Assembly: GCA_903879715.1 (NCBI GenBank) | Contig: CAIRMR010000154.1 | Span: forward strand, 21,376 to 85,375 | Direction of reading: 5' to 3' | Length of the DNA: 64,000 bases | DNA from: an uncultured Bacteroidales bacterium | GTDB taxonomy: Bacteria; Bacteroidota; Bacteroidia; Bacteroidales; UBA4417 | Shown here: piece after piece, positions 1 to 64,000 of the stretch | Position numbering within the stretch: the stretch's first letter is position 1 | How the letters are laid out: the number at the start of each line of letters is the position of its first letter | Made by a program: the position numbers and the translations under genes | The notes under the pieces: model-generated | Database searches by the model: none | What the model saw: the letters and a program-made list of their open reading frames with translations, nothing else | What the model was told of the DNA's origin: nothing

Positions 1-3
1 GAA

Positions 4-948
4 TTAAACCAAAAATACTGCTATCACAAGTGATCCGGCTAGCAGAAGATCAGTTACCAGGATTGCTATTACATTTCCACCCAGGGCAGGAATAAGATTG
101 GCAATATCGTTGTTGTATTTCAGCGTAGTTCGGATATTTATAAATACAAGCGGCAGTGGCAGTAGCGCAATATAAATCCAATAGGATGAAATGCCAAGCA
201 AGGGCAAAACGATGATGATAATATAGGTGAGAAGAGCTCCGGCACTGTAAATATAAGCGCCTATGTTTTTGCCAAAACGGATAAGCAGATGATTCCTTCC
301 GCCTTGTTTATCAGCTTCCATATCAGGAAATTCATTTAGTAACAGGAGCAGGGCTGTCAGGATGCCAGGAGGAATGGATAAAAGCCAGACTTCAAGAGGA
401 ATTAAATGAAGCATCGAAACTGAATATGAACCGGTTAGAGCCACATAAGTCCCGACAACTACAAGGCTGCCAAGTGATATGCCTGCGAATAATTCACCAA
501 GAAGGTATTTTGCCAATACATCAGTATAACCTACAATTGAAAAGCCTCCAATAGCGATGATTACAAACAGGAACCAATGACTTGTGATTGAATAATAAAC
601 GCCGACGGATAATGAAAAAATCAGCGTGCCAATGGCAGCGGCCAATACTGCAGAGGGCCTTGTAAGCCCTTGCACCAGCATTCCGCTGCCTCCGTTAAAA
701 GGAGTTCGGTTCGTATTTAAGTCAATACCGGTTTTGTAATCGGAATATTCATTGAACAGGTTAACGGAAACATGGGCAACAATTGTTCCTACAACAATCA
801 GTATTATATCAATGATTTGCAGGTGCATCCCCTGGGGTAAATATTTATAGGCTAAGCCAATTCCAATGGCATTCAGAAATACAGCAAGGAACAGGAAATT
901 AGCCCTTGTTTGTTTGAGCCAAACAATAAGTTGTGATGGACTTTTCAT
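4..948 (-). CDS. UbiA-family polyprenyltransferase (MenA-like), polytopic membrane protein
   Basis: 314-aa ORF that is hydrophobic throughout. It has two Asp-rich prenyl-diphosphate motifs (NEYSDYKTGID and DMEADKQGGRN) typical of the UbiA superfamily. Confidence 0.75.
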   Translation of the reverse strand: MKSPSQLIVWLKQTRANFLFLAVFLNAIGIGLAYKYLPQGMHLQIIDIILIVVGTIVAHVSVNLFNEYSDYKTGIDLNTNRTPFNGGSGMLVQGLTRPSAVLAAAIGTLIFSLSVGVYYSITSHWFLFVIIAIGGFSIVGYTDVLAKYLLGELFAGISLGSLVVVGTYVALTGSYSVSMLHLIPLEVWLLSIPPGILTALLLLLNEFPDMEADKQGGRNHLLIRFGKNIGAYIYSAGALLTYIIIIVLPLLGISSYWIYIALLPLPLVFINIRTTLKYNNDIANLIPALGGNVIAILVTDLLLAGSLVIAVFLV

Positions 949-1335
949 AAAGTGAATTTGAGTTAAATTATTTATCTGACTATTAGGAGCTTATCAATCT
1001 GGGAATTAATACATTAAAGGTATCAAATTATCAGACATAAAACCACAGAAGTTACAGTTTCCAGTATTAAACATTGTACTTATTGGATTGTTTTTAGATT
1101 AGAAAATTAAAATTGTTATCATTGAATCCCCAGATTGCATATCAGCCTGGCCATATGAATAAACAGAACATATACCATTGTGTGGTGATAAACCAGAATT
1201 AAATTCCGGGATAGCTTGTTTTAAAAGGGATTTGCTAATTTATAAACAGTTTCTGTTTTATTTAAAAACTTAAAAATTATATTAAGTAGAGTATAACTAT
1301 TCAGCCTGGGTATATTATTGGTAATCTATTACTTA

Positions 1336-1444
1336 CCACAGATTACACAAATTTCGTTGATTGGGTTTACATCAATTTAGTCAATTTTATCATCTTAATA
1401 ATCTGCGATAGAAAAAAATCTGTGTTAATCTGTGAAATCTGTGG
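1336..1444. repeat. Inverted pair of short-period arrays (CACAGAT-type units) around a ~36-nt AT-rich spacer
   Basis: The left arm is ccacagattacacaaatttcgttgatt. The right arm is taatctgcgatagaaaaaaatctgtgttaatctgtgaaatctgtgg. The outer 9 nt ccacagatt (1336-1344) and aatctgtgg (1436-1444) are exact reverse complements. The element ends in tgtggcaaaat, as does the element at 38940-39037. Confidence 0.7.
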
Positions 1445-1673
1445 CAAAATGAAGGATTATTCGCCTTCGGCGATTGAGATCACTACGCTAAGTTACGGGG
1501 TGAATAGTTCCTGTACCGTTAATAGGGAAACACAAAATTGCCCTTAATACAATAATTATAATTTTTTATCGCTTAATTAAATTATGATGTTGAGTTGCAA
1601 ATAATTTGCCTTCAGCCGTTGAAGTTTCTATATTTTAAAACAATTTAACATGCATATTTCTCAATATCAGAAC

Positions 1674-1681
1674 TACCTTTG
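1674..1681 (+). promoter_or_regulatory. Candidate Bacteroidota sigma-A -7 box (TAnnTTTG)
   Basis: tacctttg lies 16 nt upstream of the ATG at 1697. Confidence 0.4.
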
Positions 1682-1696
1682 TAAAAAAAATATTCT

Positions 1697-3088
1697 ATGC
1701 GAGTAATACAAAGTCGTTTGCTTTTTGTTGCACTAATACTTATTCAGTCGTGCAGCTCAACTAAGCTACCTACCGAAAAACCAGCCGAAAACTACGTTCC
1801 TTTTAATTATGACCCGGTGCCTTCTACCATAAGCCTGCCGGTTGAAATGAAGGTAACTGCCCTTGAGGCCTTGCTCAACCGCCAGCTCAACGGTCTCCTT
1901 TATGCCGATACCAGCCTTGACAACAACGGCGGGGATAATATTATGGTTAAAGCCTGGAAAAAAGATAACATCAAAATCGGTTTCGAAAACGGACAGTTTA
2001 TATACCGTGTGCCGTTAAAACTTTGGATCAAGGCCGGATGGAAAATACAGCAATTTGGAATTTCCCTGTCCGATTACCGTGAAATGAATGCAGAGATTGC
2101 GCTAAAATTTCGCTCTTCGGTGGTTGTGAATAGGGACTGGTCGGTAACCACCGTTACCACTTCCGATGGCTATGACTGGATTACCAAACCCACTTTGAAA
2201 ATAGGCCCGGTTGATCTCCCGATAACGTTTATTGCGGATATGATTATCAAATACAATACTAAAACCATAAATACAGCAATTGATGCCGGATTAACTCAGA
2301 GCCTTGATCTGAAAACTACAGCCAAAGAAGCCTGGGTTGAAGTGCAAAAGCCTATGCTCCTATCAGAAGAATATGGATTATGGCTGCGGATAAGCCCGAA
2401 AACCATTTCCGCTATACCAATTACAGGCGGCAAAGGCATTATTAAACATGTATCAACCATACAGGGTGTTGCCGAGATTTTTACAGGAAAACAGCCGCCT
2501 TCGCGAATAAACCCTGTGCTTCCCGAACTGACAACTGCTACAAATCTGGGTGATGAATTCCTTGCAAATGTGGTTTCGTATATTGGCTACGATTACCTCG
2601 ACTCAATAACACGTCTGATGCTGGTTCACACTTCATATACTTTCGGAAAGAAGAAGATAACTATCACCGGAGTATCTGTTTACGGAAACGAAAGCAGAAT
2701 GATTATTGCTACTGATATGATCGGAAGTATAAACGGGAAGGTATATTTCTCCGGAATTCCTATGTACAGGATCAGCGATTCGAGTATAATTCTTAAGGAT
2801 CTTCAGTTCTCAATCCAGACTAAAAACGTATTACTGAAATCTGCTTCGTGGCTGGCAAACAGTGGTATCGAAAAGATGATTGGCAAAAAAATGGCTTACC
2901 CTATTGGTGTCGAAATACGTGAAACCTATGATATGATGGTGCAAAGTCTGAATAAATATGAAATTGGCCAGGGATTTATCATGACGGGTAAGCTAAATGG
3001 CATGGAGGTTCAGCAACCTGTGCTGGCTCCTGCCGGAATTATAGCCCCGGTAAGCATCACAGGTAAACTTTCAGTTAAACTGGAATAA
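1697..3088 (+). CDS. DUF4403-like lipoprotein
   Basis: 463 aa with a lipoprotein signal (LILIQSCSS). The length and N-terminal pattern (STISLPVEMKV..LEALLNRQL..LLY) resemble DUF4403 as I recall the family. Confidence 0.55.
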   Translation: MRVIQSRLLFVALILIQSCSSTKLPTEKPAENYVPFNYDPVPSTISLPVEMKVTALEALLNRQLNGLLYADTSLDNNGGDNIMVKAWKKDNIKIGFENGQFIYRVPLKLWIKAGWKIQQFGISLSDYREMNAEIALKFRSSVVVNRDWSVTTVTTSDGYDWITKPTLKIGPVDLPITFIADMIIKYNTKTINTAIDAGLTQSLDLKTTAKEAWVEVQKPMLLSEEYGLWLRISPKTISAIPITGGKGIIKHVSTIQGVAEIFTGKQPPSRINPVLPELTTATNLGDEFLANVVSYIGYDYLDSITRLMLVHTSYTFGKKKITITGVSVYGNESRMIIATDMIGSINGKVYFSGIPMYRISDSSIILKDLQFSIQTKNVLLKSASWLANSGIEKMIGKKMAYPIGVEIRETYDMMVQSLNKYEIGQGFIMTGKLNGMEVQQPVLAPAGIIAPVSITGKLSVKLE

Positions 3089-3348
3089 GCAGTTGAGTAA
3101 AACTTTTTCTGACGAGGAGCATCAAAGCTGGAAATGATTCGTGATTTCGGATTCGTGAATTATGATGCAAAAATTACATGATACCCAAATTAATCTGCAT
3201 TTACCGGCATTTTATTATTTTAGCAAAAGCATTTCATTTAATCTGTTCCTGTTACCGGCAATCATAGTTTTAATACTTTATAAAAACACTTTTTCTGGAA
3301 AGTCCAAACGAACATATCATTCAAACGCTTGATCACACAAGCTTCGAG

Positions 3349-3867
3349 GTGCTCTTTAAGAGTCATTTTGCAGGCATGTGCTTTTTTGCGCAGAAATATG
3401 TGAAAGATTTTGAAACAGCAAGGGAAATTGCCCAGGCCGCATTTATCAGCCTTTGGGAGAAACGCGAAACCATTGATATGAACCGGCCGGTGAAATCGTA
3501 TCTAGCCATGGTTATCCATAACAAATGTACCAACTACCTGCGCGATAACCGGAAGTTTGACCAGTACATTCTTAATATCGAAAACCTGCTGGAAGTCCCT
3601 GAGTATGACGGAGCCGACAGTATGGTTGAGGCTGAACTAAAACTAAAAATTGATTTATCCATCGCCGAACTTCCCGAGAAATGCAGGGAGATTTTCGTAC
3701 TCAGCCGCTACGAGAATCTTAAATACCAGGAAATTGCCGATAAATTACAGATTTCCGTAAAAACCGTGGAAACTCAAATGTCGAAAGCATTACAGCATCT
3801 GCGGATCAGGCTGGCGGAATACATAACGATAATTCTAGCCCTTGTAATGAGTTGTATTTATAAATAG
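3349..3867 (+). CDS. ECF-type RNA polymerase sigma-70 factor
   Basis: Region 2 (AQAAFISLWEKRE) and region 4 HTH (YENLKYQEIADKLQISVKTVETQMSKAL) are present. The start is GTG. The frame stays open upstream to 3274 without any ATG, GTG or TTG. Confidence 0.85.
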   Translation: MLFKSHFAGMCFFAQKYVKDFETAREIAQAAFISLWEKRETIDMNRPVKSYLAMVIHNKCTNYLRDNRKFDQYILNIENLLEVPEYDGADSMVEAELKLKIDLSIAELPEKCREIFVLSRYENLKYQEIADKLQISVKTVETQMSKALQHLRIRLAEYITIILALVMSCIYK

Positions 3868-3948
3868 AATGGCAGTAAGAAGGGGCGAGGAGCGACAGGG
3901 CGACTTCGTTCGGTGCAGGCAAGGAGATGGAAGAAAACTAACAGGGTG

Positions 3949-3976
3949 CTTCCGACTCCCGACTTCTGACTTCCGG
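3949..3976. repeat. Four phased heptamers: cttccga ctcccga cttctga cttccgg
   Basis: Read directly from the sequence. The array is preceded by cagggtg. A related array lies at 11149-11169, preceded by cagggca. Confidence 0.7.
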
Positions 3977-3994
3977 CCAAAATAAAATAACCCA

Positions 3995-4028
3995 CCATCA
4001 GGGTAAAATCAATTTGAAGTGTATTATT
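3995..4028 (+). promoter_or_regulatory. Two-block box CCATCAGGGTA-N12-AGTGTATTATT, copy A (upstream of fecR-like gene)
   Basis: A second copy of identical length lies at 9459-9492. Both flanking blocks are 11/11 identical between the copies. Confidence 0.35.
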
Positions 4029-4042
4029 CACAGGAAAGCCAA

Positions 4043-5077
4043 ATGAACGAGAATCCGACATATTACACCGACCTTATCACAAGGTACTTCTCCGGGGAAG
4101 CCACGGAAGATGAGTTGCGTGAGCTTTCGGAATGGCTTATAGCTGATCCAAATCACGAAGAGCTTTTTACACAATTACGTAAAACCTGGCTTTTAGTTGA
4201 AAAGAATAAGGTTTATTCATCTATTGATATAGAGAAGGACTGGCGGGCCTTTCAATCAAAACTGAACTCTATCGGGGGAAGTAGAGAAACGCCAATTGTT
4301 TTAGCTCTAAAGAAAAACATGAAAAGCCGGAATGCATTTCTCTCAAAAACCTGGAAAATAGCAGCATCTTTTACTATTTTGCTGGCAGCCTCATTTTTTT
4401 TGTATTTCAACCTTTCAAAGCTTAAGGACACAGTTGTTACAGCACATGACGCAAATATAGTGCATGTGCTTCCCGACGGCTCAGTAGTTTCGCTGCATGC
4501 CGGTTCACAGATCAGCTACGCCGCAAAATTTGATTCCAAAATCCGGAAAGTTGAATTGAAAGGTGAAGCGTACTTTGAAGTAGCTCATGATAAAACAAAA
4601 CCCTTTGTAGTGGCTTCGGGCGATGCAAGGGTAAAAGTGCTTGGAACAAAGTTCAACGTAAACACCAATACTTCCGACGGAACCATGGAAGTGGTTCTAA
4701 CAAGCGGGAAGGTTTCAGTATTTTTTAAGAGAAGTCCACAAAAAAACGTATCTCTTAATCCAGGCGAAAAAGCTGTATTGTTGGTTGATCAAAAGCAGAT
4801 CAGTAAATCGCCCAATGCTGATCCAAATTACATGGCATGGAAAACCAAGGTGCTGGTATTCGATAACGAAACACTGGCACAGGTTTTAAATACACTTCAG
4901 AATGTTTATCAAACTCCTGTTACACTTACTGATCCCGCTTTGTCCGAATGCCGCGTTACGGCTTCATTTGACGGACAGTCGCTTGAATCGGTATTACAGG
5001 TGATTAAAGAAACCTTAGATCTGCACGTGACACAGAACGGGAAAACCATTGAAATTTCAGGAAAGAGTTGCAGGTAA
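4043..5077 (+). CDS. FecR-family anti-sigma factor / transmembrane sensor
   Basis: N-terminal anti-sigma motif (LITRYFSGEATEDELRELSEWL), a single TM segment (WKIAASFTILLAASFFLYF), and a C-terminal FecR domain. I prefer the ATG at 4043 (MNENPTYY) over the ORF-track start at 4019. Confidence 0.85.
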   Translation: MNENPTYYTDLITRYFSGEATEDELRELSEWLIADPNHEELFTQLRKTWLLVEKNKVYSSIDIEKDWRAFQSKLNSIGGSRETPIVLALKKNMKSRNAFLSKTWKIAASFTILLAASFFLYFNLSKLKDTVVTAHDANIVHVLPDGSVVSLHAGSQISYAAKFDSKIRKVELKGEAYFEVAHDKTKPFVVASGDARVKVLGTKFNVNTNTSDGTMEVVLTSGKVSVFFKRSPQKNVSLNPGEKAVLLVDQKQISKSPNADPNYMAWKTKVLVFDNETLAQVLNTLQNVYQTPVTLTDPALSECRVTASFDGQSLESVLQVIKETLDLHVTQNGKTIEISGKSCR

Positions 5078-5170
5078 TTGTTTTTAAAAATTTATTTATC
5101 CTGATTTTTTTTAAAATTTAGCCAGATATAAATAACTATAAATGCATGTCATTTATCCGTAAATAGCTCT

Positions 5171-5776
5171 ATGAAAAAAATATTTCTACTTATTTTTTGC
5201 TCTGTTATTACTTTTTACAGCTATGCACAGAAAAGCGAATCCCGGAAAGGAAAAATAGGAATTACTTTCTCTACTTTTGGGGAAAATGATGTAATTCGTT
5301 CTGAACCCTTAATGGGTGAAGCTAGTTATAATTCAGATCAGTTTTACACCTTTGGCATTTTTTATACATACAAGCTGAATAATACATTTGATTTTGAAAC
5401 TGGTCTTGAATACGCAAAGCATAAAATAATAATAGACCCGTTTGATCCTCCGTATGATGAAGCTCCATCACGTGGTGCCCAGTTTTTCCTGGTCAATATT
5501 CCTATAACTGTACGGATTAATTTCCTGAGATATTGTTTCGTAAATGGAGGTTTAAACCTGGATTTTGATCCGACAGTTTCAAGCCCGATTGACAGCCAGA
5601 ACGGAATAGGCGCATTACTCGGATTAGGTTTGAAATACGATTCAAAATACGGCATTTCAGCTTTAGTAAACCCTTATATCAAGGCGCATTCATTGATATC
5701 ATTTTCACCAGTCGAAAATCGCCAGAGAGTCTTGGAATCCGGATTTAGATTTGGAATAATGTATAAATTGAAATAA
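5171..5776 (+). CDS. Small outer-membrane beta-barrel protein (porin-family-like)
   Basis: 201 aa with a signal peptide ending YAQ and an alternating aromatic/aliphatic beta-strand pattern. Confidence 0.55.
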   Translation: MKKIFLLIFCSVITFYSYAQKSESRKGKIGITFSTFGENDVIRSEPLMGEASYNSDQFYTFGIFYTYKLNNTFDFETGLEYAKHKIIIDPFDPPYDEAPSRGAQFFLVNIPITVRINFLRYCFVNGGLNLDFDPTVSSPIDSQNGIGALLGLGLKYDSKYGISALVNPYIKAHSLISFSPVENRQRVLESGFRFGIMYKLK

Positions 5777-5840
5777 AGAAATTGAGAAATCTGATACATA
5801 GATCATTTTTACCCCTTTTATGCATGAGTCTTCACTGAAA

Positions 5841-5926
5841 CACAAAAGAAACAAAAGTTTTAACTAACCCAATTCTCTTTTGTGTCTTTTGTGGTTAATA
5901 CTTTTATACACATAAAGAAACAAAAG
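5841..5926. repeat. ACAAAAG-unit hairpin plus a third direct copy
   Basis: cacaaaagaaacaaaag (5841-5857) pairs with cttttgtgtcttttgtg (5877-5893), giving 17 bp with 1 mismatch and a 19-nt loop. The direct copy cataaagaaacaaaag lies at 5911-5926. Confidence 0.7.
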
Positions 5927-5942
5927 CTCAATAAAATCTGAT

Positions 5943-8603
5943 TTGAACCTCGGAAAAACAATATACCGGATTCTGATTACCTGCCTGCTTTTAATAGTGG
6001 CCTCGGTTACTTTTGCCCAAAACCTGGATAATAAAATTTCTATCCGGACTAAAAATAAGCCACTTGGAGAAGTAATTGAACAAATCAGCGAAAAAGGGAA
6101 TATCCTGTTCTCATTTAACCCACAATCAATCCCTATCAATAAAAAAATCACTGTAATTGCGCGGAATACTTCTCTGTCGAAGATTTTTGAAATGGTTTTT
6201 ACTGCCAATGGAATCGATTATACGCTTTCGGAAAAACAGGTGATTTTGAAGCTTGCCAAACAGGAAACTCTTCCAAAACCTGACCTGGCAGTAAAACAAC
6301 TCCGCAAATATACCATCAGCGGAACCATCAGGGATAAAGCTACCGGAGAGGTTATTTTCGGTGCCAATGTGTATGATATTGCTTCGATGCAAGGCACCAC
6401 AAGTAACGCTTATGGGTTTTACTCCCTTACATTACCGATGGGCGAATACAGCATTACAAATTCCTATATTGGTTATTCTCCTGTTTCACAGGCCGTAAAC
6501 CTGATTAAAAATATAAATGCCACGATTGACCTTGAACTTTCGGCTATCGAAATGAATACGGTTGTTATAACTTCTGATCCTGACGCAGAGACAAAACATC
6601 TGAATCAAACGGGAGATATGCATTTTTCGCCCGCAGTGCTAAAACAGATTCCGGGATTTGCCGGCAATGTGGATGTTCTCAAGTCGCTGCAGAATGTCCC
6701 GGGAATTCTTACGTTCGGCGATGGATCTTCATTTTACTATGTGCGTGGTGGTAACAGTGATCAGAATCTTTTGCTGATCGACGAAGCGCCGATTTACAAT
6801 CCTTCACACCTGTTTGGTTTCTTTTCGGCCCTGGCTCCCGATGCCATCAAAGATGTGGTGGTTTACAAAGGCGATTTCCCGGCGAATTATGGCGGAAGGC
6901 TTTCGTCGGTGGTTGATATGCGTGCCAGGGAAGGCAATATGAAACGGCTTGGCTTTTCAGGTAACCTCGGACCGTACACAACTGACCTTACACTGGAAGG
7001 GCCCATTTTGAAAGAGAAAAGTTCATTCCTGATTTCGAGCCGTATTTCGAACCTGAACTGGTTAAAATTCCTTGATGATGGAGACCGTACCTATAAATTT
7101 AATTTTTACGATATCAACGCCAAACTCAATGTACGGCTCAATGACAATAACCGGCTTTTTCTCACGGCTTTCAAAGGTAATGATGAGTTTAACCGATATA
7201 ATAGTTTGAATACTAACACATTTGGAATCAGCTGGAAAAATGTTGCCAGCACCTTGCGATGGAATCATGTTTTTAACAGCCGCTTTTTCTCAAATACAAC
7301 AGCTTACATCAGCCGGTATAACTATTATCTTGATCTCTCGAAAGAACTCAATACGTACTGGACATCCTCCATTTCAAATGCGACTATCAAAACGGATTTT
7401 TCCTGGTTTCTGAATCCCAAAAACACGATTAAAACCGGTTTTGAGATCAACGGGCATAAGAGCAATCCCGGAAAATTGTATTTCACGAATGACGAAATTC
7501 CTGCAAGCCTGGCACAATATCAATCTACTGAATTAGCCATATACGCGAGTAATGAACAACAACTTGGGCAAAAGTTTCTTGCGCGTTATGGTCTCAGGAT
7601 TTCCCGATGGAACGATCTTGGTCCAACATCAGTTTACTTTTTTGATGGCAATCACAATGTAATTGACACAATTAAAGTTGCTAAAAATACGGTTTACAAA
7701 AGCTTTCTGAACTTTGAGCCACGTATCAGCCTGAACTTTGCCATCAGCGAAAACTCATCACTTCATGCCAATTACAACCATAATGTTCAGCATTTGCAGG
7801 TATTAAGTAACTCTACAAGCCCTTTTACTTCACTCGATGTATGGATTCCGAGCGGGCCAAATATAGCACCACAGAAAGCGGATCAGTTTTCACTCGGCTA
7901 TTTCAGCAAAATATTCCAACGTCAATTTGATTTCTCCGTCGAAGGGTATTACAAACGGCTTTATAACCAGGTAGATTATAAGGATCATCCCAACATGCTG
8001 ATAAATAAGCTGATTGAAGGTGAACTCAGGTTTGGTGATGGCTGGTCGTATGGCATTGAAACATTGCTGCGCAAAAACAAAGGGAAATTCACCGGCTGGA
8101 TAAGTTATGCGTGGTCGCGGTCGATGAAGCAGATTGCGGATGTAAATGAGGGGAAAATCTTTCCGGCTGCTCACGACAGGCCTCATAATTTCTGCATTAC
8201 TTTATCCTATACAACCGGCAAACACTGGAGTTTTTCGACGCATTGGATGTATCTCACAGGAGCTCCGTTTAGTTCGCCAACTGGGTTTTATTATGTAAAC
8301 GGCTATTCGGTGCCAGTGTATGGCGAAAAGAATAACGACAGGCTTCCCGATTATCACCGAATGGATTTATCTGTTTCGTATGCGCTAAGTAAGCCGGAAA
8401 AAAGATTTCAGCACAACCTGGTACTCACAATATATAACGCTTACGGAAGACACAATCCCTTCTCAATAAATTTTAACAAAACACAGGATGATAATGAAAA
8501 TATTGTAGTTCCGGCTAATCTCGAAGGTGATGTTGATCGTATCATAACTTCGATGTCTGTTGCCGGAGCGATCCCATCACTTAACTATACTTTCCGTTTC
8601 TGA
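5943..8603 (+). CDS. TonB-dependent receptor with N-terminal STN signalling domain and carboxypeptidase-regulatory-like domain
   Basis: 886 aa with a TTG start and a signal peptide. It has an STN-like segment (ISIRTKNKPLGEVIEQISEKGNILFSF...), a CarbopepD_reg-like segment (ISGTIRDKATGEVIFGANVY), a plug and barrel, and a C-terminal aromatic residue (YTFRF). Confidence 0.9.
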   Translation: MNLGKTIYRILITCLLLIVASVTFAQNLDNKISIRTKNKPLGEVIEQISEKGNILFSFNPQSIPINKKITVIARNTSLSKIFEMVFTANGIDYTLSEKQVILKLAKQETLPKPDLAVKQLRKYTISGTIRDKATGEVIFGANVYDIASMQGTTSNAYGFYSLTLPMGEYSITNSYIGYSPVSQAVNLIKNINATIDLELSAIEMNTVVITSDPDAETKHLNQTGDMHFSPAVLKQIPGFAGNVDVLKSLQNVPGILTFGDGSSFYYVRGGNSDQNLLLIDEAPIYNPSHLFGFFSALAPDAIKDVVVYKGDFPANYGGRLSSVVDMRAREGNMKRLGFSGNLGPYTTDLTLEGPILKEKSSFLISSRISNLNWLKFLDDGDRTYKFNFYDINAKLNVRLNDNNRLFLTAFKGNDEFNRYNSLNTNTFGISWKNVASTLRWNHVFNSRFFSNTTAYISRYNYYLDLSKELNTYWTSSISNATIKTDFSWFLNPKNTIKTGFEINGHKSNPGKLYFTNDEIPASLAQYQSTELAIYASNEQQLGQKFLARYGLRISRWNDLGPTSVYFFDGNHNVIDTIKVAKNTVYKSFLNFEPRISLNFAISENSSLHANYNHNVQHLQVLSNSTSPFTSLDVWIPSGPNIAPQKADQFSLGYFSKIFQRQFDFSVEGYYKRLYNQVDYKDHPNMLINKLIEGELRFGDGWSYGIETLLRKNKGKFTGWISYAWSRSMKQIADVNEGKIFPAAHDRPHNFCITLSYTTGKHWSFSTHWMYLTGAPFSSPTGFYYVNGYSVPVYGEKNNDRLPDYHRMDLSVSYALSKPEKRFQHNLVLTIYNAYGRHNPFSINFNKTQDDNENIVVPANLEGDVDRIITSMSVAGAIPSLNYTFRF

Positions 8604-9424
8604 TGAAAAAACTGCTGACATACCTGCTTTTCCTGTTGCTGCTTGTTTCGTGCGAGGAGCAAACGGACTGGGATTTGAAGAAGGCGGACACTGATTTTGT
8701 TGTAGTTGAAGGAATTATTACCAATGAGTTGAAAGTGCAATCTGTAACTATAATGAAACCGGTTATATCACTCAACGGAATTCCTGAACCGGTAAGTGGC
8801 GCAACTGTATTGGTTTCGTCAAACCTGTTAACTCATACGTTTCATGAAGATCTATTACACCCGGGAACTTATTTATCGGATAAAGCTTTTACTGGAATCA
8901 GAAATCAGACCTATTCCTTGCTGATCACTTCGGGCAGCAGGACTTACTCTTCAAAAGCAGTATTGTCGCCTGCAGTACAGGATTTTGTTTTTATTAACTA
9001 TCAAAAAGATGCTGATGATAACAAATACCGCTTTGTGAGTTCTCCCTTTCCTTACAATCCGTCAATATCGGCTATGTACGAGGTTCTGCTTGACTGGTCG
9101 TCAGCACCGGGTTATGAAAATGAAAACCCGGATTCGTGCAGGGCAAAACTCTATTATTATACCTTGCCAACATTGGATGTAAGTGAACTTTTTGCCCCGG
9201 GCATTGAAAAAATAACCTTTCCATCCGGGACTGTTATTACTGAACGCAGGTATTCCTTAACAGATGAACATGCTGCCTTTCTGCGTGCCGTTTTGCTCGA
9301 AACCACCTGGCAGGGCGGATATTTCAATACTGCTTCGGCAAATATTCCTACTAACCTGAGTTCCGGCGCGATGGGATTTTTTGGAGCTTGCGGAGTGGCC
9401 GAGAAGAGGGAGACGGCGAAATAG
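8603..9424 (+). CDS. DUF4249-like lipoprotein (usual partner of this receptor class)
   Basis: Its start overlaps the receptor stop (TGATG). It has a lipobox (LLLLVSCEE) and an FVVVEGIITNE motif. Confidence 0.65.
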   Translation: MKKLLTYLLFLLLLVSCEEQTDWDLKKADTDFVVVEGIITNELKVQSVTIMKPVISLNGIPEPVSGATVLVSSNLLTHTFHEDLLHPGTYLSDKAFTGIRNQTYSLLITSGSRTYSSKAVLSPAVQDFVFINYQKDADDNKYRFVSSPFPYNPSISAMYEVLLDWSSAPGYENENPDSCRAKLYYYTLPTLDVSELFAPGIEKITFPSGTVITERRYSLTDEHAAFLRAVLLETTWQGGYFNTASANIPTNLSSGAMGFFGACGVAEKRETAK

Positions 9425-9458
9425 TTATTTAAAAATAATTTTAAAATAATTCAACTCT

Positions 9459-9492
9459 CCATCAGGGTAGAAAACAACTTGAGTGTATTATT
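9459..9492 (+). promoter_or_regulatory. Two-block box CCATCAGGGTA-N12-AGTGTATTATT, copy B
   Basis: It lies 50 nt upstream of the ATG at 9543. See copy A at 3995-4028. Confidence 0.35.
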
Positions 9493-9542
9493 AGCGTAAA
9501 CAGTTAATCACTCAACAAAAAATAAACTAAACACAAAAGACT

Positions 9543-10478
9543 ATGAAAACCAAAAAATTCTCGAACCTGGCAATCATTCTGGTTTCTGCAATTGTGCTCA
9601 CTTTTGCTTCCTGTGCTAAGGACGATCTCAATCAGGGTACAGCGGATCCTTCCTCGCTTGAGCAATTATCAGCAGATGAAACCAACGTGGAAAGCGTTTT
9701 GAAAGATGCTGAAAGCGATATTACTTCAGTGATGTCGAATAATAGCGGAAGTTTTAAATCAACATCCTGGCGTCCCTGTGGTGCATCTATTGATTCACTG
9801 GCAATTGCAAACGATACCATTACAATCCGGATTACATTCAATGGCCTTACATGCAACGATAAACGCAGCAGAACCGGGAAAATTGAATTAAAAACAAAAG
9901 TTGGCACACAGTGGAACCAGGTAGGAGCGGCAGTGGTTTGCAAATTCATCGATTTCAATGTAACCCGCGTTGCTACAGGCAAATCAGTAAAACTTAACGG
10001 AACCAAAACGATCGTAAATGTGATTGGCGGACACCGCTGGCAAGTTGGAACTCTTATTACTTCTTATGTTGAGAGGATAAGCGGATCGATGCAGGCCAGT
10101 TTCGACAACGGCACCAACCGCACCTGGAATATTGCCCGTCAAATAACGTATACCGGAACCCCAAATCAATATATTCTCACCATTGATGGTTTCGGTTCAA
10201 CCGGCAATTATCAAAACCTGGTTGTATGGGGAAGCAACAGACAAGGGGAAGAATTTTTCACACAGATAACTCAATCAGTAGTATGCCGTCAGGCCTGCGA
10301 TTGGGATCCTGTTTCAGGAATCAAGATTCATCAAATTCCATCGGATATTAAAAGCGCTACCATTACTTTTGGGTACAATGCTAACAATGAGCCTGTCACA
10401 GGTGATGAATGCCCTGCACGTTACCGTATTGATTGGCAGAGAAATAATAATTCAGGCACAAACTTTCTTCCGCTCTAG
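9543..10478 (+). CDS. Hypothetical lipoprotein
   Basis: 311 aa with a lipobox (LTFASCAKD). I do not recognise a family. Confidence 0.6.
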   Translation: MKTKKFSNLAIILVSAIVLTFASCAKDDLNQGTADPSSLEQLSADETNVESVLKDAESDITSVMSNNSGSFKSTSWRPCGASIDSLAIANDTITIRITFNGLTCNDKRSRTGKIELKTKVGTQWNQVGAAVVCKFIDFNVTRVATGKSVKLNGTKTIVNVIGGHRWQVGTLITSYVERISGSMQASFDNGTNRTWNIARQITYTGTPNQYILTIDGFGSTGNYQNLVVWGSNRQGEEFFTQITQSVVCRQACDWDPVSGIKIHQIPSDIKSATITFGYNANNEPVTGDECPARYRIDWQRNNNSGTNFLPL

Positions 10479-10511
10479 ATTTAAAAACCTGCAAATACGT
10501 TTGACGGAGAC

Positions 10512-10549
10512 AATACAAAGGCTGATTCGAAAGGATCAGCCTTTGTATT
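10512..10549 (+). terminator. Stem-loop after the lipoprotein gene
   Basis: aatacaaaggctgat / atcagcctttgtatt forms a 15-bp perfect stem. No clear U-tract follows. Confidence 0.45.
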
Positions 10550-10627
10550 AGTAAATATAACATCAGCAAGTTAACTCCTGAACATTGTTCACAAGTTTGG
10601 CGTTGTATAAACCAGAAAACAAGTTCT

Positions 10628-10990
10628 ATGAAAATAATCGGACAAATCCTGATTGCAATAATTGCGCTGGAGCATTTATATTTCCTTTGGCTTGAAATGT
10701 TTGCCTGGGAAACCAAAGGAAAGGATGTATTTAAGATGCTTCCTCAAAACCTGTTTAAGCCTACCAAAGTTCTGGCGGCTAACCAGGGACTTTACAACGG
10801 TTTCCTGGCCGCCGGGCTGATATGGCCATTATTCATTACCAATGATTTGTGGAGTTTTTATATTTCCGTTTTCTTCCTGAGTTGCGTTAGTATTGCAGGC
10901 ATTTATGGCGCGTTAACAGCCTCGAAAAGGATCTTTATTGTACAGGCTTTACCGGCAATTATAACTTTGGTTTTGATTCATTTTAGATAA
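10628..10990 (+). CDS. DUF1304 family membrane protein
   Basis: 120 aa with 4 TM segments and the signature LAANQGLYNGFLAAGL. Confidence 0.8.
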   Translation: MKIIGQILIAIIALEHLYFLWLEMFAWETKGKDVFKMLPQNLFKPTKVLAANQGLYNGFLAAGLIWPLFITNDLWSFYISVFFLSCVSIAGIYGALTASKRIFIVQALPAIITLVLIHFR

Positions 10991-11148
10991 GGGGTTCTTC
11001 TGCGAAGTGAATGGAATTATTTTTTACTGGTCCTAAGACCGAAGTAACCAGCTTGCTGTAATATACCAACTGATAATACTAAGTTGGAAGCTATTAATTA
11101 TCATACGACATGGTGCTTTATTCAAAGGATAAAGTAGTATTCAGGGCA

Positions 11149-11169
11149 CTTCCGACTTCCGACAACTCC
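11149..11169. repeat. Phased heptamers: cttccga cttccga caactcc
   Basis: Read directly from the sequence. The array is preceded by cagggca and is related to 3949-3976. Confidence 0.6.
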
Positions 11170-11230
11170 GGTTGAACCACTAAATTTACAGCAGACCCAA
11201 ATATTTTTTGCCCACGTTAATTATTTTTCC

Positions 11231-11238
11231 TACTTTTG
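11231..11238 (+). promoter_or_regulatory. Candidate his operon -7 box (TAnnTTTG)
   Basis: tacttttg lies 18 nt upstream of the leader ATG. A TTTG lies about 22 nt further upstream (11206-11209). Confidence 0.5.
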
Positions 11239-11256
11239 CATCATCAAACTAAAAAA

Positions 11257-11313
11257 ATGAACTTTAACCAATTACACCATCATCATCTGCATACCATCTC
11301 AGGCATGGAGTAA
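11257..11313 (+). CDS. Histidine operon leader peptide, MNFNQLHHHHLHTISGME
   Basis: 18 codons, with 5 His in 6 consecutive codons (CAC CAT CAT CAT CTG CAT). It sits between the promoter box and a strong terminator, directly upstream of hisG. Confidence 0.65.
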   Translation: MNFNQLHHHHLHTISGME

Positions 11314-11342
11314 GTGATATTTGTAATTTGTAAAATATTTCG

Positions 11343-11378
11343 AAACCCGTCTGAGTAAACAGCCGGGTTTTTTGTTTT
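11343..11378 (+). terminator. Intrinsic terminator (attenuator) between the leader peptide and hisG
   Basis: aaacccg (11343-11349) pairs with cgggttt (11364-11370), extendable with one mismatch (cccgtctg/cagccggg). It is followed by ttttgtttt. Confidence 0.65.
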
Positions 11379-11421
11379 AACTCCCTTCGCATCGTTTACT
11401 CAGCATTAACAAACAAAAAGC

Positions 11422-12279
11422 ATGAGTAAATTAAAAATTGCAATTCAGAAATCAGGCCGGCTTAGTGAAAAATCGCTGGAACTCTTAAAAGAGTGCGGCA
11501 TCAAACTCTCAAATGGCGACCGCAAGCTAAAAACAGAAGCAAAAAATTTCCCCATCGAAGTACTTTTCCTTCGCGACGACGATATTCCTCAATATGTGGA
11601 ACAAGGCGTGGCGGATATTGGCATTTTGGGCGAGAACGAAGTGTGGGAGAAACATAAGGATGTGACCACCGTCGAAAAACTGGGATTTGCCAACTGCAAA
11701 CTTTCATTAGCCATTCCTAGAGATGAAAAGTATACCGGTTTAGCTTACTTCAACAACAAAAGGATAGCAACCAGCTATCCTAAAATTCTGCAAAAATTTT
11801 TCGATGAGAAAAACATCCGGGTCGAAATTGAAGAAATCGGCGGAAGCGTGGAAATTGCAACTGGTATTGGTTTGGCTGACGCCATTTTTGATATCGTAAG
11901 CACCGGCAGCACATTAGTGATGAATGGACTGAAAGAAGCAGAAGTCGTTTTTAAGAGCGAAGCTGTTTTGATTTCCAACAAAAACCTGGACACTGAAAAA
12001 CAACAAATCCTTGACAAGCTTCTTTTCAGAATTAAAGCCGTAAGGAACTCGTCCGAAAATAAATACATCCTGCTCAACGCTCCGAACAGTTCCATCGCAC
12101 AGATTTCTGCTATTTTACCGGGCATGAAATCACCAACTGTTTTACCCCTGGCTGAAGAAGGCTGGAGCAGCATTCACTCGGTAGTAAAGGAAGATCAATT
12201 CTGGGATATTATTGACCAGCTTCAGGCTCTGGGTGCCCAGGGAATCCTTGTAATTCCGATTGAGAAGATGGTCCTCTAA
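11422..12279 (+). CDS. hisG: ATP phosphoribosyltransferase (long form)
   Basis: 285 aa that matches the HisG long form as I recall the family. It is the first gene of the his operon. Confidence 0.95.
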   Translation: MSKLKIAIQKSGRLSEKSLELLKECGIKLSNGDRKLKTEAKNFPIEVLFLRDDDIPQYVEQGVADIGILGENEVWEKHKDVTTVEKLGFANCKLSLAIPRDEKYTGLAYFNNKRIATSYPKILQKFFDEKNIRVEIEEIGGSVEIATGIGLADAIFDIVSTGSTLVMNGLKEAEVVFKSEAVLISNKNLDTEKQQILDKLLFRIKAVRNSSENKYILLNAPNSSIAQISAILPGMKSPTVLPLAEEGWSSIHSVVKEDQFWDIIDQLQALGAQGILVIPIEKMVL

Positions 12280-12354
12280 TCCCGACTTCAAGGTCGGTGC
12301 TCAGACCTCGAATCATCCCTCAACCCCGACCTTCAGTTCGGGGCCTAAGACCCC
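12278..12354. repeat. Two ~32-nt direct repeats, each containing a short hairpin, in the hisG-hisD spacer
   Basis: aatcccgacttcaaggtcggtgctcagacctc (12278-12309) versus aaccccgaccttcagttcggggcctaagacccc (12322-12354). They are roughly three-quarters identical with one indel. The internal stems are ccgac/gtcgg and ccccga/tcgggg. Confidence 0.55.
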
Positions 12355-12359
12355 CAAAT

Positions 12360-13643
12360 ATGGAAAAATATATAAATCCAAACAAAAAAAACTGGCAAAA
12401 ACTCACTCAAAGGCCAACAGCCGAACAACTGTCCCTCGACGGAATAGTAAGCCAGGTCTTTTCGGAAATTCGAAAAGACGGTGATAAGGCTGTAAGGAAA
12501 TTCAGTCTTCTCTTCGACAAAGTTGAGCTGGAATCGTTTGCTATACCTCAAAAAGCAATTGAAGCTGCTTCGGTAAAAGTACCTGCTGGGCTGAAAGCCG
12601 CTATCCAATTGGCAAAAAGCAATATTGAAAAGTTCCATGCTGCACAAATCGAAACTCCGAAAATAATTGAAACCACCAAAGGTGTAGAATGCTGGCGCGA
12701 AAGCCGTGGAATTGAAACCGTTGGGATTTATATTCCGGGCGGAACGGCTCCATTGTTTTCGACTGTTCTGATGCTGGGTATTCCGGCTAAACTGGCCGGT
12801 TGCAAAAATATTATTCTTTGCACGCCGCCTGATAAAAACGGGGAAATCAACCCGGCTATTCTATACACAGCCGATCTTGTGGGAATTACTTCAGTTTTTA
12901 GTGTTGGCGGAATTCAAGCCGTTGCAGCTATGGCTTTTGGCACTGAAAGTATTCCCAAAGTGAATAAGATTTTTGGCCCCGGGAACCAATATGTAACAGC
13001 AGCTAAACAGGCTGCTCAGCAATTAGGCGTAGCTATCGATATGCCGGCCGGTCCAAGCGAAGTGCTGATAATTGCTGATAAAAGCTGTAACCCTGCGTTT
13101 GTGGCAGCAGATCTCCTTTCGCAAGCCGAACATGGAGCCGACAGCCAGGTAATTTTGCTTTCAGATAATGAAACTCTTATTGACAAGATACTTTCAGAAT
13201 TAGAACAACAGTTGGAAGCGTTGCCACGAAAGGAGATTGCTGCGAAAGCGTTGGAAAACAGCAAAGCCATTCTTCTGGAAGACATAAACGAATGTATTGA
13301 ATTCAGCAACAGTTATGCTCCTGAACACCTGATTCTGGCTGTAAAAGAAGCTAGAAATCTGATCCCTCAAATTTCAAAAGCAGGTTCCGTATTCCTTGGA
13401 AACTATAGTTGTGAAAGCGCCGGCGATTATGCCAGCGGAACCAATCACACCTTGCCGACAAACGGGTATGCACGAAGTTACAGCGGAGTTTCACTCGATA
13501 GTTTTGTTACCAAAATCACATTCCAGGAATTATCGAAAGAAGGCATCCGGAATATCGGCCCTTCCATTGAACTTATGGCCGAAGCGGAACAGTTGTTTGC
13601 ACATAAAAATGCAGTAACATTGAGATTGACGAAGTACGATTGA
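12360..13643 (+). CDS. hisD: Histidinol dehydrogenase
   Basis: HisD-like throughout, with a conserved SQAEHG motif. I prefer the ATG at 12360 (MEKYINPNKK). The 21 upstream codons in the ORF track are a translation of the spacer repeat. Confidence 0.95.
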   Translation: MEKYINPNKKNWQKLTQRPTAEQLSLDGIVSQVFSEIRKDGDKAVRKFSLLFDKVELESFAIPQKAIEAASVKVPAGLKAAIQLAKSNIEKFHAAQIETPKIIETTKGVECWRESRGIETVGIYIPGGTAPLFSTVLMLGIPAKLAGCKNIILCTPPDKNGEINPAILYTADLVGITSVFSVGGIQAVAAMAFGTESIPKVNKIFGPGNQYVTAAKQAAQQLGVAIDMPAGPSEVLIIADKSCNPAFVAADLLSQAEHGADSQVILLSDNETLIDKILSELEQQLEALPRKEIAAKALENSKAILLEDINECIEFSNSYAPEHLILAVKEARNLIPQISKAGSVFLGNYSCESAGDYASGTNHTLPTNGYARSYSGVSLDSFVTKITFQELSKEGIRNIGPSIELMAEAEQLFAHKNAVTLRLTKYD

Positions 13644-13891
13644 CGAAGTACGATTGACGAATGACGAAATGAGATTGACGAAGTATGATTGACGATGTAC
13701 GATGTACGATGTACGAACGACGATGTACGATTGACGATGTACGATTGACGATGTACGATTGACGATGTACGATTTACGATTGACGATGTACGAATGATGA
13801 TGTACGATTGACGATGTACGATGTACGAACGACGATGTACGATTGACGATGTACGATGTACGAACGACGATTAACGATTAACGAATAACGA
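13619..13891 (+). repeat. Tandem array of 38 phased heptamers (consensus T-K-K-A-C-G-A) plus one degenerate leading unit
   Basis: Hand-phased from 13626 to 13891 without any phase slip. The units are ttgacga, tgtacga, agtacga, acgacga, ttaacga and minor variants. The first three units encode the last hisD codons and its TGA stop. Confidence 0.95.
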
Positions 13892-13929
13892 TTGGCCGAA
13901 AATCGATTTTGAACATTAATTAAAGCATC

Positions 13930-14958
13930 ATGCAAAAATCAGAAATTATAAACCTTGTTCGCAAGAACATCATTTCATTGAAACCATACTCCAGCGCCCG
14001 TGATGAGTTTTCGGGTACAGACGGTGTGTTTTTAGATGCTAACGAAAATCCGTTTGGCGAACTGAACCGATATCCTGATCCTCACCAGAAAGAATTGAAA
14101 TCAAAGTTGTGCGAAATAAAATCAATTCCCTTTGAAACTATTTTTGTTGGCAATGGCAGCGACGAAGTGATTGATCTTACATTCCGCATTTTCTGCAATC
14201 CCAGAAAGGATAAAGCCCTTACCTTTACTCCAACCTACGGAATGTACGAAGTTTCGGCTGAAATTAATGAGGTGGAATTGATCAAAGTGCCTTTGACTTC
14301 TGAATTTCAGATAGATTTTAATGCATTAGAAAATTACTTGTCGGATGAAAATCTGAAGCTGATCTTTATCTGTTCGCCAAATAATCCAACAGCCAACAGC
14401 CTTGAAAATATTGAGAAAGTGCTTCAAAAATTTAAAGGAATAGTGATTGTGGACGAAGCGTATATTGATTTCAGCAAAGCCAGTTCTTTTCTCACTAAAA
14501 TTGATCAGTATCCGAACCTGATTGTTATGCAAACATTCAGCAAAGCCTGGGGATTGGCTGCCGCACGGGTCGGAATGGCCTATTCGAACGATTTGATTAT
14601 TTCGTTATACAACAAAGTTAAGCCACCTTATAATGTTAGTGATCCTAATCAGAAAGCAGCATTAAAAGCTTTGGAAGATGCTGACGGATTTGAGAAAAGA
14701 AAGTCCGTCATCCTGGAGCAAAGAACCTGGCTTCAGAATCAATTGGTCGAATTAGATGTTGTAATAAAGATATATCCCTCGGATGCGAATTTCCTGTTGG
14801 TTGAAATGACGGATGCCAACCGGATTTACAATGAACTTGTTAATCAGAAAGTTATTACCCGGAACAGGAATAGTGTAGTTCAGAATTGTATCCGGATAAC
14901 GGTTGGAAGTCCTGAGGAAAACCAAATACTGGTTGATGCTTTGAAAAAAATAAAATAA
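13930..14958 (+). CDS. hisC: Histidinol-phosphate aminotransferase
   Basis: 342 aa with the class-II aminotransferase pattern, including the PLP-lysine context (QTFSKAWGLA). Confidence 0.95.
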   Translation: MQKSEIINLVRKNIISLKPYSSARDEFSGTDGVFLDANENPFGELNRYPDPHQKELKSKLCEIKSIPFETIFVGNGSDEVIDLTFRIFCNPRKDKALTFTPTYGMYEVSAEINEVELIKVPLTSEFQIDFNALENYLSDENLKLIFICSPNNPTANSLENIEKVLQKFKGIVIVDEAYIDFSKASSFLTKIDQYPNLIVMQTFSKAWGLAAARVGMAYSNDLIISLYNKVKPPYNVSDPNQKAALKALEDADGFEKRKSVILEQRTWLQNQLVELDVVIKIYPSDANFLLVEMTDANRIYNELVNQKVITRNRNSVVQNCIRITVGSPEENQILVDALKKIK

Positions 14959-15078
14959 ACCACGGAGGCACAGAGAACACGGAGAAACACAGAGGAATTC
15001 TCAGAAAAAGTTAAAAGTTATTTTCAAATAAACAGTTTAATCTCTGTGAACCTCTGTGCCCTCCGTGTCTCCGTGGTT
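14958..15078. repeat. Imperfect palindrome built from inverted arrays of CAC(A/G)GAG units (hisC-hisB spacer)
   Basis: The left arm is aaccacggaggcacagagaacacggagaaacacagagg (14958-14995). The right arm is tctctgtgaacctctgtgccctccgtgtctccgtggtt (15041-15078). The outer 10 nt aaccacggag/ctccgtggtt are exact complements. The spacer is 45 nt and AT-rich. Confidence 0.9.
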
Positions 15079-15094
15079 AACAAATAAATCAATA

Positions 15095-16189
15095 ATGATG
15101 AAGAAAGTTTTATTTATAGACAGAGATGGCACCCTGGTTATTGAACCGCCCATCGATTTTCAGCTGGACAGCCTGGAGAAACTGGAGTTTTATCCCGGCG
15201 TCTTCCAATGGCTTTCGCGGATTGCACAGGAGCTCGATTACGAGTTGGTGATGGTTACCAACCAGGATGGACTTGGAACGACGGCTTTCCCTACGGAAAC
15301 TTTCTGGCCGGCCCAGGACAAAATCGTAAAGGCTTTCAAAAACGAAGGAATTCTGTTTTCTGAGATCGTGATTGATAAATCGTTTCCCCACGAAAACCTC
15401 CCGACCCGGAAACCAGGAACCGCCTTGTTAACTCATTATGTCAAAGGCAGCTACAATTTACCAGAATCGTTTGTAATCGGAGATCGTTTAACGGATGTGC
15501 AATTGGCCAAAAACCTCGGTAGTAAAGCCATTTATATGGGTACTGATGCTTGCGATGATGCTGATTTAAACACAACAAGCTGGGCTGATATTTACCAGCT
15601 TCTGAAATCAGAACCCAGAAAAGCAAAGATTGTCCGTAAAACTTCCGAAACCAATATCGAAATTGAACTCAACCTGGATGGATCGGGTAAGAGTTCCATT
15701 TCAACCGGGCTGGGCTTTTTCGACCATATGCTGGAACAGATTTCCAGGCATGGAAATATGGATTTAAATATCCAGGTGAAAGGCGATTTGCATATCGATG
15801 AACACCATACCATCGAAGATGTGGCCATTGCACTTGGTGAAGCTTTTATAAAAGCTTTGGGAAGCAAAAAAGGAATTGAACGATATGGTTTTCTGTTGCC
15901 TATGGACGATTGCCTGGCACAGGTGGCTATTGATTTTGGAGGCCGCCCCTGGCTGGTTTGGGACGCAGAATTCAAACGTGAAAAAATAGGTGAGATGCCT
16001 GCCGAAATGTTCTTTCACTTCTTTAAATCCTTCAGCGATAATGCCAAATGTAACCTGAATATCATGGCCGAAGGAAACAACGAACACCATAAGATCGAAG
16101 CCATTTTCAAGGCATTTGCCAAAGCAATCCGCATGGCAGTAAGCAAAACAGGTAATTTTTCGATTCCCAGCACGAAGGGGAGTTTATAA
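15095..16189 (+). CDS. hisB: Bifunctional histidinol-phosphatase / imidazoleglycerol-phosphate dehydratase
   Basis: HAD motif (FIDRDGT) at the N-terminus and an IGPD domain with His-rich motifs ([16 protein letters not shown]). I prefer the ATG at 15095. The ORF-track extension is a translation of the palindrome arm. Confidence 0.95.
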
Positions 16190-16195
16190 TTGAAA

Positions 16196-16251
16196 GAAGT
16201 AAGTTGTAAGGCATAAGAAGTAAGTTGTAAGGTATAAGTCGTAGAGTAAGA
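16196..16251 (+). repeat. Eight phased heptamers (TAAGNNN family), left flank of the four-helix-bundle gene
   Basis: gaagtaa gttgtaa ggcataa gaagtaa gttgtaa ggtataa gtcgtag agtaaga. This is also a 21-nt repeat present about 2.6 times. Confidence 0.9.
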
Positions 16252-16294
16252 ATTATGGAATAATTTTTTCAATCAATACTTAAAACTCAATATC

Positions 16295-16669
16295 ATGGAA
16301 AAAACACATTCATTTAAAGACCTGATAGTTTGGCAAAAAGCACATCAATTGGTAATTGCTATCTATAAAGCAACCAAACTATTCCCAAAAGAAGAAGTCT
16401 TTTCTTTAACTAACCAGGTAAGAAGAGCTGCTGTATCAATTCCTGCAGATATTTGTGAAGGATATAAAAAGAAGACTATTCCTAATCAATTGAATTTCAT
16501 CAACATTGCCGAAGGCTCTTTGGAAGAAGTGAAATATTATATCATTTTATCAAAAGACTTACAATACATTGATGAGAGTGCATACGAACAATTAACTAAT
16601 TCTGCCGAAGAAGTCGGAAGATTAATAAACGGTTATGAAAAAGCTATATCGAAGCGCCTTACTACTTAA
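16295..16669 (+). CDS. Four-helix-bundle protein (23S rRNA intervening-sequence protein family, PF05635/TIGR02436-like)
   Basis: 124 aa with the characteristic N-terminus (FKDLIVWQKAHQLVIAIYKATKLFPKEE..SLTNQVRRAAVSIPANI-like, EGSLEEVKYY). It is inserted between hisB and hisH. Confidence 0.85.
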   Translation: MEKTHSFKDLIVWQKAHQLVIAIYKATKLFPKEEVFSLTNQVRRAAVSIPADICEGYKKKTIPNQLNFINIAEGSLEEVKYYIILSKDLQYIDESAYEQLTNSAEEVGRLINGYEKAISKRLTT

Positions 16670-16689
16670 ACCTTACATCTTATACCTTA
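16655..16689 (-). repeat. Five phased heptamers of the same TAAGNNN family in inverted orientation, right flank of the four-helix-bundle gene
   Basis: On the plus strand: cgcctta ctactta aacctta catctta tacctta. The reverse complement reads taaggta taagatg taaggtt taagtag taaggcg. It shares the 11-nt exact segment taaggtataag with the left array. It overlaps the last codons and stop of the 4HB ORF and ends 4 nt before the hisH ATG. Confidence 0.85.
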
Positions 16690-16693
16690 ACAG

Positions 16694-17275
16694 ATGCAAA
16701 TCGCAATTATAAAATACAATGCAGGCAATATAAAATCTGTTGAAAACGCAGTCAAAAGATTGGGGTACGATTGTATAGTTACCGACAATCCGGAGCTTAT
16801 CAGAAACGCCGAAAAAGTTATATTCCCCGGCGTTGGCGAAGCAAGTTCGGCCATGCAATATTTAAAAAAACACCACCTGGATAGTCTGATCAAATCTTTA
16901 ACACAACCAACGCTCGGAATTTGCCTAGGTCAGCAGTTAATGTGCAAATATTCTGAAGAAAATGATACCGATTGCTTAGGCATCTTTGATGCAGACGTAA
17001 AAAAATTCCCACCTGAAGAACTGGTTCCGCATATGGGATGGAATAACATTGAAAACCTGAAAAGCGCTTTATTTAATGGAATCAGCGATGAGGATAATGT
17101 TTATTTCGTGCACAGCTATTATGCTGAACTGAGCCAAGAAACCATAGCTACATGCCAGTATATTCTGCCTTTCAGCGCTGCCATGCAGAAGGACAATTTC
17201 TACGCAACCCAGTTTCATCCTGAAAAATCAGCCTGGGTTGGTGAACGGATCTTAAAAAACTTTTTAGAATTATGA
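16694..17275 (+). CDS. hisH: Imidazole glycerol phosphate synthase, glutamine amidotransferase subunit
   Basis: 193 aa with the GATase-1 Cys context (LGICLGQQL) and a C-terminal FHPEKS motif. Confidence 0.95.
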
Positions 17276-17985
17276 GAATTATTCCCGCAATAGATATAAT
17301 TGGTGGAAAGTGCGTCAGGCTTAGTAAAGGCGACTATTCCACAAAAAAAATATACAACGAAAGCCCTTTGGAAGTCGCCAAGGAATTTGAGGCCAATGGA
17401 ATTCAATTTCTGCACGTTGTGGATCTGGATGGAGCAAAATCGAACCATATTGTCAACTTCAAAGTTTTACACGAGATTGCCACCAAAACCAAACTGAAAG
17501 TCGATTTTGGCGGCGGGCTGAAAAGCAACGAAGACCTGAAAATTGCTTTCGAAAACGGAGCATCGCAGATTACAGGAGGAAGCATTGCCGTTAAAAATCC
17601 TGATCTTTTTCAGGAATGGCTTGCTATTTATGGGTCAGAAAAGATTATCCTCGGAGCCGATTGCATCGACAGGAAAATCGCCACTCATGGCTGGCTCGAA
17701 ACTTCTTCACTGGATGTAGTTGATTTTATCCTCGATTTTGAAGCGAAAGGCGTTCAATATGTTATTTGCACCGATATTTCGAAGGATGGTATGCTGGAGG
17801 GAACTTCAAACGAACTGTATGTTGAAATAATGGATAAAACCAAAATCAAACTGATTGCCAGCGGCGGGGTTACCTCAATTGAAGATGTCGAAAAGTTAAT
17901 TGAGATGGGTTGCGAAGGAGCCATTATCGGTAAAGCCATTTACGAGCAGAAAATAACACTGAAAGAATTAAGAAGATTATGCTGA
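17272..17985 (+). CDS. hisA: ProFAR isomerase
   Basis: 237 aa. [15 protein letters not shown] at the N-terminus is typical of HisA. It overlaps hisH by 4 nt. Confidence 0.95.
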
Positions 17986-18737
17986 AAAAACGAATCATTC
18001 CCTGCCTCGATATCCGTGATGGACGAACTGTAAAGGGAATCAACTTTATTGATATCCGCGATGCCGGCGATCCGGTTGAACTGGCAAAACGTTATGTACA
18101 GGAAGGGGCCGACGAGCTGGTGTTCCTGGATATTACTGCCACGCACGAAAACCGCAAAACACTTTCAGCCCTGGTTGAGAAAATTTCCAGGGAAATCAAT
18201 ATTCCGTTTACTGTGGGTGGTGGAATCAACTCGCTGGCTGATGTTTCTGTAATTATTAAAGCTGGTGCCGATAAAGTAAGCATCAATTCATCCGCTGTAA
18301 AACGTCCTGAACTTATCACTGAAATTGCCGAGCAATTTGGCAGCCAGTGTGTGGTAGTAGCCATCGATACAAAATTCGTGAACAACGAATGGATCGTTTA
18401 TGTGCATGGTGGCAGAATTCCTACCTTACTCAAAACGATGGATTGGGTAAAACAGGTTGAAGAACTTGGAGCGGGCGAAATCTTACTTACTTCAATGAAC
18501 AACGATGGCATGAAAACCGGCTTTGCACTTGATATTACCAACGCAGTAAGCCAGGCAGTTAATATCCCTGTCATCGCTTCGGGCGGAGCAGGAACAAAGG
18601 AACATTTCAAGGAAGTTTTCAGTCAAACCAAAGCAAGTGCGGCCCTGGCTGCCAGCATTTTCCACTTCGGCGAAATCCCTATCCCCGATTTAAAAAACTA
18701 TTTACAAACCGAAAAAATACCTGTACGATGCTTATAG
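17979..18737 (+). CDS. hisF: Imidazole glycerol phosphate synthase, cyclase subunit
   Basis: 252 aa with [16 protein letters not shown] and [10 protein letters not shown] motifs. Confidence 0.95.
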
Positions 18738-19327
18738 ATTTCAGTAAAACTAACGGTTTAGTGCCGGTAATAATTCAGAATTATCAAAACCAGCAGGTTC
18801 TGATGCTTGGATATATGAATGAGGAAGCATTCGCAAAAACCCGGTCGGAAGGAAAGGTTACTTTTTTCAGCCGCAGCAAAAACAGGCTCTGGACAAAGGG
18901 CGAAACTTCGGGTAATTTCCTGATTGTGAAAGACATTCTTGTAGATTGCGATAATGATACCATCCTGATAAAAGCAGATCCTATCGGTCCAACCTGCCAC
19001 ACCGGGTCAACCACCTGTTTTAAAGACGAAACTGCAAAAGGGTTTTTATATGAGTTAGAGCAAACCATTCATCAACGTATAGATGAAAATGATGTGGATT
19101 CATACACCAATAAACTCTTCCGCAAAGGCATTAATAAAGTAGCCCAAAAAGTCGGTGAAGAAGCTGTTGAACTGGTAATTGAAGCCAAGGACGACAACGA
19201 AGATCTCTTTAAAAACGAAGCCGCCGACCTGCTTTATCACCTGCTGATTTTACTGAAAACAAAGAACGTAAAACTGGAAGATGTAGAACTTGTTTTAAAA
19301 AACAGGGTAAATCTGCCGCGGAGGTAA
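18728..19327 (+). CDS. hisIE: Bifunctional phosphoribosyl-AMP cyclohydrolase / phosphoribosyl-ATP pyrophosphatase
   Basis: 199 aa with an N-terminal HisI domain ([25 protein letters not shown]) and a C-terminal HisE domain ([26 protein letters not shown]). Confidence 0.95.
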
Positions 19328-19746
19328 AATTGCGATTTCATCATATTCTGAATATGTGTAAACTTACTACGCTTTCCCTCTAAAGATTTTTGTTATAAAG
19401 AATCCCGTATTCTATTAAAATTCATTGGGCCGGCAAACTGAAAGAAATCGTAATCCTGAGGAATATATAATTATCAGATAAGTTTTAAAAACTTCCAGGC
19501 GATTTCTTGTTTTGCATATCCTGCATGCATTCAATAAAAATTTGTAATCAGTTGTCGATGTGCCGGTTTAGGTTTTAAGAAACTGAGCCTGGATGGATAC
19601 AAACATGTTTGAGAATTAATTATGTTTAAAAGAATAAAAACAGGAAGAGTGTTGTAACTTTGGAATGAACATAGGAGCGGAATTAATTGTAAGCATATTC
19701 CGATGGCAGGGCTGATATGAAGTTATAAACTTTAAATTTTAGTCTT

Positions 19747-22473
19747 ATGAAACTGTATACTCTATTGATGGCAATTATATTTTTAATTGTTTCCGGCAAA
19801 GTTTTCTCCCACACCATTGTTGTAACAAATAGTAATGATAGTATCACCGGCTCTCTCAGAGATGCCATCAATAAAGCACAAAGCGGAGATACAATCAGGT
19901 TTGATAAGAGCCTGACTGAGATTAATTTAGGGGAACAAATTAATATCTATAAATCTATAACCATCTCTGGCAATCCTGGTTTGCTTATCCACGATAACCG
20001 ATGGGGTAGTACATCCACCTTAGTTCGCCGTTTTTTTGAAATAAAAGGTTCGGATTCAATTGTTGTCAATATAAATGACTTAAAGTTCGGAAAAAAGAAA
20101 CAAGACCTTGGTTTAGATACCATTAATAAGGATGGACAAATCATATTAATAGAAAACATTAAATCAACCGTAAATATTAAATTCTGCTATTTTGAGCCAG
20201 AACATTACTCTTTCATTGGAAGCATTCGTTGTTTTTATGCCCCCAATGGATCGCTTATGAGTGTGAATGGTAAAAATGGAGGAGCCATAGCGCAATATGG
20301 AGGGGATTTAAATATTTCAAACAGTACGTTTTCACAACTTGTAGCCGGGAATAGCTCCTATTGGGGAGCTGGAGGGGCAATTTGTCAATTTGGAGGTAAA
20401 TTGAAATTGGTAAATTGTACTTTTTATAAAAATTCAGCAGGTGTTAACTCCTGCGGCCACTTTTTGGGTGTTGGCTCAGCAATATATTCACAGAAAAGTA
20501 TTGTTTCTATTACAAATTGTACCTTTTGTGAACATCCTACCGATAATTTTTATATGCCTGTTCCGACTCCCTCAAATCCATACCCTAGTCCTGTGACTTC
20601 AACAACTTATACTATCATACTTGACAGTTCAGATTTAGTAATTAAGAATTCTATTTTTTACAATAATGATGGCAGAGATTTGGCTGGAGATGTAAATAGC
20701 ACATTCCGTTCAGGAGGATATAATATTTTTGACCAGACACTTTCTGTTAATGACGGCGCCTCTCCGACTGATCAGTTCAACTGTAATCCTGGTTTTATTC
20801 TGAAGAAATTTTGTGATGCCCCATATTGTAATACCGGGGTCGTTTTGTCAAGCAATACATTTTGGATACCTGTTTGCGCCCTTGATGCTGCCGGTCCCGC
20901 AATAGATGCCTTACCCTCCGATGGAAACGGAGCCCCTTTATACGACCAAAGAGGCCATGCACGGATTAACACGCCAGATATTGGCGCTTACGAATTTGAA
21001 GGCTGCATCCCGGCCGTAATGAAAGCAAAATGGAACACCACCAAATTTGGACAGAATTCATGGGCTTTCGATATAAGCGTAGTAGATGATAATGTTGTTT
21101 GGGTAAAGGACGCCAATTCGGATAGTATTTCAGTTACAACAAACGGTGGTGCTTCGTGGATAACAAAACCATTGCCCGTAATAGCCGGTTATATAAGAAC
21201 AGCAGGTGGAATTTGTGCTTTAAGTGATGTGAATGCTTACTATATTTTATCGTTAAGTGATGCGAAAGGAATATATATGACCACGGATGGAGGTAATACC
21301 TGGAATAAACAAACTACCGCTTTTACTGAAAGTAATTCATTCCCTGATGTTATTCATTTTTGGAATGAAAATGAAGGCGTTGCCATTGGTGATGCTTTAC
21401 CGAATTTCGAAATCTATACAACCTCAAATGGTGGAACACAATGGAATCGTGTACCTGATGCCAATATGCCCAATGGCAATACTGAAGGCACCTGGAATAG
21501 CCAGGGAGCTTATAAAGTTGTTGGTACTTCAATATTTTTTATCACCAGTTCGGCACGTATATTTAAATCTGTTGATAAGGGGAAAACATGGAGTGTAACT
21601 AATACGCCTTTTCATAATTCGGCAGATTCCACAATCACTTTCGATTTTAAAGATAATACTAATGGTTTAGTATCTTATTGTTCAAACGACGGCCTTCATC
21701 ATAAAATTTACAAAACAACCAATGGCGGACTAACCTGGGATAGCATCTCTACTTCAAATTTTTATCAGCGGATGAAGTATATTCCGGCTGCAAATGCTTA
21801 TTTCAGCATGAATATAAATGGCGGACTTTCCTATTCATGCGATGATGGTCAAACCTGGACAAGCGTTTCTTACTATAATGGAATAAAACTTCGAACTGTG
21901 GATTATTCCGTTAATGGTAAAATATTCTGGGGAGGGTTAGGATATATTTATTACTCTTCGCCTGTTCTGGCAATTTCTCCATATAATCTGACAATTGCTG
22001 CCCCGGCAAACAGTACCCAGACATTTACTATTGAATCGACTACAGACTGGTTCGTAGCAAGTAATCAAACCTGGTTAGCAGTCAGCAGCAGCACAGGTAG
22101 CGGGAATTCAACAATAATAGTAACTGTGGCAGCAAACCCAGTGGCAGCGTCAAGAACTGCCACCATTACAGTTTCAGGAACCGGAGTAGCAACCCAAACC
22201 ATAACTGTCACCCAACAAGGCATAAGTACAAGCCTGCCAGCCATTGCAGAAAAGGATTTTTTAATTTATCCTAATCCGGCAGGTTCAGTTTTGTATTTCA
22301 GTTCCAAAGCTGAAACCACTCGGATTTCTATTTTTGATATATATGGCAAACTGGTTTTAGATCAGAAAGTTAACAGTGATCAGATTGATATAGGCAATTT
22401 GCGAAATGGCGTTTATACCATCAAAATCAGAAACCCGAAAGGAATTGTTACGAAGAAATTTATAAAGCAATAG
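19747..22473 (+). CDS. Multidomain T9SS cargo protein: beta-helix region, BNR/Ycf48-like propeller repeats, BACON domain, T9SS C-terminal sorting domain
   Basis: 908 aa with a signal peptide. It carries repeated xTxGGxTW motifs (TTNGGASW, TTDGGNTW, TSNGGTQW, VDKGKTW, TTNGGLTW, CDDGQTW), a BACON-like segment (TDWFVASNQTWLAVSSSTGSGNSTIIVTVAANPVAASRTATITVSG), and a C-terminal domain (YPNPAGSVLYF...GVYTIKI). Confidence 0.85.
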   Translation: MKLYTLLMAIIFLIVSGKVFSHTIVVTNSNDSITGSLRDAINKAQSGDTIRFDKSLTEINLGEQINIYKSITISGNPGLLIHDNRWGSTSTLVRRFFEIKGSDSIVVNINDLKFGKKKQDLGLDTINKDGQIILIENIKSTVNIKFCYFEPEHYSFIGSIRCFYAPNGSLMSVNGKNGGAIAQYGGDLNISNSTFSQLVAGNSSYWGAGGAICQFGGKLKLVNCTFYKNSAGVNSCGHFLGVGSAIYSQKSIVSITNCTFCEHPTDNFYMPVPTPSNPYPSPVTSTTYTIILDSSDLVIKNSIFYNNDGRDLAGDVNSTFRSGGYNIFDQTLSVNDGASPTDQFNCNPGFILKKFCDAPYCNTGVVLSSNTFWIPVCALDAAGPAIDALPSDGNGAPLYDQRGHARINTPDIGAYEFEGCIPAVMKAKWNTTKFGQNSWAFDISVVDDNVVWVKDANSDSISVTTNGGASWITKPLPVIAGYIRTAGGICALSDVNAYYILSLSDAKGIYMTTDGGNTWNKQTTAFTESNSFPDVIHFWNENEGVAIGDALPNFEIYTTSNGGTQWNRVPDANMPNGNTEGTWNSQGAYKVVGTSIFFITSSARIFKSVDKGKTWSVTNTPFHNSADSTITFDFKDNTNGLVSYCSNDGLHHKIYKTTNGGLTWDSISTSNFYQRMKYIPAANAYFSMNINGGLSYSCDDGQTWTSVSYYNGIKLRTVDYSVNGKIFWGGLGYIYYSSPVLAISPYNLTIAAPANSTQTFTIESTTDWFVASNQTWLAVSSSTGSGNSTIIVTVAANPVAASRTATITVSGTGVATQTITVTQQGISTSLPAIAEKDFLIYPNPAGSVLYFSSKAETTRISIFDIYGKLVLDQKVNSDQIDIGNLRNGVYTIKIRNPKGIVTKKFIKQ

Positions 22474-22600
22474 ATTGATTTAGAATCATAACTGAGCAGT
22501 TACTTTCCTGCTCAAAATGCTGACTTGAGTTTACGAATCGCCCTTCTGGCTGCAAAATATCTCATTTTCAATGAGTTCGTATTTGTATCAATAAAAACAC

Positions 22601-22608
22601 TACCTTTG
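22601..22608 (+). promoter_or_regulatory. Candidate -7 box (TAnnTTTG) giving a ~190-nt leader for the helicase gene
   Basis: tacctttg at 22601-22608. The helicase ATG is at 22803. Confidence 0.4.
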
Positions 22609-22802
22609 CCGCATTAACTGACATTCGCAATCTAAGACGCGCGAACCGGGGATCAACCCTATGAATGTTGCCTTGAACTCTTCAGGGCAATTAATTTGGG
22701 AATGCTTATTCCCAATTTCTACCGATTAAAACTTTACCCTGCGAAAGAATTTCTGAGAACCTTGTCTGTTCTCTTAATTTATATTTCATTACTAAACCAT
22801 TT

Positions 22803-24059
22803 ATGCAATTCGAATCACTTAACATCATTGAACCCATTTTAAAAGCTGTAAAAGAAGAAGGTTACACCATTCCAACACCTATACAAGCAGAATCAATACC
22901 CATTATTTTACGAGGCAACGACCTTATCGGTAGTGCACAAACAGGAACCGGGAAAACGGCAGCCTTTGCCATTCCTATCCTGCAATTACTCAGCGCGAAT
23001 AAAGTTTACGACCGGAAACGGAAAATACGCAGCCTTATTGTAACGCCAACACGTGAACTTGCCATACAAATCGGCGAAAGCTTTAGTGCCTATGGCCGAC
23101 ATACAGGATTAACCAATACCGTGATTTTCGGTGGTGTTAATCAAAACCCGCAAACAAACACCTTGCTTCGCGGTGTGGATATTGTTATCGCCACACCAGG
23201 CCGTCTTCTGGACCTTATAAACCAGGGATTTATGAACCTGCGTGATGTTGAAATCCTGGTTTTGGATGAAGCCGACCGTATGCTCGATATGGGATTTATT
23301 CACGATGTGAAAAGAATAATAGCCCTGGTCCCTAAAAAGAGACAGTCGCTTTTCTTCTCAGCTACTATGCCGGCAGAAATCGTGAAGCTTGCGGCAACCA
23401 TTTTGTCAAATCCATTAAGGGTTTCGGTTACACCGGTTTCGTCAACAGTCGACATTATAAATCAGTATATTTATTTTGTGGATAAAGGGAATAAACCATC
23501 CTTACTTGTTAATATTCTGAGGGACGAAAACATAAAAACCGCTCTTGTTTTTACCCGTACCAAGCACGGTGCCGATAAAGTGGTGAAAATCCTGCAGAAG
23601 AACAATATTACAGCTGAAGCGATTCATGGCAACAAGGCACAGAATGCCCGTCAGCGTGCACTAAATAATTTTAAAGCACAAACTACCCGTGTTTTGGTAG
23701 CAACTGATATTGCCGCCCGTGGAATTGATGTGGATGACCTGGAATATGTGATCAATTTCGAGATGTCGAATATTGCCGAAACCTACGTTCACCGCATCGG
23801 ACGGACCGGAAGAGCCGGTGCCAAAGGAACCGCTTATTCGTTTTGCGATGCCGAGGAAAAGGAATTTTTGCGCGACGTTGAAAAGCTAATAAACAAAAGA
23901 ATTCCCATTATCGATAATCATCCGTTCCCGTTGATGGATCATAATCCTGTAAAGGAAAAGAAGCAACAGGGAAGAGGAAATTCAGGCCACCAGGCACCAA
24001 GACCGGCAGCTGCATCCAATACCAGAAGATGGGCGGGAAGATCGAATAGTTCGAGGTAA
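22803..24059 (+). CDS. DEAD-box ATP-dependent RNA helicase (RhlE-like) with basic C-terminal tail
   Basis: Motifs AQTGTGKT, PTRELA, DEAD, SAT and HRIGRTGRAG are present. Confidence 0.95.
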   Translation: MQFESLNIIEPILKAVKEEGYTIPTPIQAESIPIILRGNDLIGSAQTGTGKTAAFAIPILQLLSANKVYDRKRKIRSLIVTPTRELAIQIGESFSAYGRHTGLTNTVIFGGVNQNPQTNTLLRGVDIVIATPGRLLDLINQGFMNLRDVEILVLDEADRMLDMGFIHDVKRIIALVPKKRQSLFFSATMPAEIVKLAATILSNPLRVSVTPVSSTVDIINQYIYFVDKGNKPSLLVNILRDENIKTALVFTRTKHGADKVVKILQKNNITAEAIHGNKAQNARQRALNNFKAQTTRVLVATDIAARGIDVDDLEYVINFEMSNIAETYVHRIGRTGRAGAKGTAYSFCDAEEKEFLRDVEKLINKRIPIIDNHPFPLMDHNPVKEKKQQGRGNSGHQAPRPAAASNTRRWAGRSNSSR

Positions 24060-24119
24060 GATTCTGTTTTGAATTGCTCGTTGATTTCAGTGGTAGACTT
24101 TTGAAAACTGAAGGTCTAC

Positions 24120-24428
24120 TCACTTTTTCTTAAAAACAGGATTGTTCGAAAGCAATCTTGAGCTGTGATGAACTGTCAGAATAGAAGCAGATTCTTTCGC
24201 TTTGGTTCGATAAATAATCCGGTAGTTGCCGGTAATAATTCCTCTGGTATCGTTTTGTCCAACTTCCGGAACAATCCTTCCGATTAACCGATTGGCTTCA
24301 ATAATTTCTGCCATTTCGATCAGTTTTTCAAGCGTCAATTTTGCATATTTTAAGGAATCTTTGGAGATATATTCTCCGATTTCTTCAAGGTCTTTCAACG
24401 ATCGGGCTGTCCATATTACTTTAACCAT
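24120..24428 (-). CDS. Type II toxin, RelE/ParE superfamily
   Basis: 102 aa with a typical ParE-like N-terminus (VIWTARSLKDLEEIGEYISKDS) and C-terminus (YRIIYR...ILTVHHSSR). It overlaps the upstream small gene by 13 nt. Confidence 0.8.
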   Translation of the reverse strand: MVKVIWTARSLKDLEEIGEYISKDSLKYAKLTLEKLIEMAEIIEANRLIGRIVPEVGQNDTRGIITGNYRIIYRTKAKESASILTVHHSSRLLSNNPVFKKK

Positions 24429-24598
24429 TTGTTAAGCTTATCTTTAACCTCTTCTGTTGTATAAACATTCCCGTCTTCAACATCCTTTAATCCCTGTTCA
24501 ATCTTATCCAGCATAATCATTCTATCAATCACCTGGTCAATAGTTAAATTATCAGGCAATGTATCTATAGACTTCTTTATTTTTTCTTTTGTAAGCAT
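24416..24598 (-). CDS. Putative cognate antitoxin
   Basis: 60 aa and acidic. It lies immediately upstream of the ParE-like gene and overlaps it. Confidence 0.6.
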   Translation of the reverse strand: MLTKEKIKKSIDTLPDNLTIDQVIDRMIMLDKIEQGLKDVEDGNVYTTEEVKDKLNKWLK

Positions 24599-24645
24599 GT
24601 TTTTCCTTTTTACAAATCTAAGGCTTTTTTGGTAGAAGTATTGCT

Positions 24646-25218
24646 CTATTTTTGCTTATTTCTTACATCCATTCGTGCCTGCGACATACGTTCGCGTAAG
24701 CCGCCTTCCTCCAAAAATTCTTTTTCCAGGGTTTTAATTTGCTGTGCAAGCAGGTAAGAAGTTACATTTATCAAACTTATTAAAACATTTGCTGAAACTT
24801 CAGGATCGGGACTTTCAATTCCTTTTCTGTACGTTTCGTAAGTGGCGTCAGGTATTTTGTGTTTTAGGGTAAGTTTTGGATAATAGGGATGTGATTTGTC
24901 CCAATATGTCAGTTTGTTGTTTCGCAAATAATCTTTGTAGTCAATCAACAATTCCTCTAATGATGCTCGTGCAACATTGGTGAGTTTTATTTCCATTTCC
25001 TTTGAAGTGCCGGAAGCCATACTGGCCTCTGCGATATTCTGTTTCCCTGAACGGGCTGCCTGTACCATTTGATCAATGGTTCGGTCGTATGGGTGAAAGT
25101 ATTTTTTAGTGAAATATTTCGTTCCGTCAAATATTATTTCTGCTTTCTGGTAGGTTATCAAACGTTCGTAACCTCCATATTTGGGAATAAATCCATCGGG
25201 GTTGTATTGTTTGCCCAT
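24646..25218 (-). CDS. Four-helix-bundle protein with C-terminal suffix domain (TIGR02436 plus TIGR04258-like)
   Basis: 190 aa. The motifs DQMVQAARSGKQNIAEAS and ARASLEELLIDYKDYL are typical of this subfamily as I recall it. Confidence 0.7.
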   Translation of the reverse strand: MGKQYNPDGFIPKYGGYERLITYQKAEIIFDGTKYFTKKYFHPYDRTIDQMVQAARSGKQNIAEASMASGTSKEMEIKLTNVARASLEELLIDYKDYLRNNKLTYWDKSHPYYPKLTLKHKIPDATYETYRKGIESPDPEVSANVLISLINVTSYLLAQQIKTLEKEFLEEGGLRERMSQARMDVRNKQK

Positions 25219-25268
25219 GGGTGTTCTATTTAATTATTACACTCTTGTTTATTTCGGGGGACAATCAA

Positions 25269-25303
25269 GACAATTAAGACAGTGAATCACTGTCTTAATT
25301 GTC
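25269..25303 (-). terminator. Perfect 16-bp hairpin built on AGACAAT-type units, between recJ and the 4HB-suffix gene
   Basis: gacaattaagacagtg / cactgtcttaattgtc with a 3-nt loop. It is preceded by the direct units gacaatca agacaatt aagacagt. Confidence 0.55.
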
Positions 25304-25346
25304 ACCAAAGTCGTCATAAATTAAAGATAACATTAAAACCACCCTA

Positions 25347-27122
25347 CTAACTCTCATCACAAAACCTTATATCCTTAATATTTAATTGGATATTCTTTAC
25401 CCCGTTCCATTCGTTTTCCTCGATATGGTAACAGATATTCATGCTTTGACCTTTTTGAATCAAATCAAATTTTTCGCCCTGCTGGAAAGCAATTCCCGAA
25501 TATGGATCACTACGTACGGATTCCTGGTAAACAGTCATTTTAACATGATTTTTGCCCACAATACGGGCATGGCCGGAATCAACCGTATCGCGTGTCATAA
25601 AAACCGGTGACATATTACCCGGTCCAAAAGGAGCGAACTGCTTAAGAATCCGCAGGAATTTGGGCGTGATCTGGTTCAGGTTCACTTCAAGGTCAACTTC
25701 CACTTCCGGAATCAACATTTCATCAGTAATACTGGCTGAAACAATTGAATTAAACCTTTCCCTGAAAGGTTTCAGATTTTCAGGTTTCATGGATAATCCA
25801 GCCGCGTACATATGCCCGCCAAAGTGTTCGAGCAAATCACTGCACGCATCTATGGCATCATAAACATCAAAATCTTTCACCGATCGGGCTGATCCGGTTA
25901 TCAATCCGTTCGATTGGGTTAATACTACCGTTGGGCGGTAATAGGATTCCGTTAGCCGTGAGGCAACAATTCCAATCACGCCCTTGTGCCAGTCGGGGTT
26001 AAAAACCACCGTGGCCCTTGCCTTGCGAAGTTTATCATCTTTATTAATAATATCGAGGGCTTCAAGCGTAATCTGTGTATCCAGGGTACGACGTTCAGTA
26101 TTAAAATCGTTGATGGTCTGGGCTATACTGACGGCTGTTTCCATATCAGGCGAGACCAGCAGTTTTACTGAATTACGGCCGCTTTCGATACGCCCGGCGG
26201 CATTTATACGCGGCCCAACCACGAAAACCATATCACTGATAGTGAGTTCCCGGCTGAAAAGTAAACCAGCTTCAAGCCCTTCTTTCATAATTTCTTCTTC
26301 AGGTTTGCGGACTATATTGGCAACACCTAATATGGATTCAATTCCCGGTCGAGGATTTGTATTAATTAGTTTTAATCCAAAATGAGCCAGGATACGGTTT
26401 TCGCCAATAATAGGAACTATATCAGAGGCGATGCTGATAGTTACCAGGTCGAGAAATTTATATAAACTATCGAAAGAAATATCATGTGTTTGTGCATACG
26501 CCTGTATCAGTTTAAAGCCAACACCACATCCGCAAAGTTCATCGAAAGGATAGGTGGAATCAATTCTTTTGGCATCAAGTACTGCAACGGCATCAGGAAG
26601 TTCGTCGCCTGGCCTGTGGTGATCGCAGATAATGAAATCAATACCGCGTTCGTTTGCGTATTTTATTTTGTCAACAGACTTTATGCCACAATCGAGAGCT
26701 ATGATCAGTGCAAAATTTTCCTTCTGGGCATAATCAATTCCCTGGAATGAAATACCATATCCTTCGCTGTACCTATCAGGAATATAATAATCAAGGTGTT
26801 CAAATCCGTTTTCTTTCAGAAAAGCATATACCAGCGCAACAGCCGTGGTTCCATCCACATCGTAATCGCCGTAAACCATTATTTTCTGGTTGTTGGCTTT
26901 GGCAGATTCAATACGATTGATAGCCTTGTCCATGTCGTTAAGCAGAAAAGGATCATGTAGCTGGGACAAGTCGGGCCGGAAAAATGCTTTCGCTTCCTCA
27001 AAACTGGTAACCCCGCGTTGCACCAGCAATTCAGCAAGAGCGTTTTCAATCCCCAATTCTCCGGCAATACCCGAAACCAGGGATGAGTCACCTTTTTGCT
27101 TTAGTACCCAGCGTTTTTCCAT
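25347..27122 (-). CDS. recJ: Single-stranded-DNA-specific exonuclease RecJ
   Basis: DHH motifs (DYDVDGTT, DCG, ICDHH) and a DHHA1 domain. I prefer the ATG at 27122 (MEKRWVLK) over the ORF-track start at 27200. Confidence 0.9.
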   Translation of the reverse strand: MEKRWVLKQKGDSSLVSGIAGELGIENALAELLVQRGVTSFEEAKAFFRPDLSQLHDPFLLNDMDKAINRIESAKANNQKIMVYGDYDVDGTTAVALVYAFLKENGFEHLDYYIPDRYSEGYGISFQGIDYAQKENFALIIALDCGIKSVDKIKYANERGIDFIICDHHRPGDELPDAVAVLDAKRIDSTYPFDELCGCGVGFKLIQAYAQTHDISFDSLYKFLDLVTISIASDIVPIIGENRILAHFGLKLINTNPRPGIESILGVANIVRKPEEEIMKEGLEAGLLFSRELTISDMVFVVGPRINAAGRIESGRNSVKLLVSPDMETAVSIAQTINDFNTERRTLDTQITLEALDIINKDDKLRKARATVVFNPDWHKGVIGIVASRLTESYYRPTVVLTQSNGLITGSARSVKDFDVYDAIDACSDLLEHFGGHMYAAGLSMKPENLKPFRERFNSIVSASITDEMLIPEVEVDLEVNLNQITPKFLRILKQFAPFGPGNMSPVFMTRDTVDSGHARIVGKNHVKMTVYQESVRSDPYSGIAFQQGEKFDLIQKGQSMNICYHIEENEWNGVKNIQLNIKDIRFCDES

Positions 27123-27202
27123 AGAGTAAGCCCTTAGGCAAAAATATAATAATAATTGTAAAATGGAATTGCTTTTTTTGATTAAATCCTCAAAAAGCAA
27201 TA

Positions 27203-28453
27203 TTAAAATGTTGAACGCATTGCATCAACAGGATCGAGACGTGATGCTGACCAAGCAGGAAACAATCCGGAAATCAAACCAATAACTGCAGATACCGAAA
27301 GCCCCAGGACTATATTCTTGACACTCAGAACGATCTCCATCCCTGCGAAATTTGTGACCAGCACTGTTCCTAAGAAGATTAGCAACAATCCAAACAAACC
27401 ACCCAGCATGGAAAGAAAGACGGCCTCGAAAAGAAATTGCTGTAAAATGAAAGCATTCCTCGCACCTAAGGATTTCTGGATACCAATCTGAGCCGTCCGT
27501 TCTTTTACCGAAACAAACATAATGTTTGCAATACCAAAACCGCCTACCAACAGCGAGAAACCACCAATGATCCATCCGACAACGGCAACAACTCCGAATA
27601 TCTGGTCAAAAGCCTGAGAAATAATGCTTGTTTCATTAATTGAAAAATTATCTTTGGTTGAAGGCTTTAATTTGCGGACTGAACGCATAATCCCTGTCAA
27701 TTCGTCGCTCAAGGCTTCATTCGAAACATTCTTTTTCCCCTTTACCAGGATAGATGATTCAATGTTACGACTATTGAGATCAATAAAGTTGCGGGCAAAA
27801 TTAACCGGCAAAACTACCCACCTGTCGTTCGAGCCACCAAAAGCATTATCACCTTCTTCCTTGAACGTTCCAATAATTTCGATTTTTCGTCCGAAAATCG
27901 AGATTTCCTTGCCAATGGGATCTATTGCATCAGGCAATAACTCTTTTATAATTTTACTGCCAACTATACCTACTGCCCTCCCTCCCTGCGATTCGGCCAA
28001 GGTAAAAAACCTTCCCTCATTCAGGTTAACAGTATTTACTTTGTCATATTCATGCGATGCTCCGATTATAACAGCGTTTTCGAAGGTGATTCCATTTGTT
28101 TTGATATTTCTCTCTGTAGCAACATAGTAACCTGTAGCCTCAGCCAAATTACTTCGTTTTTGAATCTCTTCCATCTCCTGAAGACGGGATTCGGGACGTT
28201 TCATATACTCCCACCAGGCAAAATCAGGTCCTCCTCCCCATGGCCATTTTTGTATATAAAGAACATTGCTGCCAAGTTCTTCAATATTTTTCCTCAGTTT
28301 CATCTCGATGCTATCAAAAACGGTAAGCACCGAAATAACAGAAAATATACCTATTGTTATGCCTAACAGCGACAGAAAGGTCCGTATTTTGTTAGCTACT
28401 ATTGCCTGCATTGCAAATGCAAACGACTCTCGAATTAACCTTAGATAGAGCAT
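27203..28453 (-). CDS. ABC transporter permease, MacB/FtsX type
   Basis: 416 aa with an N-terminal TM segment, a large periplasmic domain, and a C-terminal FtsX 3-TM bundle. Confidence 0.85.
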   Translation of the reverse strand: MLYLRLIRESFAFAMQAIVANKIRTFLSLLGITIGIFSVISVLTVFDSIEMKLRKNIEELGSNVLYIQKWPWGGGPDFAWWEYMKRPESRLQEMEEIQKRSNLAEATGYYVATERNIKTNGITFENAVIIGASHEYDKVNTVNLNEGRFFTLAESQGGRAVGIVGSKIIKELLPDAIDPIGKEISIFGRKIEIIGTFKEEGDNAFGGSNDRWVVLPVNFARNFIDLNSRNIESSILVKGKKNVSNEALSDELTGIMRSVRKLKPSTKDNFSINETSIISQAFDQIFGVVAVVGWIIGGFSLLVGGFGIANIMFVSVKERTAQIGIQKSLGARNAFILQQFLFEAVFLSMLGGLFGLLLIFLGTVLVTNFAGMEIVLSVKNIVLGLSVSAVIGLISGLFPAWSASRLDPVDAMRSTF

Positions 28454-28799
28454 GACTATTTTAAGTATTTTAGTTTAATTAATGTGAGTTGTTTTCAAAA
28501 AAGAGTGCCGGATATCCGTTTCCAGGTGCCTTTTACCATGTGTAGGATCCAATTAAGCCTCTAGTCAGTCCGGAACAAAGGAACCAAGCATTCTTAAGTT
28601 AAATTATAAATTCAAAATTAATAAAAAAGGTTTCCACAACATTTGGTTCCAACCCTCGTGTAAAATTACACACAATTTTGATCTTATGAACTTTTATGAA
28701 TTACTTTCGATAATTATTGAGTGATTTTCGCGTTCTGCTATAAAACATGCCCTAAAATTTAATAAAATTGCAAATTCTTTCAGAAAAAGCTAAATCCCT

Positions 28800-30326
28800 A
28801 TGAATCATATAAAACCCATTCGCTCTGCACTGATTTCGGTGTATCATAAAGACCATATCGACGAAATTGTACTTAAATTAAATGCTTTAGGTGTTACCAT
28901 TTATTCCACCGGTGGTACGTACGACTATATTCGCGACCTGGGTATAGAGGCAATTACAGTTGAAAGCCTGACTTCCTACCCCTCGATTTTTGGTGGCCGG
29001 GTAAAAACCCTGCATCCTAAAGTTTTTGGAGGTATTTTATTCCGGCGCCAGGAAGAGCAAGACGTGAAACAGGCCGCAGAATATGAAATACCTCCCATCG
29101 ACCTGGTAATTGTTGATCTTTACCCCTTTGAAGCCACAGTTGCTTCGGGAGCTGAAGAAGAAGATATTATTGAAAAAATTGATATCGGTGGCATTTCGCT
29201 TATCAGGGCGGCAGCAAAAAACTATAATGATGTAATCATTGTGCCTTCGGCCGAACAATATACCGACCTGATAAAATTACTTAACGAGAAAAATGGAAAC
29301 AGCGATCTGAATGACAGGTTTTATTTTGCCGCACAGGCATTTAATGTTTCATCGCATTACGATTCTGCTATTTTCAATTATTTCAACCGAAAAACAGATA
29401 TCAAAGCATTCAAGCAAAGTCTGAATAAAAGTGAAGTCTTGCGCTATGGTGAAAATCCACACCAGGAAGGTGTTTTTTATGGCGACTTAAGCGAAATTTT
29501 CGAACAACTTCACGGGAAAGCAATTTCGTACAATAACCTTGTTGACCTGGAAGCTGCCCAGGCTCTGATCCGCGAATTTACCGAACCAACTTTTGTAATT
29601 ATCAAACACACCAATGCCTGTGGTGTTGCAAGTCGTCCGTCTTTGAAAGAAGCCTGGCTCGATGCCCTTGCCGGTGACCCTATTTCGGCTTTCGGCGGAG
29701 TGGTAATCACCAATAAAACGGTAGACCTCGAAACTGCTCAGGAAGTGAATAAATTGTTCTTCGAAATAATAATTGCACCTTATTATGAAAATAATGCACT
29801 GGAACTCCTAAAGTCAAAGAAAAATAGAATAATTTTGCAAATTAAACCAGTTGATTTTCAGGCTAAACAATTTAAGTCGGTACTTAACGGAGTAATCGAA
29901 CAGTTAAAGGATACACATACCGAAACTGTTAGTGACTTCAAAACTGTAACCGAGGCACATCCTGATGAACAGCAGGTTAAAGATTTAATATTTGCAAATA
30001 TCATTGTTAAACATTTGAAAAGCAATGCTATTGTACTGGCTAAAAACGGACAGCTTTTAGGTGCCGGATGTGGAATGACTTCAAGGGTCGACGCACTGAA
30101 ACACGCCATTTCGAAAGCTGCTGAGTTCGGCCTTGATTTGCATGATGCTGTTATGGCCTCGGATGCCTTCTTCCCGTTTGCTGATTCTGTTGAGTTAGCT
30201 CACAAACTAGGCGTTACCGCTGTGATTCAACCGGGAGGATCGGTACGCGACGAGGATTCCATAACCTATTGCAACCAGAATGGTTTACCAATGGTTTTTA
30301 CAGGATACAGGCATTTCAAACATTAA
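28800..30326 (+). CDS. purH: Bifunctional AICAR transformylase / IMP cyclohydrolase
   Basis: 508 aa. ALISVYHKD, GGRVKTLHPK and a C-terminal RHFKH are typical of PurH. Confidence 0.95.
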   Translation: MNHIKPIRSALISVYHKDHIDEIVLKLNALGVTIYSTGGTYDYIRDLGIEAITVESLTSYPSIFGGRVKTLHPKVFGGILFRRQEEQDVKQAAEYEIPPIDLVIVDLYPFEATVASGAEEEDIIEKIDIGGISLIRAAAKNYNDVIIVPSAEQYTDLIKLLNEKNGNSDLNDRFYFAAQAFNVSSHYDSAIFNYFNRKTDIKAFKQSLNKSEVLRYGENPHQEGVFYGDLSEIFEQLHGKAISYNNLVDLEAAQALIREFTEPTFVIIKHTNACGVASRPSLKEAWLDALAGDPISAFGGVVITNKTVDLETAQEVNKLFFEIIIAPYYENNALELLKSKKNRIILQIKPVDFQAKQFKSVLNGVIEQLKDTHTETVSDFKTVTEAHPDEQQVKDLIFANIIVKHLKSNAIVLAKNGQLLGAGCGMTSRVDALKHAISKAAEFGLDLHDAVMASDAFFPFADSVELAHKLGVTAVIQPGGSVRDEDSITYCNQNGLPMVFTGYRHFKH

Positions 30327-30403
30327 AACAAAATCCGGAATTTGAGCCGGGATAGATTTAAAAGTAAAACATACATTTTAAAAAAGAGGAAGAATACAAA
30401 CAC

Positions 30404-31426
30404 ATGGGACTTTTTTCATTTCTTACCAAAGAAATTGCGATGGATCTTGGCACTGCCAATACCATTATTATATATAACGACAAGGTAGTTGTTGATGAAC
30501 CTTCAATCATAGCGATTGAACGGAGTACAGGCAAAGTGCTTGCAGTGGGCAAACGTGCGCAGATGATGCACGGCAAAACCCACGAAAATATTAAGACTAT
30601 CCGCCCTTTACGTGATGGTGTAATCGCTGATTTCCAGTCGGCGGAGTACATGATCCGCGAATTTATCAAGATGATAGGGCCAAGCCGCAGCCTTTTTCCA
30701 CCGGCATTGAGAATGGTTATATGTATTCCATCAGGTATTACTGAAGTGGAAGAACGTGCTGTAAAAGACTCAGCTGAACAAGCCGGTGCCAAGGAAGTAC
30801 GCCTTATCCACGAACCTATGGCAGCTGCTATCGGTATCGGAATTGATGTACTCGAACCTACGGGAAACATGGTTATTGATATCGGCGGCGGTACCAGCGA
30901 AATCGCAGTTATTGCATTGGGTGGTATTGTAAACAATAAGTCTATTCGTATTGCCGGCGATGATTTCAATGCCGACATCGAAGAATACATGCGTAAACAG
31001 CATAATATCAATATTGGTGAGCGTACTTCGGAACTTATCAAGATTGAAGTTGGATCTGCTCTTACCGAAATTGATAACCCACCACCTGATTATGCTGTAC
31101 ATGGCCGTGATATGCTCACCGGTATCCCAAAAGAGATTTATGTAAACTACGCTGAAATTGCTCACGCACTGGATAAATCCATTTCGAAAATTGAAGCCGC
31201 CGTGCTGAATGCCCTCGAAATGACACCTCCTGAACTGGCTGCCGATATTTTTAAAACCGGTATTTATCTTGCTGGCGGAGGTTCGTTGCTACGCGGACTC
31301 GACAAACGTATTCACATGAAGACCAAACTGCCGATTCATGTTGCCGATGATCCTTTGCACGCCGTTGCCCGTGGTACAGGTATAGCTCTCAAGAATTTTG
31401 ACAAGTTTACTTTCCTTATTAAATAG
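30404..31426 (+). CDS. mreB: Rod shape-determining protein MreB
   Basis: 340 aa with actin-fold motifs (DLGTANT, VIDIGGGTSE, LAGGGSLLRGLD). Confidence 0.95.
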   Translation: MGLFSFLTKEIAMDLGTANTIIIYNDKVVVDEPSIIAIERSTGKVLAVGKRAQMMHGKTHENIKTIRPLRDGVIADFQSAEYMIREFIKMIGPSRSLFPPALRMVICIPSGITEVEERAVKDSAEQAGAKEVRLIHEPMAAAIGIGIDVLEPTGNMVIDIGGGTSEIAVIALGGIVNNKSIRIAGDDFNADIEEYMRKQHNINIGERTSELIKIEVGSALTEIDNPPPDYAVHGRDMLTGIPKEIYVNYAEIAHALDKSISKIEAAVLNALEMTPPELAADIFKTGIYLAGGGSLLRGLDKRIHMKTKLPIHVADDPLHAVARGTGIALKNFDKFTFLIK

Positions 31427-31463
31427 TTTCTTCTCAAAAATAGTACTATACAATTTGAATACC

Positions 31464-31554
31464 AACCAAGGATTAACGATTTTTGATTTTAGAAGAAGTA
31501 GTATCAGACTGCGACAGCACTTGCATCACAAATCGTTAATCAGTGTTCCTTGTT
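31464..31554. repeat. Long-range inverted repeat in the mreB-mreC spacer
   Basis: attaacgattt (31472-31482) pairs with aaatcgttaat (31530-31540), 11 bp exact. The pairing is extended by aaccaagg/ccttgtt across a 7-nt bulge. Confidence 0.6.
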
Positions 31555-31600
31555 CTTAAATCAAATAATACCCGTTTAACAAACGATACCGTAGCTGACT

Positions 31601-32440
31601 ATGCGTAATATCCTGGTTTTTATTATCCGGTATCATTTACTGCTCCTGTTTCTGCTGCTTGAGTTTTTATCAATCACACTTCTGGTAAATTCAACGTATT
31701 ACCAGAGTTCGGCTATTTTGAAAGCCGGAAGCAGGTTTACAGGTCGTTTTTATACCGGCGTTAGCAATGCTACCGATTACCTTAAGCTTCGCACCACAAA
31801 TGAGCACCTGGCCCGGGAAAACGCCTTGCTGAGGCAAATGAAAGGCGTTTCCTTTTTAAGGAACGATACTAACACATTCTGGGTTAACGATACACTTTAC
31901 AAACAGCAGTACAAGTATGTTGTCGCAAAGGTTGTTCTTAATACTGTCGGTAAGCGGAACAATTACATCATGCTCGATAAAGGCAGCCGCAGCGGCATTC
32001 AAAAGGATATGGCAGTAATCACTTCAAGGGGAGTAGTCGGAACAGTAGTAAACGTATCAGAAAATTTCAGCTGGGTGATGAGCATGTTAAATAAACATAC
32101 ACGAATCAGTGGCCGGATTATCAAAAACGGCCAGATGGGAACCATAGTCTGGAACGGAGTTGATCATTTATACGGTACGTTAACCGACATTCCTGCCCAC
32201 GTTAAAATTGCCAAAGGCGATACCATTATGAGCAGCGGTTTTTCTTATATATTCCCTGAAGGCCTTATGATTGGCACTATATCCGATTTCAGGGTTGAAC
32301 AGGGCGATCACTTCTATACCATTCCTTTTAAATTCAGTGTTGATTTTAATTCGTTGCAATATGTATATGTTGTCCGAAACCTGATGAAAAACGAACAGGA
32401 AACGCTTGAAAAAAGTATGGAAGGGCTGAAAGATGAATAG
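31601..32440 (+). CDS. mreC: Rod shape-determining protein MreC
   Basis: 279 aa with an N-terminal TM segment and a coiled region (LARENALLRQ). Assignment is supported by its position after mreB. Confidence 0.85.
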   Translation: MRNILVFIIRYHLLLLFLLLEFLSITLLVNSTYYQSSAILKAGSRFTGRFYTGVSNATDYLKLRTTNEHLARENALLRQMKGVSFLRNDTNTFWVNDTLYKQQYKYVVAKVVLNTVGKRNNYIMLDKGSRSGIQKDMAVITSRGVVGTVVNVSENFSWVMSMLNKHTRISGRIIKNGQMGTIVWNGVDHLYGTLTDIPAHVKIAKGDTIMSSGFSYIFPEGLMIGTISDFRVEQGDHFYTIPFKFSVDFNSLQYVYVVRNLMKNEQETLEKSMEGLKDE

Positions 32441-32951
32441 ACTTGTTGTAACAAATATCTTCAGGTTTATTGCACTGGTTCTTATACAGGTGCTAATTAT
32501 GAATAAAGTAAACTTCTACGGATTCCTCAATCCGTATATTTATATTTTATTTATCCTGCTGCTCCCATTTGAAACACCGGGCTGGCTTTTACTTGTGTTA
32601 TCATTTTCACTAGGTTTAACGGTTGATCTTTTTAGTGGTACATTGGGTTTGCATGCTGCCAGCAGTGTTTTTGCGGGATTTATGCGGCCGGTAATCATTA
32701 AGTTTGTCGGCGAAAAGCCTGAATATGATATTACCACGCAACCCAAACTTCAGCAGATGGGGCTGAAATGGTTTATGGCTTATGCCATGCTGATGATTTT
32801 TGCGCATCACCTGTTTCTGAATATGCTGGATGTTTTCAGCTTCGACGAATTCTGGCAGACGCTGCTCCGCGTTATTGTAAGCTCACTGTTCACTTTTCTG
32901 TTTATAATGCTGTTCGAATATATTTTCGTGCCCAGGAAGGAAAAAAAATAA
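32433..32951 (+). CDS. mreD: Rod shape-determining protein MreD
   Basis: 172 aa polytopic membrane protein. It overlaps mreC by 8 nt in the canonical position. Confidence 0.75.
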   Translation: MNRLVVTNIFRFIALVLIQVLIMNKVNFYGFLNPYIYILFILLLPFETPGWLLLVLSFSLGLTVDLFSGTLGLHAASSVFAGFMRPVIIKFVGEKPEYDITTQPKLQQMGLKWFMAYAMLMIFAHHLFLNMLDVFSFDEFWQTLLRVIVSSLFTFLFIMLFEYIFVPRKEKK

Positions 32952-32972
32952 ATCAAAAATAAATTAAACCAT

Positions 32973-34082
32973 ATGCGAAAATTATTTGTAGGAAGCATTA
33001 TAGGTGCTGTTCTGCTTTCAGTAATATCATGCAATGCCATGAAAACAGACGGATACATTATCGTTGGTACCATAAAGGGTGCTGATAACGGATGGGTTCT
33101 GCTTAAGAAACGTGAAGAAGGAAAAATGATCACTGCTGATTCCGTGCAGGTTAAAGAAGGGAAATTTGCTTTCGCCGGCAAAGTTGATATTCCCGAAGTA
33201 TTTTACCTGAAACTTGCCAATGTGGATGGGGCCTTCCCTTTCTTTATCGAAAACGGCGCGTTAACTATGAAGGTGTATACTGATAGCATTGACAAATCCT
33301 CGGTTACAGGTTCGGTTTCACAGGATGCATTTATTGCATACCAAAAAGAGGAATCAGTGTATAATCTTAAAATGGAAGCCCTTTACGGTGACTATATGAA
33401 GTGTAAAGAGGCTCATGATTCAATTGGAGTGAAAACAGTTGAAACAGCTTACGATTCCGTTCAGAAAGCACAATCCATATTCACAAAAGAATATATTCTG
33501 AAAAACGGGAAAAGCGTTGTGGCAGCTTATCTTGCCATCAGCTCCGCTTATGCCTATTCTCTCGAAGATCTGAAAGCCATCAATAAAGCCATGGATCCTT
33601 CCATTGCCAATTCAGCCTATGTTAAAAATCTTGTCGAACGAGAAACTATCCTGACTAAAGTTGAGCCAGGACAACCGGCTCCTGATTTCACACTCAACGA
33701 TACAACCGGAAACCCTGTCAGCCTGAGCAGCTTCAAAGGTAAGGTGGTTTTGGTTGATTTCTGGGCATCATGGTGTGGCCCATGCAGGGCTGAAAACCCC
33801 AATGTAGTAGCCGCTTACAAAAAATTCAACAGCAAAGGATTTACAGTTTTTGGCGTATCTCTTGATACGGATAAGGGTAAATGGCAGGCTGCTGTTGCTA
33901 AAGACGAACTGACCTGGACACATGTAAGCGACCTGATCGGATGGAAAAATGCAGCTGCAAAACAATATGGTGTTATGTCGATTCCGGCTAATTTCCTGAT
34001 TGATGAAGAAGGGGAAATTATAGGAAGCAGTCTTCGTGGCGATGATCTTGTTAAAAAACTTGAAGAGGTTTTAGGGAAATAA
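32973..34082 (+). CDS. TlpA-like thiol-disulfide oxidoreductase with N-terminal DUF4369-like domain
   Basis: 369 aa with a lipobox-like signal (LSVISCNA) and the thioredoxin motif WASWCGPC. Confidence 0.85.
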   Translation: MRKLFVGSIIGAVLLSVISCNAMKTDGYIIVGTIKGADNGWVLLKKREEGKMITADSVQVKEGKFAFAGKVDIPEVFYLKLANVDGAFPFFIENGALTMKVYTDSIDKSSVTGSVSQDAFIAYQKEESVYNLKMEALYGDYMKCKEAHDSIGVKTVETAYDSVQKAQSIFTKEYILKNGKSVVAAYLAISSAYAYSLEDLKAINKAMDPSIANSAYVKNLVERETILTKVEPGQPAPDFTLNDTTGNPVSLSSFKGKVVLVDFWASWCGPCRAENPNVVAAYKKFNSKGFTVFGVSLDTDKGKWQAAVAKDELTWTHVSDLIGWKNAAAKQYGVMSIPANFLIDEEGEIIGSSLRGDDLVKKLEEVLGK

Positions 34083-34102
34083 TTAGCTGTTTCTTTTAAA
34101 AT

Positions 34103-34137
34103 AAAAACCCGGAACCAGTGATGATTCCGGGTTTTTT
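34103..34137. terminator. Bidirectional intrinsic terminator between convergent genes
   Basis: aaaaacccggaa / ttccgggttttt, with an A-tract on one side and a T-tract on the other. Confidence 0.8.
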
Positions 34138-34165
34138 AATGCCCTGAGTTTTTCAAGGGAAAAAA

Positions 34166-35032
34166 CTATTTGGTTCCATCATCTTTTATAATGATGACTG
34201 TAGTTTTCTTCTTTGCCGGAACAGACTTGTCAACTTCTTCATTGATAATTACCTGGTCGCCGTTTTCGGTCTTCTTAACATTGCGACGAATTACAACATT
34301 TTCCCCCGGTTCTCCATAGATAATTTCGCGTTCTTCGTTACCAGGGGCCATTCCCTGATCACTATTCCGATGGATAATTATTCTTTCTTCCTTTTTGTTT
34401 CCATGCCTGTGCTCATTGCCGTTTCCGTCCCGATCTTCGAAAGTTATAATTACCTTTTTACCATTGTGTTTCTTTTTAACTACAACCTGTTTCATTTCGC
34501 CGAAAGGCATAACATTATCAAGACCGAATGACCTGGCCATTCCTTCCAGCATATCTTCAAACTGTTGGCCGTCGAAATGGTGAAACTCTTTGGGCATACT
34601 GAAATTAAAGGGCATTCCCGAATTAGGAGGGAAAGGCATATCAAACTTGTCGTCGAAAAGTAATGTCTTGTCATCGTTTATTATAATCGTGTCAGGGATG
34701 CTGTCATCAGAATCATTCCAGCTGAATTCCTGCGAACCCGGATGACGGATAATAATATGTTTCTGAACATTGTTGCCTGTTTCAGGTATATCGTTCAGAA
34801 CGCCTTTTTCTTCAAGAAAAGCATCCGCATCAAAATCCCCGTCAGTAACTACTGTTGAATCAATCACAACTGTATTTCCATCCACTTCTTTTGTAATATG
34901 AATGGTAATTGTCTTTTTCGACTTTGCCTGGTCCTCCGTTTTCTGCTGTGCAAAACTTCTGCCTGGAAGAAGCAGGAAACCCGCAGCCGCAAATGCCAGC
35001 AGGAAAAATGACTTAGTAGTAATGGTTTTCAT
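34166..35032 (-). CDS. Secreted hypothetical protein, charged/low-complexity
   Basis: 288 aa with a signal peptide ending SFAQ. I do not recognise a family. Confidence 0.55.
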   Translation of the reverse strand: MKTITTKSFFLLAFAAAGFLLLPGRSFAQQKTEDQAKSKKTITIHITKEVDGNTVVIDSTVVTDGDFDADAFLEEKGVLNDIPETGNNVQKHIIIRHPGSQEFSWNDSDDSIPDTIIINDDKTLLFDDKFDMPFPPNSGMPFNFSMPKEFHHFDGQQFEDMLEGMARSFGLDNVMPFGEMKQVVVKKKHNGKKVIITFEDRDGNGNEHRHGNKKEERIIIHRNSDQGMAPGNEEREIIYGEPGENVVIRRNVKKTENGDQVIINEEVDKSVPAKKKTTVIIIKDDGTK

Positions 35033-35233
35033 ATAAATTCTGATTTGAGATTAAGTGTCTTTATATTCTACTTCAAAAGTAAATAACAAACAATTGACTA
35101 ATTCTCATTATCCGTTAATTATTGTTAAGACTTGTTAATTATCAATCCGTTATAATCTGGCAGAAAGATAACTCCCTGGCTTTTATCCTGACGCTTCTCC
35201 TTTTTGAATATATTTGAAGTTCATTACAATGAA

Positions 35234-36034
35234 ATGAAGAAAACAGGAGGCACATTAGGTCTTTTACAGTTTGAAAACCTGGGCAGGATTCCAAACCTGG
35301 TTCATTTTATTACTACGCGCTCAGGAGGAGTGAGCCTTCCACCTTACGACTCGTTGAACCTGGGACTTCATACTGCTGATAATTTCGATAAAGTACTTGC
35401 TAATCGCGCATTATTAGCAAAAGAAACAGGAATAGGGAAGGAGAAGTTTCTATACGCCAGCCAGGTACATAGCGGGGATGTAAAAATAATTGATTCAACA
35501 GCTATAGGAAACGGAGTTTTATCCCAGAATCCACGTACTGATGCAACAATTACAGCTTTACCCGGTATTTGCCTGATGGTAATGGTAGCGGATTGCGTTC
35601 CCATATTATTGTTCGATCCGGTAAAGAAAGTAAGCGCCGTAATTCATGCCGGCTGGCGAGGAACGGTATATAAAATTACTTCCAATACGATCCAGGCTAT
35701 GGTCGGGCATTTCGGTTGCGATCCGGCTGATATACTGGCCGGGATTGGCCCTTCCATCGGTCCTTGTTGTTATGAAGTAGGTGAAGATGTAACGGAATTT
35801 GTGACACAGAGTTTTGGCACTACCGATGGTTATTTGATTCGAAAGAATGATACTTCAAAACCTCATTTCGACCTTTGGTATGCTAACCAAAAACAACTTA
35901 CCGACAATGATGTGTTGCCCGAAAATATTGAAACTTCAGCACTTTGCACTATGTGCCATTCTGAGACTTTCTTTTCGTCACGGGCTTCCGGGGGAGTAAC
36001 CGGAAGGTTTGCGGCGGGGGTTTGTATTCTCTAA
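35234..36034 (+). CDS. pgeF: Peptidoglycan editing factor PgeF (YfiH / laccase-domain family)
   Basis: VADCVPILLFD and HAGWRG motifs are present. The start is ambiguous: the ATG at 35234 is preferred over the TTG at 35204 given in the ORF track. Confidence 0.8.
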   Translation: MKKTGGTLGLLQFENLGRIPNLVHFITTRSGGVSLPPYDSLNLGLHTADNFDKVLANRALLAKETGIGKEKFLYASQVHSGDVKIIDSTAIGNGVLSQNPRTDATITALPGICLMVMVADCVPILLFDPVKKVSAVIHAGWRGTVYKITSNTIQAMVGHFGCDPADILAGIGPSIGPCCYEVGEDVTEFVTQSFGTTDGYLIRKNDTSKPHFDLWYANQKQLTDNDVLPENIETSALCTMCHSETFFSSRASGGVTGRFAAGVCIL

Positions 36035-36047
36035 GTTTGAAAGGTTT

Positions 36048-36159
36048 CTTATTTCAGGATCATCTTTTCCCTAAGAATTAACCACGGAGGCTCGGAGATC
36101 ACAGAGAGACACGGAGTTTAGTTTTAATATTTGGAGTTAATTTAAAAACCTGAAATAAG
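36048..36159. repeat. Single-arm CACGGAG-type array enclosed by an 11-bp perfect inverted repeat
   Basis: cttatttcagg (36048-36058) pairs with cctgaaataag (36149-36159). Inside lies aaccacggaggctcggagatcacagagagacacggag (36080-36116). Its first 12 nt, aaccacggaggc, are identical to the start of the 14958 element. Confidence 0.7.
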
Positions 36160-36187
36160 TGTGACAAACCTGGTAACTACAAATTAT

Positions 36188-36225
36188 TTTAAAAAACAAA
36201 GGCAGTGCCGATGACACTGCCTTTG
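36188..36225 (-). terminator. Intrinsic terminator on the minus strand, ~180 nt downstream of the DUF3127 gene
   Basis: caaaggcagtg / cactgcctttg forms an 11-bp stem with a 7-nt loop. It is followed on the minus strand by ttttttaaaat. Confidence 0.65.
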
Positions 36226-36405
36226 AACTATAAAAAAAATAATTTCATTTCTGATACGTCTTTTCCCTTCGGAAATCTCCACTGGAAAAAGGGAGACCCT
36301 TAACAACAAGATTTAGTCAGTTTTCAACAAATACTCCTTATCAATGTCACCTTTTCTGCACTGAGCGAAGTTGGAGAGTCGCTTCTTCTCACTATAGCCC
36401 AATCC

Positions 36406-36774
36406 CTAGAAAGGAAGATCGTCCTCAACCGGTGCCGCGTTAAACGAAGCCGGAGCATCATTTGGCACTTGTGGCGACGATGTATGTGTTGGCGCGGAAG
36501 CAGTAGCTCCCTGTTTTTCAACTTTCCAGGCTCTGGCTTCGGTAAACCAGCGGGCATTGTATTCGCGGCTTTCCAAATCAAAAAACACTTTTACCGTTTC
36601 ATTCAGGCTTAAGCCAGCCTGGTCAATTTTATCGCCCCAGAGGGAGAAACATACTTTTTTCGGGAACTGTCCGTCGGCTATTTCAATAATAAATTCCTGT
36701 TTACGCCATTCGCCGTTTTTGCCTTGCCCGGTTACTAAAGGTAACAACTGAGCAACTCTTCCAATAATTTCCAT
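36406..36774 (-). CDS. DUF3127 domain protein (OB-fold-like)
   Basis: 122 aa. The N-terminus MEIIGRVAQLLPLVTGQGKNGEWRKQEFIIE...VCFSLWGDKID is typical of DUF3127 as I recall it. Confidence 0.7.
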   Translation of the reverse strand: MEIIGRVAQLLPLVTGQGKNGEWRKQEFIIEIADGQFPKKVCFSLWGDKIDQAGLSLNETVKVFFDLESREYNARWFTEARAWKVEKQGATASAPTHTSSPQVPNDAPASFNAAPVEDDLPF

Positions 36775-37060
36775 TTCTGATTATTTTTGATTTTGATGTG
36801 CGAAAATAAGATAAAAAATCAGATTTGGGGCTTGGTGTTTATAACTAAATTTACAGATAAAGTCAAAGCCTCAACTATTTTTAACTGATTTTCTGCAATT
36901 TGATCTAAAGTGTGATATCTTCGTTGTTGTGATGTTTGAAGTAAGCCGGGAATTTAGTTTATAGAGTTGTATATATAGGGCCTTAGTATACTATGATGAA
37001 AACGGGAAGTATTATAATCTGATATTTTATAGTAAGTTATGCATTAAAAAATAATCAGCC

Positions 37061-37891
37061 ATGAAAAAATCAGCACTTTTATTATTTATCATGTTTGCAG
37101 TAATCAGTTGTACAAAAGATGAGATTCCTTCGGTTACACCAAAATTAAAAAACTGCAGAATTGAATACATTTTTTTTAAGGATGAAATAACAATTCTGGA
37201 CTATCAATCTATCAATTTCGCGCCCTATGATTCTACGGTTATCGCCTGTTCATATACCTATGCGGATGACAAATTGACAAAGACAAAAGGTGGATTTGTT
37301 GCAGTACCTTCGGGATCAAACTTTTCTAACTTTTTATTCTCAACAGATGCATATGATTCCATTCACTTTGAAAATAATACAATTTACACCTATGCTAAGA
37401 TTAATTTCGGGGAATTTATCCATACAGACATTTTGAGTCCGACTATATTTACCCTGGATTCTCAAAATAAACTTATAAAAATCAGCAAAAAAAATGCTTT
37501 TCATCCATACGGTCTTGAATTAAATTATACCTACTCCGAAAACCTGGTTACCGAAACATATAACAATGGCTTAACCCGCCGAAAATTCTACCTTGAAAAC
37601 AATAACCTCGTTAAAGTAGTAACTGAAGTTTATGATTTACATGGTGCACTTTATTCTAAAAAAGAAATTCTATTTGAGGGATTTGACAATAAGCCCAATC
37701 CTTTTAAAAATATGTACTATGTGAAAGGCGCTTTTTTTCGGGCTTTCTCGGAAAATAATTACCAAAAGGTTACTGTAACTGAATACTCCTATTTATTAGA
37801 CGGAACTTTCGGTATTAATTCTACATGGTGGTTTACTATGCCCTTCGATTATAATGCTGATGGGTATCCTAAATTTGGGGATTACGAATAA
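37061..37891 (+). CDS. Hypothetical lipoprotein
   Basis: 276 aa with a lipobox (FAVISCTKD). I do not recognise a family. Confidence 0.55.
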   Translation: MKKSALLLFIMFAVISCTKDEIPSVTPKLKNCRIEYIFFKDEITILDYQSINFAPYDSTVIACSYTYADDKLTKTKGGFVAVPSGSNFSNFLFSTDAYDSIHFENNTIYTYAKINFGEFIHTDILSPTIFTLDSQNKLIKISKKNAFHPYGLELNYTYSENLVTETYNNGLTRRKFYLENNNLVKVVTEVYDLHGALYSKKEILFEGFDNKPNPFKNMYYVKGAFFRAFSENNYQKVTVTEYSYLLDGTFGINSTWWFTMPFDYNADGYPKFGDYE

Positions 37892-38195
37892 GACCATTCT
37901 TTAACCTGAAACAATTTCACCCAGCCATTCTATGTGATTTCGAGAAAGACAAGTAAAAATACCTGCCTGGATCATATCAGATTTTCAACCTTTAGCTCCT
38001 GTTTTAAAGACTGGAAGCTACTATTCCTTTGGCGCTAACGCTTTGTCAACTTTTAAGATATTGTGGATTTACTTCTGTGTACAGTTACATTTTTCAAAAC
38101 CGGAAGAATTATCCTATTTTTGCAAAGCTAAATATGCTTAATTCCTAACAGGGCAAGTAAGCAAGCAAGTATCTACAATTCAAAATCAAAAAAGC

Positions 38196-38918
38196 GTGCT
38201 AAAAACAATCAGCTGGTTTACATACCTTTGGTGGAGTATGTTGATTCCACGGTTTAAACTGATAAGACTCAACAGGCAGGGCAGGATCGCCGAAAGGGAT
38301 GCCTGCGCGCATGCCATTGCACGAAAATGGGCACAATCGGGCCTCAGAATGAATGGCTCTGCCATCCGGGTAATTGGCATTGAAAATGTCCCGCAAACCG
38401 GCGGAGTTCTGTTTGTAGCCAATCATCAGAGCAATTTCGACATACCGATCTTCGTTGGGCATGTTCCCCGCGATAAAGGTTTTATCGCTAAGCTGGAATT
38501 GTTAAAAGTTCCCACTTTCAGTCGGTGGATGAAGTATATCGGCTGCATTTTTATCGACAGGAAAGATCCGCGCCAATCACTGACAGCTATCAACGAAGCT
38601 GCAGAACGACTAAAAACAGGTCATTCAATTGTTATATTTCCCGAAGGAACCCGAAGCGCGGATGGTACTGTAGCGCCGTTTAAAGCCGGCGGACTCAGGT
38701 TAGGCTTAAAGGCAGGTGTGCCCATTGTACCGGTAACTATAAGCGGATCAAAGAATATTATGCCAAAAGGCACTTCAATTATCCGGTCGGCCAAAGTAAA
38801 AGTTATTGTTTCTCCTCCGCTGTTATGGGAAGATTATAAGGGGATGGACTCAAATCAAATCTCTGAAAAAGTCAGGAATATCATTATTTCGAATCTTGTA
38901 ACCAATCATGTCATTTAA
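38196..38918 (+). CDS. plsC: 1-acyl-sn-glycerol-3-phosphate acyltransferase
   Basis: HX4D motif (NHQSNFD) and FPEGTRS motif. The start is GTG. A TAnnTTTG box (tatttttg) lies at 38115-38122. Confidence 0.85.
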   Translation: MLKTISWFTYLWWSMLIPRFKLIRLNRQGRIAERDACAHAIARKWAQSGLRMNGSAIRVIGIENVPQTGGVLFVANHQSNFDIPIFVGHVPRDKGFIAKLELLKVPTFSRWMKYIGCIFIDRKDPRQSLTAINEAAERLKTGHSIVIFPEGTRSADGTVAPFKAGGLRLGLKAGVPIVPVTISGSKNIMPKGTSIIRSAKVKVIVSPPLLWEDYKGMDSNQISEKVRNIIISNLVTNHVI

Positions 38919-38939
38919 GGCATTAACAAACAGATATAT

Positions 38940-39037
38940 GCCACAGATTTCGCCGATTTCGCAGACAAATATTCAATGATTATGATCCCATTTTATAAAA
39001 AACCTCAAAAGCAGTCTAAATTTGCAAAATTTGTGGC
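38940..39037. repeat. Inverted pair of 9-nt-period arrays (CACAGATTT-type)
   Basis: The left arm is gccacagatttcgccgatttcgcagacaaat (38940-38970). The right arm is gtctaaatttgcaaaatttgtggc (39014-39037). The termini gccacagattt/aaatttgtggc are complementary with 1 mismatch. The element ends in tgtggcaaaat, as does the element at 1336-1444. Confidence 0.7.
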
Positions 39038-39102
39038 AAAATTGCCTTTAAATTGGGCTGATTAGTTACCGAATCTTTCGTAGTGGTAAGATGGTAGTTC
39101 TC

Positions 39103-40317
39103 TCAGTCTTTTAACTTTTGACGCTGAAAATTCTCATAATAGGTTAACACAAAAACACGGAAGAACAGTAAGCCCGCCATACAAACCAGTGCGCTAATCC
39201 AGAATATTGCCGAGAGTGAAATATACTGCGCAATTAAGCCGGCCATAATCATTCCGAATCCCATTCCCATATCAACCGCAGTGTAGAGGGTTGAATTCGC
39301 AGCTCCGCGATGTTTTACATCTGCCAGGTTATTCACCATCGACGAAAAGGTCGGAAATACAACACCGTTTCCAAATCCTATAATTATGGCAGACAGATAG
39401 AAAAGTGCCGCGCTTTTTGCCATAGCCAGCAATGGGAAACCTATTATCAGCAAAATCAGGCATAAGGTGATAATCTTTCGCGGGCCGTTCCTGTCGAACG
39501 CTTTTCCGGAAGTTAGCCGTGCAGCCGCAATGCCAAATGATAATATCAGGAAGTAAAGTGAAGAGTTCTGAATTCCTATCTCGCGACCGTAAAGCGCGAT
39601 AAACGAAAGTAGCGCGCCATAAGCCATCATGGTTATCAGCACATTTAGTGAAGGGCGTATGGAATTTTTATCGAACATGCTGTCCCATTTCAGCTGAATC
39701 CTTTTCCCGACCACAAAACGTTTACGCAGGTGCACCGCGTATGCGCATGCCAGGCTGGCAATGCTGATAAAACATCCCGATACAAACATGGGCATATACC
39801 CCCAGTTGTGAGAGATATACAACCCGATTACCGGTCCGACTGACATTCCAAGGGTAGTTGATAAAGCGAAATACCCGATTCCCTGTCCACGCTTCGGTAC
39901 AGGAATTATATCTACGGCAATGGTTGATCCTGAAACCGTAGTAAACCCCCATGTAAGACCCTGGGCAAACCGAAGAAGTATGATCGACATGATGGTTCCC
40001 GCAACCAGGTACCCTGAAAACAGGAACGAATAAATCAACAAAGCAGATAAAAATATAGTGCGGCGGCCAAACCTGTCGAGCGCAAAACCTGAAAACGGGC
40101 GTACCAGTACCGAAGCAATGGTATAGGTCCCAACTACAATTCCTACCTGGACTTTGGAAGCGTGCAGATCAGATACCAGGTAAATTGGTAATGCCGAAAG
40201 TATTGCGTAATAAGTGATATACATCAAAAAATTCGATAGTATGAGCAAAATAAAATTTCTGTTCCATATCATCTCATTCTCATTCATAAAACCGGACATT
40301 AGCAAACCAGGCGGCAA
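39103..40317 (-). CDS. MFS transporter
   Basis: About 12 TM segments and a GFALDRFGRR loop motif. The start is ambiguous: Met codons occur at 40317, 40299, 40287 and 40272. Confidence 0.85.
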   Translation of the reverse strand: MPPGLLMSGFMNENEMIWNRNFILLILSNFLMYITYYAILSALPIYLVSDLHASKVQVGIVVGTYTIASVLVRPFSGFALDRFGRRTIFLSALLIYSFLFSGYLVAGTIMSIILLRFAQGLTWGFTTVSGSTIAVDIIPVPKRGQGIGYFALSTTLGMSVGPVIGLYISHNWGYMPMFVSGCFISIASLACAYAVHLRKRFVVGKRIQLKWDSMFDKNSIRPSLNVLITMMAYGALLSFIALYGREIGIQNSSLYFLILSFGIAAARLTSGKAFDRNGPRKIITLCLILLIIGFPLLAMAKSAALFYLSAIIIGFGNGVVFPTFSSMVNNLADVKHRGAANSTLYTAVDMGMGFGMIMAGLIAQYISLSAIFWISALVCMAGLLFFRVFVLTYYENFQRQKLKD

Positions 40318-40842
40318 AGGTATTGATAATAAAACGGGAGAAAGATTTTACCGGGTAAAATTTAGTGTTTCAGTTCTCACCCTGAAGCTTTTCAGTGTTT
40401 ATTTCTTCGAAAGCAACTCAGCAATCACAAGTATCTATCAGGCTCAGGCAAGCGGATTTTACAATTTATTTGGTCTGGCGGAATCAAATAATTCTGAGGT
40501 ATATAACCAGAATACCGGTTGAAATCGGTACCTGTAAATAAAAAAGAGAACAGATGATTTGTAAAGCAAATAATTATATATTTGATAAAATATTACACAA
40601 TAAAACGCCACACAATATTTTCAATAATCTGATCCATAATATATCATGCCAATATATGGATAAGAGGCCAGTTTGCAAACGATAAAGCGACTAAACATTT
40701 AATCCACTGTAAAACACCAATGATAATCTTTGAAAGTTTTTTGGAAAAATAGTACATAAAAAGTGGAGACAGTTACCACACTAAAAAACAGGGAGTACCC
40801 GAAAAGCCATAAGAGTAGGACAACCTAATTAATTGAAAAAGA

Positions 40843-41181
40843 ATGGACGCACAAAAAGTAGACATGTTTATCATGACAAATGGAAAGTTCTTTGAGAGCC
40901 ATCAAATTAATGTAATCAGAGAAAGACTTATCGCACTTGATGATTCAAAATGGGCAATGCTTTCGACAGTACAATTTAAAGACCCCACAACAAGTTTGAT
41001 TGTTTCGTTATTAGGCGGTAGTTTGGGAATTGACAGATTTATAATCGGGGACACTGGACTTGGAGTTGGGAAACTGTTAACCTGCGGAGGATTAGGCATT
41101 TGGGCCATAATCGATTGGTTTATGATAATGGGTGCAACCAGAGAAAAGAATATGGCAAAAATTCAACAATTTTTGTATTAA
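40843..41181 (+). CDS. TM2 domain-containing membrane protein
   Basis: 112 aa. The C-terminal two-TM unit contains GSLGIDRFIIGD and GIWAIIDWFMI, typical of TM2. Confidence 0.75.
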   Translation: MDAQKVDMFIMTNGKFFESHQINVIRERLIALDDSKWAMLSTVQFKDPTTSLIVSLLGGSLGIDRFIIGDTGLGVGKLLTCGGLGIWAIIDWFMIMGATREKNMAKIQQFLY

Positions 41182-41600
41182 TGCATTTAAGCAGGAACAG
41201 ATTATATGGCATTTTAACTATAGCCTGTTTGGCAGGGTATGTTTGGATTTATCTTAATTTTTCAAGCTATTCCATTGGAAATTACGATAACATCAATGTT
41301 TGTCTGATAAAACATTTTACAAACGTGCCCTGCCCATCCTGCGGCTCTACTCGTTCAGTGTTGTCAATATTGAAAGGCGATTTTTTGCAGGGATTTTATT
41401 TAAATCCGTTTGGCTATCTGCTCCTCTTAATCCTGACAATAGTTCCTCTTTGGATAAGTTACGATTACATCAAACAAAAAAATACATTCTTTCAGTTTTA
41501 CACCAGGGCGGAGACATTTCTCCAACAGAAAAAAACAGCAATACCCGCAATACTTCTGGTTTTGGTGAATTGGTTTTGGAATATTTATAAAGGATTATGA
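41181..41600 (+). CDS. DUF2752 domain-containing membrane protein
   Basis: 139 aa from the ATG at 41181, which overlaps the TM2 gene stop (TAATG). It has the CPSCGSTRS motif characteristic of DUF2752. Confidence 0.7.
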   Translation: MHLSRNRLYGILTIACLAGYVWIYLNFSSYSIGNYDNINVCLIKHFTNVPCPSCGSTRSVLSILKGDFLQGFYLNPFGYLLLLILTIVPLWISYDYIKQKNTFFQFYTRAETFLQQKKTAIPAILLVLVNWFWNIYKGL

Positions 41601-42028
41601 TTTCATCCGAACAATTTATTTACCAGCCAGGTGAACATGAAGCAGAAAAGGCTTCAAACAGTTACCTGATGTCGTTAATCGCGTTAATTGCTGGTTTGCC
41701 TTTTCCCATTGTAAATCTCTTCGCAACACTCATATTTTATTTTGGTAATCGTAAAGGAACTTATTTTGTACGCTGGCATTGTACCCAGGCCTTATTATCC
41801 CAGCTTTCGGTATTGCCTTTTAACAGTTTCGGATTCTGGTGGACTATATCAATTATATTCAGCTCTGAGACCATTACCAATAATTATATAGCTTATATCT
41901 TTACGCTCATTATTTTTAATGTCGCGGAATTTATCGCCACTATTTATACCGCGATCAGCACAAGAAAAGGAACTCATGTGGCATGGTGGTTTTATAGCGA
42001 CTTAACAAACTTATTCTGTAGACCCTAA
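41597..42028 (+). CDS. Small polytopic membrane protein (DUF4870-like)
   Basis: 143 aa. It overlaps the previous stop (ATGA). The pattern of helices and the motif FVRWHCTQALLSQL resemble DUF4870, but this assignment is tentative. Confidence 0.5.
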   Translation: MISSEQFIYQPGEHEAEKASNSYLMSLIALIAGLPFPIVNLFATLIFYFGNRKGTYFVRWHCTQALLSQLSVLPFNSFGFWWTISIIFSSETITNNYIAYIFTLIIFNVAEFIATIYTAISTRKGTHVAWWFYSDLTNLFCRP

Positions 42029-42029
42029 T

Positions 42030-42854
42030 ATGAAGAAAATACTATTTCAGGCTGTTATAATCATTTCGCTGATCTTTACTGTGTGGTTTGCGCTTAGTAG
42101 GATTGATTGGATGAAAATTTTTAAAGTCGAACAAATTACCAATAAAACGGAAAAGAAATTAGGCGATTTGTTCTGGGAATTATACAATAACTCAGGGAAA
42201 GAAATTAAAAACGAAGAAGCGGTCAGGCCGTTGGACAGCATTCTGACTAAAATCTGCGTTTCAAATACTATTGATAAAAGCCAGGTAAAACTGCACCTGG
42301 TGCAAAGCGACGAAATAAATGCCTTTGCTTTACCTAACAGGCACCTTGTTATTAATACCGGTCTGATTTTAGCGGCTGAGGATGAAGCGGAGCTGGCAGG
42401 AGTGATAAGCCATGAAATTGCCCACATGGAACTAAATCATGTAATGAAAAAACTGGTAAAAGAAGTCGGGCTATCGGTATTAATATCAATGACTACAGGT
42501 AGCAGCAGCTCGGAGCAGGTTAAAGAAGCTGTAAAGTTACTTTCATCGTCGGCTTACGATAGAAACCTGGAAAAGGAGGCTGATATCAAAGCAGTTGACT
42601 ATCTGAAAAAATCAAATATAAATCCGGTACATTTCGCTAATTTCTTATCCAGGCTGAGCGATAAAGAACCAGCGGGCATAAAATATTTCTCCTGGATAAG
42701 CACCCATCCCGACTCAAAAGAACGGGCAGAATATATTACTGCTCTATGCAATAAAAACACTGAATATCCGCAGCCGGTTATAAGCAGGCAAACATGGGAT
42801 ACGCTCAGGCAATACTTGACGGAGAAGAAAGATAAAATAAAATTTGACGAATAA
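42030..42854 (+). CDS. M48-family zinc metalloprotease, membrane-anchored
   Basis: 274 aa with an N-terminal TM segment and an HEIAHMELNH (HExxH) motif. Its start is 1 nt after the previous stop. Confidence 0.8.
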   Translation: MKKILFQAVIIISLIFTVWFALSRIDWMKIFKVEQITNKTEKKLGDLFWELYNNSGKEIKNEEAVRPLDSILTKICVSNTIDKSQVKLHLVQSDEINAFALPNRHLVINTGLILAAEDEAELAGVISHEIAHMELNHVMKKLVKEVGLSVLISMTTGSSSSEQVKEAVKLLSSSAYDRNLEKEADIKAVDYLKKSNINPVHFANFLSRLSDKEPAGIKYFSWISTHPDSKERAEYITALCNKNTEYPQPVISRQTWDTLRQYLTEKKDKIKFDE

Positions 42855-42914
42855 CAAATGTAAGTCAAAAAAATATTTTGGAACCAGATAGAATTGAATT
42901 ATTTGTTAGTAACT

Positions 42915-42932
42915 ATCCCGCGAAAGCGGGAT
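42915..42932 (+). terminator. GNRA-tetraloop hairpin after the M48 gene
   Basis: atcccgc gaaa gcgggat forms a 7-bp stem. The following T-tract is weak. Confidence 0.4.
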
Positions 42933-42954
42933 TTAGTTCAACAAAGATTCCATG

Positions 42955-42962
42955 TACCTTTG
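42955..42962 (+). promoter_or_regulatory. Candidate -7 box (TAnnTTTG) for the Lgt-like gene
   Basis: tacctttg lies 59 nt upstream of the ATG at 43021. Confidence 0.4.
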
Positions 42963-43020
42963 TAAGCTCATAATTTTCTATCTGAAAATAAATTGATTAT
43001 CTGTTTTAAAATCATCAGAC

Positions 43021-44763
43021 ATGACAATTATAGCTTCTCCCCAGTTCGACCTGATCTATATTCCTGTGCTGATACTTTGCGCGGGGCTGTTTGTATTCTC
43101 GGGTTTGCGGCAAAAGTACCCGGTTTCAACGGTAGCCGCTTTAACCGTTTTCCTGATGGTTTTATTTGTTGTTGGCCTTAAAATCATAAGCTATCCGATA
43201 AATGAATGGCAGAATATTTTTTCACATAAGCCGGTTGAAATACTACATTCAAAATACCTGCCGGGAGGTGTGATTTTTGTTGGCTTTGGATTGCTTCTTT
43301 TAAAATTTGTACTGAAAATCCGTTTATCCATACTCGATTCATTAATTCTTGGTTTACCCTTAATTGGCATAGTACAACGGCTGGATTGCCTGCTGAGCGG
43401 GTGTTGTTACGGCACAACTACACATCTTCCCTGGGCCATTCATTATTCAAATATTTCACCGGCTTTTAACCAGCATGTTTCGGAAGGATTGATACAGGAA
43501 ACAGCATCATCTTCGCTTGGAATTCACCCTACGCAACTTTATTATATCATTGGATTTCTGTTGGTTTTTGTTTTTCTGATTGTTTATCGTAAAAAGCTAA
43601 AGATACCTGGGAGCTTAGCTTTATCAGGTTTTATACTGATGGCGGTTTCCCGTTTTAGTATCGAATTTTTCCGCGAACCGGTGGGAAACAAATTAAGTTC
43701 AATACAATGGGCTGGCGTTAATCTGTTGCAGTGGATAATTTTAGCTTTGGTACTTCTTTTCACCTTTGTGCTGTATCGGCGGGAAAAGCGCCACATGGCC
43801 CCGATGTTAGTACCGGTAAAGGAATATCTTTGGCGGAGCAGCCTTCTGCTGTTCGTGGCTGCAGTATTGGTTTGGAATTTTTCGCGGATACTGGCTTATT
43901 CCGAATTCTTTTTTCTCCAGGTTCTTTTAGCACTCTCAGTTTCAGTTGTAATCTTCCGTCTTTTTCAAGAAAGAACTATACCGGCTCTAAGATACTCTAC
44001 AGTCGCAACTTTATTTCTGACAATTGTTCTTATGAGCCAGAAAAGCACGGATACAATCATAACCAACGACAGCATATTTATGCCTCAGAAATGGTGGGAT
44101 GTTAAGGCTTCAGCAGGCGGAGGAAATTACGATAAGATAAATTATGATTGCGGCGGAAATGAAACCGGCAGAACTCCTGAACATTATAGTGTAGTTAGCG
44201 GCGGGTTTACCTATAATTACTTAAGAAGCCGCAAACAGCATTTGCAGGCCGGGTTGAACCTGGGCAAAATGTACGACAGCGGTGAATTGTTATATGGAAT
44301 GAATAGCACAGGTACTTCATCCAACATGAATTCCTTGTCTGTCAATTTCATAAATCCTTACTTTAAATACGATTTTCCTAAATTTGGATTCGGTGTCGGA
44401 TACAATTTCTTATTGTCTAATGAGACTAACGCTTTGCCGGACCTTTACTTTCGGGCCGGACGTCGTGAAAAATATTTTTTCGATGTAAACCTTGCGGATA
44501 ATTTATACTCATCGGGATTAGCCGGAGTATGGCAGATGGGAATGGGGAGCGGATTTGGCAATCCCGACAAGCATATGTTTCGTGCCGGAATCTCCACGGT
44601 TGAAAGCAAACTTATCGCTTACGCGGATGCTGAATTCCTGCTGTACAATCATTTATTTATGCACACAACTCTGGATGTCGGGAATAAAATACATGGAATG
44701 CTTGGTTTGAAATACCAGATCGGAAAAAACAGGCCGCTCACCTCTACTAACAAGTCGAAGTAG
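43021..44763 (+). CDS. Lgt-family (prolipoprotein diacylglyceryl transferase-like) membrane domain fused to extra TM segments and a ~240-aa beta-rich C-terminal domain
   Basis: 580 aa with Lgt-like motifs QRLDCLLSGCCYG..LPWAI, HPTQLYY and SRFSIEFFRE. The C-terminal half is Gly/Tyr/Asn-rich and non-hydrophobic. Confidence 0.65.
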   Translation: MTIIASPQFDLIYIPVLILCAGLFVFSGLRQKYPVSTVAALTVFLMVLFVVGLKIISYPINEWQNIFSHKPVEILHSKYLPGGVIFVGFGLLLLKFVLKIRLSILDSLILGLPLIGIVQRLDCLLSGCCYGTTTHLPWAIHYSNISPAFNQHVSEGLIQETASSSLGIHPTQLYYIIGFLLVFVFLIVYRKKLKIPGSLALSGFILMAVSRFSIEFFREPVGNKLSSIQWAGVNLLQWIILALVLLFTFVLYRREKRHMAPMLVPVKEYLWRSSLLLFVAAVLVWNFSRILAYSEFFFLQVLLALSVSVVIFRLFQERTIPALRYSTVATLFLTIVLMSQKSTDTIITNDSIFMPQKWWDVKASAGGGNYDKINYDCGGNETGRTPEHYSVVSGGFTYNYLRSRKQHLQAGLNLGKMYDSGELLYGMNSTGTSSNMNSLSVNFINPYFKYDFPKFGFGVGYNFLLSNETNALPDLYFRAGRREKYFFDVNLADNLYSSGLAGVWQMGMGSGFGNPDKHMFRAGISTVESKLIAYADAEFLLYNHLFMHTTLDVGNKIHGMLGLKYQIGKNRPLTSTNKSK

Positions 44764-44821
44764 CAACTCGTTTTTTATCATAAAAATAATTTGCCCCAGT
44801 TATAAACCTAATGCCAAGGTA

Positions 44822-45016
44822 TCATTTGGTATAAGGCTGCTGTTCACGCATCATATATCTTAACCTGGTTTCGTTTTCTTTGCTTTTGTCAGAAATGAAA
44901 ATGATTGTTTTCCGGTCGTCCATCATAACGGGGTACTTGTCTTCCGTTGATCCTGTTAATAGGATGTGTGGCTGTTTTGTAATACGGGGCTTTTGCCCGA
45001 CTTGTTCATTTCTCAT
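44822..45016 (-). CDS. Small hypothetical protein
   Basis: 64-aa ORF in an otherwise empty gap. It has no recognisable features. Confidence 0.3.
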   Translation of the reverse strand: MRNEQVGQKPRITKQPHILLTGSTEDKYPVMMDDRKTIIFISDKSKENETRLRYMMREQQPYTK

Positions 45017-45343
45017 TTCTAAAATTTTAAAACCGTTTGTAAATTGATTTTGTTTGCCTGAAATTAAAGCTCAGTCAGCAGTTTTTTTTAAACCATAAAT
45101 GTAAGCTCTTCAATTCCACAAGACTTTACATGATTTTAGGTTTAATTTACATAATTCACACATATTGTATTTTTTAACGGAAGATATTCCATTGATTTAA
45201 AAAGCTGATGCTAATTTTTGATCGTATCTTTGATAAACTTTAAAGCAATATATTTTCCCCGGAATTTCAATTTTAGAATCCTTGTATTTTCATGAATTTC
45301 AGATATTTGAGTAGCTTAATATACAAATAATCAAACTAAAAAT

Positions 45344-45820
45344 ATGGAAAAGACTGTAAGTTTTCATTTAAACGGGAAATTGACGGAAATCCTGATCGAT
45401 CCCAACCTGACTCTGTTATGGGTATTGCGAAACCACTTCGGATTAACCGGGACCAAATACGGATGCGGGATTGGCTTCTGTGGTTCATGCACGGTTCTGA
45501 TCGACGAGGAACCAGTACGATCGTGTACCCTTGCCCTGAGTGAAATTGAAGGCAAAAGTGTTGTTACTATCGAAGGACTTGCAAAAGATGGTAAGTTGCA
45601 CCCTGTTCAGAAAGCATTTGTGGATCACGATGCCTTGCAATGTGGTTTCTGCACACCTGGCATGATTATGAATGCGACAGGACTTTTGCTCAAAAACCCA
45701 TCGCCAACCACACAGGAAATTAAGGCTGGAATGGAAGACAACCTGTGCCGCTGCGGAGCACATATGCGTATTATTGATGCCGTTCATACTGCTGCAAAAG
45801 AAATGAAAGGAGGAAAATAA
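45344..45820 (+). CDS. (2Fe-2S)-binding small subunit of an IorA/aldehyde oxidoreductase-type molybdoenzyme
   Basis: 158 aa with two [2Fe-2S] Cys clusters (GCGIGFCGSCTV and CGFCTPG...CRCG). Confidence 0.9.
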   Translation: MEKTVSFHLNGKLTEILIDPNLTLLWVLRNHFGLTGTKYGCGIGFCGSCTVLIDEEPVRSCTLALSEIEGKSVVTIEGLAKDGKLHPVQKAFVDHDALQCGFCTPGMIMNATGLLLKNPSPTTQEIKAGMEDNLCRCGAHMRIIDAVHTAAKEMKGGK

Positions 45821-45822
45821 GT

Positions 45823-47976
45823 ATGAAAATCAGAAAAACAAAACCGGAAAAATTAATCCCGACCACTGACGGATCAGGAATGAAACGAAGAAGTTTTGTT
45901 CGGCTTTTGGGAGGCGGGCTATTCGTTTTTTTCAATTCATGGACTTTCCCTGACCTGTTTGGCGGCACACCTGAACAAGGCAGGAGCCTGCCCAAAGACT
46001 ATAATGCTTTCCTACGGATAGCTGAAGACGGAACGGTTACCTGTTACACAGGGAAAATTGAAATGGGACAGGGCATTATAACTTCGCTGGCACAGATGAT
46101 GGCCGATGAACTTAATGTGCAGTTTGAAAAAGTAAAAATGGTGCTGGGCGATACCGACCTTTGTCCATGGGACCAGGGAACATGGGGTTCGCTGAGTACC
46201 AGGTCATTCGGTCCGAATATGAGAGCTGCAGCAGCTGAAGCCAGAGGCGTGCTTTTCAGTCTGGCTTCCGACAAACTGGGTGTACCCGTTACTCAACTCG
46301 AAGTGAAGGAAGGAATAATAACTGATACCAAAAACACTTCCAATTCGGTTAGCTATGCAGAACTCACAAAAGGGCAAAAGATTGAAAAATACCTCGACGT
46401 GAAACCTGCAGTCGAGGATTTTACAAAGTTTACTTATGTCGGGAAATCATACAACCATGCGGATGCAATTCTGAAAGTTACAGGCGAAGCAAAATATACC
46501 GGCGATCTGAAATTGCCGGGAATGGTTTTTGCCCGCATATTGCGTCCGCCTTCACATGGCGCAAAACTTAAATCTGTTGATTATTCGGCAGCAGAAAAAA
46601 TAACCGGAATTAAAGTAATCCGCGATGGCGACCTGATTGCAGTACTTCATGAAGATCGTGAAAGAGCCGACCAGGCCATTGTAAAAATTGAGGCGGAATA
46701 TTCCTTCAACGAAATGCCGGTGAACGATAAAACTATTTTCGAATGGATGCTCAAGGCTGATTCAGGCTCCAATGAAATAAGGTCAGGCGGGAATCTTGAG
46801 ACAGGAATAAAACTTTCGGAAAAAATAATTGAATCTGAGTTTCTTGATCCTTACCTGGCACATACCGCTATTGAAACACACTCTGCCCTTGCACATCTTG
46901 ATGGTGATAAAATGACGGTGTGGGCATCTACCCAATCGCCTTTTGGTTTGCAGGAAGCTATTGCCGGCGAACTTGGATTTAAGCTTGAGAAGGTAAGAGT
47001 TATAACACCTTTTGTTGGCGGTGGTTTTGGAGGAAAAGGTGCAGCTCAACAAGGTATTGAGGCAGCCAGGCTTGCAAAGCTGGCCGGTAAACCTGTAATG
47101 CTGATCTGGACCCGTGACGAAGAGTTTTTTTACGATACGTTCCATCCTGCCGGAGTGATAAAGATTAAATCGGGTATGGATAAAAATGGCGCTATAAAAC
47201 TTTGGGATTATGCTATTTATTATGGAGGCACCCGTGGATCTGAAACCATTTATGATGTTCCGAATGTAAAAGCAACCCATTACAGGCAGAACAGGAATGC
47301 GCCAGCTGTTCATCCGTTTGGCACAGGAGCGTGGCGGGCGCCGAATGCAAATTCAAATACATTTGCCAGGGAAGTGCAGATCGACATTATGGCAGCAGAA
47401 GCCGGAATTGATCCGCTAGAATTCAGGTTAAAGAACCTGAAAGATGAAAAGATGATTGCCTGTCTGAAAGCGGTAGCTGATAAATTCGGGTATGTTGCAG
47501 GTAAAATTCCGGGTGGAAGAGGAATTGGCATTGCCTGCGGAACTGATGCCGGAACCTGGGTGGCACATATGGCTGAAGTAAAGGTTGATAAAAGTACAGG
47601 AAACGTTGAGGTTGTCAGGATTGTCTGCGCCCAGGATATGGGCCTGTGTGTGAATCCCGAAGGAGCGACCATTCAGATGGAAGGCTGTATTACCATGGGT
47701 CTTGGATATACTTTTACGGAGGAACTGCTTTTTGAAGGTGGCAATATTAAAAACCGCAGTTTCGACTCCTATGAAATTCCGCATTTCTCCTCACTACCGA
47801 AAATTGAAACTTTAATACTCGACCGGAAAGATCAGGCTCCGCAAGGAGGTGGCGAACCAGCGATTATTGCAGTTGGTGCCGTGATTGACAATGCAATTTT
47901 TGATGCTACAGGAGCCAGGTTATATCGTATGCCGATGACACCGGAGAGAGTGCTTGAAGCATTGAAGAAAGTGTAA
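45823..47976 (+). CDS. Molybdopterin-binding large subunit (xanthine dehydrogenase family, IorB-like) with Tat-type signal
   Basis: 717 aa with a twin-Arg motif (KRRSFVRLLGGG) and aldehyde oxidase/XDH a/b hammerhead and MoCo-binding-like regions (GGGFGGKG). Confidence 0.85.
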   Translation: MKIRKTKPEKLIPTTDGSGMKRRSFVRLLGGGLFVFFNSWTFPDLFGGTPEQGRSLPKDYNAFLRIAEDGTVTCYTGKIEMGQGIITSLAQMMADELNVQFEKVKMVLGDTDLCPWDQGTWGSLSTRSFGPNMRAAAAEARGVLFSLASDKLGVPVTQLEVKEGIITDTKNTSNSVSYAELTKGQKIEKYLDVKPAVEDFTKFTYVGKSYNHADAILKVTGEAKYTGDLKLPGMVFARILRPPSHGAKLKSVDYSAAEKITGIKVIRDGDLIAVLHEDRERADQAIVKIEAEYSFNEMPVNDKTIFEWMLKADSGSNEIRSGGNLETGIKLSEKIIESEFLDPYLAHTAIETHSALAHLDGDKMTVWASTQSPFGLQEAIAGELGFKLEKVRVITPFVGGGFGGKGAAQQGIEAARLAKLAGKPVMLIWTRDEEFFYDTFHPAGVIKIKSGMDKNGAIKLWDYAIYYGGTRGSETIYDVPNVKATHYRQNRNAPAVHPFGTGAWRAPNANSNTFAREVQIDIMAAEAGIDPLEFRLKNLKDEKMIACLKAVADKFGYVAGKIPGGRGIGIACGTDAGTWVAHMAEVKVDKSTGNVEVVRIVCAQDMGLCVNPEGATIQMEGCITMGLGYTFTEELLFEGGNIKNRSFDSYEIPHFSSLPKIETLILDRKDQAPQGGGEPAIIAVGAVIDNAIFDATGARLYRMPMTPERVLEALKKV

Positions 47977-48032
47977 AGACTCATATAGAAAAGTGTAAAT
48001 TCTGTTAAAAAAGATTTAAAGAAAAACCTTGC

Positions 48033-49553
48033 TCACAATGGTTTATGTTTTTTTAATGGAAATCCCCGGTAAAGTTTCTCCATCTGAACAATCTTTTGTT
48101 TTATTATCGATGACCTCACGGGACTGTAACCTAGTATCAAACCCTGCATTTTGGTTTCACCAACAAAACATTTGCTATAAGCATGAGTAATAATATTGTT
48201 TTTTGCAAAATGTGATACCAGGTCCGTATCCTTTGTACATTTTCCGAGTTCTGTAAGCGCATGAAGACTACGGGTCTGACTTTGGATGAGAGTAAGTGAC
48301 CCTCCAAAACACTCTTCAAAAGTATCAAAAAACATCTTCTGTCTTCCTTCAGCTATTTCTATTACTTTTTTAATATGGTTGTACAAGTAATTCCGTTCAA
48401 TAAACTGGCTCAGAACAACCTGTATCGACGATGGCACAAAACGATGAGAATGTTTAAGCAGGGCTTCAACAGCATCAAGTAAATAGTAAGGAACTACCAT
48501 GTAACCAACCCGGATGGAGGGGTGGAGCAAGCGGTTAAAAGTTCCTAAAAATATGGTTCGCTGCTCTTTATCCAAAGCAAACAGCGACGGGACGAAATCC
48601 CTGTAATTATTTACCTCGTGTTCGTAATCATTTTCAATGAGTATTGATTTGTGCTTGTTTGCCCATTCAAGCAACTCCAGTCTGCGGGTAAGGCTCATCC
48701 GTATCCCCGTAGGATAATGGCTGGAAGGAGTTGTGTGTACCAGTTTGGAATTAATATGACCCGGTTCTGTCATGTCACCTACCCTAATTCCCTGCTCATC
48801 AATGCCTACAGCCTGAATTTCGGCTCGTAAACCCTTAAAGATTGAAAGCACATTTGGGAATGTCGGATTTTCCATGCTCATATAATCTCCCGGATTCAGC
48901 ACTACATTTCCTATCAGGAATAAAGACTGTAAAGAGCCGGAAACAATAATTATCTGACGGGGATCGCACTTTATATTCCGGCTGAAATTAAGGTAACTGG
49001 CAAGTGTTTTTTTCAATTGTTCGGTGCCCGATGATGCAGAATACGTCAAGGCTGACGCTTTTATGTTACGCCAATAGAGATTGGATAAATTTTTCCACTG
49101 GTTTACCGGGAAAATATCAAGAGGCGGCAAACCTGGTCTGAAAGCAATGCCTGCATCATCTGTAGTATTTATCAGTGTTATGTTTTTCTGAAATGACTTT
49201 CCTGTATCTGATAAATCCGGATACATAAATTCGCTGTGACTTTCAGGGCTGGTTAAAACTAAATCCGGAACTATTCCTTTAACCTTGTGCCCCGAACCAA
49301 CCAGTGCTTCCAGATAGCCTTCCATCGTAAGTAGCTCATATGCCTTGATAATGGAACTTCGCGAAACTTTTAATTCATTCGACAGTGCCCGGGTCGAGGG
49401 AAGAATACTGGCTTCCGGAATATCATTATCCTGAATGGAGTCCTTTATGAGCGTATAAATTCTCTGATACAGAACCTGGGTATTTTTTTTCGACTTATGC
49501 CGTAAATTCTTTTCTTCAAACCTTTGGGAAATCCTGCTTAATAAAGTTTCCAT
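48033..49553 (-). CDS. MocR/PdxR-type regulator (GntR wHTH fused to a fold-type-I aminotransferase-like domain)
   Basis: N-terminal GntR HTH (LPSTRALSNELKVSRSSIIKAYELL) plus a ~400-aa AAT-like domain. I prefer the ATG at 49553 (METLLSRI). Confidence 0.85.
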   Translation of the reverse strand: METLLSRISQRFEEKNLRHKSKKNTQVLYQRIYTLIKDSIQDNDIPEASILPSTRALSNELKVSRSSIIKAYELLTMEGYLEALVGSGHKVKGIVPDLVLTSPESHSEFMYPDLSDTGKSFQKNITLINTTDDAGIAFRPGLPPLDIFPVNQWKNLSNLYWRNIKASALTYSASSGTEQLKKTLASYLNFSRNIKCDPRQIIIVSGSLQSLFLIGNVVLNPGDYMSMENPTFPNVLSIFKGLRAEIQAVGIDEQGIRVGDMTEPGHINSKLVHTTPSSHYPTGIRMSLTRRLELLEWANKHKSILIENDYEHEVNNYRDFVPSLFALDKEQRTIFLGTFNRLLHPSIRVGYMVVPYYLLDAVEALLKHSHRFVPSSIQVVLSQFIERNYLYNHIKKVIEIAEGRQKMFFDTFEECFGGSLTLIQSQTRSLHALTELGKCTKDTDLVSHFAKNNIITHAYSKCFVGETKMQGLILGYSPVRSSIIKQKIVQMEKLYRGFPLKKHKPL

Positions 49554-49664
49554 ATTGGTATGCATAAATAAATATAATTGGTATGGCAAATATGAGAAGA
49601 AAGCAACTTACTTTGACATATATAAAATCAGAGATATGATTTTAATTTCATTGAGACGACTCTT

Positions 49665-51029
49665 ATGCTTTTAGCCGGAACAATTATCAGCGTATTGTTT
49701 ATTGCTATTGTGGCGTACTTATTTTACAATAAGTACAATCCACAGGCGGTATTGCTGTTCAGCGGATTGCTGATGATGGCTTTTGCAGAATTTTCAGGTT
49801 TTAGTTTGCCGGATTTAAAAGAACCTACCGGATTAAAATTTTTGGATGTTTTTGAGATCATTAAAGAGGCGCTCAGCAATAAAGGCGCTGATGTCGGACT
49901 TATGATCATGACAATTGGAGGCTATGTGGCTTATATGAAAAAAATCGGGGCAAGCGAAACCCTCGTTTATCTTTCGATGAAGCCACTTTCTGTGTTTAAA
50001 AAACATCCCTATCTTTTAGCATCCTTAGTTATTCCTGTCGGACAGCTTTTGTTTATTACAACGCCTTCAGCTACGGGCTTGGGACTTCTTTTAGTAGCTT
50101 CAATATTCCCGGTTCTGGTAAGTTTGGGAGTAAGTAAAACATCGGCTGTTTCAGTGATTACGGCTTGTACCGTTTTCGATATGGGCCCTTCATCAGCTAA
50201 TACAGCCCGAGCATCTGAATTAATCGGGAAGTCAAACATCCAGTACTTTATCGAAAATCAACTTCCCCTGGCTATTCCCCTGACTATTCTGATGGCCACA
50301 GTTTATTTTTTCGTGAACCGGTATTACGACAAAAAAGAAGGCCATATTCCCGAAAAAGTCGATATGACCACGCTAAAACAAAGTGCTCCGCTTATTTACG
50401 GCATTCTTCCAATCCTTCCGTTGATATTATTAATCGTTTTCTCCAAATTTTTTACATTTTTCAATCCACCCATAAATTTAGATACCACAACAGCTATGAT
50501 TTTTTCATTGTTTGTTGCCCTGATATTTGAAATGATCCGGAAAAGAAATGTAAAGGATGTATTTGCTTCACTTAAAGTTTTCTGGGAAGCCATGGGGAAG
50601 GTTTTTGCTTCGGTCATAACGCTCATCATTTCTGCTGAGGTTTTTTCATACGGTCTTATCAGTCTTGGATTTATTAATAGTCTCGTTTCCATTTCCCAGG
50701 ATTTTGGCTTTGGCGCAGTGGGAATCGGAATAGTTATGACTTTAATGATTTTCGGAGCATCCATGCTTATGGGAAGCGGTAACGCATCGTTTTTCTCATT
50801 TGGCCCTTTGGTGCCCGGAATTGCTTTGAAGATGGGCGTTGACAGTGCCGGGATAATCCTGCCGATGCAACTGGCATCGAGCCTGGGACGTGCCACATCA
50901 CCTATTGCCGGTGTAGTAATTGCCACTGCCGAAATTGCCGGAATTACTCCCTACCAGGTAGCAAAACGGAATCTTATACCATTGACTACCGTCCTGATTG
51001 CGATGCTCATTTATCACTTTATACTATAA
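49665..51029 (+). CDS. dcuC: DcuC-family anaerobic C4-dicarboxylate carrier-like transporter
   Basis: 454 aa polytopic protein. The segments GADVGLMIMTIGGYVAYMKKIGAS and SATGLGLLLVASIFPVLVSLGVS resemble E. coli DcuC as I recall it. Confidence 0.7.
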   Translation: MLLAGTIISVLFIAIVAYLFYNKYNPQAVLLFSGLLMMAFAEFSGFSLPDLKEPTGLKFLDVFEIIKEALSNKGADVGLMIMTIGGYVAYMKKIGASETLVYLSMKPLSVFKKHPYLLASLVIPVGQLLFITTPSATGLGLLLVASIFPVLVSLGVSKTSAVSVITACTVFDMGPSSANTARASELIGKSNIQYFIENQLPLAIPLTILMATVYFFVNRYYDKKEGHIPEKVDMTTLKQSAPLIYGILPILPLILLIVFSKFFTFFNPPINLDTTTAMIFSLFVALIFEMIRKRNVKDVFASLKVFWEAMGKVFASVITLIISAEVFSYGLISLGFINSLVSISQDFGFGAVGIGIVMTLMIFGASMLMGSGNASFFSFGPLVPGIALKMGVDSAGIILPMQLASSLGRATSPIAGVVIATAEIAGITPYQVAKRNLIPLTTVLIAMLIYHFIL

Positions 51030-51040
51030 CATCACTCTTT

Positions 51041-52180
51041 ATGGTGAAAATAATTAAAAATGCTGAAGTCTACTCTCCTGAATACCTGGGGAGAAAGGAC
51101 ATACTTATTGGAGGAGAAAAAATTCTTGCCATCGGGGATAATATTGAAATGAATTTAAAAGCTGTCACGCTGATTGATGCACAGGGGAAAATAGTAACTC
51201 CCGGACTTATCGACCAGCATATTCATTTAACAGGCGCCGGCGGGAAGCATGCTTTTTCGTCGATGACACCCGAAATAAGTGTTTGCGAACTCATACAGTG
51301 CGGCACAACTACTGTTATGGGAATGCTTGGAACCGATGGAATAACAAGATCGCTCCAGGGATTATATGCCAAGGTAAAAGGCCTGGAGCAGGAAGGCATC
51401 AGCGCCTATATGCTCACCGGTTACTTTGGATATCCTACATCCACCATGCTGGATAGCGTGCTTGAAGATATAGTTTTTATCGACAAAGTAATTGGATGCA
51501 AAACAGCGATCAGTGACGAGCGGGCTTCATTTCCAACCGAAAACGAACTATTAAAATTGTTGCGTCAGGTTCATGTTGGCGGATTAACATCAGGTAAAGG
51601 CGGTATTTTACATATTCACCTGGGAGCACTGGAAAGCCGCATGGATATTTTGCTCGACCTGGTTAAAAAAGACCATTTTCCTATCCGGCATATTTCACCA
51701 ACCCATGTCGGACGTACAAAAGCGCTTTTTGAACAAGCCATTGAGTTTGCCAAACTAGGAGGGATGATAGATATCTCCACGGGCGGCACACAATACGATT
51801 TACCCTACAAGCAAGTATTATACGCTCTCGAAAAGGGTGTAGCTATAGAAAATATGACATTCAGCAGCGATGGAAATGCAGGTATGGCTAAGAGAGATGA
51901 AAATGGAAACATTATTCGGCTCTATAAAGCACCCGTTGATCTTAACCTAAAACAGGTTATCCTCTTAATCGAGGAAGCAGGGATGTCAATAAGCGATGCC
52001 TTCAAATTAATTACTACCAATCCAGCCCGGAATCTTTCTTTATCTCACAAAGGGAAAATAGCCACTGGTTTTGACGCAGATTTATGCTTTTTCGACCCGC
52101 AGTTCAATCTCACCGATGTGATTTCGAGAGGCAATATAATGATGAAAGATAGCGAAATAGTTAAGACTAATCACTACTAG
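51041..52180 (+). CDS. iadA: Isoaspartyl (beta-aspartyl) dipeptidase
   Basis: 379 aa amidohydrolase fold with a PGLIDQHIHLTGAGG metal motif and IadA-like length. No signal peptide. Confidence 0.8.
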   Translation: MVKIIKNAEVYSPEYLGRKDILIGGEKILAIGDNIEMNLKAVTLIDAQGKIVTPGLIDQHIHLTGAGGKHAFSSMTPEISVCELIQCGTTTVMGMLGTDGITRSLQGLYAKVKGLEQEGISAYMLTGYFGYPTSTMLDSVLEDIVFIDKVIGCKTAISDERASFPTENELLKLLRQVHVGGLTSGKGGILHIHLGALESRMDILLDLVKKDHFPIRHISPTHVGRTKALFEQAIEFAKLGGMIDISTGGTQYDLPYKQVLYALEKGVAIENMTFSSDGNAGMAKRDENGNIIRLYKAPVDLNLKQVILLIEEAGMSISDAFKLITTNPARNLSLSHKGKIATGFDADLCFFDPQFNLTDVISRGNIMMKDSEIVKTNHY

Positions 52181-52182
52181 AA

Positions 52183-53745
52183 ATGAAATGTAAGAGCTAC
52201 ATAATCTGTATCGCACTATTTCTGTTACTGGATAGCTTTCCTGCATTTTCGCAATTGCAGCCGGTAGAACTTGAGTCAAAATTTTTTGCTGATCCCGATG
52301 TAGAAATAACGACTCCTGGTTTTAGCAAAACTAAAGAGTTTATGAACTACAGTGAAATGATGAATTACATACAGCTGCAGGTAGATAAACGAAGTGATAT
52401 TGCAAAGATTGTGTTTATCGGAGAGAGCATGTCAGGCAAAAAAATCCCGCTTGTAGTATTGGGAAATGAATCGGAAGATTCAAAAGTAAAAATCTGGATG
52501 CAGGGCGGATTGCACGGCAATGAACCGGCCGGAACAGAAAGTATACTGATGTTCATCAATCAGTTAGTTGAGGCTAAAAACATTGATTCCATTCTCAAAT
52601 CCATCAGTTTTGCTTTTGTTCCGATGGCTAATATTGATGGGTATGAAAAACAAGTCCGGGATAATGGAAATAAAGCTGATTTAAACCGCGATCAGGTTAC
52701 ACTGGAACAACAGGAGTCAATTTGTTTGAAGCAGGCTTTTTCTGATTTTTCGCCAGCCGTTGCAATCGATTTTCACGAATTCAGACCTTTCAGAAAAGAG
52801 CTTGAGAAATTCACAACCAATAAGTTATGCATTGCCCAGGATGTGCTTTTTCTTCCGAGCAGCAACCTGAATATTCCCGTACAATTACGTGATCTCACTA
52901 ACTTAGTTTATCTGAATGATGTTAAAAAGAAACTTGGAAACAACAATATCACTTTTGATAACTATTTTGTTCCGGATCAGGATAACAATAAAGTAAATGT
53001 TTTGCGTATGGGTGGCGACAGTCCCCGATCCAGCTCAACCTCTTTTGGCTTAACCAACGCTGTTTCAATACTTTTCGAAATAAGAGGAATTGGGCTGGAA
53101 AGAAATTCCTATAAACGCAGAGTTTATTCCGGGTATCTTATTGCTCAAAGTATCCTGGAAACAACTCTAAAGAACAAGGAATCTGTGTTGAAAATAGTCA
53201 CCGCTTCCATTAATGAAACCCTAAAAAGGACAGATCCGATTGTACTTGATTCAAAGCCATTTGTATACCAGGGAAGTATGAAATTTATTGATGTCAAAAA
53301 CCTTAAAAACATTTCACTGGATCTGCAAATCCAGGATGCAGGCCGTTCCCAATCAGTATCAACCAGAAAAAGGCCGAAAGCATATCTGTTGCTGGCTGAG
53401 AATGCCCCGCTAGTGAAAAAGCTTCAGATCCTTGGTCTTGACGTTGATACCTTGACAGAGGAGTTAAAAATAAAAGCGGAGGTTTTTACAATTGAAACTA
53501 CCAATAATAAACCGGGTTTATTTGCTGATACATCCATCTGTATTTCAGTTCAAACCAGGGTATTTTCAAAAGGTAGTTTTGTGATCAGTACGGCACAGAA
53601 AAATGCGAACCTGGCGGTTTCAACCCTGGAGCCGGAAATGGAAAATGGGTTTTTCAGGTATAAAATGATCAAGGCAAATTCCGGAGGTGAAATCCCGGTC
53701 TACCGGTTACTGAAAGACGTAAAGCCAGGAAAAAGAATTAAATAA
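52183..53745 (+). CDS. Secreted M14-family zinc carboxypeptidase
   Basis: 520 aa with a signal peptide, the zinc ligand motif GGLHGNEPAG (HxxE) and a downstream IDFHEF. Confidence 0.8.
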   Translation: MKCKSYIICIALFLLLDSFPAFSQLQPVELESKFFADPDVEITTPGFSKTKEFMNYSEMMNYIQLQVDKRSDIAKIVFIGESMSGKKIPLVVLGNESEDSKVKIWMQGGLHGNEPAGTESILMFINQLVEAKNIDSILKSISFAFVPMANIDGYEKQVRDNGNKADLNRDQVTLEQQESICLKQAFSDFSPAVAIDFHEFRPFRKELEKFTTNKLCIAQDVLFLPSSNLNIPVQLRDLTNLVYLNDVKKKLGNNNITFDNYFVPDQDNNKVNVLRMGGDSPRSSSTSFGLTNAVSILFEIRGIGLERNSYKRRVYSGYLIAQSILETTLKNKESVLKIVTASINETLKRTDPIVLDSKPFVYQGSMKFIDVKNLKNISLDLQIQDAGRSQSVSTRKRPKAYLLLAENAPLVKKLQILGLDVDTLTEELKIKAEVFTIETTNNKPGLFADTSICISVQTRVFSKGSFVISTAQKNANLAVSTLEPEMENGFFRYKMIKANSGGEIPVYRLLKDVKPGKRIK

Positions 53746-53775
53746 GCAGTCATCAATTTTAAAAATTGAAAAGTT

Positions 53776-56700
53776 ATGAAAAGTAAAATCACAAATTTGC
53801 TGTTATTTACAAGGTTAAGTTTCCTGCTTTGGATACTTACAACAGCACAGGCATTTGCAGCGCCGGCTTTGGAACAGGAGAATAAAAGCAATGCTTATCA
53901 GCAAGAAATAACCGGCACAGTAACGGACGCAACTACAGGTGAATCTATGCCTGGCGTTAGCATAGCTGTAAAAGGCACTTCGTTGGGTACCATAACCGAT
54001 ATAAATGGTAAATTTTCACTGAAAGTCAGCGATGAAAATGCCATTCTGAAATTTTCATTCATAGGGTATATTCCACAGGAAGTAGCAGTAAAAGGCAGAT
54101 CCGTAATCAATGTGGCATTGCTACAGGATGCCGCTAGTCTTGAAGGAGTAATTGTAGTTGGATATGGGGTTCAAAAAAAGAGCGATGTTACAGGTTCTGT
54201 AGTTTCTGTAAATATGGAAAAACTTGCTGAAAGGCCAAGCACCAATATTGTTCAGGCTTTACAAGGCAGCATGGCAGGATTAAGTGTTTCTGTAAATGGC
54301 TCAAGTGCCGACGGCACATCAACCAGCATGTTAATCCGGGGTCAGAATTCAATAACAGCATCAAATAATCCTTTAATAATTTTAGACGGTGTTCCTTTCA
54401 ATGGATCGATGACTGAAATAAATCCAAATGATATTGAATCGCTGGAAGTATTAAAAGATGCTTCTTCAGCAGCCATTTACGGAGCGAGAGGGTCAAATGG
54501 CGTTATTCTGATCACCACTAAAATAGGAAAAAAGGGTAAGCCAAAAGTATCGTACGATACCTATTATGGACTCGATCAGATATCGTATATCCCTACACTG
54601 ATGGATGGATCAACTTTTTATATGCGCAAAGCAGAATATGGCGAATCATTTACCAATATCGAACAAACAAATTATGACGCGGGTAAATACACTAACTGGA
54701 TTGAGGAAGCAACCAGAACCGGGTATAAAAGTCAGCATAATTTATCAGTCAGCGGCGCCAATGACGTAACCCGGTATTTTGTTTCAGGCTCACTGAATAA
54801 TGTTAAAGGCATAGCAAAAAATGATGATTTCAAGCGGTATACGCTTCGTGTAAATATAGATATACAACTGGCAAAATGGGCAAAATTCGGAACTAATACT
54901 TCCCTCGGATATTATGACAGAAGTGGTGTGCAAGCAGATTTTTATGATGCGTTCCGTATGAGCCCACTCGGGAATGCATACAACGAAGATGGAACCATTG
55001 CCATGCTTACCTGGGAAGATCCTTTTTATGCAATAAATCCGCTCAATGCACTGAATTATATCAACAGCGATAAAACAAAAAGCATAAATACCAATAATTA
55101 TCTGCAGATTGATTTCCCTTTTATTAAAGGTTTATCCTACAAACTAAATACTGGTTATGAGTACCGCACCTGGATAACACAAACTTACGCAGGTCGCAAT
55201 ACTTACGAAGGAAGTCAAAGCAACGGGAAGCTTGAGTTATCAAGTCAGTTTGATGAGAACTGGCTGGTCGAAAATATTCTGAGCTACAACAATACCTTCG
55301 GAAAGCATTCTGTTTTCCTTACTGGTTTATATAGCGCCCAGAACGATAAAAGAGAAATAAACACCACACAGGGATTAGATTTCCCAAGTGATGTATTAAC
55401 TTATTACCAGCCTGATAAAGCAATGACAACTCAGTCAAATGCGGTTTATCGTGAATCATCACATTTATCGCAGATGTTCAGGGCAAATTACAGCTATAAC
55501 AGCCGTTACCTTTTTACCTTTACAGTTCGTCATGATGGATATTCAGCATTTGGTGACGATACAAAATATGGCACTTTCCCTTCCTTTGCTGTAGGTTGGA
55601 ACATTACAAACGAGAATTTTATCAAATCCATTACCAGACTTGAATTTGTTAACACTCTGAAATTAAGACTCTCCTATGGTTCAAACGGGAACGAAGCAAT
55701 CAGTCCTTATTCCACTTTGCCTAGTCTTTCATCCTTAGATTATCTGACTCCTGATTTTAAACCTGCATTTGGTTTTTACCCTCAGAAACTTGGAAATCCT
55801 TTATTGGGATGGGAAACTACCAAATCATTCAACACCGGACTTGATTTTGGCTTGTGGAATAACCGTGTAAGCGGACTACTCGAAATGTACTGGTCAAGAA
55901 CTTCGGATTTATTGCTCGACAAAACCATTTCACCTATAAACGGAGATACGTATATCAGAGAGAATATAGGTGAAACAAAAAATAACGGAATTGAATTTCA
56001 GGTTAGTACCGTTAACATCAGTAAAACCAATTTCACCTGGAAAACGGATTTAAACATTTCGCATAATCAGACAAAAATCATAAACGTAGGACTTACGGAT
56101 GAAAACGGCAACTATATTGATGATATTGCCAGCGAATGGTTTATTGGCCAACCTATTCAAGTGAATTACGACTATGTTTATGATGGTATCTGGCAAACAG
56201 GTGATGATATAGCCAATAGTGCGCAACCCACTGCTATGCCTGGTTATATAAAATATAAAGATTTAAATGGCGACAGCCTTATTACTACAGCTGATAAGCA
56301 GATAATTGGTTCACGTGATCCGTTAATTGTAGTTGGCATGACAAATACCTTCACATATAAAAATTTCAGATTAAGTTTTCTGATCAATGCTGTTCAGGGC
56401 ATTACTTACCGGAATCTTTTATATGGAACCGGGCAGGTTTCCTTCAGGATAAACTCCTATGATAAAAATTTCTGGTCGCCAACCAATCCTACCAATGATT
56501 ACCCTGCAAATGTGGATGGCAACGTAAATCCGCTGAGTATGGATTTTTATGAAGATGCCAGTTTTATACGACTTCAGGATATAACATTTGGCTACCGGTT
56601 ACCGGAGAGTTTGATTAAGAAAATTTCGATCAGCAACGCCGAAATTTTTATCAACTTAAAAAACATGGCTACCTGGACAAAATGGACAGGTCTGGATCCT

Positions 56701-56787
56701 GAATTTTTATCCATAGCTCCTGTAAATCAGCAAAGGGCCGCACCGCAGATAAAGAGTTACATTATCGGAGCAAAATTCAGTTTTTAA
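53776..56787 (+). CDS. SusC/RagA-family TonB-linked outer membrane transporter
   Basis: 1003 aa with a CarbopepD_reg domain (ITGTVTDATTGESMPGVSIAVKGT), the SusC plug signature (VVGYGVQKKSDVTGSV), and a C-terminal F. Confidence 0.95.
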   Translation: MKSKITNLLLFTRLSFLLWILTTAQAFAAPALEQENKSNAYQQEITGTVTDATTGESMPGVSIAVKGTSLGTITDINGKFSLKVSDENAILKFSFIGYIPQEVAVKGRSVINVALLQDAASLEGVIVVGYGVQKKSDVTGSVVSVNMEKLAERPSTNIVQALQGSMAGLSVSVNGSSADGTSTSMLIRGQNSITASNNPLIILDGVPFNGSMTEINPNDIESLEVLKDASSAAIYGARGSNGVILITTKIGKKGKPKVSYDTYYGLDQISYIPTLMDGSTFYMRKAEYGESFTNIEQTNYDAGKYTNWIEEATRTGYKSQHNLSVSGANDVTRYFVSGSLNNVKGIAKNDDFKRYTLRVNIDIQLAKWAKFGTNTSLGYYDRSGVQADFYDAFRMSPLGNAYNEDGTIAMLTWEDPFYAINPLNALNYINSDKTKSINTNNYLQIDFPFIKGLSYKLNTGYEYRTWITQTYAGRNTYEGSQSNGKLELSSQFDENWLVENILSYNNTFGKHSVFLTGLYSAQNDKREINTTQGLDFPSDVLTYYQPDKAMTTQSNAVYRESSHLSQMFRANYSYNSRYLFTFTVRHDGYSAFGDDTKYGTFPSFAVGWNITNENFIKSITRLEFVNTLKLRLSYGSNGNEAISPYSTLPSLSSLDYLTPDFKPAFGFYPQKLGNPLLGWETTKSFNTGLDFGLWNNRVSGLLEMYWSRTSDLLLDKTISPINGDTYIRENIGETKNNGIEFQVSTVNISKTNFTWKTDLNISHNQTKIINVGLTDENGNYIDDIASEWFIGQPIQVNYDYVYDGIWQTGDDIANSAQPTAMPGYIKYKDLNGDSLITTADKQIIGSRDPLIVVGMTNTFTYKNFRLSFLINAVQGITYRNLLYGTGQVSFRINSYDKNFWSPTNPTNDYPANVDGNVNPLSMDFYEDASFIRLQDITFGYRLPESLIKKISISNAEIFINLKNMATWTKWTGLDPEFLSIAPVNQQRAAPQIKSYIIGAKFSF

Positions 56788-56805
56788 TCTTAAAAAGCGA
56801 CAATC

Positions 56806-58488
56806 ATGAAAAATATAAAATATATAGTTCTGGTAATCTTCCTAGTAACCATAGGATTCCAGGGATGCAACAAAGATGAGTTTCTCCGCGAAAACCCCAA
56901 GGATAAAATCTATGCTGAAAATTTGTTTCAGGATTATGATGGTTTCGTTAATATGATGAACGGAATATATGCCTGGGTGAGAGCTGAAAAAGGTCGCACC
57001 TATGCTCCTGGCGATAATCCTGCCTCTGGCGGTATCCCGTTTACCCGCTGTTCAATCTGGAATCTCGGTGTTGACAATGGCTTTATGAATAATGGCGTAG
57101 GTGAAGAAATTTTTCTCAACTGGCCTACCAATATTAATACGGAAATGGCTGTATTTAAAAATGACTTTGAGTGGCTGTACCTGATAGTGAACTCCTGTAA
57201 CATGGTTATTTCCCGTGCCGAAAACGCCGATGTGAACTGGAAAGGAGTAAACGCAGAAAACAATGAGCAAAAAAAGAATTACATCATTGCACAGGCAAGA
57301 GTAATACGTGCCTGGGCTTACCGCCACTTAACCTATACATGGGGTGATGTTCCGCTCAGTTTACTTGAAGTTAACGGCGAAACATACAGGAACGACTGGG
57401 AAAGAACACCGGTTGCCGAAATCAGGGCGCAGATGGTTCTCGATTTACAATTTGGCGTTGATCATTTGCCCATCCGTGACGCAAACCAGGCTGTTGTAAG
57501 CGGGGCATTTGCCAGCCATTATTTAGCCGAAACTTACCTCGCAATGGGCGAATTTATACAGGCCGAAACTGTAGCACGCAAATTATGCGAAGGTGCTGAT
57601 TTTCAATTGATGACTCAACGTTTTGGTGTAAATGCCAGCAAGCCGGGTGTTGCTTTTATGGATGTTTTTATGAATCCTTTCTATAAAGATGGGAACAAAG
57701 AGGCTTTGTTTATCCTCTTAAATGTAGAGCCTGAAAAAGTTTCATACGGATCGCAGCCAGCCAGTTATATGCGGAATATGTGGCAAACCTATTACAGCAA
57801 GGATGATGTAATTAAAAAACTTAACCTGGATGTGTTTCACACATACAATGGAGGAAAAGGTGCAGGAAGATATTCTATCACTGCACCGGCGCTTTCGTGG
57901 TACGAGGCAACAGATGACCGGTTTTCAGAATACGCCATCAAGAAAACACTTGTTATGCCGGATGCAGCGGGCGTTTTAAAAACAGTACGCACAACCACCA
58001 CCGCACACACAATTACCGAAGGAAAATATGACCTTGATCATTATCTCTGGCCATCCACACGTAAATGGGAATGGGTAAATCCACTGCCTGCACAGGCAAG
58101 CAGTTCGGATCAATTCAATAGCATAATATATTTGAGATTGGCTGACACATACCTGGTTCTTGCCGAAGCGCTGTTCATGCAAGGAAGACTAGGCGATGCT
58201 GCAACCTGGATTAATAAAGTGAGGGAGCGGTCACATGCTACACCAATTACAGCAGCTGATGTTACCATTGATTTCATTCTGGATGAACGCTCACGGGAAT
58301 TAATAACCGAAGAACACCGCCGACACGCACTTATACGCACGGGCAGATTAGTACAAAGGGTTCAATGGTACAACGATTTTGCAGGACCAACCATTGCCAA
58401 TGCACCAGCCTTATTCCCGATACCACAATCCGTAATTGATGCAAACACAGGGCGTAAAATGATTCAAAATCCGGGTTATAATGAATAA
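56806..58488 (+). CDS. SusD/RagB-family nutrient-binding outer membrane lipoprotein
   Basis: 560 aa with a lipobox (GFQGCNKD) and TPR-like SusD motifs (RAWAYRHLTYTWGDVPL, ERSRELITEEHRRHALIR). Confidence 0.95.
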   Translation: MKNIKYIVLVIFLVTIGFQGCNKDEFLRENPKDKIYAENLFQDYDGFVNMMNGIYAWVRAEKGRTYAPGDNPASGGIPFTRCSIWNLGVDNGFMNNGVGEEIFLNWPTNINTEMAVFKNDFEWLYLIVNSCNMVISRAENADVNWKGVNAENNEQKKNYIIAQARVIRAWAYRHLTYTWGDVPLSLLEVNGETYRNDWERTPVAEIRAQMVLDLQFGVDHLPIRDANQAVVSGAFASHYLAETYLAMGEFIQAETVARKLCEGADFQLMTQRFGVNASKPGVAFMDVFMNPFYKDGNKEALFILLNVEPEKVSYGSQPASYMRNMWQTYYSKDDVIKKLNLDVFHTYNGGKGAGRYSITAPALSWYEATDDRFSEYAIKKTLVMPDAAGVLKTVRTTTTAHTITEGKYDLDHYLWPSTRKWEWVNPLPAQASSSDQFNSIIYLRLADTYLVLAEALFMQGRLGDAATWINKVRERSHATPITAADVTIDFILDERSRELITEEHRRHALIRTGRLVQRVQWYNDFAGPTIANAPALFPIPQSVIDANTGRKMIQNPGYNE

Positions 58489-58491
58489 ATT

Positions 58492-59784
58492 ATGTTGAAA
58501 ATATTTAAAGGGCTATACGTTCAGGTTATTATTGCAATTGTCCTTGGCATATTGCTCGGATACCTGTATCCATCCTTTGCCGTTCAGTTAAAACCTTTAG
58601 GCGACGGGTTTATCAAGTTGGTTAAAATGATGATTGGCCCGGTAATATTCTGTACAATTGTTACAGGCATTGCCGGGATGCAGGACACAAAAAAAGTAGG
58701 GCGAGTAGGTGTTAAAGCTTTGATTTATTTTGAAATAGTATCAACTCTGGCTTTGATAATCGGGTTATTTGTAATTAATATTCTGAAACCCGGGGTAGGG
58801 ATGAATGTTGACCCGTCAACCCTGGATATCAAATCGGTGGAAACTTACCTTACACAAAGCAAAAGCTATACTGTACAGGAATTTTTCATGCATATCATCC
58901 CCGAAAATATTATCAATGCATTGTCGAATGGTGATTTGCTACAGATATTGTTTTTTTCAGTCCTTTTCGGGTTTGCTCTGTCAAAAATCGGGGATAAAGC
59001 AAAGCCACTTTTCAATGTAATAAAGTCTTTTGAAACAGCTCTTTTTGCGGTTATAAAAATCATAATGAGGGTTGCGCCTCTCGGGGCTTTAGGAGCTATG
59101 AGTTTTACTATTGGAAAATATGGACTAAGTTCACTGGCTTCACTAGGCCAATTGATGATTTCCTTTTACATAACCTGTATCTTGTTTATTCTTTTCATTC
59201 TGGGAGGTATTTTGAAATTCAGCGGGTTTAGTCTATTCATGTTATTGAAATACATCAAAGAAGAGTTGCTGATCGTTTTGGGAACCTCCTCTTCCGAAGC
59301 AGCCTTACCGACTTTAATGAAGAAACTGGAAAATGCCGGTTGTTCTGAATCAGTTGTTGGCCTGGTAGTTCCCACTGGCTATTCTTTCAATTTAGACGGC
59401 ACATCAATTTATCTTACAATGGCCGCTGTATTTCTGGCACAAGCAACAAATACACACATGGATATTTCGCACCAGCTAACTTTGCTGCTGGTTTTATTGC
59501 TTACATCCAAAGGTGCAGCCGGAGTTACCGGAAGCGGATTTATTACGCTGGCGGCAGTATTACCGCTATCCGGAGGTATACCTGTGGCAGCCATAGCCTT
59601 GATTTTGGGCATCGATCGTTTTATGAGCGAAGGAAGAGCCATAACCAATATCATTGGCAATGCTGTCGCTACCATTGTTGTTGCTAAATCGGAAAACGAA
59701 ATTGATATGGAAAAAGCTTGTGTGTTAACCACAGGTATCAGTAAAAAATATCGCTTCAGTTTTTCTTTTTTGAAGAAAACTTAA
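58492..59784 (+). CDS. dctA: Dicarboxylate/amino acid:cation symporter (DctA-like)
   Basis: 430 aa. [31 protein letters not shown] is nearly identical to the E. coli DctA N-terminal motif as I recall it. Confidence 0.85.
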
Positions 59785-59796
59785 TACTAAATTTTT

Positions 59797-60555
59797 ATGA
59801 AATCCTTAAAAATACTTATAGTTCTTCTTATTGCAGTTCAAAGCTTTTCAGCCTGCAAAAAAGATCCTGTTTCGCACCCCTTGATTCCACCTGTTTTTGA
59901 AAAAACAGACTATAAAGTTCTCTTTGTTGGCAACAGCTATACCTATTACAACGATGGTGTAGATTATCATCTTCAACAAATGCTAAAAGCTGATTCATCA
60001 TCCGATTCCATTAACTATGATATCCAAAAAATAGCTATAGGATCCTATACCCTGGAAGCTCATTACGCTGATCCGTTAACAATAACTAGAATAAAAAGCG
60101 AAAAGTGGAATACTGTCGTTTTACAGGAACAAAGTACCCGTCCGATTAATAATCCTGAATTGTTTATAGAATATGCCAGATACCTGGATGCTGAAATAAA
60201 GAAGGTAAACGCTAAAACAGTACTTTACATGACCTGGCCAAATAAAGATACTCCTTCCGACATGGATAGTTTGGCTGCTTGCTACCAGTTAGTTGGCCGA
60301 CAACTCAATGCTCCGGTTGCTCCGGTGGGTAAAGTCAGGGAGTATATTCAAAATACGTATCCGCAGATTGAACTTTATATTTCGGACAACAAGCACCCTA
60401 CATTGTCAGGAACTTATGTTTCGGCATGTGTTTTTTATTCTATACTGGCAAAGAAAAACCCAGTCAAAAACACATATGTTCCAAGTGGAATGAGCATAGA
60501 GAATGCGGTAGTAATAAGGAAAGCTGTTAATGATTATCTGATACTGAATCCATAA
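59797..60555 (+). CDS. SGNH/GDSL-like hydrolase-fold lipoprotein (DUF4886-like)
   Basis: 252 aa with a lipobox (SFSACKKD), an N-terminal block (VLFVGNSYTYYN) and a C-terminal DNKHPT motif. The family call is tentative. Confidence 0.5.
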   Translation: MKSLKILIVLLIAVQSFSACKKDPVSHPLIPPVFEKTDYKVLFVGNSYTYYNDGVDYHLQQMLKADSSSDSINYDIQKIAIGSYTLEAHYADPLTITRIKSEKWNTVVLQEQSTRPINNPELFIEYARYLDAEIKKVNAKTVLYMTWPNKDTPSDMDSLAACYQLVGRQLNAPVAPVGKVREYIQNTYPQIELYISDNKHPTLSGTYVSACVFYSILAKKNPVKNTYVPSGMSIENAVVIRKAVNDYLILNP

Positions 60556-60704
60556 AATAAACATAAAACCAGGAAAGAAAGGAGACTTAATTATGGTAAA
60601 ATAAATACGATGAAGAACAAACTAAAACGGGCATCATATTCATGAAGCAGATGCTTGCATTATCACAAAAAATCTAATCATATTCATTCAAAAACCTCAA
60701 CAAA

Positions 60705-61709
60705 ATGAAAAAGACATATTTAATACTCTTATTATTTGTAAGCAGTTTTGCATTCGCACAAACCCCTCTGTTAATTGAAGATTTTAATTACCCTGCTGGT
60801 GATTTGTTAACAAAACATGGTTGGTTAGCACATAGTGGCACAGCAGCTCCGGTTGCAGTTACCACCTCAGGTTTAGCATTTCCCGGTTATGTTGGCTCAG
60901 ATATTGGACTTTCTGCTGGAATTTTAGCTACAGGGCAGGATGTTAATACACAATTTACAGAGCAAACATCGGGTTCGGTTTACACTTCATTTTTAGTAAA
61001 TGCTGCTGCAAACACCGGCATAGGTAGTTATTTTTTCCATTATTTTGATCCTAATGCAAGTACTGCATTTAGGGCCAGAACATTTATTAGACCCTACACG
61101 GGAAAGATGGTGGTGGGCCTTTCTTTTAATGCCAGTAACTGCCAGGATAGTTCACTTACTAAACTGCTTAATTTCGGTGAGACCTACCTGTTTGTAGTAA
61201 AATATACGATAGTATCTGGGACAGAAAATGATAAAGTAAGTTTATATGTATTTAAATCGGGCGACGATTTTACTAACGAACCCGCAACTCCATTCTATGG
61301 ACCGTTATCTGCAACGCTGACCACAACTACTCCTATTGTCTTAGGCCCCGATATTAGAATTATGGGTATTGCATTTCGTCAGTTTGAGGCTGGCCAGGGG
61401 ATTACAGTTGATGGTTTGAGGGTTAAAACAAACTGGGATCTGACAACTGATATTACAACAAGTTTAAATGATTACGCTAAAAAACAAATTGGATTTTATC
61501 CAAATCCTGTTACGGATGGTAGTTTGAACATTAATGCTCCAGTTAACTCAGAAAAACAAATTGAAATATTTGACCTGGTTGGGAAAAGCGTTTTGAACCA
61601 AAATACTTCTTCAAACAAAATTGATGTTAAAAAGTTGAATTCCGGTGTATATATTTTGAAAGTTGTCGCAGATAATAAAACGACAACATCAAAATTAATT
61701 ATACGATAA
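60705..61709 (+). CDS. T9SS C-terminal sorting domain protein of unknown function
   Basis: 334 aa with a signal peptide and a C-terminal domain (FYPNPVTDGSLNI...GVYILKVV). Confidence 0.75.
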   Translation: MKKTYLILLLFVSSFAFAQTPLLIEDFNYPAGDLLTKHGWLAHSGTAAPVAVTTSGLAFPGYVGSDIGLSAGILATGQDVNTQFTEQTSGSVYTSFLVNAAANTGIGSYFFHYFDPNASTAFRARTFIRPYTGKMVVGLSFNASNCQDSSLTKLLNFGETYLFVVKYTIVSGTENDKVSLYVFKSGDDFTNEPATPFYGPLSATLTTTTPIVLGPDIRIMGIAFRQFEAGQGITVDGLRVKTNWDLTTDITTSLNDYAKKQIGFYPNPVTDGSLNINAPVNSEKQIEIFDLVGKSVLNQNTSSNKIDVKKLNSGVYILKVVADNKTTTSKLIIR

Positions 61710-61738
61710 GTAAACGACAACATCCTGCTCCGAAATAC

Positions 61739-61773
61739 AAAAAAGCTTGTTTTTAAATAGAACAAGCTTTTTT
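61739..61773. terminator. Bidirectional intrinsic terminator
   Basis: aaaaaagcttgtt / aacaagctttttt forms a 13-bp stem flanked by A and T tracts, between convergent genes. Confidence 0.8.
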
Positions 61774-61978
61774 ACTGATAAAGAAACTCATTTTTATCCT
61801 CTCCATAGACCAATACCTCTCTAATTTAATACTTGTTCGTATTTCAAAAAACAGCGTAATTATGTTGTTGGTAAGCACCGCCACTCAACTATAGGTTGTA
61901 TGCCGGCTAACTCAGTACCTCACTACCAGGATAAAAGCCAAAAAGTTGAGATATCAAAATACTCCTTACTACCGTATA

Positions 61979-62503
61979 CTATACTCCCTGCTGCGTAAGC
62001 ACTTTATGCGCTTTTCGCTTTTTCACTGTCTTATTCTGATACTTATCCGATAGCACACTTATGCTTCCATCTACTTCCATGATGGCAAGATCGACTTCTG
62101 CAACAGATTTCACACCATGTTCGCGTACCGCTTCCATAAGCTCTTCAATACTGATTTTGGCTTTCTTCATGTGTGATTCAATAATTTTTCCCTGGTAAAC
62201 CAGCATAGTGGCATCGCCCTGAACTACTTTACCGAACTTCGGAAAACGGTATTGCAGATATTTCAGCATGTAATTAACTACGAACAAAGTAGTGGCAGCG
62301 GCCAATCCTCCAAGGAGTGTTGCATCCGGTCCTACCATTGCATTTTGCACAGCATTGCTGATAAGCAGGATAAAAACCAGGTCAACGACTGACAGTTGCG
62401 CCAGTTCCTTTTTGCCAAACAGTCGGATTGCAATTACAATAAACAGATAAACCGCGAGCGTACTGCTTATAATACGAATATAGTTATTGGTAAGTAGTTC
62501 CAT
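61979..62503 (-). CDS. DUF421 (YetF-like) membrane protein
   Basis: 174 aa. The N-terminal TM region contains LSVVDLVFILLISNAVQNAMVG, typical of DUF421. Confidence 0.75.
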   Translation of the reverse strand: MELLTNNYIRIISSTLAVYLFIVIAIRLFGKKELAQLSVVDLVFILLISNAVQNAMVGPDATLLGGLAAATTLFVVNYMLKYLQYRFPKFGKVVQGDATMLVYQGKIIESHMKKAKISIEELMEAVREHGVKSVAEVDLAIMEVDGSISVLSDKYQNKTVKKRKAHKVLTQQGV

Positions 62504-62632
62504 CTTAAGAAATAAAACTGATTAAGAGTAATTTACAGAACCTGTTATTAGTACTACAAATTTACAAATGATAACTGAGTTAATACAAAAGTAATTATTT
62601 CAATATATTGAGATTAGAGTTCTTTAAAATAG

Positions 62633-62640
62633 TATCTTTG
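62633..62640 (+). promoter_or_regulatory. Candidate -7 box (TAnnTTTG)
   Basis: tatctttg lies 87 nt upstream of the ATG at 62727. Confidence 0.35.
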
Positions 62641-62726
62641 CCGCCCTGTTCTTTGGGCTGAATCTAAGATTATAATTCTGATTTTCCGAATCCAAAGCTC
62701 TCATTTTTTATTTCAAACCCATTTTC

Positions 62727-64000
62727 ATGATTACTAACTTCTCCCGGAGAACTCTCTTAGCAGCTGCACTGCTTCTCATCTCAATCTCACTACAGGCCCA
62801 GATAAAAATCCTGTTCGATGCCACCAAAGCTGAAACAGCCAGCAATGCGGATTGGATAATTGATGCCGATAATAGTTTAAGCGGTGAAGCGAACGCACAG
62901 CGTTTCGCAACACCGGATCAATCATTGGTAACACAATCAACACTTGAAAGTTACTGGAAAGGCGGTATCTCATCCTGGGGAATAGACCTGGTAAAAAAAG
63001 GATATTGGGTCGAAACGCTTCCTATCGGTGGCAAGATTACTTATGGTACTGCAAGCAACGTTCAGGATCTTTCAAACTATAAAGTTTTTGTAGTATGTGA
63101 GCCTAATATTTTGTTCACCGCTGCTGAAAAAACCGCGCTCATGCAGTTTGTCCAAAATGGAGGAGGTTTGTTTATGGTTTCCGACCATGATATTTCTGAC
63201 AGGAATAATGACGGCGCTGATTCGCCGTTTATCTGGAATGATTTTATGAGTACTAATAGTGTAAAGGCAAATCCTTTCGGGATTACCTTTGATTATGAGG
63301 ACATTAGGGAAGGCCTTACCACCAATATCCCCATCCTTCCTAATGACCCTTTGCTGAATGGGGTAATGGGAACTGTAACCCAGGCTGAGTGGTTTAACGG
63401 CACTACAATGACCCTGACTCCCACCAGCAATAGCAGTGTTAAAGGCGTGGTTTACAGACCAGGTTCTGCTTTTGGAAATACAAATGCAATGGTTGCTTAT
63501 GCGACCTATGGGAATGGTAAAGTGGTAGGGGTAGGCGACAGTTCACCCTGTGATGATGGATCCGGTGATACTAATGATAACCTTTACGATGGCTGGGTAA
63601 CGGATGCCAGTGGCAATCACCGCAAGCTTATTATGAATGCAACCATCTGGCTGGCTACTTCAACACTTACAGTAACTCCATCCAATCAAAATGTAATGGT
63701 CTCCGCAGGAAGCACTACTTTCGATGTAATTTCCAATACAAGCTGGACATGTAGCAGCGACGCAAGTTGGTGTGTGGTAACTCCTTCAGGGAATGGGAAC
63801 GGAACAATATCTGCCAGTTACCTTGAAAATACAGCAGCATTAAGCCGAACGGCTACTATATTGGTTTCTGCCATTGGTGCTCCAACGCAAACAATTAAAG
63901 TTGTACAATCAGCATCGTTTGTTTCCATCGAGGAAAACACTCAAAATTCCTACCTGCTATTCCCAAATCCAACATCCGGTGTTTTTAAGATTACCGGTAA
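62727..64000 (+). CDS. Secreted multidomain protein (N-terminal alpha/beta domain, BACON-like domain, start of a T9SS sorting domain), 3' end outside the window
   Basis: This ORF is not in the supplied track because it has no stop in the window. My hand translation is open from the ATG at 62727 to 64000. It has a signal peptide (LLLISISLQAQ), a BACON-like segment (TVTPSNQNVMVSAGSTTFDVISNTSWTCSSDASWCVVTPSGNGNGTISASY...RTATILVS), and a terminal LLFPNPTSGVFKITG. Confidence 0.75.
   Translation, partial: MITNFSRRTLLAAALLLISISLQAQIKILFDATKAETASNADWIIDADNSLSGEANAQRFATPDQSLVTQSTLESYWKGGISSWGIDLVKKGYWVETLPIGGKITYGTASNVQDLSNYKVFVVCEPNILFTAAEKTALMQFVQNGGGLFMVSDHDISDRNNDGADSPFIWNDFMSTNSVKANPFGITFDYEDIREGLTTNIPILPNDPLLNGVMGTVTQAEWFNGTTMTLTPTSNSSVKGVVYRPGSAFGNTNAMVAYATYGNGKVVGVGDSSPCDDGSGDTNDNLYDGWVTDASGNHRKLIMNATIWLATSTLTVTPSNQNVMVSAGSTTFDVISNTSWTCSSDASWCVVTPSGNGNGTISASYLENTAALSRTATILVSAIGAPTQTIKVVQSASFVSIEENTQNSYLLFPNPTSGVFKITG

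Follow-up and report, generated by a model that had tools for sequence, protein, structure and literature searches.

The short tandem arrays of the window, a stretch of 64,000 nt from a 6.07-Mb Bacteroidota genome whose closest MAGs carry the labels Lentimicrobiaceae or Bacteroidales, on balance probably belong to a population of small foldback elements, intact or decayed, that extends across the genome and is dispersed by putative cargo proteins. The arms of these elements are rows of 7–10-nt units in which a core is conserved and the spacer positions are free, and complete elements hold one small gene between the arms. Four-helix-bundle genes of PF05635 (the 23S-rRNA-IVS/Avd family) lie between arms of many words, and GxxExxY PD-(D/E)XK genes of PF13366 lie between arms of CRCnGAK units. 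The majority of copies are gene-less, consisting of conserved arms around unrelated loops or of single arms. Comparison of junctions among relatives indicates that elements enter as whole units and that one element can replace another at the same junction between related species; copy number varies widely among species within one genus, and operons tolerate the elements. Long-unexplained bacterial 7-base repeats thereby gain a testable origin, in which many would be parts of small hairpin-shaped insertions, either arms or eroded remnants. Published work already covers heptamer repeats as such and paired CACGGAG sites; a link of heptamer arrays to PF05635 or PF13366 genes is not described in the literature searched.

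Period-7 arrays in the genome and in the window

Exact 6-mers repeating at a distance of 7 nt occur in intergenic DNA at 6185/Mb, compared with 465/Mb in shuffled sequence and 433/Mb in coding DNA, and the signal has harmonics at 14, 21, 28, and 35. With a minimum of 2.8 copies, TRF detects 569 period-7 arrays in the 0.95 Mb of intergenic sequence and 15 in a third-order Markov control. As the initial annotation had claimed, the arrays favor gaps between genes: judged by a crude ORF mask, 86% lie outside ORF-called genes, in DNA that makes up 16% of the genome. Of gaps measuring 30 nt or more, 17.6% contain an array, and arrays constitute 4.1% of intergenic DNA. The idea of one grammar with many words is likewise borne out by 169 distinct canonical heptamers, the second commonest of which, AAGTCGG/CTTCCGA, accounts for 43 arrays. 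The description of the arrays as mostly inverted pairs suits the window (7 of 13 loci) but not the genome, where 107 of 871 detectable arrays (12%) have a strong inverted counterpart no more than 1.2 kb away and the other 88% have none detectable. For ACGATTT and other common words, a gene-bearing copy is absent from the host genome. Long loci contain nested arrays and small embedded hairpin repeats, and matched inverted arrays also bracket ordinary genes, e.g., folA and an aspartokinase gene.

The arrays listed for the window exist where they were placed, although they represent several families rather than one, and one of the 13 loci is not a heptamer array. The stretch at 12278–12354 (plus strand), at the hisG-hisD junction, consists of two small CCCGAC..GTCGGG hairpins of another repeat family (fold z −1.5), which are kept at the same junction in the relatives L002 and L003, while the four TCGTGAT-like units at 3133–3170 (plus strand) are marginal, being visible by eye without a TRF match at score 30 (fold z −1.7). 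Solo CTTCCGA arrays lie on the plus strand at 3949–3976 (~4 units, TRF score 40) and 11148–11169 (2.3 perfect copies by TRF), and the same word builds arms around a four-helix-bundle gene on contig C7. The inverted loci of the window fold well beyond shuffles, at the z scores given with each below; its solo arrays fold no better than shuffles.

CRCnGAK foldbacks and their GxxExxY cargo

Foldbacks with CRCnGAK units use the words CACGGAG, CACAGAT, and CACAAAAG. Their 37-nt arms are conserved, their loops bear no relation to each other, and complete copies elsewhere in the genome hold a GxxExxY (PF13366) nuclease-like gene between the arms. Intergenic DNA contains 146 CRC-type arms, compared with 1 in the control, and the paired arms are oriented outer end out in 23 cases and reversed in 2. 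The CACGGAG family comprises 68 arms with core spacing fixed at 8, 9, and 10 nt and ~20 complete elements; these foldbacks span 81–254 nt, with loops unrelated in both sequence and length, and one copy of 621 nt contains the gene. In 18 of 23 CACGGAG arm pairs, the two arms differ at the base preceding the fourth core, mostly A vs. T (p = 0.004), and arms within one element resemble each other less than arms from different elements do.

Five loci of the window belong here (foldbacks are given without strand). Gene-less CACAGAT foldbacks occupy 1333–1447 (arms 1333–1353 and 1427–1447, 86% complementary; z −3.7) and 38940–39037 (z −3.3). The termini of the latter, GCCACAGATT...AATTTGTGGC, agree with those of the former and of copies on contigs C82, C114, and C193, and the arms of the 1333–1447 element also enclose a GxxExxY pseudogene at C193:70102–70425. 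The CACAAAAG foldback at 5838–5926 (arms 5838–5857 and 5877–5896, 90% complementary; z −4.0) has one extra unit at its right end and terminates in GTGGTT, as the CACGGAG family does. The CACGGAG family itself is represented by a gene-less foldback at the hisC-hisB junction (14958–15078; 37-nt arms; MFE −50.4 kcal/mol, z −8.3), the right arm of which includes the GTG "start" of the hisB ORF (15056), and by a solo arm on the plus strand (36080–36116) with the 37-nt architecture of 14958–14994 and no partner nearby.

GxxExxY genes of genome G000 are bracketed by CACGGAG, CACAGAT, CACGAAT, or CAGAAT arms, and CRCnGAK-unit arms are found at 16 or 17 of 20 GxxExxY genes taken from eight other genomes. 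Exact copies of the CACGGAG arm number between 0 and 93 per genome in the 45 genomes compared from the genus; the arm is nearly missing from 76 other families, and a backwards control gave 0. Within the genus, the total GxxExxY count does not correspond to the CACGGAG arm count.

Four-helix-bundle cargo and turnover at gene junctions

A complete cassette lies between hisB and hisH (16190–16693, plus strand), composed of a GTAAG-type left arm (16194–16251), a four-helix-bundle gene (16295–16669), and a CTTAC-type right arm (16655–16690). The gene product matches PF05635 (E = 3e-38), TIGR02436, and, weakly, Avd, which marks it as 23S-IVS/Avd-like; its closest homolog in 12 other genomes searched is 47% identical. 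The inverted-flank score of the gene is at the 99.1st percentile, and pairing between the arms is seen in the MFE structure as well as in the centroid. In 11 of 11 examined relatives holding both genes, hisB and hisH abut or overlap and the cassette is absent, the junction sequence itself having been read in L001 and L003. These junctions leave no room for a hairpin, so the arms arrived with the gene or after it. The cassette insertion and excision suggested earlier thus fits part of the population as far as insertion is concerned; excision was not observed. On the minus strand, a second gene with a four-helix-bundle suffix domain (24646–25218; TIGR04258, E = 5.5e-22, and a weak PF05635 match) has an AGACAAT-unit palindrome immediately upstream (25248–25324; z −7.1), the whole locus spanning 24646–25324.

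Among 4153 genes, 8 of 13 PF05635 genes reach at least the 99th percentile for inverted-flank score (binomial ~1e-13), each gene having its own word, and the inverted-array layout recurs at 11 of 16 PF05635 genes of 12 other genomes. Matched inverted arms are enriched roughly 100-fold around the PF05635 and GxxExxY families. The words follow the cargo: CRCnGAK arms flank GxxExxY genes in several phyla, and four-helix-bundle genes have arms of other words. Of the neighboring gene types named in the initial annotation, four-helix-bundle genes are strongly upheld and the PD-(D/E)XK type is upheld through GxxExxY genes, whereas no GIY-YIG or nucleotidyltransferase gene is among the top scorers for inverted flanks.

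Across 21 genomes, which were chosen by PF05635 count and compared by statistics that ignore phylogeny, the number of arrays per 100 kb rises with the density of PF05635 genes per Mb (Spearman 0.74) and with that of PF13366 genes (0.82), and the relation to PF05635 does not extend to arrays of periods 5, 10, 11, and 13 (rho −0.20). Array density also goes with the number of RAYT genes (rho 0.69), and once RAYT is controlled for, the partial correlation for PF05635 is no more than 0.45 (p = 0.04). Because all three counts follow array density, no single protein is singled out, and the cross-genome link with PF05635 and PF13366 could reflect a general load of selfish DNA. In the host genome, RAYT genes have classic REP hairpins at their flanks instead of unit arrays.

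Junctions of related genomes reveal both presence/absence polymorphism and turnover. The AACGATT-type foldback between mreB and mreC (31464–31554; z −2.8) sits in an inserted block of ~140 nt (about 31427–31580) that the window shares with G003; G001, G002, and G005 instead have a ~35-nt gap. A second copy of this family occupies the hisC-hisB gap of L003, and the window's CACGGAG foldback in that gap has an ortholog in L001; three different families are found there across four related genomes. The hisD-hisC junction carries a long solo TKKACGA array of ~38 units (13619–13894, plus strand; TRF scores up to 258), from which the final codons and stop codon of hisD come. It shows TRF periods of 14, 21, 35, and 49 and folds no better than shuffles, and in the orthologous gap of L003 the same words extend over only ~60 nt, compared with 273 nt in the window. 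Nothing points to the templated repeat synthesis once suggested; long arrays, with their higher-order periods and their unequal length in orthologs, resemble products of slipped-strand growth.

Competing explanations and known systems

Heptanucleotide simple-sequence repeats (SSRs) were reportedly described by Mazel and coworkers in 1990 as the cyanobacterial STRR. They are also known from a few Bacteroidetes (PMC4679880) and are the commonest long SSRs of many bacteria, attributed to polymerase slippage (Mrazek, 2007, via PMC4679880; PMC4692102). Like the arrays here, they consist of tandem 7-nt units with many words, lie in intergenic DNA and between cistrons, are patchy among lineages, and differ in length between relatives. 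The arrays might accordingly be ordinary SSRs of a lineage prone to 7-nt slips, with the inverted pairs and small genes incidental, a view favored by the unequal hisD-hisC arrays, the higher-order periods, and the solo state of most arrays. We consider it unlikely, as slippage gives no account of 68 arms of 37 nt with fixed core spacing and leaves unexplained the outer-end-out pairing, the recurrence of the same families at non-orthologous sites of different genomes, the enrichment around two gene families, and the joint gain of gene and arms at one junction. The SSR papers regard the repeats as products of slippage or as candidate sites for regulators and associate them with no gene; here, for a large part of the arrays, there are a defined arm architecture, ordered inverted pairing, and complete copies around PF05635 or PF13366 genes.

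Selection as cis-acting regulatory sites, either as operator-like rows for global regulators or as RNA hairpins that, like REP, STRR, and IVS stems, are cut by RNase III or stabilize upstream operon mRNA, would suit the location at cistron junctions and the strong folding. Precedents exist. The 23S rRNA IVS of Coxiella burnetii encodes a PF05635/S23p protein inside terminal inverted repeats, with strain-variable numbers of GACAGAT heptamers adjoining the ORF, and its stems are RNase III substrates (PMC4990558). Its position is helix 45 of 23S rRNA, and RNase III cuts it from the RNA, whereas the window's cassette separates two protein-coding genes in the his operon and most related elements in the genome are gene-less. 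In Geobacter metallireducens, class 2 consists of 21 site pairs whose members lie on opposite strands, a variable distance apart (Aklujkar et al., 2009; PMC2700814). Each of these sites has three TCTCCGTS[Y] repeats, the reverse complement of CACGGAGA, and other classes are made up of heptanucleotides repeated four or five times. Those sites, from another phylum, are only presumed to bind unknown global regulators, and the parts of that report available to us mention no link to GxxExxY genes, four-helix-bundle genes, or mobility. A regulatory role for the elements of the window nevertheless appears decidedly unlikely. No RNA-level pairing signature was found in the arms, where mismatches on the sense strand are not enriched for the G:U-compatible type (63, vs. 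87 of the A:C type); the two arms of an element are less similar than arms across elements; the adjoining genes lack a functional relation; close relatives differ in elements at the same junction; members of a single genus have anywhere from 0 to 93 copies; and none of the elements has a terminator T-run or an Rfam family match. That the hairpins came first, as preferred landing sites into whose loops small selfish genes and repeats insert, would account for unrelated loops within one arm family, nested repeats in long loci, and the bracketing of folA and the aspartokinase gene, yet it is quite unlikely given the lack of room at the hisB-hisH junction of all 11 relatives, the absence of a hairpin in the L001 and L003 sequences, and an arm grammar that follows the cargo family.

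Under cargo-driven dispersal, the cargo protein would recognize its own unit rows, probably as hairpin or single-stranded DNA, and would promote their spread in a manner resembling RAYT/REP or Ssn/NTS; the mismatch built into the arms, which tells the two strands apart, is consistent with such recognition. Arrays probably grow and shrink through slipped-strand mispairing in unit register, as unequal orthologous arrays and higher-order periods suggest, and this would explain how degenerate arrays become as long as the one of 38 units at the hisD-hisC junction. In the Ssn system, a small nuclease gene is tied to a short repeat, NTS, of which hundreds of copies are recognized by the nuclease (PMC11893778); Ssn is a GIY-YIG enzyme of shown activity, and the putative cargo proteins here have either a four-helix bundle or a PD-(D/E)XK fold. 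Terminal inverted repeats, and many short gene-less copies beside few gene-bearing ones, are also found in MITEs and their autonomous insertion sequences, but here no transposase was recognized, a search for target-site duplication at the elements found none, and the interiors of gene-less copies are unrelated from copy to copy. REPs and REPINs with their RAYT genes likewise combine a small gene between inverted hairpin-repeat copies with many gene-less copies, in several families per genome, each with its own sequence (PMC3116915). Unlike RAYTs, the cargo genes described here do not encode Y1 transposases, and their arms are rows of short units.

Period-7 arrays in intergenic DNA

The short-period arrays of the window are best read as members of a mixed population, which comprises gene-bearing foldback cassettes (two inverted arms of 7-10-nt units around a gene), gene-less derivatives together with solo, unpaired arms, and arrays grown by slippage. 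The cassette origin proposed in the initial annotation is supported in part; templated repeat synthesis, also proposed there, gained no support, and the single family envisaged for all window loci resolved into distinct families.

The host genome assembly, G000, is 6.07 Mb in length, with 223 contigs and 40% G+C, and the window spans C154:21376-85375 in it. The gene content of the window is typical of Bacteroidota, including an ECF sigma/FecR/TonB module and a hisGDCBHAFIE operon, and the closest HisD matches, at 78-83% identity, come from MAGs labelled Bacteroidales or Lentimicrobiaceae. Genome-wide statistics rest on gene positions from a crude mask of ORFs, which accepted frames of 100 aa or more in descending order of length and covers 84% of the genome. 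In intergenic DNA, the frequency of exact 6-mers repeated 7 nt apart is 6185 per Mb, which is 13 times the shuffled value (465) and compares with 433 in coding DNA; harmonics occur at 14, 21, 28, and 35, with a lesser excess at distance 8. A high density of arrays was borne out by TRF, which, with a minimum of 2.8 copies, reported 569 arrays of period 7 in the 0.95 Mb of intergenic sequence vs. 15 in a third-order Markov control. Although the ORF-called genes span 84% of the genome, 86% of period-7 arrays lie outside them. There are 169 distinct canonical heptamers in 685 arrays; at least one array is present in 17.6% of gaps of 30 nt or more, and 4.1% of the intergenic DNA is array sequence.

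Within the window, arrays were read at the positions where they had been described, with the qualification that 3133-3170 is marginal and that 12278-12354 is not a heptamer array but two small hairpins (CCCGAC..GTCGGG) from a different family. Their description as mostly inverted pairs holds in the window (7 of 13 loci) but not genome-wide, where a strong inverted partner lies within 1.2 kb of 107 of the 871 arrays. The inverted loci of the window fold well beyond shuffles (z -2.8 to -8.3); none of its solo arrays folds better than shuffles. Two conventional identities, a known RNA family and an intrinsic terminator, were rejected: an Rfam scan of the window returned no match to any array, and none of 14 terminator-like sites (G+C-rich hairpin plus T-run) in 1-20000 coincides with an array locus. 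The sole Rfam match in the window, away from the arrays, is the DUF805 RNA motif (RF03081) at 40758-40825 (+), with 64.4 bits, above the gathering score of 51.1.

Elsewhere in G000, long composite loci (C24:2889-3483, C62:8234-8673, C56:122484-122788, and C16:8074-8547) consist of arrays alternating with small embedded hairpins, e.g., TACCCCAAACCCCnnnnGGGGCTTAAnGTAGACGAG and CTGTCACTGCGAGGAACGAAGCAGGAAC, in tandem blocks of ~115-130 nt. The array words of this genome include AACCCCT (20 arrays) and AAACCCT (nine arrays); the latter is the 7-mer of the plant-type telomere unit TTTAGGG, an identity that is probably coincidental.

Foldback arms and their two cargo gene families

A concrete hypothesis for the heptamer repeats is that a good part of them form the arms of small inserted foldbacks, complete copies of which carry one of two small genes. 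The first gene belongs to the four-helix-bundle family PF05635 (23S-IVS/Avd-like). A complete cassette of this kind occupies window 16190-16693, where GTAAG-type units, the gene at 16295-16669, and CTTAC-type units follow one another, and its arms pair in the predicted fold. The 124-aa product matches PF05635 (E = 3e-38) and TIGR02436, as well as Avd weakly, the DGR Avd model giving 46.9 bits, under its 80-bit cut-off. A search of 12 genomes found no close ortholog of this protein, the best match being 47% identical.

Exact 6-mer matching of gene flanks was too strict for degenerate arrays, and every gene was instead given an inverted-flank score, for which the 200 nt upstream were locally aligned with the reverse complement of the downstream flank. 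The cassette gene lies at the 99.1st percentile of this score, and 8 of the 13 PF05635 genes above cut-off in G000 are at or above the 99th percentile, where 0.13 would be expected (4153 genes). On inspection, ~9 of the 13 lie between inverted arrays, each with its own word, and these words rank among the commonest of the genome (AAAATAG, 57 arrays; AAGTCGG, 43; AAATTCC, 35; AATAGTG, 22; AACCCCT, 20). Inverted unit-array arms, again with varied words, flank 11 of 16 PF05635 genes in 12 other genomes, which include Acidobacteriota and an Ignavibacteria-labelled MAG. Ordinary genes can be bracketed as well: folA, an aspartokinase gene, and a LacI-type regulator gene have matched inverted arrays in both adjacent gaps (G000 C102:7192-7903, C53:20776-22409, and C94:45745-47238). 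Another window gene, at 24646-25218 (-), has a weak four-helix-bundle match together with a "four helix bundle suffix" domain (TIGR04258), and a ParE-toxin gene lies directly downstream at 24120-24428 (-).

The other small genes topping the flank list encode GxxExxY (PD-(D/E)XK nuclease-like), RAYT/Y1, and DUF559 proteins. The arms of the GxxExxY genes are unit arrays, while the RAYT/Y1 and DUF559 genes have their own, non-periodic hairpins. In the window, the CACGGAG family is represented by a foldback at 14958-15078 and a further member at 36080-36116; arms of this family read AACCACGGAGGCACnGAGnnCACnGAGnnACACnGAG. Genome-wide, this family counts 68 arms, the cores of which are spaced invariably by 8, 9, and 10 nt, and ~20 complete foldbacks of 81-254 nt, in which conserved 37-nt arms enclose unrelated loops; in one copy of 621 nt, an intact GxxExxY gene (PF13366, TIGR04256) lies between the arms, at C101:3786-4199. 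The CACAGAT family, with window foldbacks at 1333-1447 and 38940-39037, has as its gene-bearing copy a GxxExxY pseudogene (C193:70102-70425), and a foldback of CACAAAAG units at 5838-5896 ends in GTGGTT, as does the CACGGAG family; all three groups are CRCnGAK-unit foldbacks. A strict pattern of three CRCnRAK units identified 146 intergenic arms vs. one in a control, and CRC-type arm pairs are arranged outer-end-out in 23 cases and reversed in two.

Beyond this genome, arms of CRCnGAK units were found at 16 or 17 of 20 GxxExxY genes in eight other genomes. The initial annotation's expectation that arrays are enriched beside particular gene families was thus confirmed at PF05635 and GxxExxY genes; since the latter have CRCnGAK arms and the former varied words, arm grammar depends on the type of cargo gene. 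Exact copies of the arm signature ACCACGGAGnCACnGAG number 0 to 93 per genome among 45 genomes of the genus, and 76 other families of the order have next to none; a backwards control gave 0 everywhere. Judged by eye from the coordinates, at least five further species of the genus have a GxxExxY gene no more than ~200 nt from a ACCACGGAGnCACnGAG-type arm. Total GxxExxY counts were also compared with CACGGAG arm counts within the genus, a comparison that is uninformative because 42 of the 45 genomes hold the gene. One genome of the genus, G062, has a private arm variant, ACCACGGAGCCAC, nearly all copies of which are on one strand.

The dependence of array density on gene content was explored in 20 additional genomes picked by PF05635 count, with 26-100 kb sampled in each, after array counts in 13-kb his loci had given an underpowered correlation with PF05635 counts (rho 0.19). 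Period-7/8 arrays number 1.1-2.0 per 100 kb in five genomes that lack PF05635 and 9-18 in eight genomes, G000 included, that have 8-16 copies. Over the 21 genomes, Spearman correlations of array density are 0.74 with PF05635, 0.82 with PF13366, and 0.69 with RAYT/Y1, and arrays of periods 5, 10, 11, and 13 are uncorrelated with PF05635 (rho -0.20). PF05635 and PF13366 counts are tightly coupled to each other (rho 0.90), and, when RAYT is controlled for, arrays and PF05635 have a partial correlation of 0.45 (p = 0.04). The association between arrays and these proteins is real, yet it singles out no one protein, and the statistics ignore phylogeny and assembly quality.

Gain, replacement and length change at gene junctions

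Comparison of syntenic spacers revealed elements gained, replaced, and altered in length. The hisB and hisH genes abut or overlap in all 11 examined relatives that hold both, whereas the window junction contains 504 nt of arm, gene, and arm. The suggested presence/absence polymorphism was found between mreB and mreC, where a foldback block of ~140 nt is present in the window and in one related genome (G003), but the gap is ~35 nt in three others (G001, G002, and G005). Between hisC and hisB, the element differs among related genomes, being a CACGGAG foldback, orthologous loop included, in the window and L001, a TCGGAAG/GTAAG structure in L002, and a copy of the mreB-mreC foldback family in L003. 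Solo arrays of the window include two of CTTCCGA units, at 3949 and 11148, and one of 38 TKKACGA units between hisD and hisC at 13619-13894. The latter occurs with identical words in L003, where it is ~60 nt long vs. 273 nt in the window, and TRF gives higher-order periods for it.

Elements of this kind sit within operons and create false ORF extensions, which affects annotation: the last codons and the stop codon of hisD come from the array, and the GTG "start" of hisB is an element-derived false extension. They are likely also places where short-read assemblies break. Through periodicity alone, the TTGACGA/TGTACGA array contains six sigma-70-like matches at 13626-13808 (+), consisting of TTGACG or ATGACG, 17 nt, and TACGAT or TATGAT, which are probably meaningless in Bacteroidota. 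The CCCGACCTTnnGGTCGGGG hairpin repeat at the hisG-hisD junction (window 12278-12354), a family distinct from the unit arrays, is kept at this junction in two relatives (L002 1562-1660 and L003 5990-6020).

Arm asymmetry and likeness to known systems

Whichever strand is read, the G-rich arm precedes the other; judged by gap position, 536 arrays conform to this order and 232 depart from it. This order is identical when read from both strands and is therefore uninformative on transcription or replication, so that arm polarity relative to either process was set aside. Selection for RNA pairing on the sense strand was likewise rejected, as arm mismatches in co-directional gaps have no G:U excess on that strand (63 G:U-compatible vs. 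87 A:C-type). Concerted evolution of the two arms predicts the opposite of what was found: CACGGAG arms are less alike within an element than between elements (0.70 vs. 0.755 overall; 0.27 vs. 0.44 in the variable columns), and in 10,000 of 10,000 permutations of arm pairing the mean was at least that observed. At the base preceding the fourth core, 18 of 23 CACGGAG pairs combine an A in one arm with, mostly, a T in its partner (p = 0.004), and the two strands are therefore distinct in hairpin form. Such a strand-distinguishing mismatch may be the kind of feature that a single-strand-specific enzyme would need. Target-site duplication was rejected as a feature of the elements, as no direct repeat was seen beside 16 elements, whose flanks are A/T-rich.

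Heptanucleotide repeats have reportedly been recorded in bacterial genomes since 1990, as cyanobacterial STRR. Their status as the most frequent long simple-sequence repeat was established in 2007, and heptamer repeats were noted in a few Bacteroidetes without explanation (PMC4679880); a 2015 paper describes heptanucleotide repeats as lacking any detailed study (PMC4692102). The window arrays resemble STRR/LSSR in being head-to-tail units of ~7 nt over-represented against composition, in being predominantly intergenic across the genome, and in differing in unit number between relatives, as in the hisD-hisC array. The cassette resembles ORF-bearing 23S rRNA intervening sequences (IVS) in placing an S23p/PF05635 protein between terminal inverted repeats. 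The Coxiella IVS, which RNase III excises, has such a protein between 28-bp inverted repeats and GACAGAT heptamers in strain-variable number (PMC4990558). An IVS lies inside a 23S rRNA helix, whereas the cassette lies between hisB and hisH, and no rRNA match occurs in the window. For Geobacter metallireducens, paired sites of three TCTCCGTS repeats and also rows of four or five heptamers have been described as presumed regulator sites (PMC2700814). The former class is matched by three tandem CACGGAGA/TCTCCGTS units in opposite-strand pairs at variable distance, at 14958-15078 and in ~20 further pairs with spacers of 35 to 123 nt (10th and 90th percentiles). Conserved 37-nt arms as terminal inverted repeats of ~20 complete elements recall MITEs, but no target-site duplication was seen at the 16 elements inspected and the cargo genes are not known transposases. 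The nearest systems in kind are REP/RAYT (PMC3116915) and NTS/Ssn (PMC11893778).

Directly demonstrated are the layout of the elements, their association with the two gene families, and the gains, replacements, and length changes; beyond these, the cargo proteins may act in trans. A broader synthesis, which we consider rather unlikely as a whole, would have PF05635 and PF13366 proteins recognise, as sequence-specific partners, the unit rows at their flanks, with each lineage reading its own word and spreading its own cassette as well as numerous gene-less foldbacks and solo arms. The unexplained STRR/LSSR repeats of many bacterial phyla, the Geobacter paired sites, and ORF-bearing rRNA IVS would then form one class, apart from REP/RAYT, and the arm mismatch would mark the processed strand. 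Literature searches found no paper linking genes of PF05635 or PF13366 to dispersed foldbacks with unit-array arms. If the cargo proteins bind or cut short unit rows sequence-specifically, they could become tools, as Ssn has.

REP/REPIN differ from the present elements, in which unit arrays flank PF05635 and PF13366 genes and not Y1 (RAYT) genes. RAYT was rejected as the array partner, since the RAYT genes of G000 carry other, classic REP hairpins. There are 16 PF01797 matches in this genome, and the RAYT-type Y1 genes at C85:4832-5413, C206:17764-18393, C167:5827-6378, and C126:6311-6937 have their own REP-like hairpins, e.g., TAGTCCGGGCGCGACTnnnAGTCGCACCCGGACTA. Two DUF559 genes (C55:11652-12068 and C102:16275-16700) each lie between CACCCCCTCTCTT...AAGAGAGGGGGTG hairpins.

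Follow-up and report, generated by a model that had tools for sequence, protein, structure and literature searches.

The STRR elements of heterocystous cyanobacteria are intergenic tandem arrays of heptamers, and one genome has several unit sequences that are unrelated to one another; a literature search for them returned only unrelated papers on heptanucleotides. Evenly spaced short motifs also make up the sites of TRAP (11 GAG/UAG triplets) and of HutP (UAG-N4-UAG-N4-UAG, with a period of 7), where the number of motifs is fixed to the oligomer and the site, in the 5' leader, adjoins a terminator.

In a survey of prokaryotic genomes, the heptanucleotide was the commonest long simple repeat in most of them (Mrazek et al. 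2007, as summarized in PMC4679880), and polymerase slippage is the proposed cause of such long simple sequence repeats, or LSSRs (Mrazek, Guo and Shah 2007; PMC4679880). Several Bacteroidetes and Cyanobacteria have heptamer arrays with as many as 43 copies (PMC4679880), and direct repeats of the heptamer TAACTGA occur in Beggiatoaceae, Cyanobacteria and five Bacteroidetes (MacGregor 2015, PMC4679880). The contingency-locus SSRs of Haemophilus and Moraxella, which serve phase variation, are cited in PMC4679880 as well. Intervening sequences (IVSs) of 23S rRNA may contain S23p/four-helix-bundle ORFs, for example in Coxiella (PMC4990558), and a search for literature that links IVSs or the four-helix-bundle protein with heptamer repeats found nothing relevant.

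The locus considered here lies in the his operon of an uncultured Bacteroidales/Lentimicrobiaceae-like bacterium, within a window of 64,000 nt, by which we mean the whole stretch of DNA that was analyzed. Between hisD and hisC, this window contains a heptamer array that is probably a hypervariable heptanucleotide tandem repeat (VNTR, 'long simple sequence repeat').

The array and the end of hisD

The hisD gene (12360..13643, + strand; Pfam PF00815, E = 3.9e-167) encodes a histidinol dehydrogenase of 427 aa from the called ATG, and a recorded contig of 86 kb encodes exactly this 427-aa protein. Downstream of the array, hisC (13930..14958, + strand; Pfam PF00155, E = 8.5e-62) encodes histidinol-phosphate aminotransferase. 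Phasing, TRF and orthologous arrays place 38 units of the TKKACGA family at 13626..13891 on the + strand. A degenerate unit 0, ATTGAGA (13619..13625, + strand), forms the left anchor and has a homologue in all relatives, and a unique 38-nt hisC leader (13892..13929, + strand) with a small palindrome, AAAATCGATTTT, forms the right boundary. The array is unbroken from hisD to this leader and contains neither a four-helix-bundle ORF nor an AT-rich loop.

When phased from 13626, the array shows no indel, and 34 of its 38 units end in an exact ACGA; departures from this ending take the forms AATGAGA, AGTATGA and ATGATGA. The census comprises TGTACGA (14 copies), TTGACGA (11), ACGACGA (3), AGTACGA and TTAACGA (2 each) and six singletons, with positions 6 and 7 of the unit invariant. 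Order within the array is itself repetitive. Units 1-2 are identical to units 3-4, the block TGTACGA TGTACGA ACGACGA TGTACGA TTGACGA is found at 13703-13737 and again at 13815-13849, and its first three units come back at 13850-13870. TRF reports superperiods of 14, 21, 35 and 49, each a multiple of 7, and the higher-order duplications of 35 and 49 nt support the tandem-repeat reading.

The pattern ACGA-N3-ACGA-N3-ACGA has 28 matches in the window, every one on the + strand and within the array, against a chance expectation of 0.00 (100 shuffles). Its two-unit form has a single match outside the array, at 7485, and 0 on the - strand of the window, and thus the array has no inverted partner there; no inverted repeat taking in 13619-13891 was found in the window either. 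The ACGA family thus has one locus in the 64 kb, which gives no evidence that it is dispersed across the genome. These results agree with the sequence-only reading of this DNA, which had described 38 phased units without slip and with a near-invariant ACGA, one degenerate unit ahead of them, a single orientation without an inverted partner in the window, and the five-unit block at 13703 that recurs at 13815 and in part at 13850.

That reading had also assigned the last six hisD codons and the stop codon to array units. The stop and the tail are indeed repeat-derived, but the array supplies five sense codons and the stop rather than six and the stop: the gene ends in ...TTG ACG AAG TAC GAT TGA and the translation in ...AVTLRLTKYD*, with the TGA (13641..13643, + strand) inside unit 3, a TTGACGA, and the conserved L-R of the HisD C-terminus encoded by unit 0. 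Because the PF00815 match reaches residue 444 of the 448-residue reading frame, the repeat-derived tail lies at the extreme end of the domain. The provision of the stop codon by the array was likewise read correctly, but it is not peculiar to the long array, as HisD also finishes in the GAT TGA of a TTGACGA unit in relatives with 3-6 units.

Anywhere in the array, a TGA is met within about 20 codons in all three + frames, and on the strength of these stops the + strand was judged non-coding. The - strand is otherwise nearly open, and its only ORF (13774-13935, 53 aa, TTG start), which overlaps the start of hisC, was judged non-coding. The one effect of the array that is certain is that it separates hisD from hisC: 286 untranslated nt lie between the hisD stop and the hisC start, and close translational coupling of the two genes is thereby ruled out.

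Unit number and order among relatives

In relatives, the orthologous hisD-hisC spacers are made up of units of this family, which keep the 7-nt phase and have their anchor in the same hisD codons. Compared with the 38 units of the window, L203 has 33, L204 has 30, L005 has 10, L205 and L001 have 6 each, L002 has 4, L214 has 3, and L216/L217, in which the hisD-hisC spacer is 1 nt, have 0. These changes by whole units are read between related genomes, of which L203 is the nearest compared (95% nucleotide identity to the window in hisD; 86% for L204). The internal order of the units varies among relatives as well, with local amplification of 14-nt dimers, and the homologue of unit 0 is xxTGCGA or xCTxCGA in all of them. 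Since counts and order vary at one anchored site, the array behaves like a VNTR, with its origin in a proto-repeat at the 3' end of hisD. A slippage-prone VNTR had been among the options named from the sequence, together with a proposal to compare unit number across related genomes, and the comparison bears it out, with number and order both shifting in 7-nt steps.

How might such an array arise and be tolerated? The more distant L006 (76% identity in HisD) has only a proto-repeat, CGATTAAATGATGTGGATTGA. A short proto-repeat of this kind in the last hisD codons may have grown by unequal exchange and by replication slippage, which we infer to be the generator, from an ancestral ...CGA TTG ACG AAT GAA GAT TGA CGA... 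that would have held GATTGA twice, 14 nt apart. The his operon transcript would then carry the array as a passive passenger between the hisD and hisC cistrons. Its tolerance may have several grounds. There is a TGA in every TTGACGA unit, so HisD stops within a few codons whatever the slippage, and slipping of a 14-nt dimer among the first units would restore an identical HisD C-terminus. Furthermore, the array RNA is unstructured and lacks a terminator, and hisC retains its own unique 38-nt leader, all of which may help the operon to accommodate changes in length.

Some observations speak against a simple VNTR, namely the persistence of unit types, the occurrence of ACGA arrays of at least 30 units in three lineages, a bias toward the sense strand in metagenomes, and the invariance of position 7, which is A in all of 130 units. 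L203 has an identical 38-nt hisC leader; in L204, L205 and L001 the leader cannot be aligned, although these genomes still share the array units, and the unit types TTGACGA, AGTACGA, TGTACGA and ATGACGA last in genomes where the adjacent unique spacer is unalignable. Such persistence could reflect constraint; re-seeding from the first unit, which is fixed by its coding for L-R, would account for it equally well.

It is hardly credible that assembly collapsed or over-extended a short repeat and so created the long array as an artefact. In the Logan assembly of ERR4222574, the sequence is broken on either side of the array, with one contig edge 9 nt past the hisD stop and the other 88 nt ahead of hisC, and so the exact count of the 266-nt interior rests on one short-read contig. 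However, the edges of the array in these independent Logan contigs match the window exactly. Arrays of 33 and 30 units, each with an order of its own, occupy the same site in JGI 3300010965 and GCA_030654075.1, and since these are independent assemblies of related genomes, the long array is not the artefact that the sequence-only reading had allowed for.

As a single locus, the array carries little weight beyond being a clean and well-anchored heptanucleotide VNTR in a housekeeping operon. It would serve well to mark strains, and it calls for care in annotation and assembly, because contigs end at the array and the C-terminus of HisD is repeat-derived.

Possible roles of the array and its heptamer neighbors

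From hisD to hisH, each of the three spacers has a heptamer-based element, and these are unrelated in sequence and always have a period of 7. The hisC-hisB spacer forms a hairpin with CACGGAG/CACAGAG arms (14958-15078, z = -7.96), and the hisB-hisH spacer contains a four-helix-bundle (PF05635) gene at 16295-16669 between inverted GTAAGTT/CCTTACA arms at 16190-16690. In this lineage the hisG-hisD spacer has a weak inverted repeat. The unrelated heptamers GGAAGTC, CACGGAG, GTAAGTT, GATAAAT and ATTAGAG are found at hisD-hisC and in the neighboring spacers, and hairpin elements are exchanged between close relatives within the operon. L203, the closest relative, has a hisC-hisB hairpin of a type other than that of the window; and at hisD-hisC one intermediate lineage has a heptamer element of the hairpin type that differs from the ACGA array, while a GGAAGTC-armed hairpin stands in place of the array in L206/L207, L003, L004 and L008. 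The heptamer arms of the neighboring four-helix-bundle cassette differ in length by 7-nt steps between relatives, and 58 of the 120 TRF clusters in the loci of the lineage have periods of 7, 14, 21, 28 or 49.

A profile built from four seeds and the L140 gene identified 11 distinct four-helix-bundle genes (12 ORF hits) in 202 loci, and short tandem-repeat arrays flank these PF05635/TIGR02436 genes in 9-10 of the 11 cases. Genes of this type lie between heptamer-type arrays in distant phyla. That of L140 is situated between five copies of TTGACGA and seven of the inverted TCGTCAA, and that of L093 inside direct ACAACGA arrays. Whether a long array goes with the presence of a four-helix-bundle gene in the operon was uninformative, given biased sampling and shared ancestry.

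One possibility raised by these neighbors is that the array is a solo, over-grown left arm of an IVS-like hairpin cassette, that is, of two inverted heptamer arrays round a four-helix-bundle gene or a short AT-rich loop, and that it expanded after losing its partner. The strong hairpin and the armed gene in the same operon, the substitution of the GGAAGTC hairpin for the array, the unlike hairpin of L203 and the arrangement in L140 would all suit such a history, as would an apparent TAACGA-armed hairpin in the hisC-hisB spacer of L005, which was read by eye. However, the window holds no inverted, TCGT-phased partner, and none is evident in the spacers of the 7 other array-bearing relatives. 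In addition, cassette arms have 3-9 units rather than the 30-38 of the long hisD-hisC arrays, and the anchor in hisD codons and the proto-repeat of L006 fit local birth better than insertion. The suggestion of a decayed cassette arm is a real lead, and the array units compare with the arms in the window, L062, L140 and others, but the missing partner leaves a solo arm distinctly improbable.

Another possibility is that the array, as (UUGACGAUGUACGA)n RNA, acts in cis as a platform for a single-strand RNA-binding protein that reads the 7-nt register. Candidates would be a cold-shock or S1-type protein with an OB fold, or else the pentameric four-helix-bundle protein whose gene lies 2.4 kb downstream. 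Once bound, such a protein would adjust how the hisC-distal part of the operon is stabilized, processed or translated. The transcript presents ACGA every 7 nt and folds no better than shuffles (z = -0.10), so that the array RNA would be accessible. The retention of unit types beside a diverged spacer also favors a platform, as does the flanking of four-helix-bundle genes by arrays, including those of L140 and L093. The two PDB homologues of the four-helix-bundle protein, 2gsc and 2rld, have five chains per entry, and its homologue Avd reportedly acts in complex with RNA and a reverse transcriptase. For the TAACTGA heptamers, cold-shock proteins, S1 and CsrA have been suggested as readers (PMC4679880).

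The distribution of phased NNNACGA arrays in metagenomes bears on a platform as well. They occur on more than 120 contigs with a GC content of 23-74%. Those between co-directional genes are in the sense orientation on 22 contigs and antisense on 5, by crude ORF calls, and the ratio is 9 to 2 in a stricter, hand-picked subset with GC < 0.55 and with flanking ORFs that reach 150 aa or more. The bias is suggestive and counts in favor of a platform; it is not something that pure DNA slippage predicts. ORFs adjoining a masked array were assigned a start at the mask boundary, so the distances at which an array seemed to touch a start codon are artefactual and were left unused. Among 164 sampled arrays the median is 6 units and the maximum 24, a maximum to be read with the under-sampling of long arrays by short-read assemblies in mind; every one is exceeded by the hisD-hisC arrays of at least 30 units. 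At least 4 of about 120 contigs associate such arrays with four-helix-bundle genes, a lower bound because the four-seed HMM missed the gene of L140.

Several results oppose a platform. Relatives with the same operon have 0 to 38 copies, and an oligomer of fixed symmetry is a poor fit because copy number spans 3 to 38. Protection of the ACGA core over the variable triplet is not significant: variant unit types show 17 changes at positions 1-3 and 13 at positions 4-7 (p = 0.14). Within the core, the most frequent change turns the G of the CpG into A, so that the unit ends in ACAA. The heptamers here and in the neighboring spacers are unrelated, so that the period of 7 is constant and the motif is not, and the strand bias derives from crude ORF calls. 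No TRAP, HutP, CSD or S1 protein is present among the 30 ORFs of the 64-kb window scanned against Pfam, and that scan put forward no binding protein. Permissive Rfam searches of 10900-19800 did not match the array; the only matches were chance ones to miRNA precursors, on the hisC-hisB hairpin. No intrinsic terminator (GC-rich stem with a U tract) is located between 13600 and 13930. The actual his attenuator sits upstream of hisG. The multimeric RNA-binding regulator proposed from the sequence is therefore unsupported by the copy number of 3-38, the core comparison and the lack of a structure or RNA family, and we regard a platform as unlikely. None of the fold, terminator, Rfam and core-constraint tests yielded evidence of a regulatory site. 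The VNTR probably has no sequence-specific function, and any function would be modest at best.

A role at the level of DNA, as a recombination hot spot, an array for a nucleoid or other DNA-binding protein, or an internal promoter, is very improbable. The 14-nt dimer creates TTGACG-N17-TACGAT at six sites, a 9/12 match to the sigma-70 consensus. However, the primary promoters of Bacteroidota use other consensus hexamers, TTTG and TAnnTTTG, and because the host belongs to this phylum, the sites probably just follow from the sequence of the units and are not promoters. Genome rearrangement has been suggested for very long heptamer arrays (PMC4679880), but gene order round the array is unchanged in all relatives compared, and there is thus no sign of it.

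A broader idea, and a long shot, is that heptamer arrays, including the ACGA array, are the cis component of an undescribed family of elements built around genes for pentameric four-helix-bundle proteins ('23S rRNA IVS protein', Avd-like). The ACGA array would then be either a lone arm or a platform on which such a protein lands or binds. The idea draws on the genomic arrangement, in which heptamer arrays flank the genes in almost all cases, gene-less hairpins with arms of this kind occupy operon spacers and are swapped between close relatives, and arms slip by 7 nt. If true, it would tie intergenic heptamer repeats to rRNA intervening sequences, and a causal association would offer a handle on why long repeats in bacteria favor a unit of 7 nt and on what the very abundant four-helix-bundle proteins do.

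Comparison with described repeat systems

Like the sites of TRAP and HutP, the array presents an evenly spaced short core in an unstructured part of the transcript of an amino-acid operon, and the period of HutP is also 7. It differs in having 0 to 38 motifs, in its intercistronic position and in lacking a terminator, and neither gene was found among the scanned ORFs. The STRR elements belong to another phylum and have other unit sequences, and the ACGA family is present at one locus in 64 kb. The neighboring elements resemble IVSs in having stems with or without a PF05635 ORF, in lying in a transcribed region and in having arms built of heptamers, but they occupy mRNA spacers of the his operon rather than rRNA, and the array itself, having no complementary arm, cannot fold into the defining stem of an IVS. 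With contingency loci the array shares a slippage-prone repeat of variable copy number, but a change in its units shifts neither a reading frame nor the spacing of a promoter.

The closest likeness is to the direct heptamer repeats. As in the LSSRs described in PMC4679880, the units are 7 nt, head to tail, in runs longer than chance, mostly non-coding and changed by whole units; the array differs in that TKKACGA is outside the unit families described there and in that it begins in the last codons of a gene in a biosynthetic operon. The TAACTGA repeats are also intergenic direct heptamers, mostly forward to the downstream gene and in some cases overlapping the end of the upstream ORF, with 7-nt indels between close relatives (PMC4679880). 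However, the 'Maribeggiatoa' sets have 2-6 copies and mostly end a few nt from the start codon (PMC4679880), whereas the hisD-hisC array has 38 units and ends 38 nt before hisC, and TAACTGA is none of its 11 unit types. The array is thus of a kind previously described in Bacteroidota and cyanobacteria.

The array and the end of hisD

The hisD-hisC spacer holds 38 heptamer units of the TKKACGA family on the + strand, which run from 13626 to 13891 with zero slips when phased from 13626 and are directly preceded by a degenerate unit, ATTGAGA, at 13619. Exact ACGA ends 34 of the 38, and the census comprises TGTACGA (14), TTGACGA (11), ACGACGA (3), AGTACGA (2), TTAACGA (2) and six singletons, with a base composition of 34% A, 27% G, 25% T and 14% C. 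A five-unit block starts at 13703 and recurs at 13815, with a partial copy at 13850, and TRF reported superperiods of 14, 21, 35 and 49 nt. The three-unit pattern ACGA-N3-ACGA-N3-ACGA has 28 matches in the window, all on the + strand and within the array, where shuffled sequence is expected to give none; the two-unit pattern has a single stray match outside the array, at 7485. Since the two-unit pattern found no match on the - strand of the window and an inverted-repeat search of the window returned no repeat involving the array, the array is without an inverted partner there. The phasing, the recurring block and the missing partner had all been proposed in a sequence-only reading, and each is borne out. 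The 14-nt dimer also yields six TTGACG-N17-TACGAT matches (13626-13808; 9 of 12 positions of the sigma-70 consensus), which in a Bacteroidota host are probably meaningless.

The gene order is hisG, hisD, array, hisC, hisB, a 124-aa four-helix-bundle gene (PF05635/TIGR02436), hisH, hisA, hisF and hisIE. The neighborhood is typical of Bacteroidota (ECF sigma/FecR, SusC-like TonB receptor, T9SS-tailed protein), and the best HisD matches are MAGs of uncultured Bacteroidales and Lentimicrobiaceae (81-84% identity). The 3' end of hisD reads TTG ACG AAG TAC GAT TGA (LTKYD*); its stop falls within unit 3. Because the Pfam match stops at residue 444 (of 448), the repeat-derived residues form a tail. 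Units 1-2 are the same as units 3-4, so HisD would remain unchanged if the 14-nt dimer slipped. The array does supply the hisD stop codon, as had been claimed, but this trait is ancestral, as the short arrays of relatives already hold the TGA within a TTGACGA unit. In two distant Bacteroidota loci (L025, 7264-7375; L059, 7260-7400), hisD extends into heptamer arrays of unrelated sequence, which provide its stop codon (GATAAAT/GATGAAT and ATTAGAG units, respectively), and L059 has an extra xxxACGA run deeper in the same spacer.

Elsewhere in the operon, 11257-11379 upstream of hisG is a classical his attenuator: a leader peptide ORF, MNFNQLHHHHLHTISGME, with His at five of six codons, precedes a stem (AACCCG...CGGGTT) and a T-run, and six relatives have a conserved version of the peptide (MNFxxLHHHH...). 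The hisG-hisD spacer contains an inverted repeat at 12281-12342 (CCCGACTTCAAGGTCGG... / ...CCGACCTTCAGTTCGGG) with a modest fold (z = -1.6).

Copy number in related genomes

Relatives with the orthologous operon were found via HisD and via near-identical copies of the same-operon four-helix-bundle protein. Their ACGA-bearing spacers share an anchor at the start, formed by the final codons of hisD (xxTGCGA TTGACGA ...), and keep the 7-nt phase throughout. Against the 38 units of the window, L203 has 33 (hisD 95% identical to the window in nucleotides) and L204 has 30 (hisD 86%), while L005, L205, L001 and L002 have 10, 6, 6 and 4 (hisC about 80% in each), L214 has 3 (hisC about 82%) and L216/L217, whose spacer is 1 nt, have 0. 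A slippage-prone VNTR had been among the earlier suggestions, together with a comparison of unit number across genomes, and the range of 0-38 in related genomes agrees with it. Internal unit order also varies from genome to genome; the L203 array has a terminal run of ATAACGA, and that of L204 consists of dimers, TTGACAA-AGTACGA and ATGAAGA-TTGACGA among them, that have been amplified. Between array and hisC, the unique leader has the same sequence in L203 and is unalignable in other relatives, though unit types are common to them. In L006, a more distant genome, the spacer shows no more than a proto-repeat, CGATTAAATGATGTGGATTGA, which contains two copies of GATTNA 14 nt apart. In L206/L207 (hisC 85% nucleotide identity), L003, L004 and L008, the spacer holds a different element, a hairpin whose arms are GGAAGTC/GGAAGAC and whose termini are close to GGCTGG...CCAGCC, and this lineage is interleaved among the ACGA-array lineages.

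The exact count of 38 rests on one 86-kb short-read contig, since the Logan assembly of ERR4222574 reproduces hisD and hisC exactly and is broken on either side of the array, with one contig ending 9 nt past the hisD stop and another beginning 88 nt before hisC, both edges identical to the window. Long arrays at this site are nevertheless genuine, because independent assemblies of related organisms (JGI 3300010965 and GCA_030654075.1) hold 33 and 30 units at the orthologous position.

Is the array a regulatory platform or a cassette arm?

One possibility raised earlier is that the evenly spaced ACGA motifs are a platform for a sequence-specific regulator. Among 130 units pooled from eight genomes, conservation is 91-100% at positions 4-7 versus 48-63% at positions 1-3, with position 7 invariant, but this contrast mostly reflects three old major unit types. 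When each minor type was counted once against its nearest major type, the first three positions had 17 changes and the last four had 13 (expected ratio 3:4, p = 0.14), which gives no significant support for a protected ACGA motif; within the core, the substitution seen most often turns ACGA into ACAA, a G-to-A change at the CpG. The variable copy number and the lack of significant core protection argue against a sequence-specific function. The array folds no better as RNA than shuffled sequence (z = -0.10), has no terminator-like site and matches no Rfam family. TGA is reached within about 20 codons in all three + frames, and the - strand is almost open with no credible gene.

An alternative is that the array is a decayed arm of a cassette. 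The four-helix-bundle gene between hisB and hisH (16295-16669) is enclosed by inverted heptamer arms (left GTAAGTT GTAAGGC ATAAGAA ..., right CCTTACT ACTTAAA CCTTACA ...; predicted duplex energy -30 kcal/mol) in an element spanning 16190-16695. The right arm starts in the last codons of the gene and supplies its stop codon, and the arms gain or lose whole heptamers among relatives (e.g., L206 and L216). Short tandem-repeat arms flank 9-10 of the 11 four-helix-bundle genes in the loci fetched, and among the 120 TRF clusters found in loci of this lineage, 58 have periods that are multiples of 7. On metagenome contig L140 (1-610; 59% GC, soil), such a gene lies between TTGACGA x5 and TCGTCAA x7; on contig L093 (590-2860), direct ACAACGA arrays occupy one intergenic spacer after another, and one pair of them encloses a four-helix-bundle gene. 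Cassettes and array have a common building principle, but the defining second arm is absent from the array in every genome examined, which counts against a decayed arm.

A strong hairpin (-51 kcal/mol, z = -7.96) whose arms consist of CACGGAG/CACAGAG repeats occupies the hisC-hisB spacer (14958-15078). In its place, L203, the closest relative, carries a GGAAGTC-armed hairpin with termini close to GGCTGG...CCAGCC, L005 an apparent TAACGA-armed one (read by eye) and L002 no hairpin; because the type differs among these genomes, such elements are mobile or exchanged. Heptamer runs of CTTCCGA/ACTTCCG, from the family to which the relatives' GGAAGTC-armed hairpins belong, occur at 3868-3985, which folds weakly (z = -0.96) and looks like a decayed element, and at 11130-11170, where a run at 11148-11163 stands alone upstream of the his leader. 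The - strand ORF at 24646-25218 (190 aa), which matches PF05635 below threshold (E = 7e-5), adjoins a 38-nt near-palindrome with 9-nt repeats (25248-25324), and together (24646-25324) they may be a second, divergent cassette. Two further intergenic hairpins (1333-1447 and 5838-5896) have arms of period-9 tandem repeats, AAATCTGTG and TCTTTTGTG.

A hypervariable repeat and its known counterparts

A scan requiring five phased ACGA units matched at least 120 metagenome contigs. Among the matches listed, GC content ranges from 23% to 74%, variable triplets are of every kind (including TTGACGA, AGTACGA/TGTACGA and ATAACGA), and 164 arrays have a median of 6 and a maximum of 24 units, assemblies breaking at long arrays. 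Many lie between one gene's stop and the start of the following gene, like the hisD-hisC array. For arrays between co-directional genes without an inverted partner, with arrays masked and ORFs called crudely, the listed matches split into 22 sense and 5 antisense contigs (9 versus 2 in a stricter hand-picked subset), a sense-strand bias that is suggestive, not decisive.

The hisD-hisC array is thus genuine: a hypervariable heptanucleotide VNTR that was probably born from the 3' end of hisD and is tolerated within the intercistronic spacer. A functional or element-related reading is, overall, somewhat improbable; it is kept alive by three observations: the arrays tend to lie on the sense strand, unit types are retained, and heptamer arrays accompany four-helix-bundle genes. 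A literature search found no paper tying such genes to heptamer repeats; in 23S rRNA, IVS elements that carry an S23p ORF are considered selfish and are excised by RNase III (PMC4990558). TAACTGA direct repeats occur in Beggiatoaceae, Cyanobacteria and five Bacteroidetes, are intergenic and mostly forward in orientation, with some overlapping the end of the upstream ORF, reach 43 copies and differ between strains by 7-nt indels; the readers proposed for them are S1, Csp and CsrA (MacGregor 2015, PMC4679880). Heptanucleotide repeats are, as a kind, already known, and the hisD-hisC array adds a further member.

Follow-up and report, generated by a model that had tools for sequence, protein, structure and literature searches.

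A four-helix-bundle gene between inverted heptamer arrays at a his operon junction, and its relatives in operons and an rRNA gene

Genes of the PF05635 family, together with inverted arrays of 7-nt repeats on either side, constitute a gene-plus-repeat module that is found at operon junctions and inside an rRNA gene in representatives of six bacterial phyla. The PF05635 family was first found inside 23S rRNA intervening sequences (IVS), and to our knowledge what the 'IVS protein' does, and how rRNA intervening sequences arose, have been under question since the early 1990s. The kind of element already known is the ORF-bearing rRNA IVS. What is new here, on the evidence of sequence comparisons, is the presence of the module in mRNA operon junctions with heptamer arrays. 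Our literature search found no paper that describes this module and, apart from the Coxiella IVS, no report connecting PF05635 genes with repeat arrays on their flanks.

The copy described here lies in a 64,000-nucleotide stretch of DNA from an uncultured Bacteroidales bacterium (the window), where a gap of 504 nt between hisB and hisH holds a 124-aa PF05635/TIGR02436 gene with an inverted heptamer array on each side. The gene and its two arms are referred to below as the cassette. The features of this part of the his operon are as follows.

13619..13894, + strand: one-directional heptamer array that fills the hisD-hisC junction, 276 nt, no ORF (TRF, sequence)
14958..15078, + strand: long hairpin without an ORF, occupying the whole hisC-hisB junction (inverted repeat I1)
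15095..16189, + strand: hisB, bifunctional HAD phosphatase / IGP dehydratase, upstream host gene (Pfam IGPD, E 1.5e-63)
16194..16251, + strand: left arm, about eight phased purine-rich heptamers of the TAAGNNN / GNNGTAA type (TRF, direct-repeat families D1/D2, fold)
16252..16294, + strand: A+T-rich leader from the left arm to the cassette ATG (sequence reading)
16295..16669, + strand: four-helix-bundle protein gene, 124 aa (PF05635 / TIGR02436; 'IVS protein', Avd-like fold; profile searches)
16655..16689, + strand: right arm, five heptamers, reverse complement of the left-arm family (TRF, inverted pairs I1-I4 and I6, fold)
16694..17275, + strand: hisH, glutamine amidotransferase, downstream host gene (Pfam GATase)

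The start of hisB at 15095 was inferred by aligning relatives, and its TAA stop occupies positions 16187-16189. The left arm begins 5 nt past this stop. The original prediction described eight phased heptamers at 16196-16251 (gaagtaa gttgtaa ggcataa gaagtaa gttgtaa ggtataa gtcgtag agtaaga), which are readily seen in the sequence and are recovered by Tandem Repeats Finder (TRF) both as a 21-nt unit in 2.1 copies with 95% matches and with a period of 7. It also described five heptamers of opposite orientation at 16655-16689, and these are evident in the sequence, in the TRF output and among the inverted pairs. As had been noted, the right array encodes the end of the cassette ORF (the final four codons and the stop, R L T T stop) and finishes 4 nt short of the hisH ATG at 16694. 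The exact 11-nt complementary core that the arrays were said to share is likewise present, with taaggtataag at 16228-16238 facing cttatacctta at 16679-16689, and the best inverted pair between the arms extends over 30 nt with 80% complementarity. The cassette is co-oriented with the his operon and fills the entire hisB-hisH junction. Its A+T-rich leader is kept in the close orthologue L081. In other samples of the same strain the arrays are identical, with no polymorphism. A terminator search inside the cassette found none. The hits of a sigma-70 promoter scan in the hisD-hisC array mirror its repeat, and the model is uninformative for Bacteroidota. Rfam searches gave no family match to the cassette region and no rRNA between 11 and 20 kb.

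The predicted four-helix-bundle gene in the hisB-hisH gap is confirmed by profile matches to PF05635 (E 3e-38, 130.6 bits against a cut-off of 33.8) and TIGR02436 (E 8.5e-35, 119.3 bits against a cut-off of 24). Two solved structures, 2gsc and 2rld, are also matched by its product; both are pentameric four-helix bundles, each with five chains of a single sequence. This is a very large family: protein searches with two subfamilies alone returned at least 3,500 and at least 8,000 relatives. Among orthologues, dN/dS for the cassette ORF is 0.03-0.12 while dS ranges from 0.3 to more than 2. Judged by these ratios, the protein is kept under strong purifying selection and evolves at about the pace of HisB and HisH. 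A Xanthomonas member of the family has been described as a homopentamer (PMC4990558).

At this single locus, the case for a stem is limited. In the MFE fold as well as the centroid fold, the left array pairs with the right, giving a predicted interrupted stem of about 33 bp whose base lies 5 nt after the hisB stop and 5 nt before the hisH start. The z score of the whole region is only -1.9. The arm-arm duplex has a predicted energy of -30.5 kcal/mol compared with -21.4 ± 3.4 for shuffles, and 5 of 500 shuffles equal it. The left arm finds about equally good pairing partners in several unrelated segments of the 64 kb. Thus, the arrays do pair, as expected, but the stability of the fold is barely beyond that of shuffled controls, and the stem is only weakly better than chance, which is suggestive but not compelling.

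The family as a whole is more informative. When 68 non-redundant family loci were compared with 109 control ORFs, the inverted-repeat score exceeded the 95th percentile of the controls in 88% of the 68 loci. At least 15 long-range arm-arm pairs (median 30.5) occur in the MFE folds of 93% of the loci, versus 32% of the controls. Because the inverted arrangement recurs in about 90% of 68 relatives as judged against controls, it is real and not a product of chance. Among orthologues of the cassette, arm strength varies from -19 to -45 kcal/mol. The best period is 7 in 50 of 68 upstream arms and 55 of 68 downstream arms. The phased consensus unit is AGT[A/C][A/G]G[R], its position 6 is an invariant G (48/48 arrays), and the left and right consensus units agree in 34 of 41 loci. 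Polarity is near-constant, with purine-rich arrays upstream and pyrimidine-rich arrays downstream. The exceptions are L184 and L186, and in the latter, a cyanobacterial copy, the arrays are direct rather than inverted. The expectation that other copies of the family would carry inverted short-period flanks is therefore upheld for the two subfamilies sampled, although four loci depart from it.

Across the family, the arrays directly adjoin the stop codon of the gene upstream and the start codon of the gene downstream. The cassette ATG follows the preceding stop at a median distance of 70 nt, a median of 31 nt separates the cassette stop from the ATG that follows, and about 95% of neighbours are co-oriented with the cassette gene (60/63 upstream and 58/61 downstream). 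Other genes that occupy his spacers (DinB, DUF559, Y1 transposase, GNAT and MazEF) have no such arms.

Two simpler roles of the repeat units were considered. A three-frame stop function for heptamers containing TAA or TAG was rejected because the AGTCAGA type contains no stop codon. The unit AGTAAGG is a rotation of TAAGGAG, and the right arm mimics the 16S 3' tail. A Shine-Dalgarno role for this arm is recorded as a remark only, since the GGAG part is not conserved in Bacteroidota arrays.

The point of insertion can be defined by comparison with related his operons, in which the hisB-hisH gap is shorter than 150 nt in 59 of 64 cases. All of the cassette-free junctions that were inspected consist of an overlap or a short spacer, typically a TTATGA stop/start. 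Comparison of orthologous junctions, which the original prediction had put forward as a way to find an empty site, does reveal one, usually the TTATGA overlap. It is this overlap between the hisB stop and the hisH start that received the cassette.

The ORF-bearing 23S IVS of Leptospira, Coxiella, Brucella and Azospirillum share much of this architecture. They likewise carry PF05635 genes in the sense orientation relative to the host transcript, are of similar size (~430-500 nt), have inverted flanks that form a long stem, and place purine-rich heptamers upstream of the ORF. For example, the Azospirillum 23S rRNA IVS (L182), analysed in the same way as the window locus, has its PF05635 ORF between inverted arrays of GACAGAG/GACGGAG units and a stem of about 35 bp with a z score of -10.7. 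In the Coxiella IVS, the heptamers are GACAGAT, and the mapped RNase III cuts fall on the first repeat, within the stem (PMC4990558). The cassette has a sense PF05635 ORF within stem-forming inverted flanks, but it does not reside in an rRNA gene. Whereas the rRNA elements sit at helix 25 or 45 of 23S rRNA, the cassette sits at an mRNA stop/start junction. Its arms are degenerate arrays that form an interrupted stem of -30 kcal/mol, in contrast to the near-perfect 25-35 bp of the rRNA copies, and its ORF is under strong purifying selection, while that of Coxiella is reportedly in decay and not translated.

Other insertions and intercistronic structures provide further points of comparison. ORF-less 23S IVS of the Salmonella, Yersinia and Campylobacter type are short hairpin insertions that are looped out of their host RNA. 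Their putative counterparts here are hosted by mRNA instead of rRNA. They are the 120-nt hisC-hisB hairpin and gene-less inverted heptamer pairs in L024, L067 and L177. The hisC-hisB hairpin has 37-nt arms of CACGGAG/CACAGAG-type units and a 47-nt loop, and it folds with a predicted energy of -51.4 kcal/mol (z -8.8). It is present in the orthologues L081 and L082 and absent from L083, and Rfam searches with it returned only spurious miRNA-precursor hits. REP/BIME intercistronic hairpins and the RNase III sites of polycistronic mRNAs in E. coli and phage T7 can set differential stability or processing. Like the cassette, they are structured and lie exactly between cistrons. Unlike the cassette, they have no gene in the loop and no heptamer arrays.

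We lean modestly towards the view that the cassette is an IVS-type element whose host is an mRNA and whose arms either loop it out or flag it for RNase III. As modelled, the arms would loop the cassette out of the polycistronic host RNA. The stem would hold the hisB stop beside the hisH start, or would be cut by RNase III in the manner of rRNA IVS, or both. Such a cut, as the original prediction proposed, might split hisGDCB from hisHAFIE. Either route would allow an insertion to be tolerated at a translationally coupled junction. The heptamer core might also be a recognition site for some factor, for which the pentameric protein of the cassette itself is a candidate. This IVS-type reading is supported by the family-wide inverted arms, their period of 7 and conserved unit, the co-orientation with host genes, the copy in Azospirillum 23S rRNA and the RNase III cuts in the Coxiella IVS, the insertion into TTATGA, the low dN/dS, the lack of arms around other genes in his spacers, the better pairing of a locus's own arms in the his clade and the lack of an internal terminator. 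It is weakened by the variable arms, by the marginal stem of the cassette itself, by the direct arrays of L186 and by two negative tests for selection on an RNA helix.

The first of these tests concerns mismatches. Selection for a helix in the sense RNA would be expected to leave more G·U than A·C, but mismatches between the arms show no excess of G·U, either overall (58 G·U versus 74 A·C) or when isolated mismatches are taken (28 versus 34). In the second test, permuting the order of units in the right arm did not lower complementarity (18.3 v 17.8), and the effect reached significance at only 2 of the 40 loci. For the window's own cassette, the native order is equalled or bettered by 91% of permutations. 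Indifference to unit order means that the arms are complementary because each is an array of the same heptamer family, and not through position-specific pairing. Within the his clade, the arms of a locus do pair better with each other than with arms swapped between loci (p = 2e-7). This within-clade version was used because a permuted-pair control over all loci is confounded by the heptamers that same-clade loci share. Column-wise covariation on orthologous arms was dropped, since the number of units varies between arrays and precludes an alignment. By these measures, the arms do not display the position-specific, G·U-tolerant pairing of a conserved RNA helix. The original prediction of an IVS-like cassette in a polycistronic mRNA is thus sustained with respect to insertion and to the architecture shared with the Azospirillum and Coxiella IVS, but not by the tests for helix selection. 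Since both of these were negative, there is room for a DNA-level or protein-binding role of the arrays.

Action at the DNA level is a rather unlikely alternative. Here the arrays would form the ends of a small cassette that is mobile or can be inserted, and RNA pairing would be a by-product. They could be recognised by a recombinase or transposase provided in trans, or they could be prone to slippage and hairpin formation and so mediate insertion, relocation and precise loss. The strand-symmetric mismatch spectrum and the indifference to unit order agree with such a role. So does relocation within his operons. In L100, L103 and L104, a PF05635 cassette sits at the hisC-hisB junction, and copies from hisC|hisB are nested among those from hisB|hisH. 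Subfamily B occupies four junctions (hisB|hisH, hisH|hisA, hisA|hisF and DinB|hisF). Its cultivable carriers include Salinimicrobium, Christiangramia (formerly Gramella) and Muricauda, with the cassette at hisH|hisA or hisB|hisH. Two paralogues that are 82% identical (P0241 and P0244) reside in different operons of what their accession series indicates is one Anaerolineae MAG. Cassette-bearing hosts fall into at least four clades that are interleaved with cassette-free hosts, giving a patchy distribution on the host tree. The cassette-free L003 groups with the cassette-bearing L083 in 77% of quartet bootstraps. Finally, the module is found in rRNA genes and in cas and biosynthetic operons of different phyla.

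Against a DNA-level role, each protein clade keeps to one operon across long divergence, and the ~95% co-orientation with host genes points to a constraint at the level of the transcript. No target-site duplication was noticed at junctions that were read, non-systematically, by eye. No near-identical copies were seen; there is one subfamily-A copy in the 64 kb, and the closest paralogues are the 82% identical pair. Compared with transposons that have terminal inverted repeats and with MITEs, for which duplications were looked for by eye only, the cassette does have inverted ends, but as tandem arrays of variable length that are unlike known terminal inverted repeats. Compared with integron cassettes, no integrase domain was found among the scanned ORFs, and the flanks are two opposed arrays instead of one attC. 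No linked recombinase was found, nor any relative of the cassette's subfamily on viral contigs. The suggestion of a mobile cassette is accordingly favoured by relocation, the Anaerolineae paralogues and patchy hosts but disfavoured in that neither duplications nor recent identical copies were seen. The converse picture of an ancient, fixed part of the operon without array flanks is correct in that the gene is old and fixed in its lineage, but the array flanks have been kept throughout. Taken together, the sequence divergences and trees indicate that the module has persisted through saturating synonymous divergence and has moved between junctions and, in other lineages, between operons.

A second alternative, which we consider unlikely, is that the arrays are binding sites, in RNA or DNA, of the four-helix-bundle pentamer. 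The cassette would then be autoregulated, and with ORF-less arrays elsewhere as further targets there would be a regulon that acts on transcription or after it. Conservation of the heptamer core across phyla goes further than pairing would require, purifying selection on the protein is strong, and the Avd pentamer, which is homologous to the cassette protein, binds nucleic acid. Heptamer type also tracks protein subfamily within one operon. In L091 and L109, which have both subfamilies, the subfamily-A cassette has TAAG-type arms and the subfamily-B cassette has TACGAA-type arms. Solo arrays are numerous, with 36 of 78 stringent arrays lacking an adjoining PF05635 gene. One of the ORF-less arrays, in the hisD-hisC junction of the window, consists of TGTACGA/TTGACGA units of the type that flanks subfamily-B cassettes, and it is long in L081, short in L082 and absent from L083. 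Others occupy a sigma-FecR spacer and nearly all spacers of an Anaerolineae ilv-leu operon. However, binding is putative, and the link between heptamer and clade could be explained by common descent. Furthermore, a protein that binds single-stranded RNA would recognise one arm only, which leaves the inverted partner unexplained.

It is very improbable that slippage-born heptanucleotide arrays and a domesticated small gene lie side by side by chance with no joint function. Intergenic heptanucleotide repeats are widespread, and the STRR heptamers of Cyanobacteria are one example. TAACTGA repeats are abundant in the intergenic DNA of Beggiatoaceae, Cyanobacteria and some Bacteroidetes, and in many bacteria no other long simple repeat is as common as the heptamer kind (PMC4679880). 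By TRF and period spectrum, the cassette arrays are intergenic heptanucleotide simple repeats too, with tandem 7-nt units, variable copy number, frequent positions beside start codons and overlapping phyla. The commonness of such repeats in these phyla, the solo arrays in the window and related loci, and the weakness of the cassette's own stem against shuffles agree with a chance association. In contrast, intergenic heptanucleotide repeats are described as direct and without a linked gene, whereas the cassette arrays are opposed and bracket a gene family, and the AGT[A/C][A/G]G[R] unit is no rotation of TAACTGA. The inverted arrangement occurs in about 90% of the family but in about 5% of controls. 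Of the stringent arrays, 54% fall within the 5% of sequence that adjoins PF05635 genes, a figure that is biased upward because the loci were picked for the gene. The absence of arms from other inserted genes, the polarity that is fixed nearly everywhere and the recurrence of the module in rRNA also leave a chance association strongly disfavoured.

That the gene is, or descends as a remnant from, the Avd accessory gene of a diversity-generating retroelement is scarcely credible and was rejected: the four-helix-bundle fold is homologous to that of Avd and there are weak matches (bAvd PF22296, E 6e-12; NF033474 DivGenRetAVD, 46.9 bits), but the latter falls below the equivalog cut-off of 80, the context is a biosynthetic operon, no template/variable repeats accompany the cassette, and no reverse transcriptase was found among the scanned ORFs (window 1-30 kb) or beside the gene in the sampled loci.

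Members of the family have been encountered in another long operon. Genes annotated as 23S_rRNA_IVP lie between cmr2 and cmr3 and also near cas4/cas6, and were read as having a CRISPR-linked function, with flanking arrays unmentioned (PMC3936711). In L185 and L186, family genes occur in matching cas contexts and do have arrays. This suggests that the cas-associated IVP genes may be the same intercistronic cassette.

The IVS-type reading can be extended to a wider proposal that is possible but doubtful. PF05635 genes and heptamer arrays may together be one autonomous, phylum-spanning 'transcript-embedded' element that colonises long, highly expressed transcripts (rRNA, biosynthetic and cas operons) at helix loops or stop/start junctions. 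Its repeat arms would zip together to render it harmless, and the pentamer would recognise the arrays to control processing, its own expression or spread. The classical rRNA IVS would then be just the special case noticed first, and the cas-associated IVP genes another.

If the gene and its inverted arrays are one module, rRNA IVS would become a special case of a general element that could be studied in tractable operons, such as the his operons of Flavobacteriia. The heptamer array would be a concrete candidate ligand for an orphan, Avd-related pentamer. Such a module would explain the repeated 'association' of the gene with unrelated systems such as CRISPR-Cas, and it would offer an origin or a partner for unexplained intergenic heptamer repeats in Cyanobacteria, Bacteroidota and other groups. 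It also predicts a way in which translationally coupled junctions may tolerate insertions of 0.5 kb.

The his operon of the window is of the Bacteroidota type, with gene order hisG-D-C-B-[insert]-H-A-F-IE. The 504-nt gap between hisB and hisH holds a single ORF, arranged as follows.

11422-19327, + strand: his operon
16189, + strand: end of hisB
16196-16251: left arm, eight phased heptamers
16295-16669, + strand: cassette ORF of 124 aa
16655-16689: right arm, five heptamers of the reverse-complement family of the left arm
16694, + strand: start of hisH

The product matches PF05635 (E 3e-38) and TIGR02436, as well as the solved structures 2gsc and 2rld, which are pentameric four-helix bundles. 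Tandem Repeats Finder reports the left arm as a 21-nt unit in 2.1 copies with 95% matches. The right arm covers the final four codons and stop of the ORF and terminates 4 nt ahead of the hisH ATG. The cassette occupies the whole junction, with its stem base 5 nt past the hisB stop and 5 nt ahead of the hisH start. Sequence, repeat finder and profile matches bear out everything that the original prediction stated about the gap, the ORF and both arrays. The arms pair in both the MFE and centroid folds (~33 bp, broken every few pairs), but the z-score of the whole-region fold is only -1.9, the arm-arm duplex (-30.5 kcal/mol) is equalled by 5 of 500 shuffles, and several unrelated windows within the 64 kb pair with the left arm about as well. 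Taken alone, this locus exceeds chance only weakly.

The same architecture recurs at other loci of the gene family. Our sample comprised 68 non-redundant PF05635 loci, many of them mutually orthologous, and the independent evidence consists of 17 distinct contexts, of which 16 are gene junctions and one is an rRNA gene, spread over six phyla. The median ungapped inverted-repeat score is 16.5, versus 7.5 for 109 control ORFs, and 88% of the loci lie above the control 95th percentile. MFE folds with at least 15 arm-arm pairs are obtained for 93% of loci (median 30.5 pairs) versus 32% of controls. Period 7 is dominant, being the best period in 50 of 68 upstream and 55 of 68 downstream arms, with a mean autocorrelation of 0.68 versus 0.40-0.49 at other periods. 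In the two subfamilies sampled, other copies of the gene do carry inverted short-period flanks, with the exceptions given below. Neighbouring genes are co-oriented with the cassette at 60/63 upstream and 58/61 downstream positions. The 48 phased arrays (A36/T10, G38, T42, A32/C16, A36/G10, G48, R42) yield the consensus AGT[A/C][A/G]G[R], and left and right consensus units match in 34 of 41 loci.

Rotated circularly, AGTAAGG becomes the Shine-Dalgarno heptamer TAAGGAG, and right arms of CCTTACT type therefore look like the 16S rRNA 3' tail. The final left-arm unit of Anaerolineae copies occupies the expected ribosome-binding-site position of the cassette ORF. Bacteroidota arrays do not conserve the GGAG portion.

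A second subfamily (B), about 20% identical to that of the window cassette (A), is found at four junctions in Flavobacteriaceae his operons. Every copy is bracketed by opposed arrays of GAAGTAC, GTTAGAA or GGTTAGA type, with poor complementarity in L167. These and more distant contexts are listed below, with L-numbers denoting related loci.

Subfamily B, hisB|hisH: L028, L165
Subfamily B, hisH|hisA: L044, L168-L174
Subfamily B, hisA|hisF: L091, L109
Subfamily B, DinB|hisF: L167
Distant, TolC|ABC-ATPase: Ignavibacteriales
Distant, ABC-ATPase|FtsX
Distant, queF|rph
Distant, DUF58|BatA-like
Distant, GFO_IDH|AP_endonuc_2 and leuD|leuA-like: Anaerolineae
Distant, cmr2|cmr3 and cas6|cas4 in CRISPR-Cas operons: cyanobacterial plasmids (L185, 1195-1551; L186, 1207-1566)
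Distant, a Gemmatimonadota replicon

Some loci depart from this pattern. Units of 8 nt occur on at least one arm in L105, L108, L110 and L187; those of Gemmatirosa L187 include AGGGCAGG/CTCCTGCC (about 1051-1140 and 1563-1597), and a gene-less inverted pair lies immediately upstream of that cassette. The long flanks of L186, (AAAGCTA)x15 and (AAAGCCA)x10, are direct, not inverted. L184, which adjoins transposases, is without a purine-rich left arm. The window itself encodes a second, divergent family member, which follows a 38-nt-arm palindrome of heptamer-like units and is not bracketed by inverted arrays.

24120-24598, - strand: ParE/RelE-family toxin gene (Pfam ParE_toxin, TIGR02385), directly downstream of the TIGR04258 gene
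24646-25218, - strand: 190-aa protein with a TIGR04258 'four helix bundle suffix' domain
25248-25324: palindrome
25347-27200, - strand: 617-aa ORF upstream of the TIGR04258 gene, a RecJ-like candidate by reading

The small ORF preceding the toxin gene has a weak, sub-threshold match to RelB/ParD antitoxin.

Comparison of related his junctions gives cassette-free sites, which the original prediction had suggested looking for. The hisB-hisH gap is shorter than 150 nt in 59 of 64 related Bacteroidota operons, and at the cassette-free junctions inspected the two genes overlap, typically as TTATGA, or are separated by a short spacer. By this comparison, the cassette is an insertion. Its hisB|hisH orthologues span 100% to about 60% protein identity, and their arrays vary in sequence and copy number, yet left and right remain complementary in type; L083, for example, pairs a (CACCTTA)x4 right arm with GGTAAGG-type left units. 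Other Bacteroidota his junctions (L048, L062, L070, L076, L165, L167) often hold DinB, GNAT, MazEF, DUF559 endonuclease or Y1 transposase genes, and small cassettes seem to accumulate in this operon. No such arms accompany these other small genes in his spacers; the DUF559 insert carries its own flanking G/C hairpins.

Among orthologues, dN/dS of the cassette ORF is 0.03-0.12 (dS 0.3 to >2). The window and L083 share 82% identity in the cassette protein and 80.8% in HisB+HisH; the cassette protein evolves at the rate of a housekeeping enzyme. By these measures the ORF encodes a functional protein, and its insertion is old. Several comparisons offer signs of movement: in the protein tree, the hisC|hisB copies (L100, L103, L104) are nested next to those from hisB|hisH; hosts with a cassette fall into at least four clades, interleaved with hosts that lack one; quartet bootstraps place cassette-free L003 with cassette-bearing L083 in 77% of cases; and two relatives from different operons (P0241 and P0244, 82% identical) have accession series indicating a single Anaerolineae MAG. 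Evidence is against recent mobility, since no target-site duplication was noticed at junctions inspected unsystematically by eye, no near-identical copies were noticed, no viral carriage was found, and other samples of the same strain have identical arrays.

Arrays also occur without a gene, in the window and elsewhere. The window coordinates below include those of a candidate histidine attenuator upstream of hisG.

3949-3975: short CTTCCGA array, ECF-sigma/FecR spacer
11148-11163: short CTTCCGA array, upstream of the his leader
11257-11313: candidate his leader peptide, MNFNQLHHHHLHTISGME, with four consecutive His codons, upstream of hisG
about 11343-11378: 11-bp G+C-rich hairpin and T run, after the leader peptide
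13619-13894: one-directional array of 276 nt, ~39 units, no ORF, filling the hisD-hisC junction
14958-15078: ORF-less hairpin of 120 nt, exactly between the hisC stop and hisB start

The hisC-hisB hairpin has 37-nt arms of CACGGAG/CACAGAG units and a 47-nt loop (-51.4 kcal/mol, z -8.8), and this junction is the site of a PF05635 cassette in relatives. The hisD-hisC array consists of subfamily-B type units (TGTACGA/TTGACGA). Both vary among orthologues, the latter being long in L081, short in L082 and absent from L083. Gene-less inverted pairs occupy spacers in L024, L067 and L169. In an Anaerolineae ilv-leu operon (L177), arrays lie in nearly every intercistronic spacer (for example, 2610-2754, 5006-5072, 6156-6205 and 7832-7927), some as gene-less inverted pairs, and leuA is bracketed by AGAGTAA and TTACTCT arrays; toxin-antitoxin inserts (HigB/HTH and PIN/HTH) and a GNAT gene are also present in the operon. 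In a sample biased by the choice of loci for PF05635, 42 of 78 stringent period-7 arrays fall within 150 nt of such a gene, a zone covering 5% of 1.37 Mb. CTTCCGA, the reverse complement of AGTCGGA, fits the family consensus, whose dimers number 5 in the window versus 0.5 expected. The leader peptide, hairpin and T run look like a histidine attenuator, a region for which Rfam reported nothing.

Intervening sequences (IVSs) of rRNA likewise exist in ORF-containing and ORF-less forms. A tblastn search located a PF05635 relative (E 4e-16) inside a 23S rRNA gene of Azospirillum lipoferum plasmid AZO_p2, ~1,160 nt from the gene's 5' end, in a region without an annotated feature. Its left flank reads cagagga cggatga cagagga cggagga cagaaag, with the reverse complement on the right, giving a ~35-bp stem (fold -240.9 kcal/mol, z -10.7). 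The Coxiella IVS has an AG-rich box followed by two to three copies of GACAGAT, varying by strain, and RNase III cuts map to the first repeat within the stem (PMC4990558). Rotated to TGACAGA, this heptamer fits the cassette consensus. On such sequence evidence the link to rRNA IVSs is direct, and the central idea of the original prediction, an IVS-type cassette in mRNA, gains support in both architecture and homology.

How the arms act is less clear-cut. If a helix were selected in sense RNA, G·U should exceed A·C among mismatches, and it is not favoured (58 versus 74 overall; 28 versus 34 isolated). If pairing were position-specific, permuting the heptamers of one arm should reduce it; pairing is unharmed (18.3 versus 17.8; 2 of 40 loci reach significance), and in the window itself 91% of permutations equal or surpass the native order. 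Inside the his clade, the two arms of one locus still pair better with each other than arms drawn from different loci (p = 2e-7). Together with the indifference to order, this advantage implies that unit types co-evolve at each locus while their order is irrelevant. RNase III splitting of the operon into hisGDCB and hisHAFIE, by analogy with rRNA, would be plausible, and two sequence tests give it no support. The mismatch, permutation and own-arm results agree with a slippage-tolerant, register-free 'zipper', and agree equally well with a role of the arrays as DNA motifs or protein-binding sites. We consider an RNA-stem mechanism only somewhat probable because of these results.

Coxiella IVS heptamers excepted, we found no paper tying PF05635 genes to flanking repeat arrays. 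A 2013 study counted 23S_rRNA_IVP genes among those associated with cas genes, one such position being between cmr2 and cmr3, with repeats unmentioned (PMC3936711), and intergenic heptamer repeats have been published without a linked gene (PMC4679880). The cassette module, a PF05635 gene with its flanking arrays, is probably a general element.
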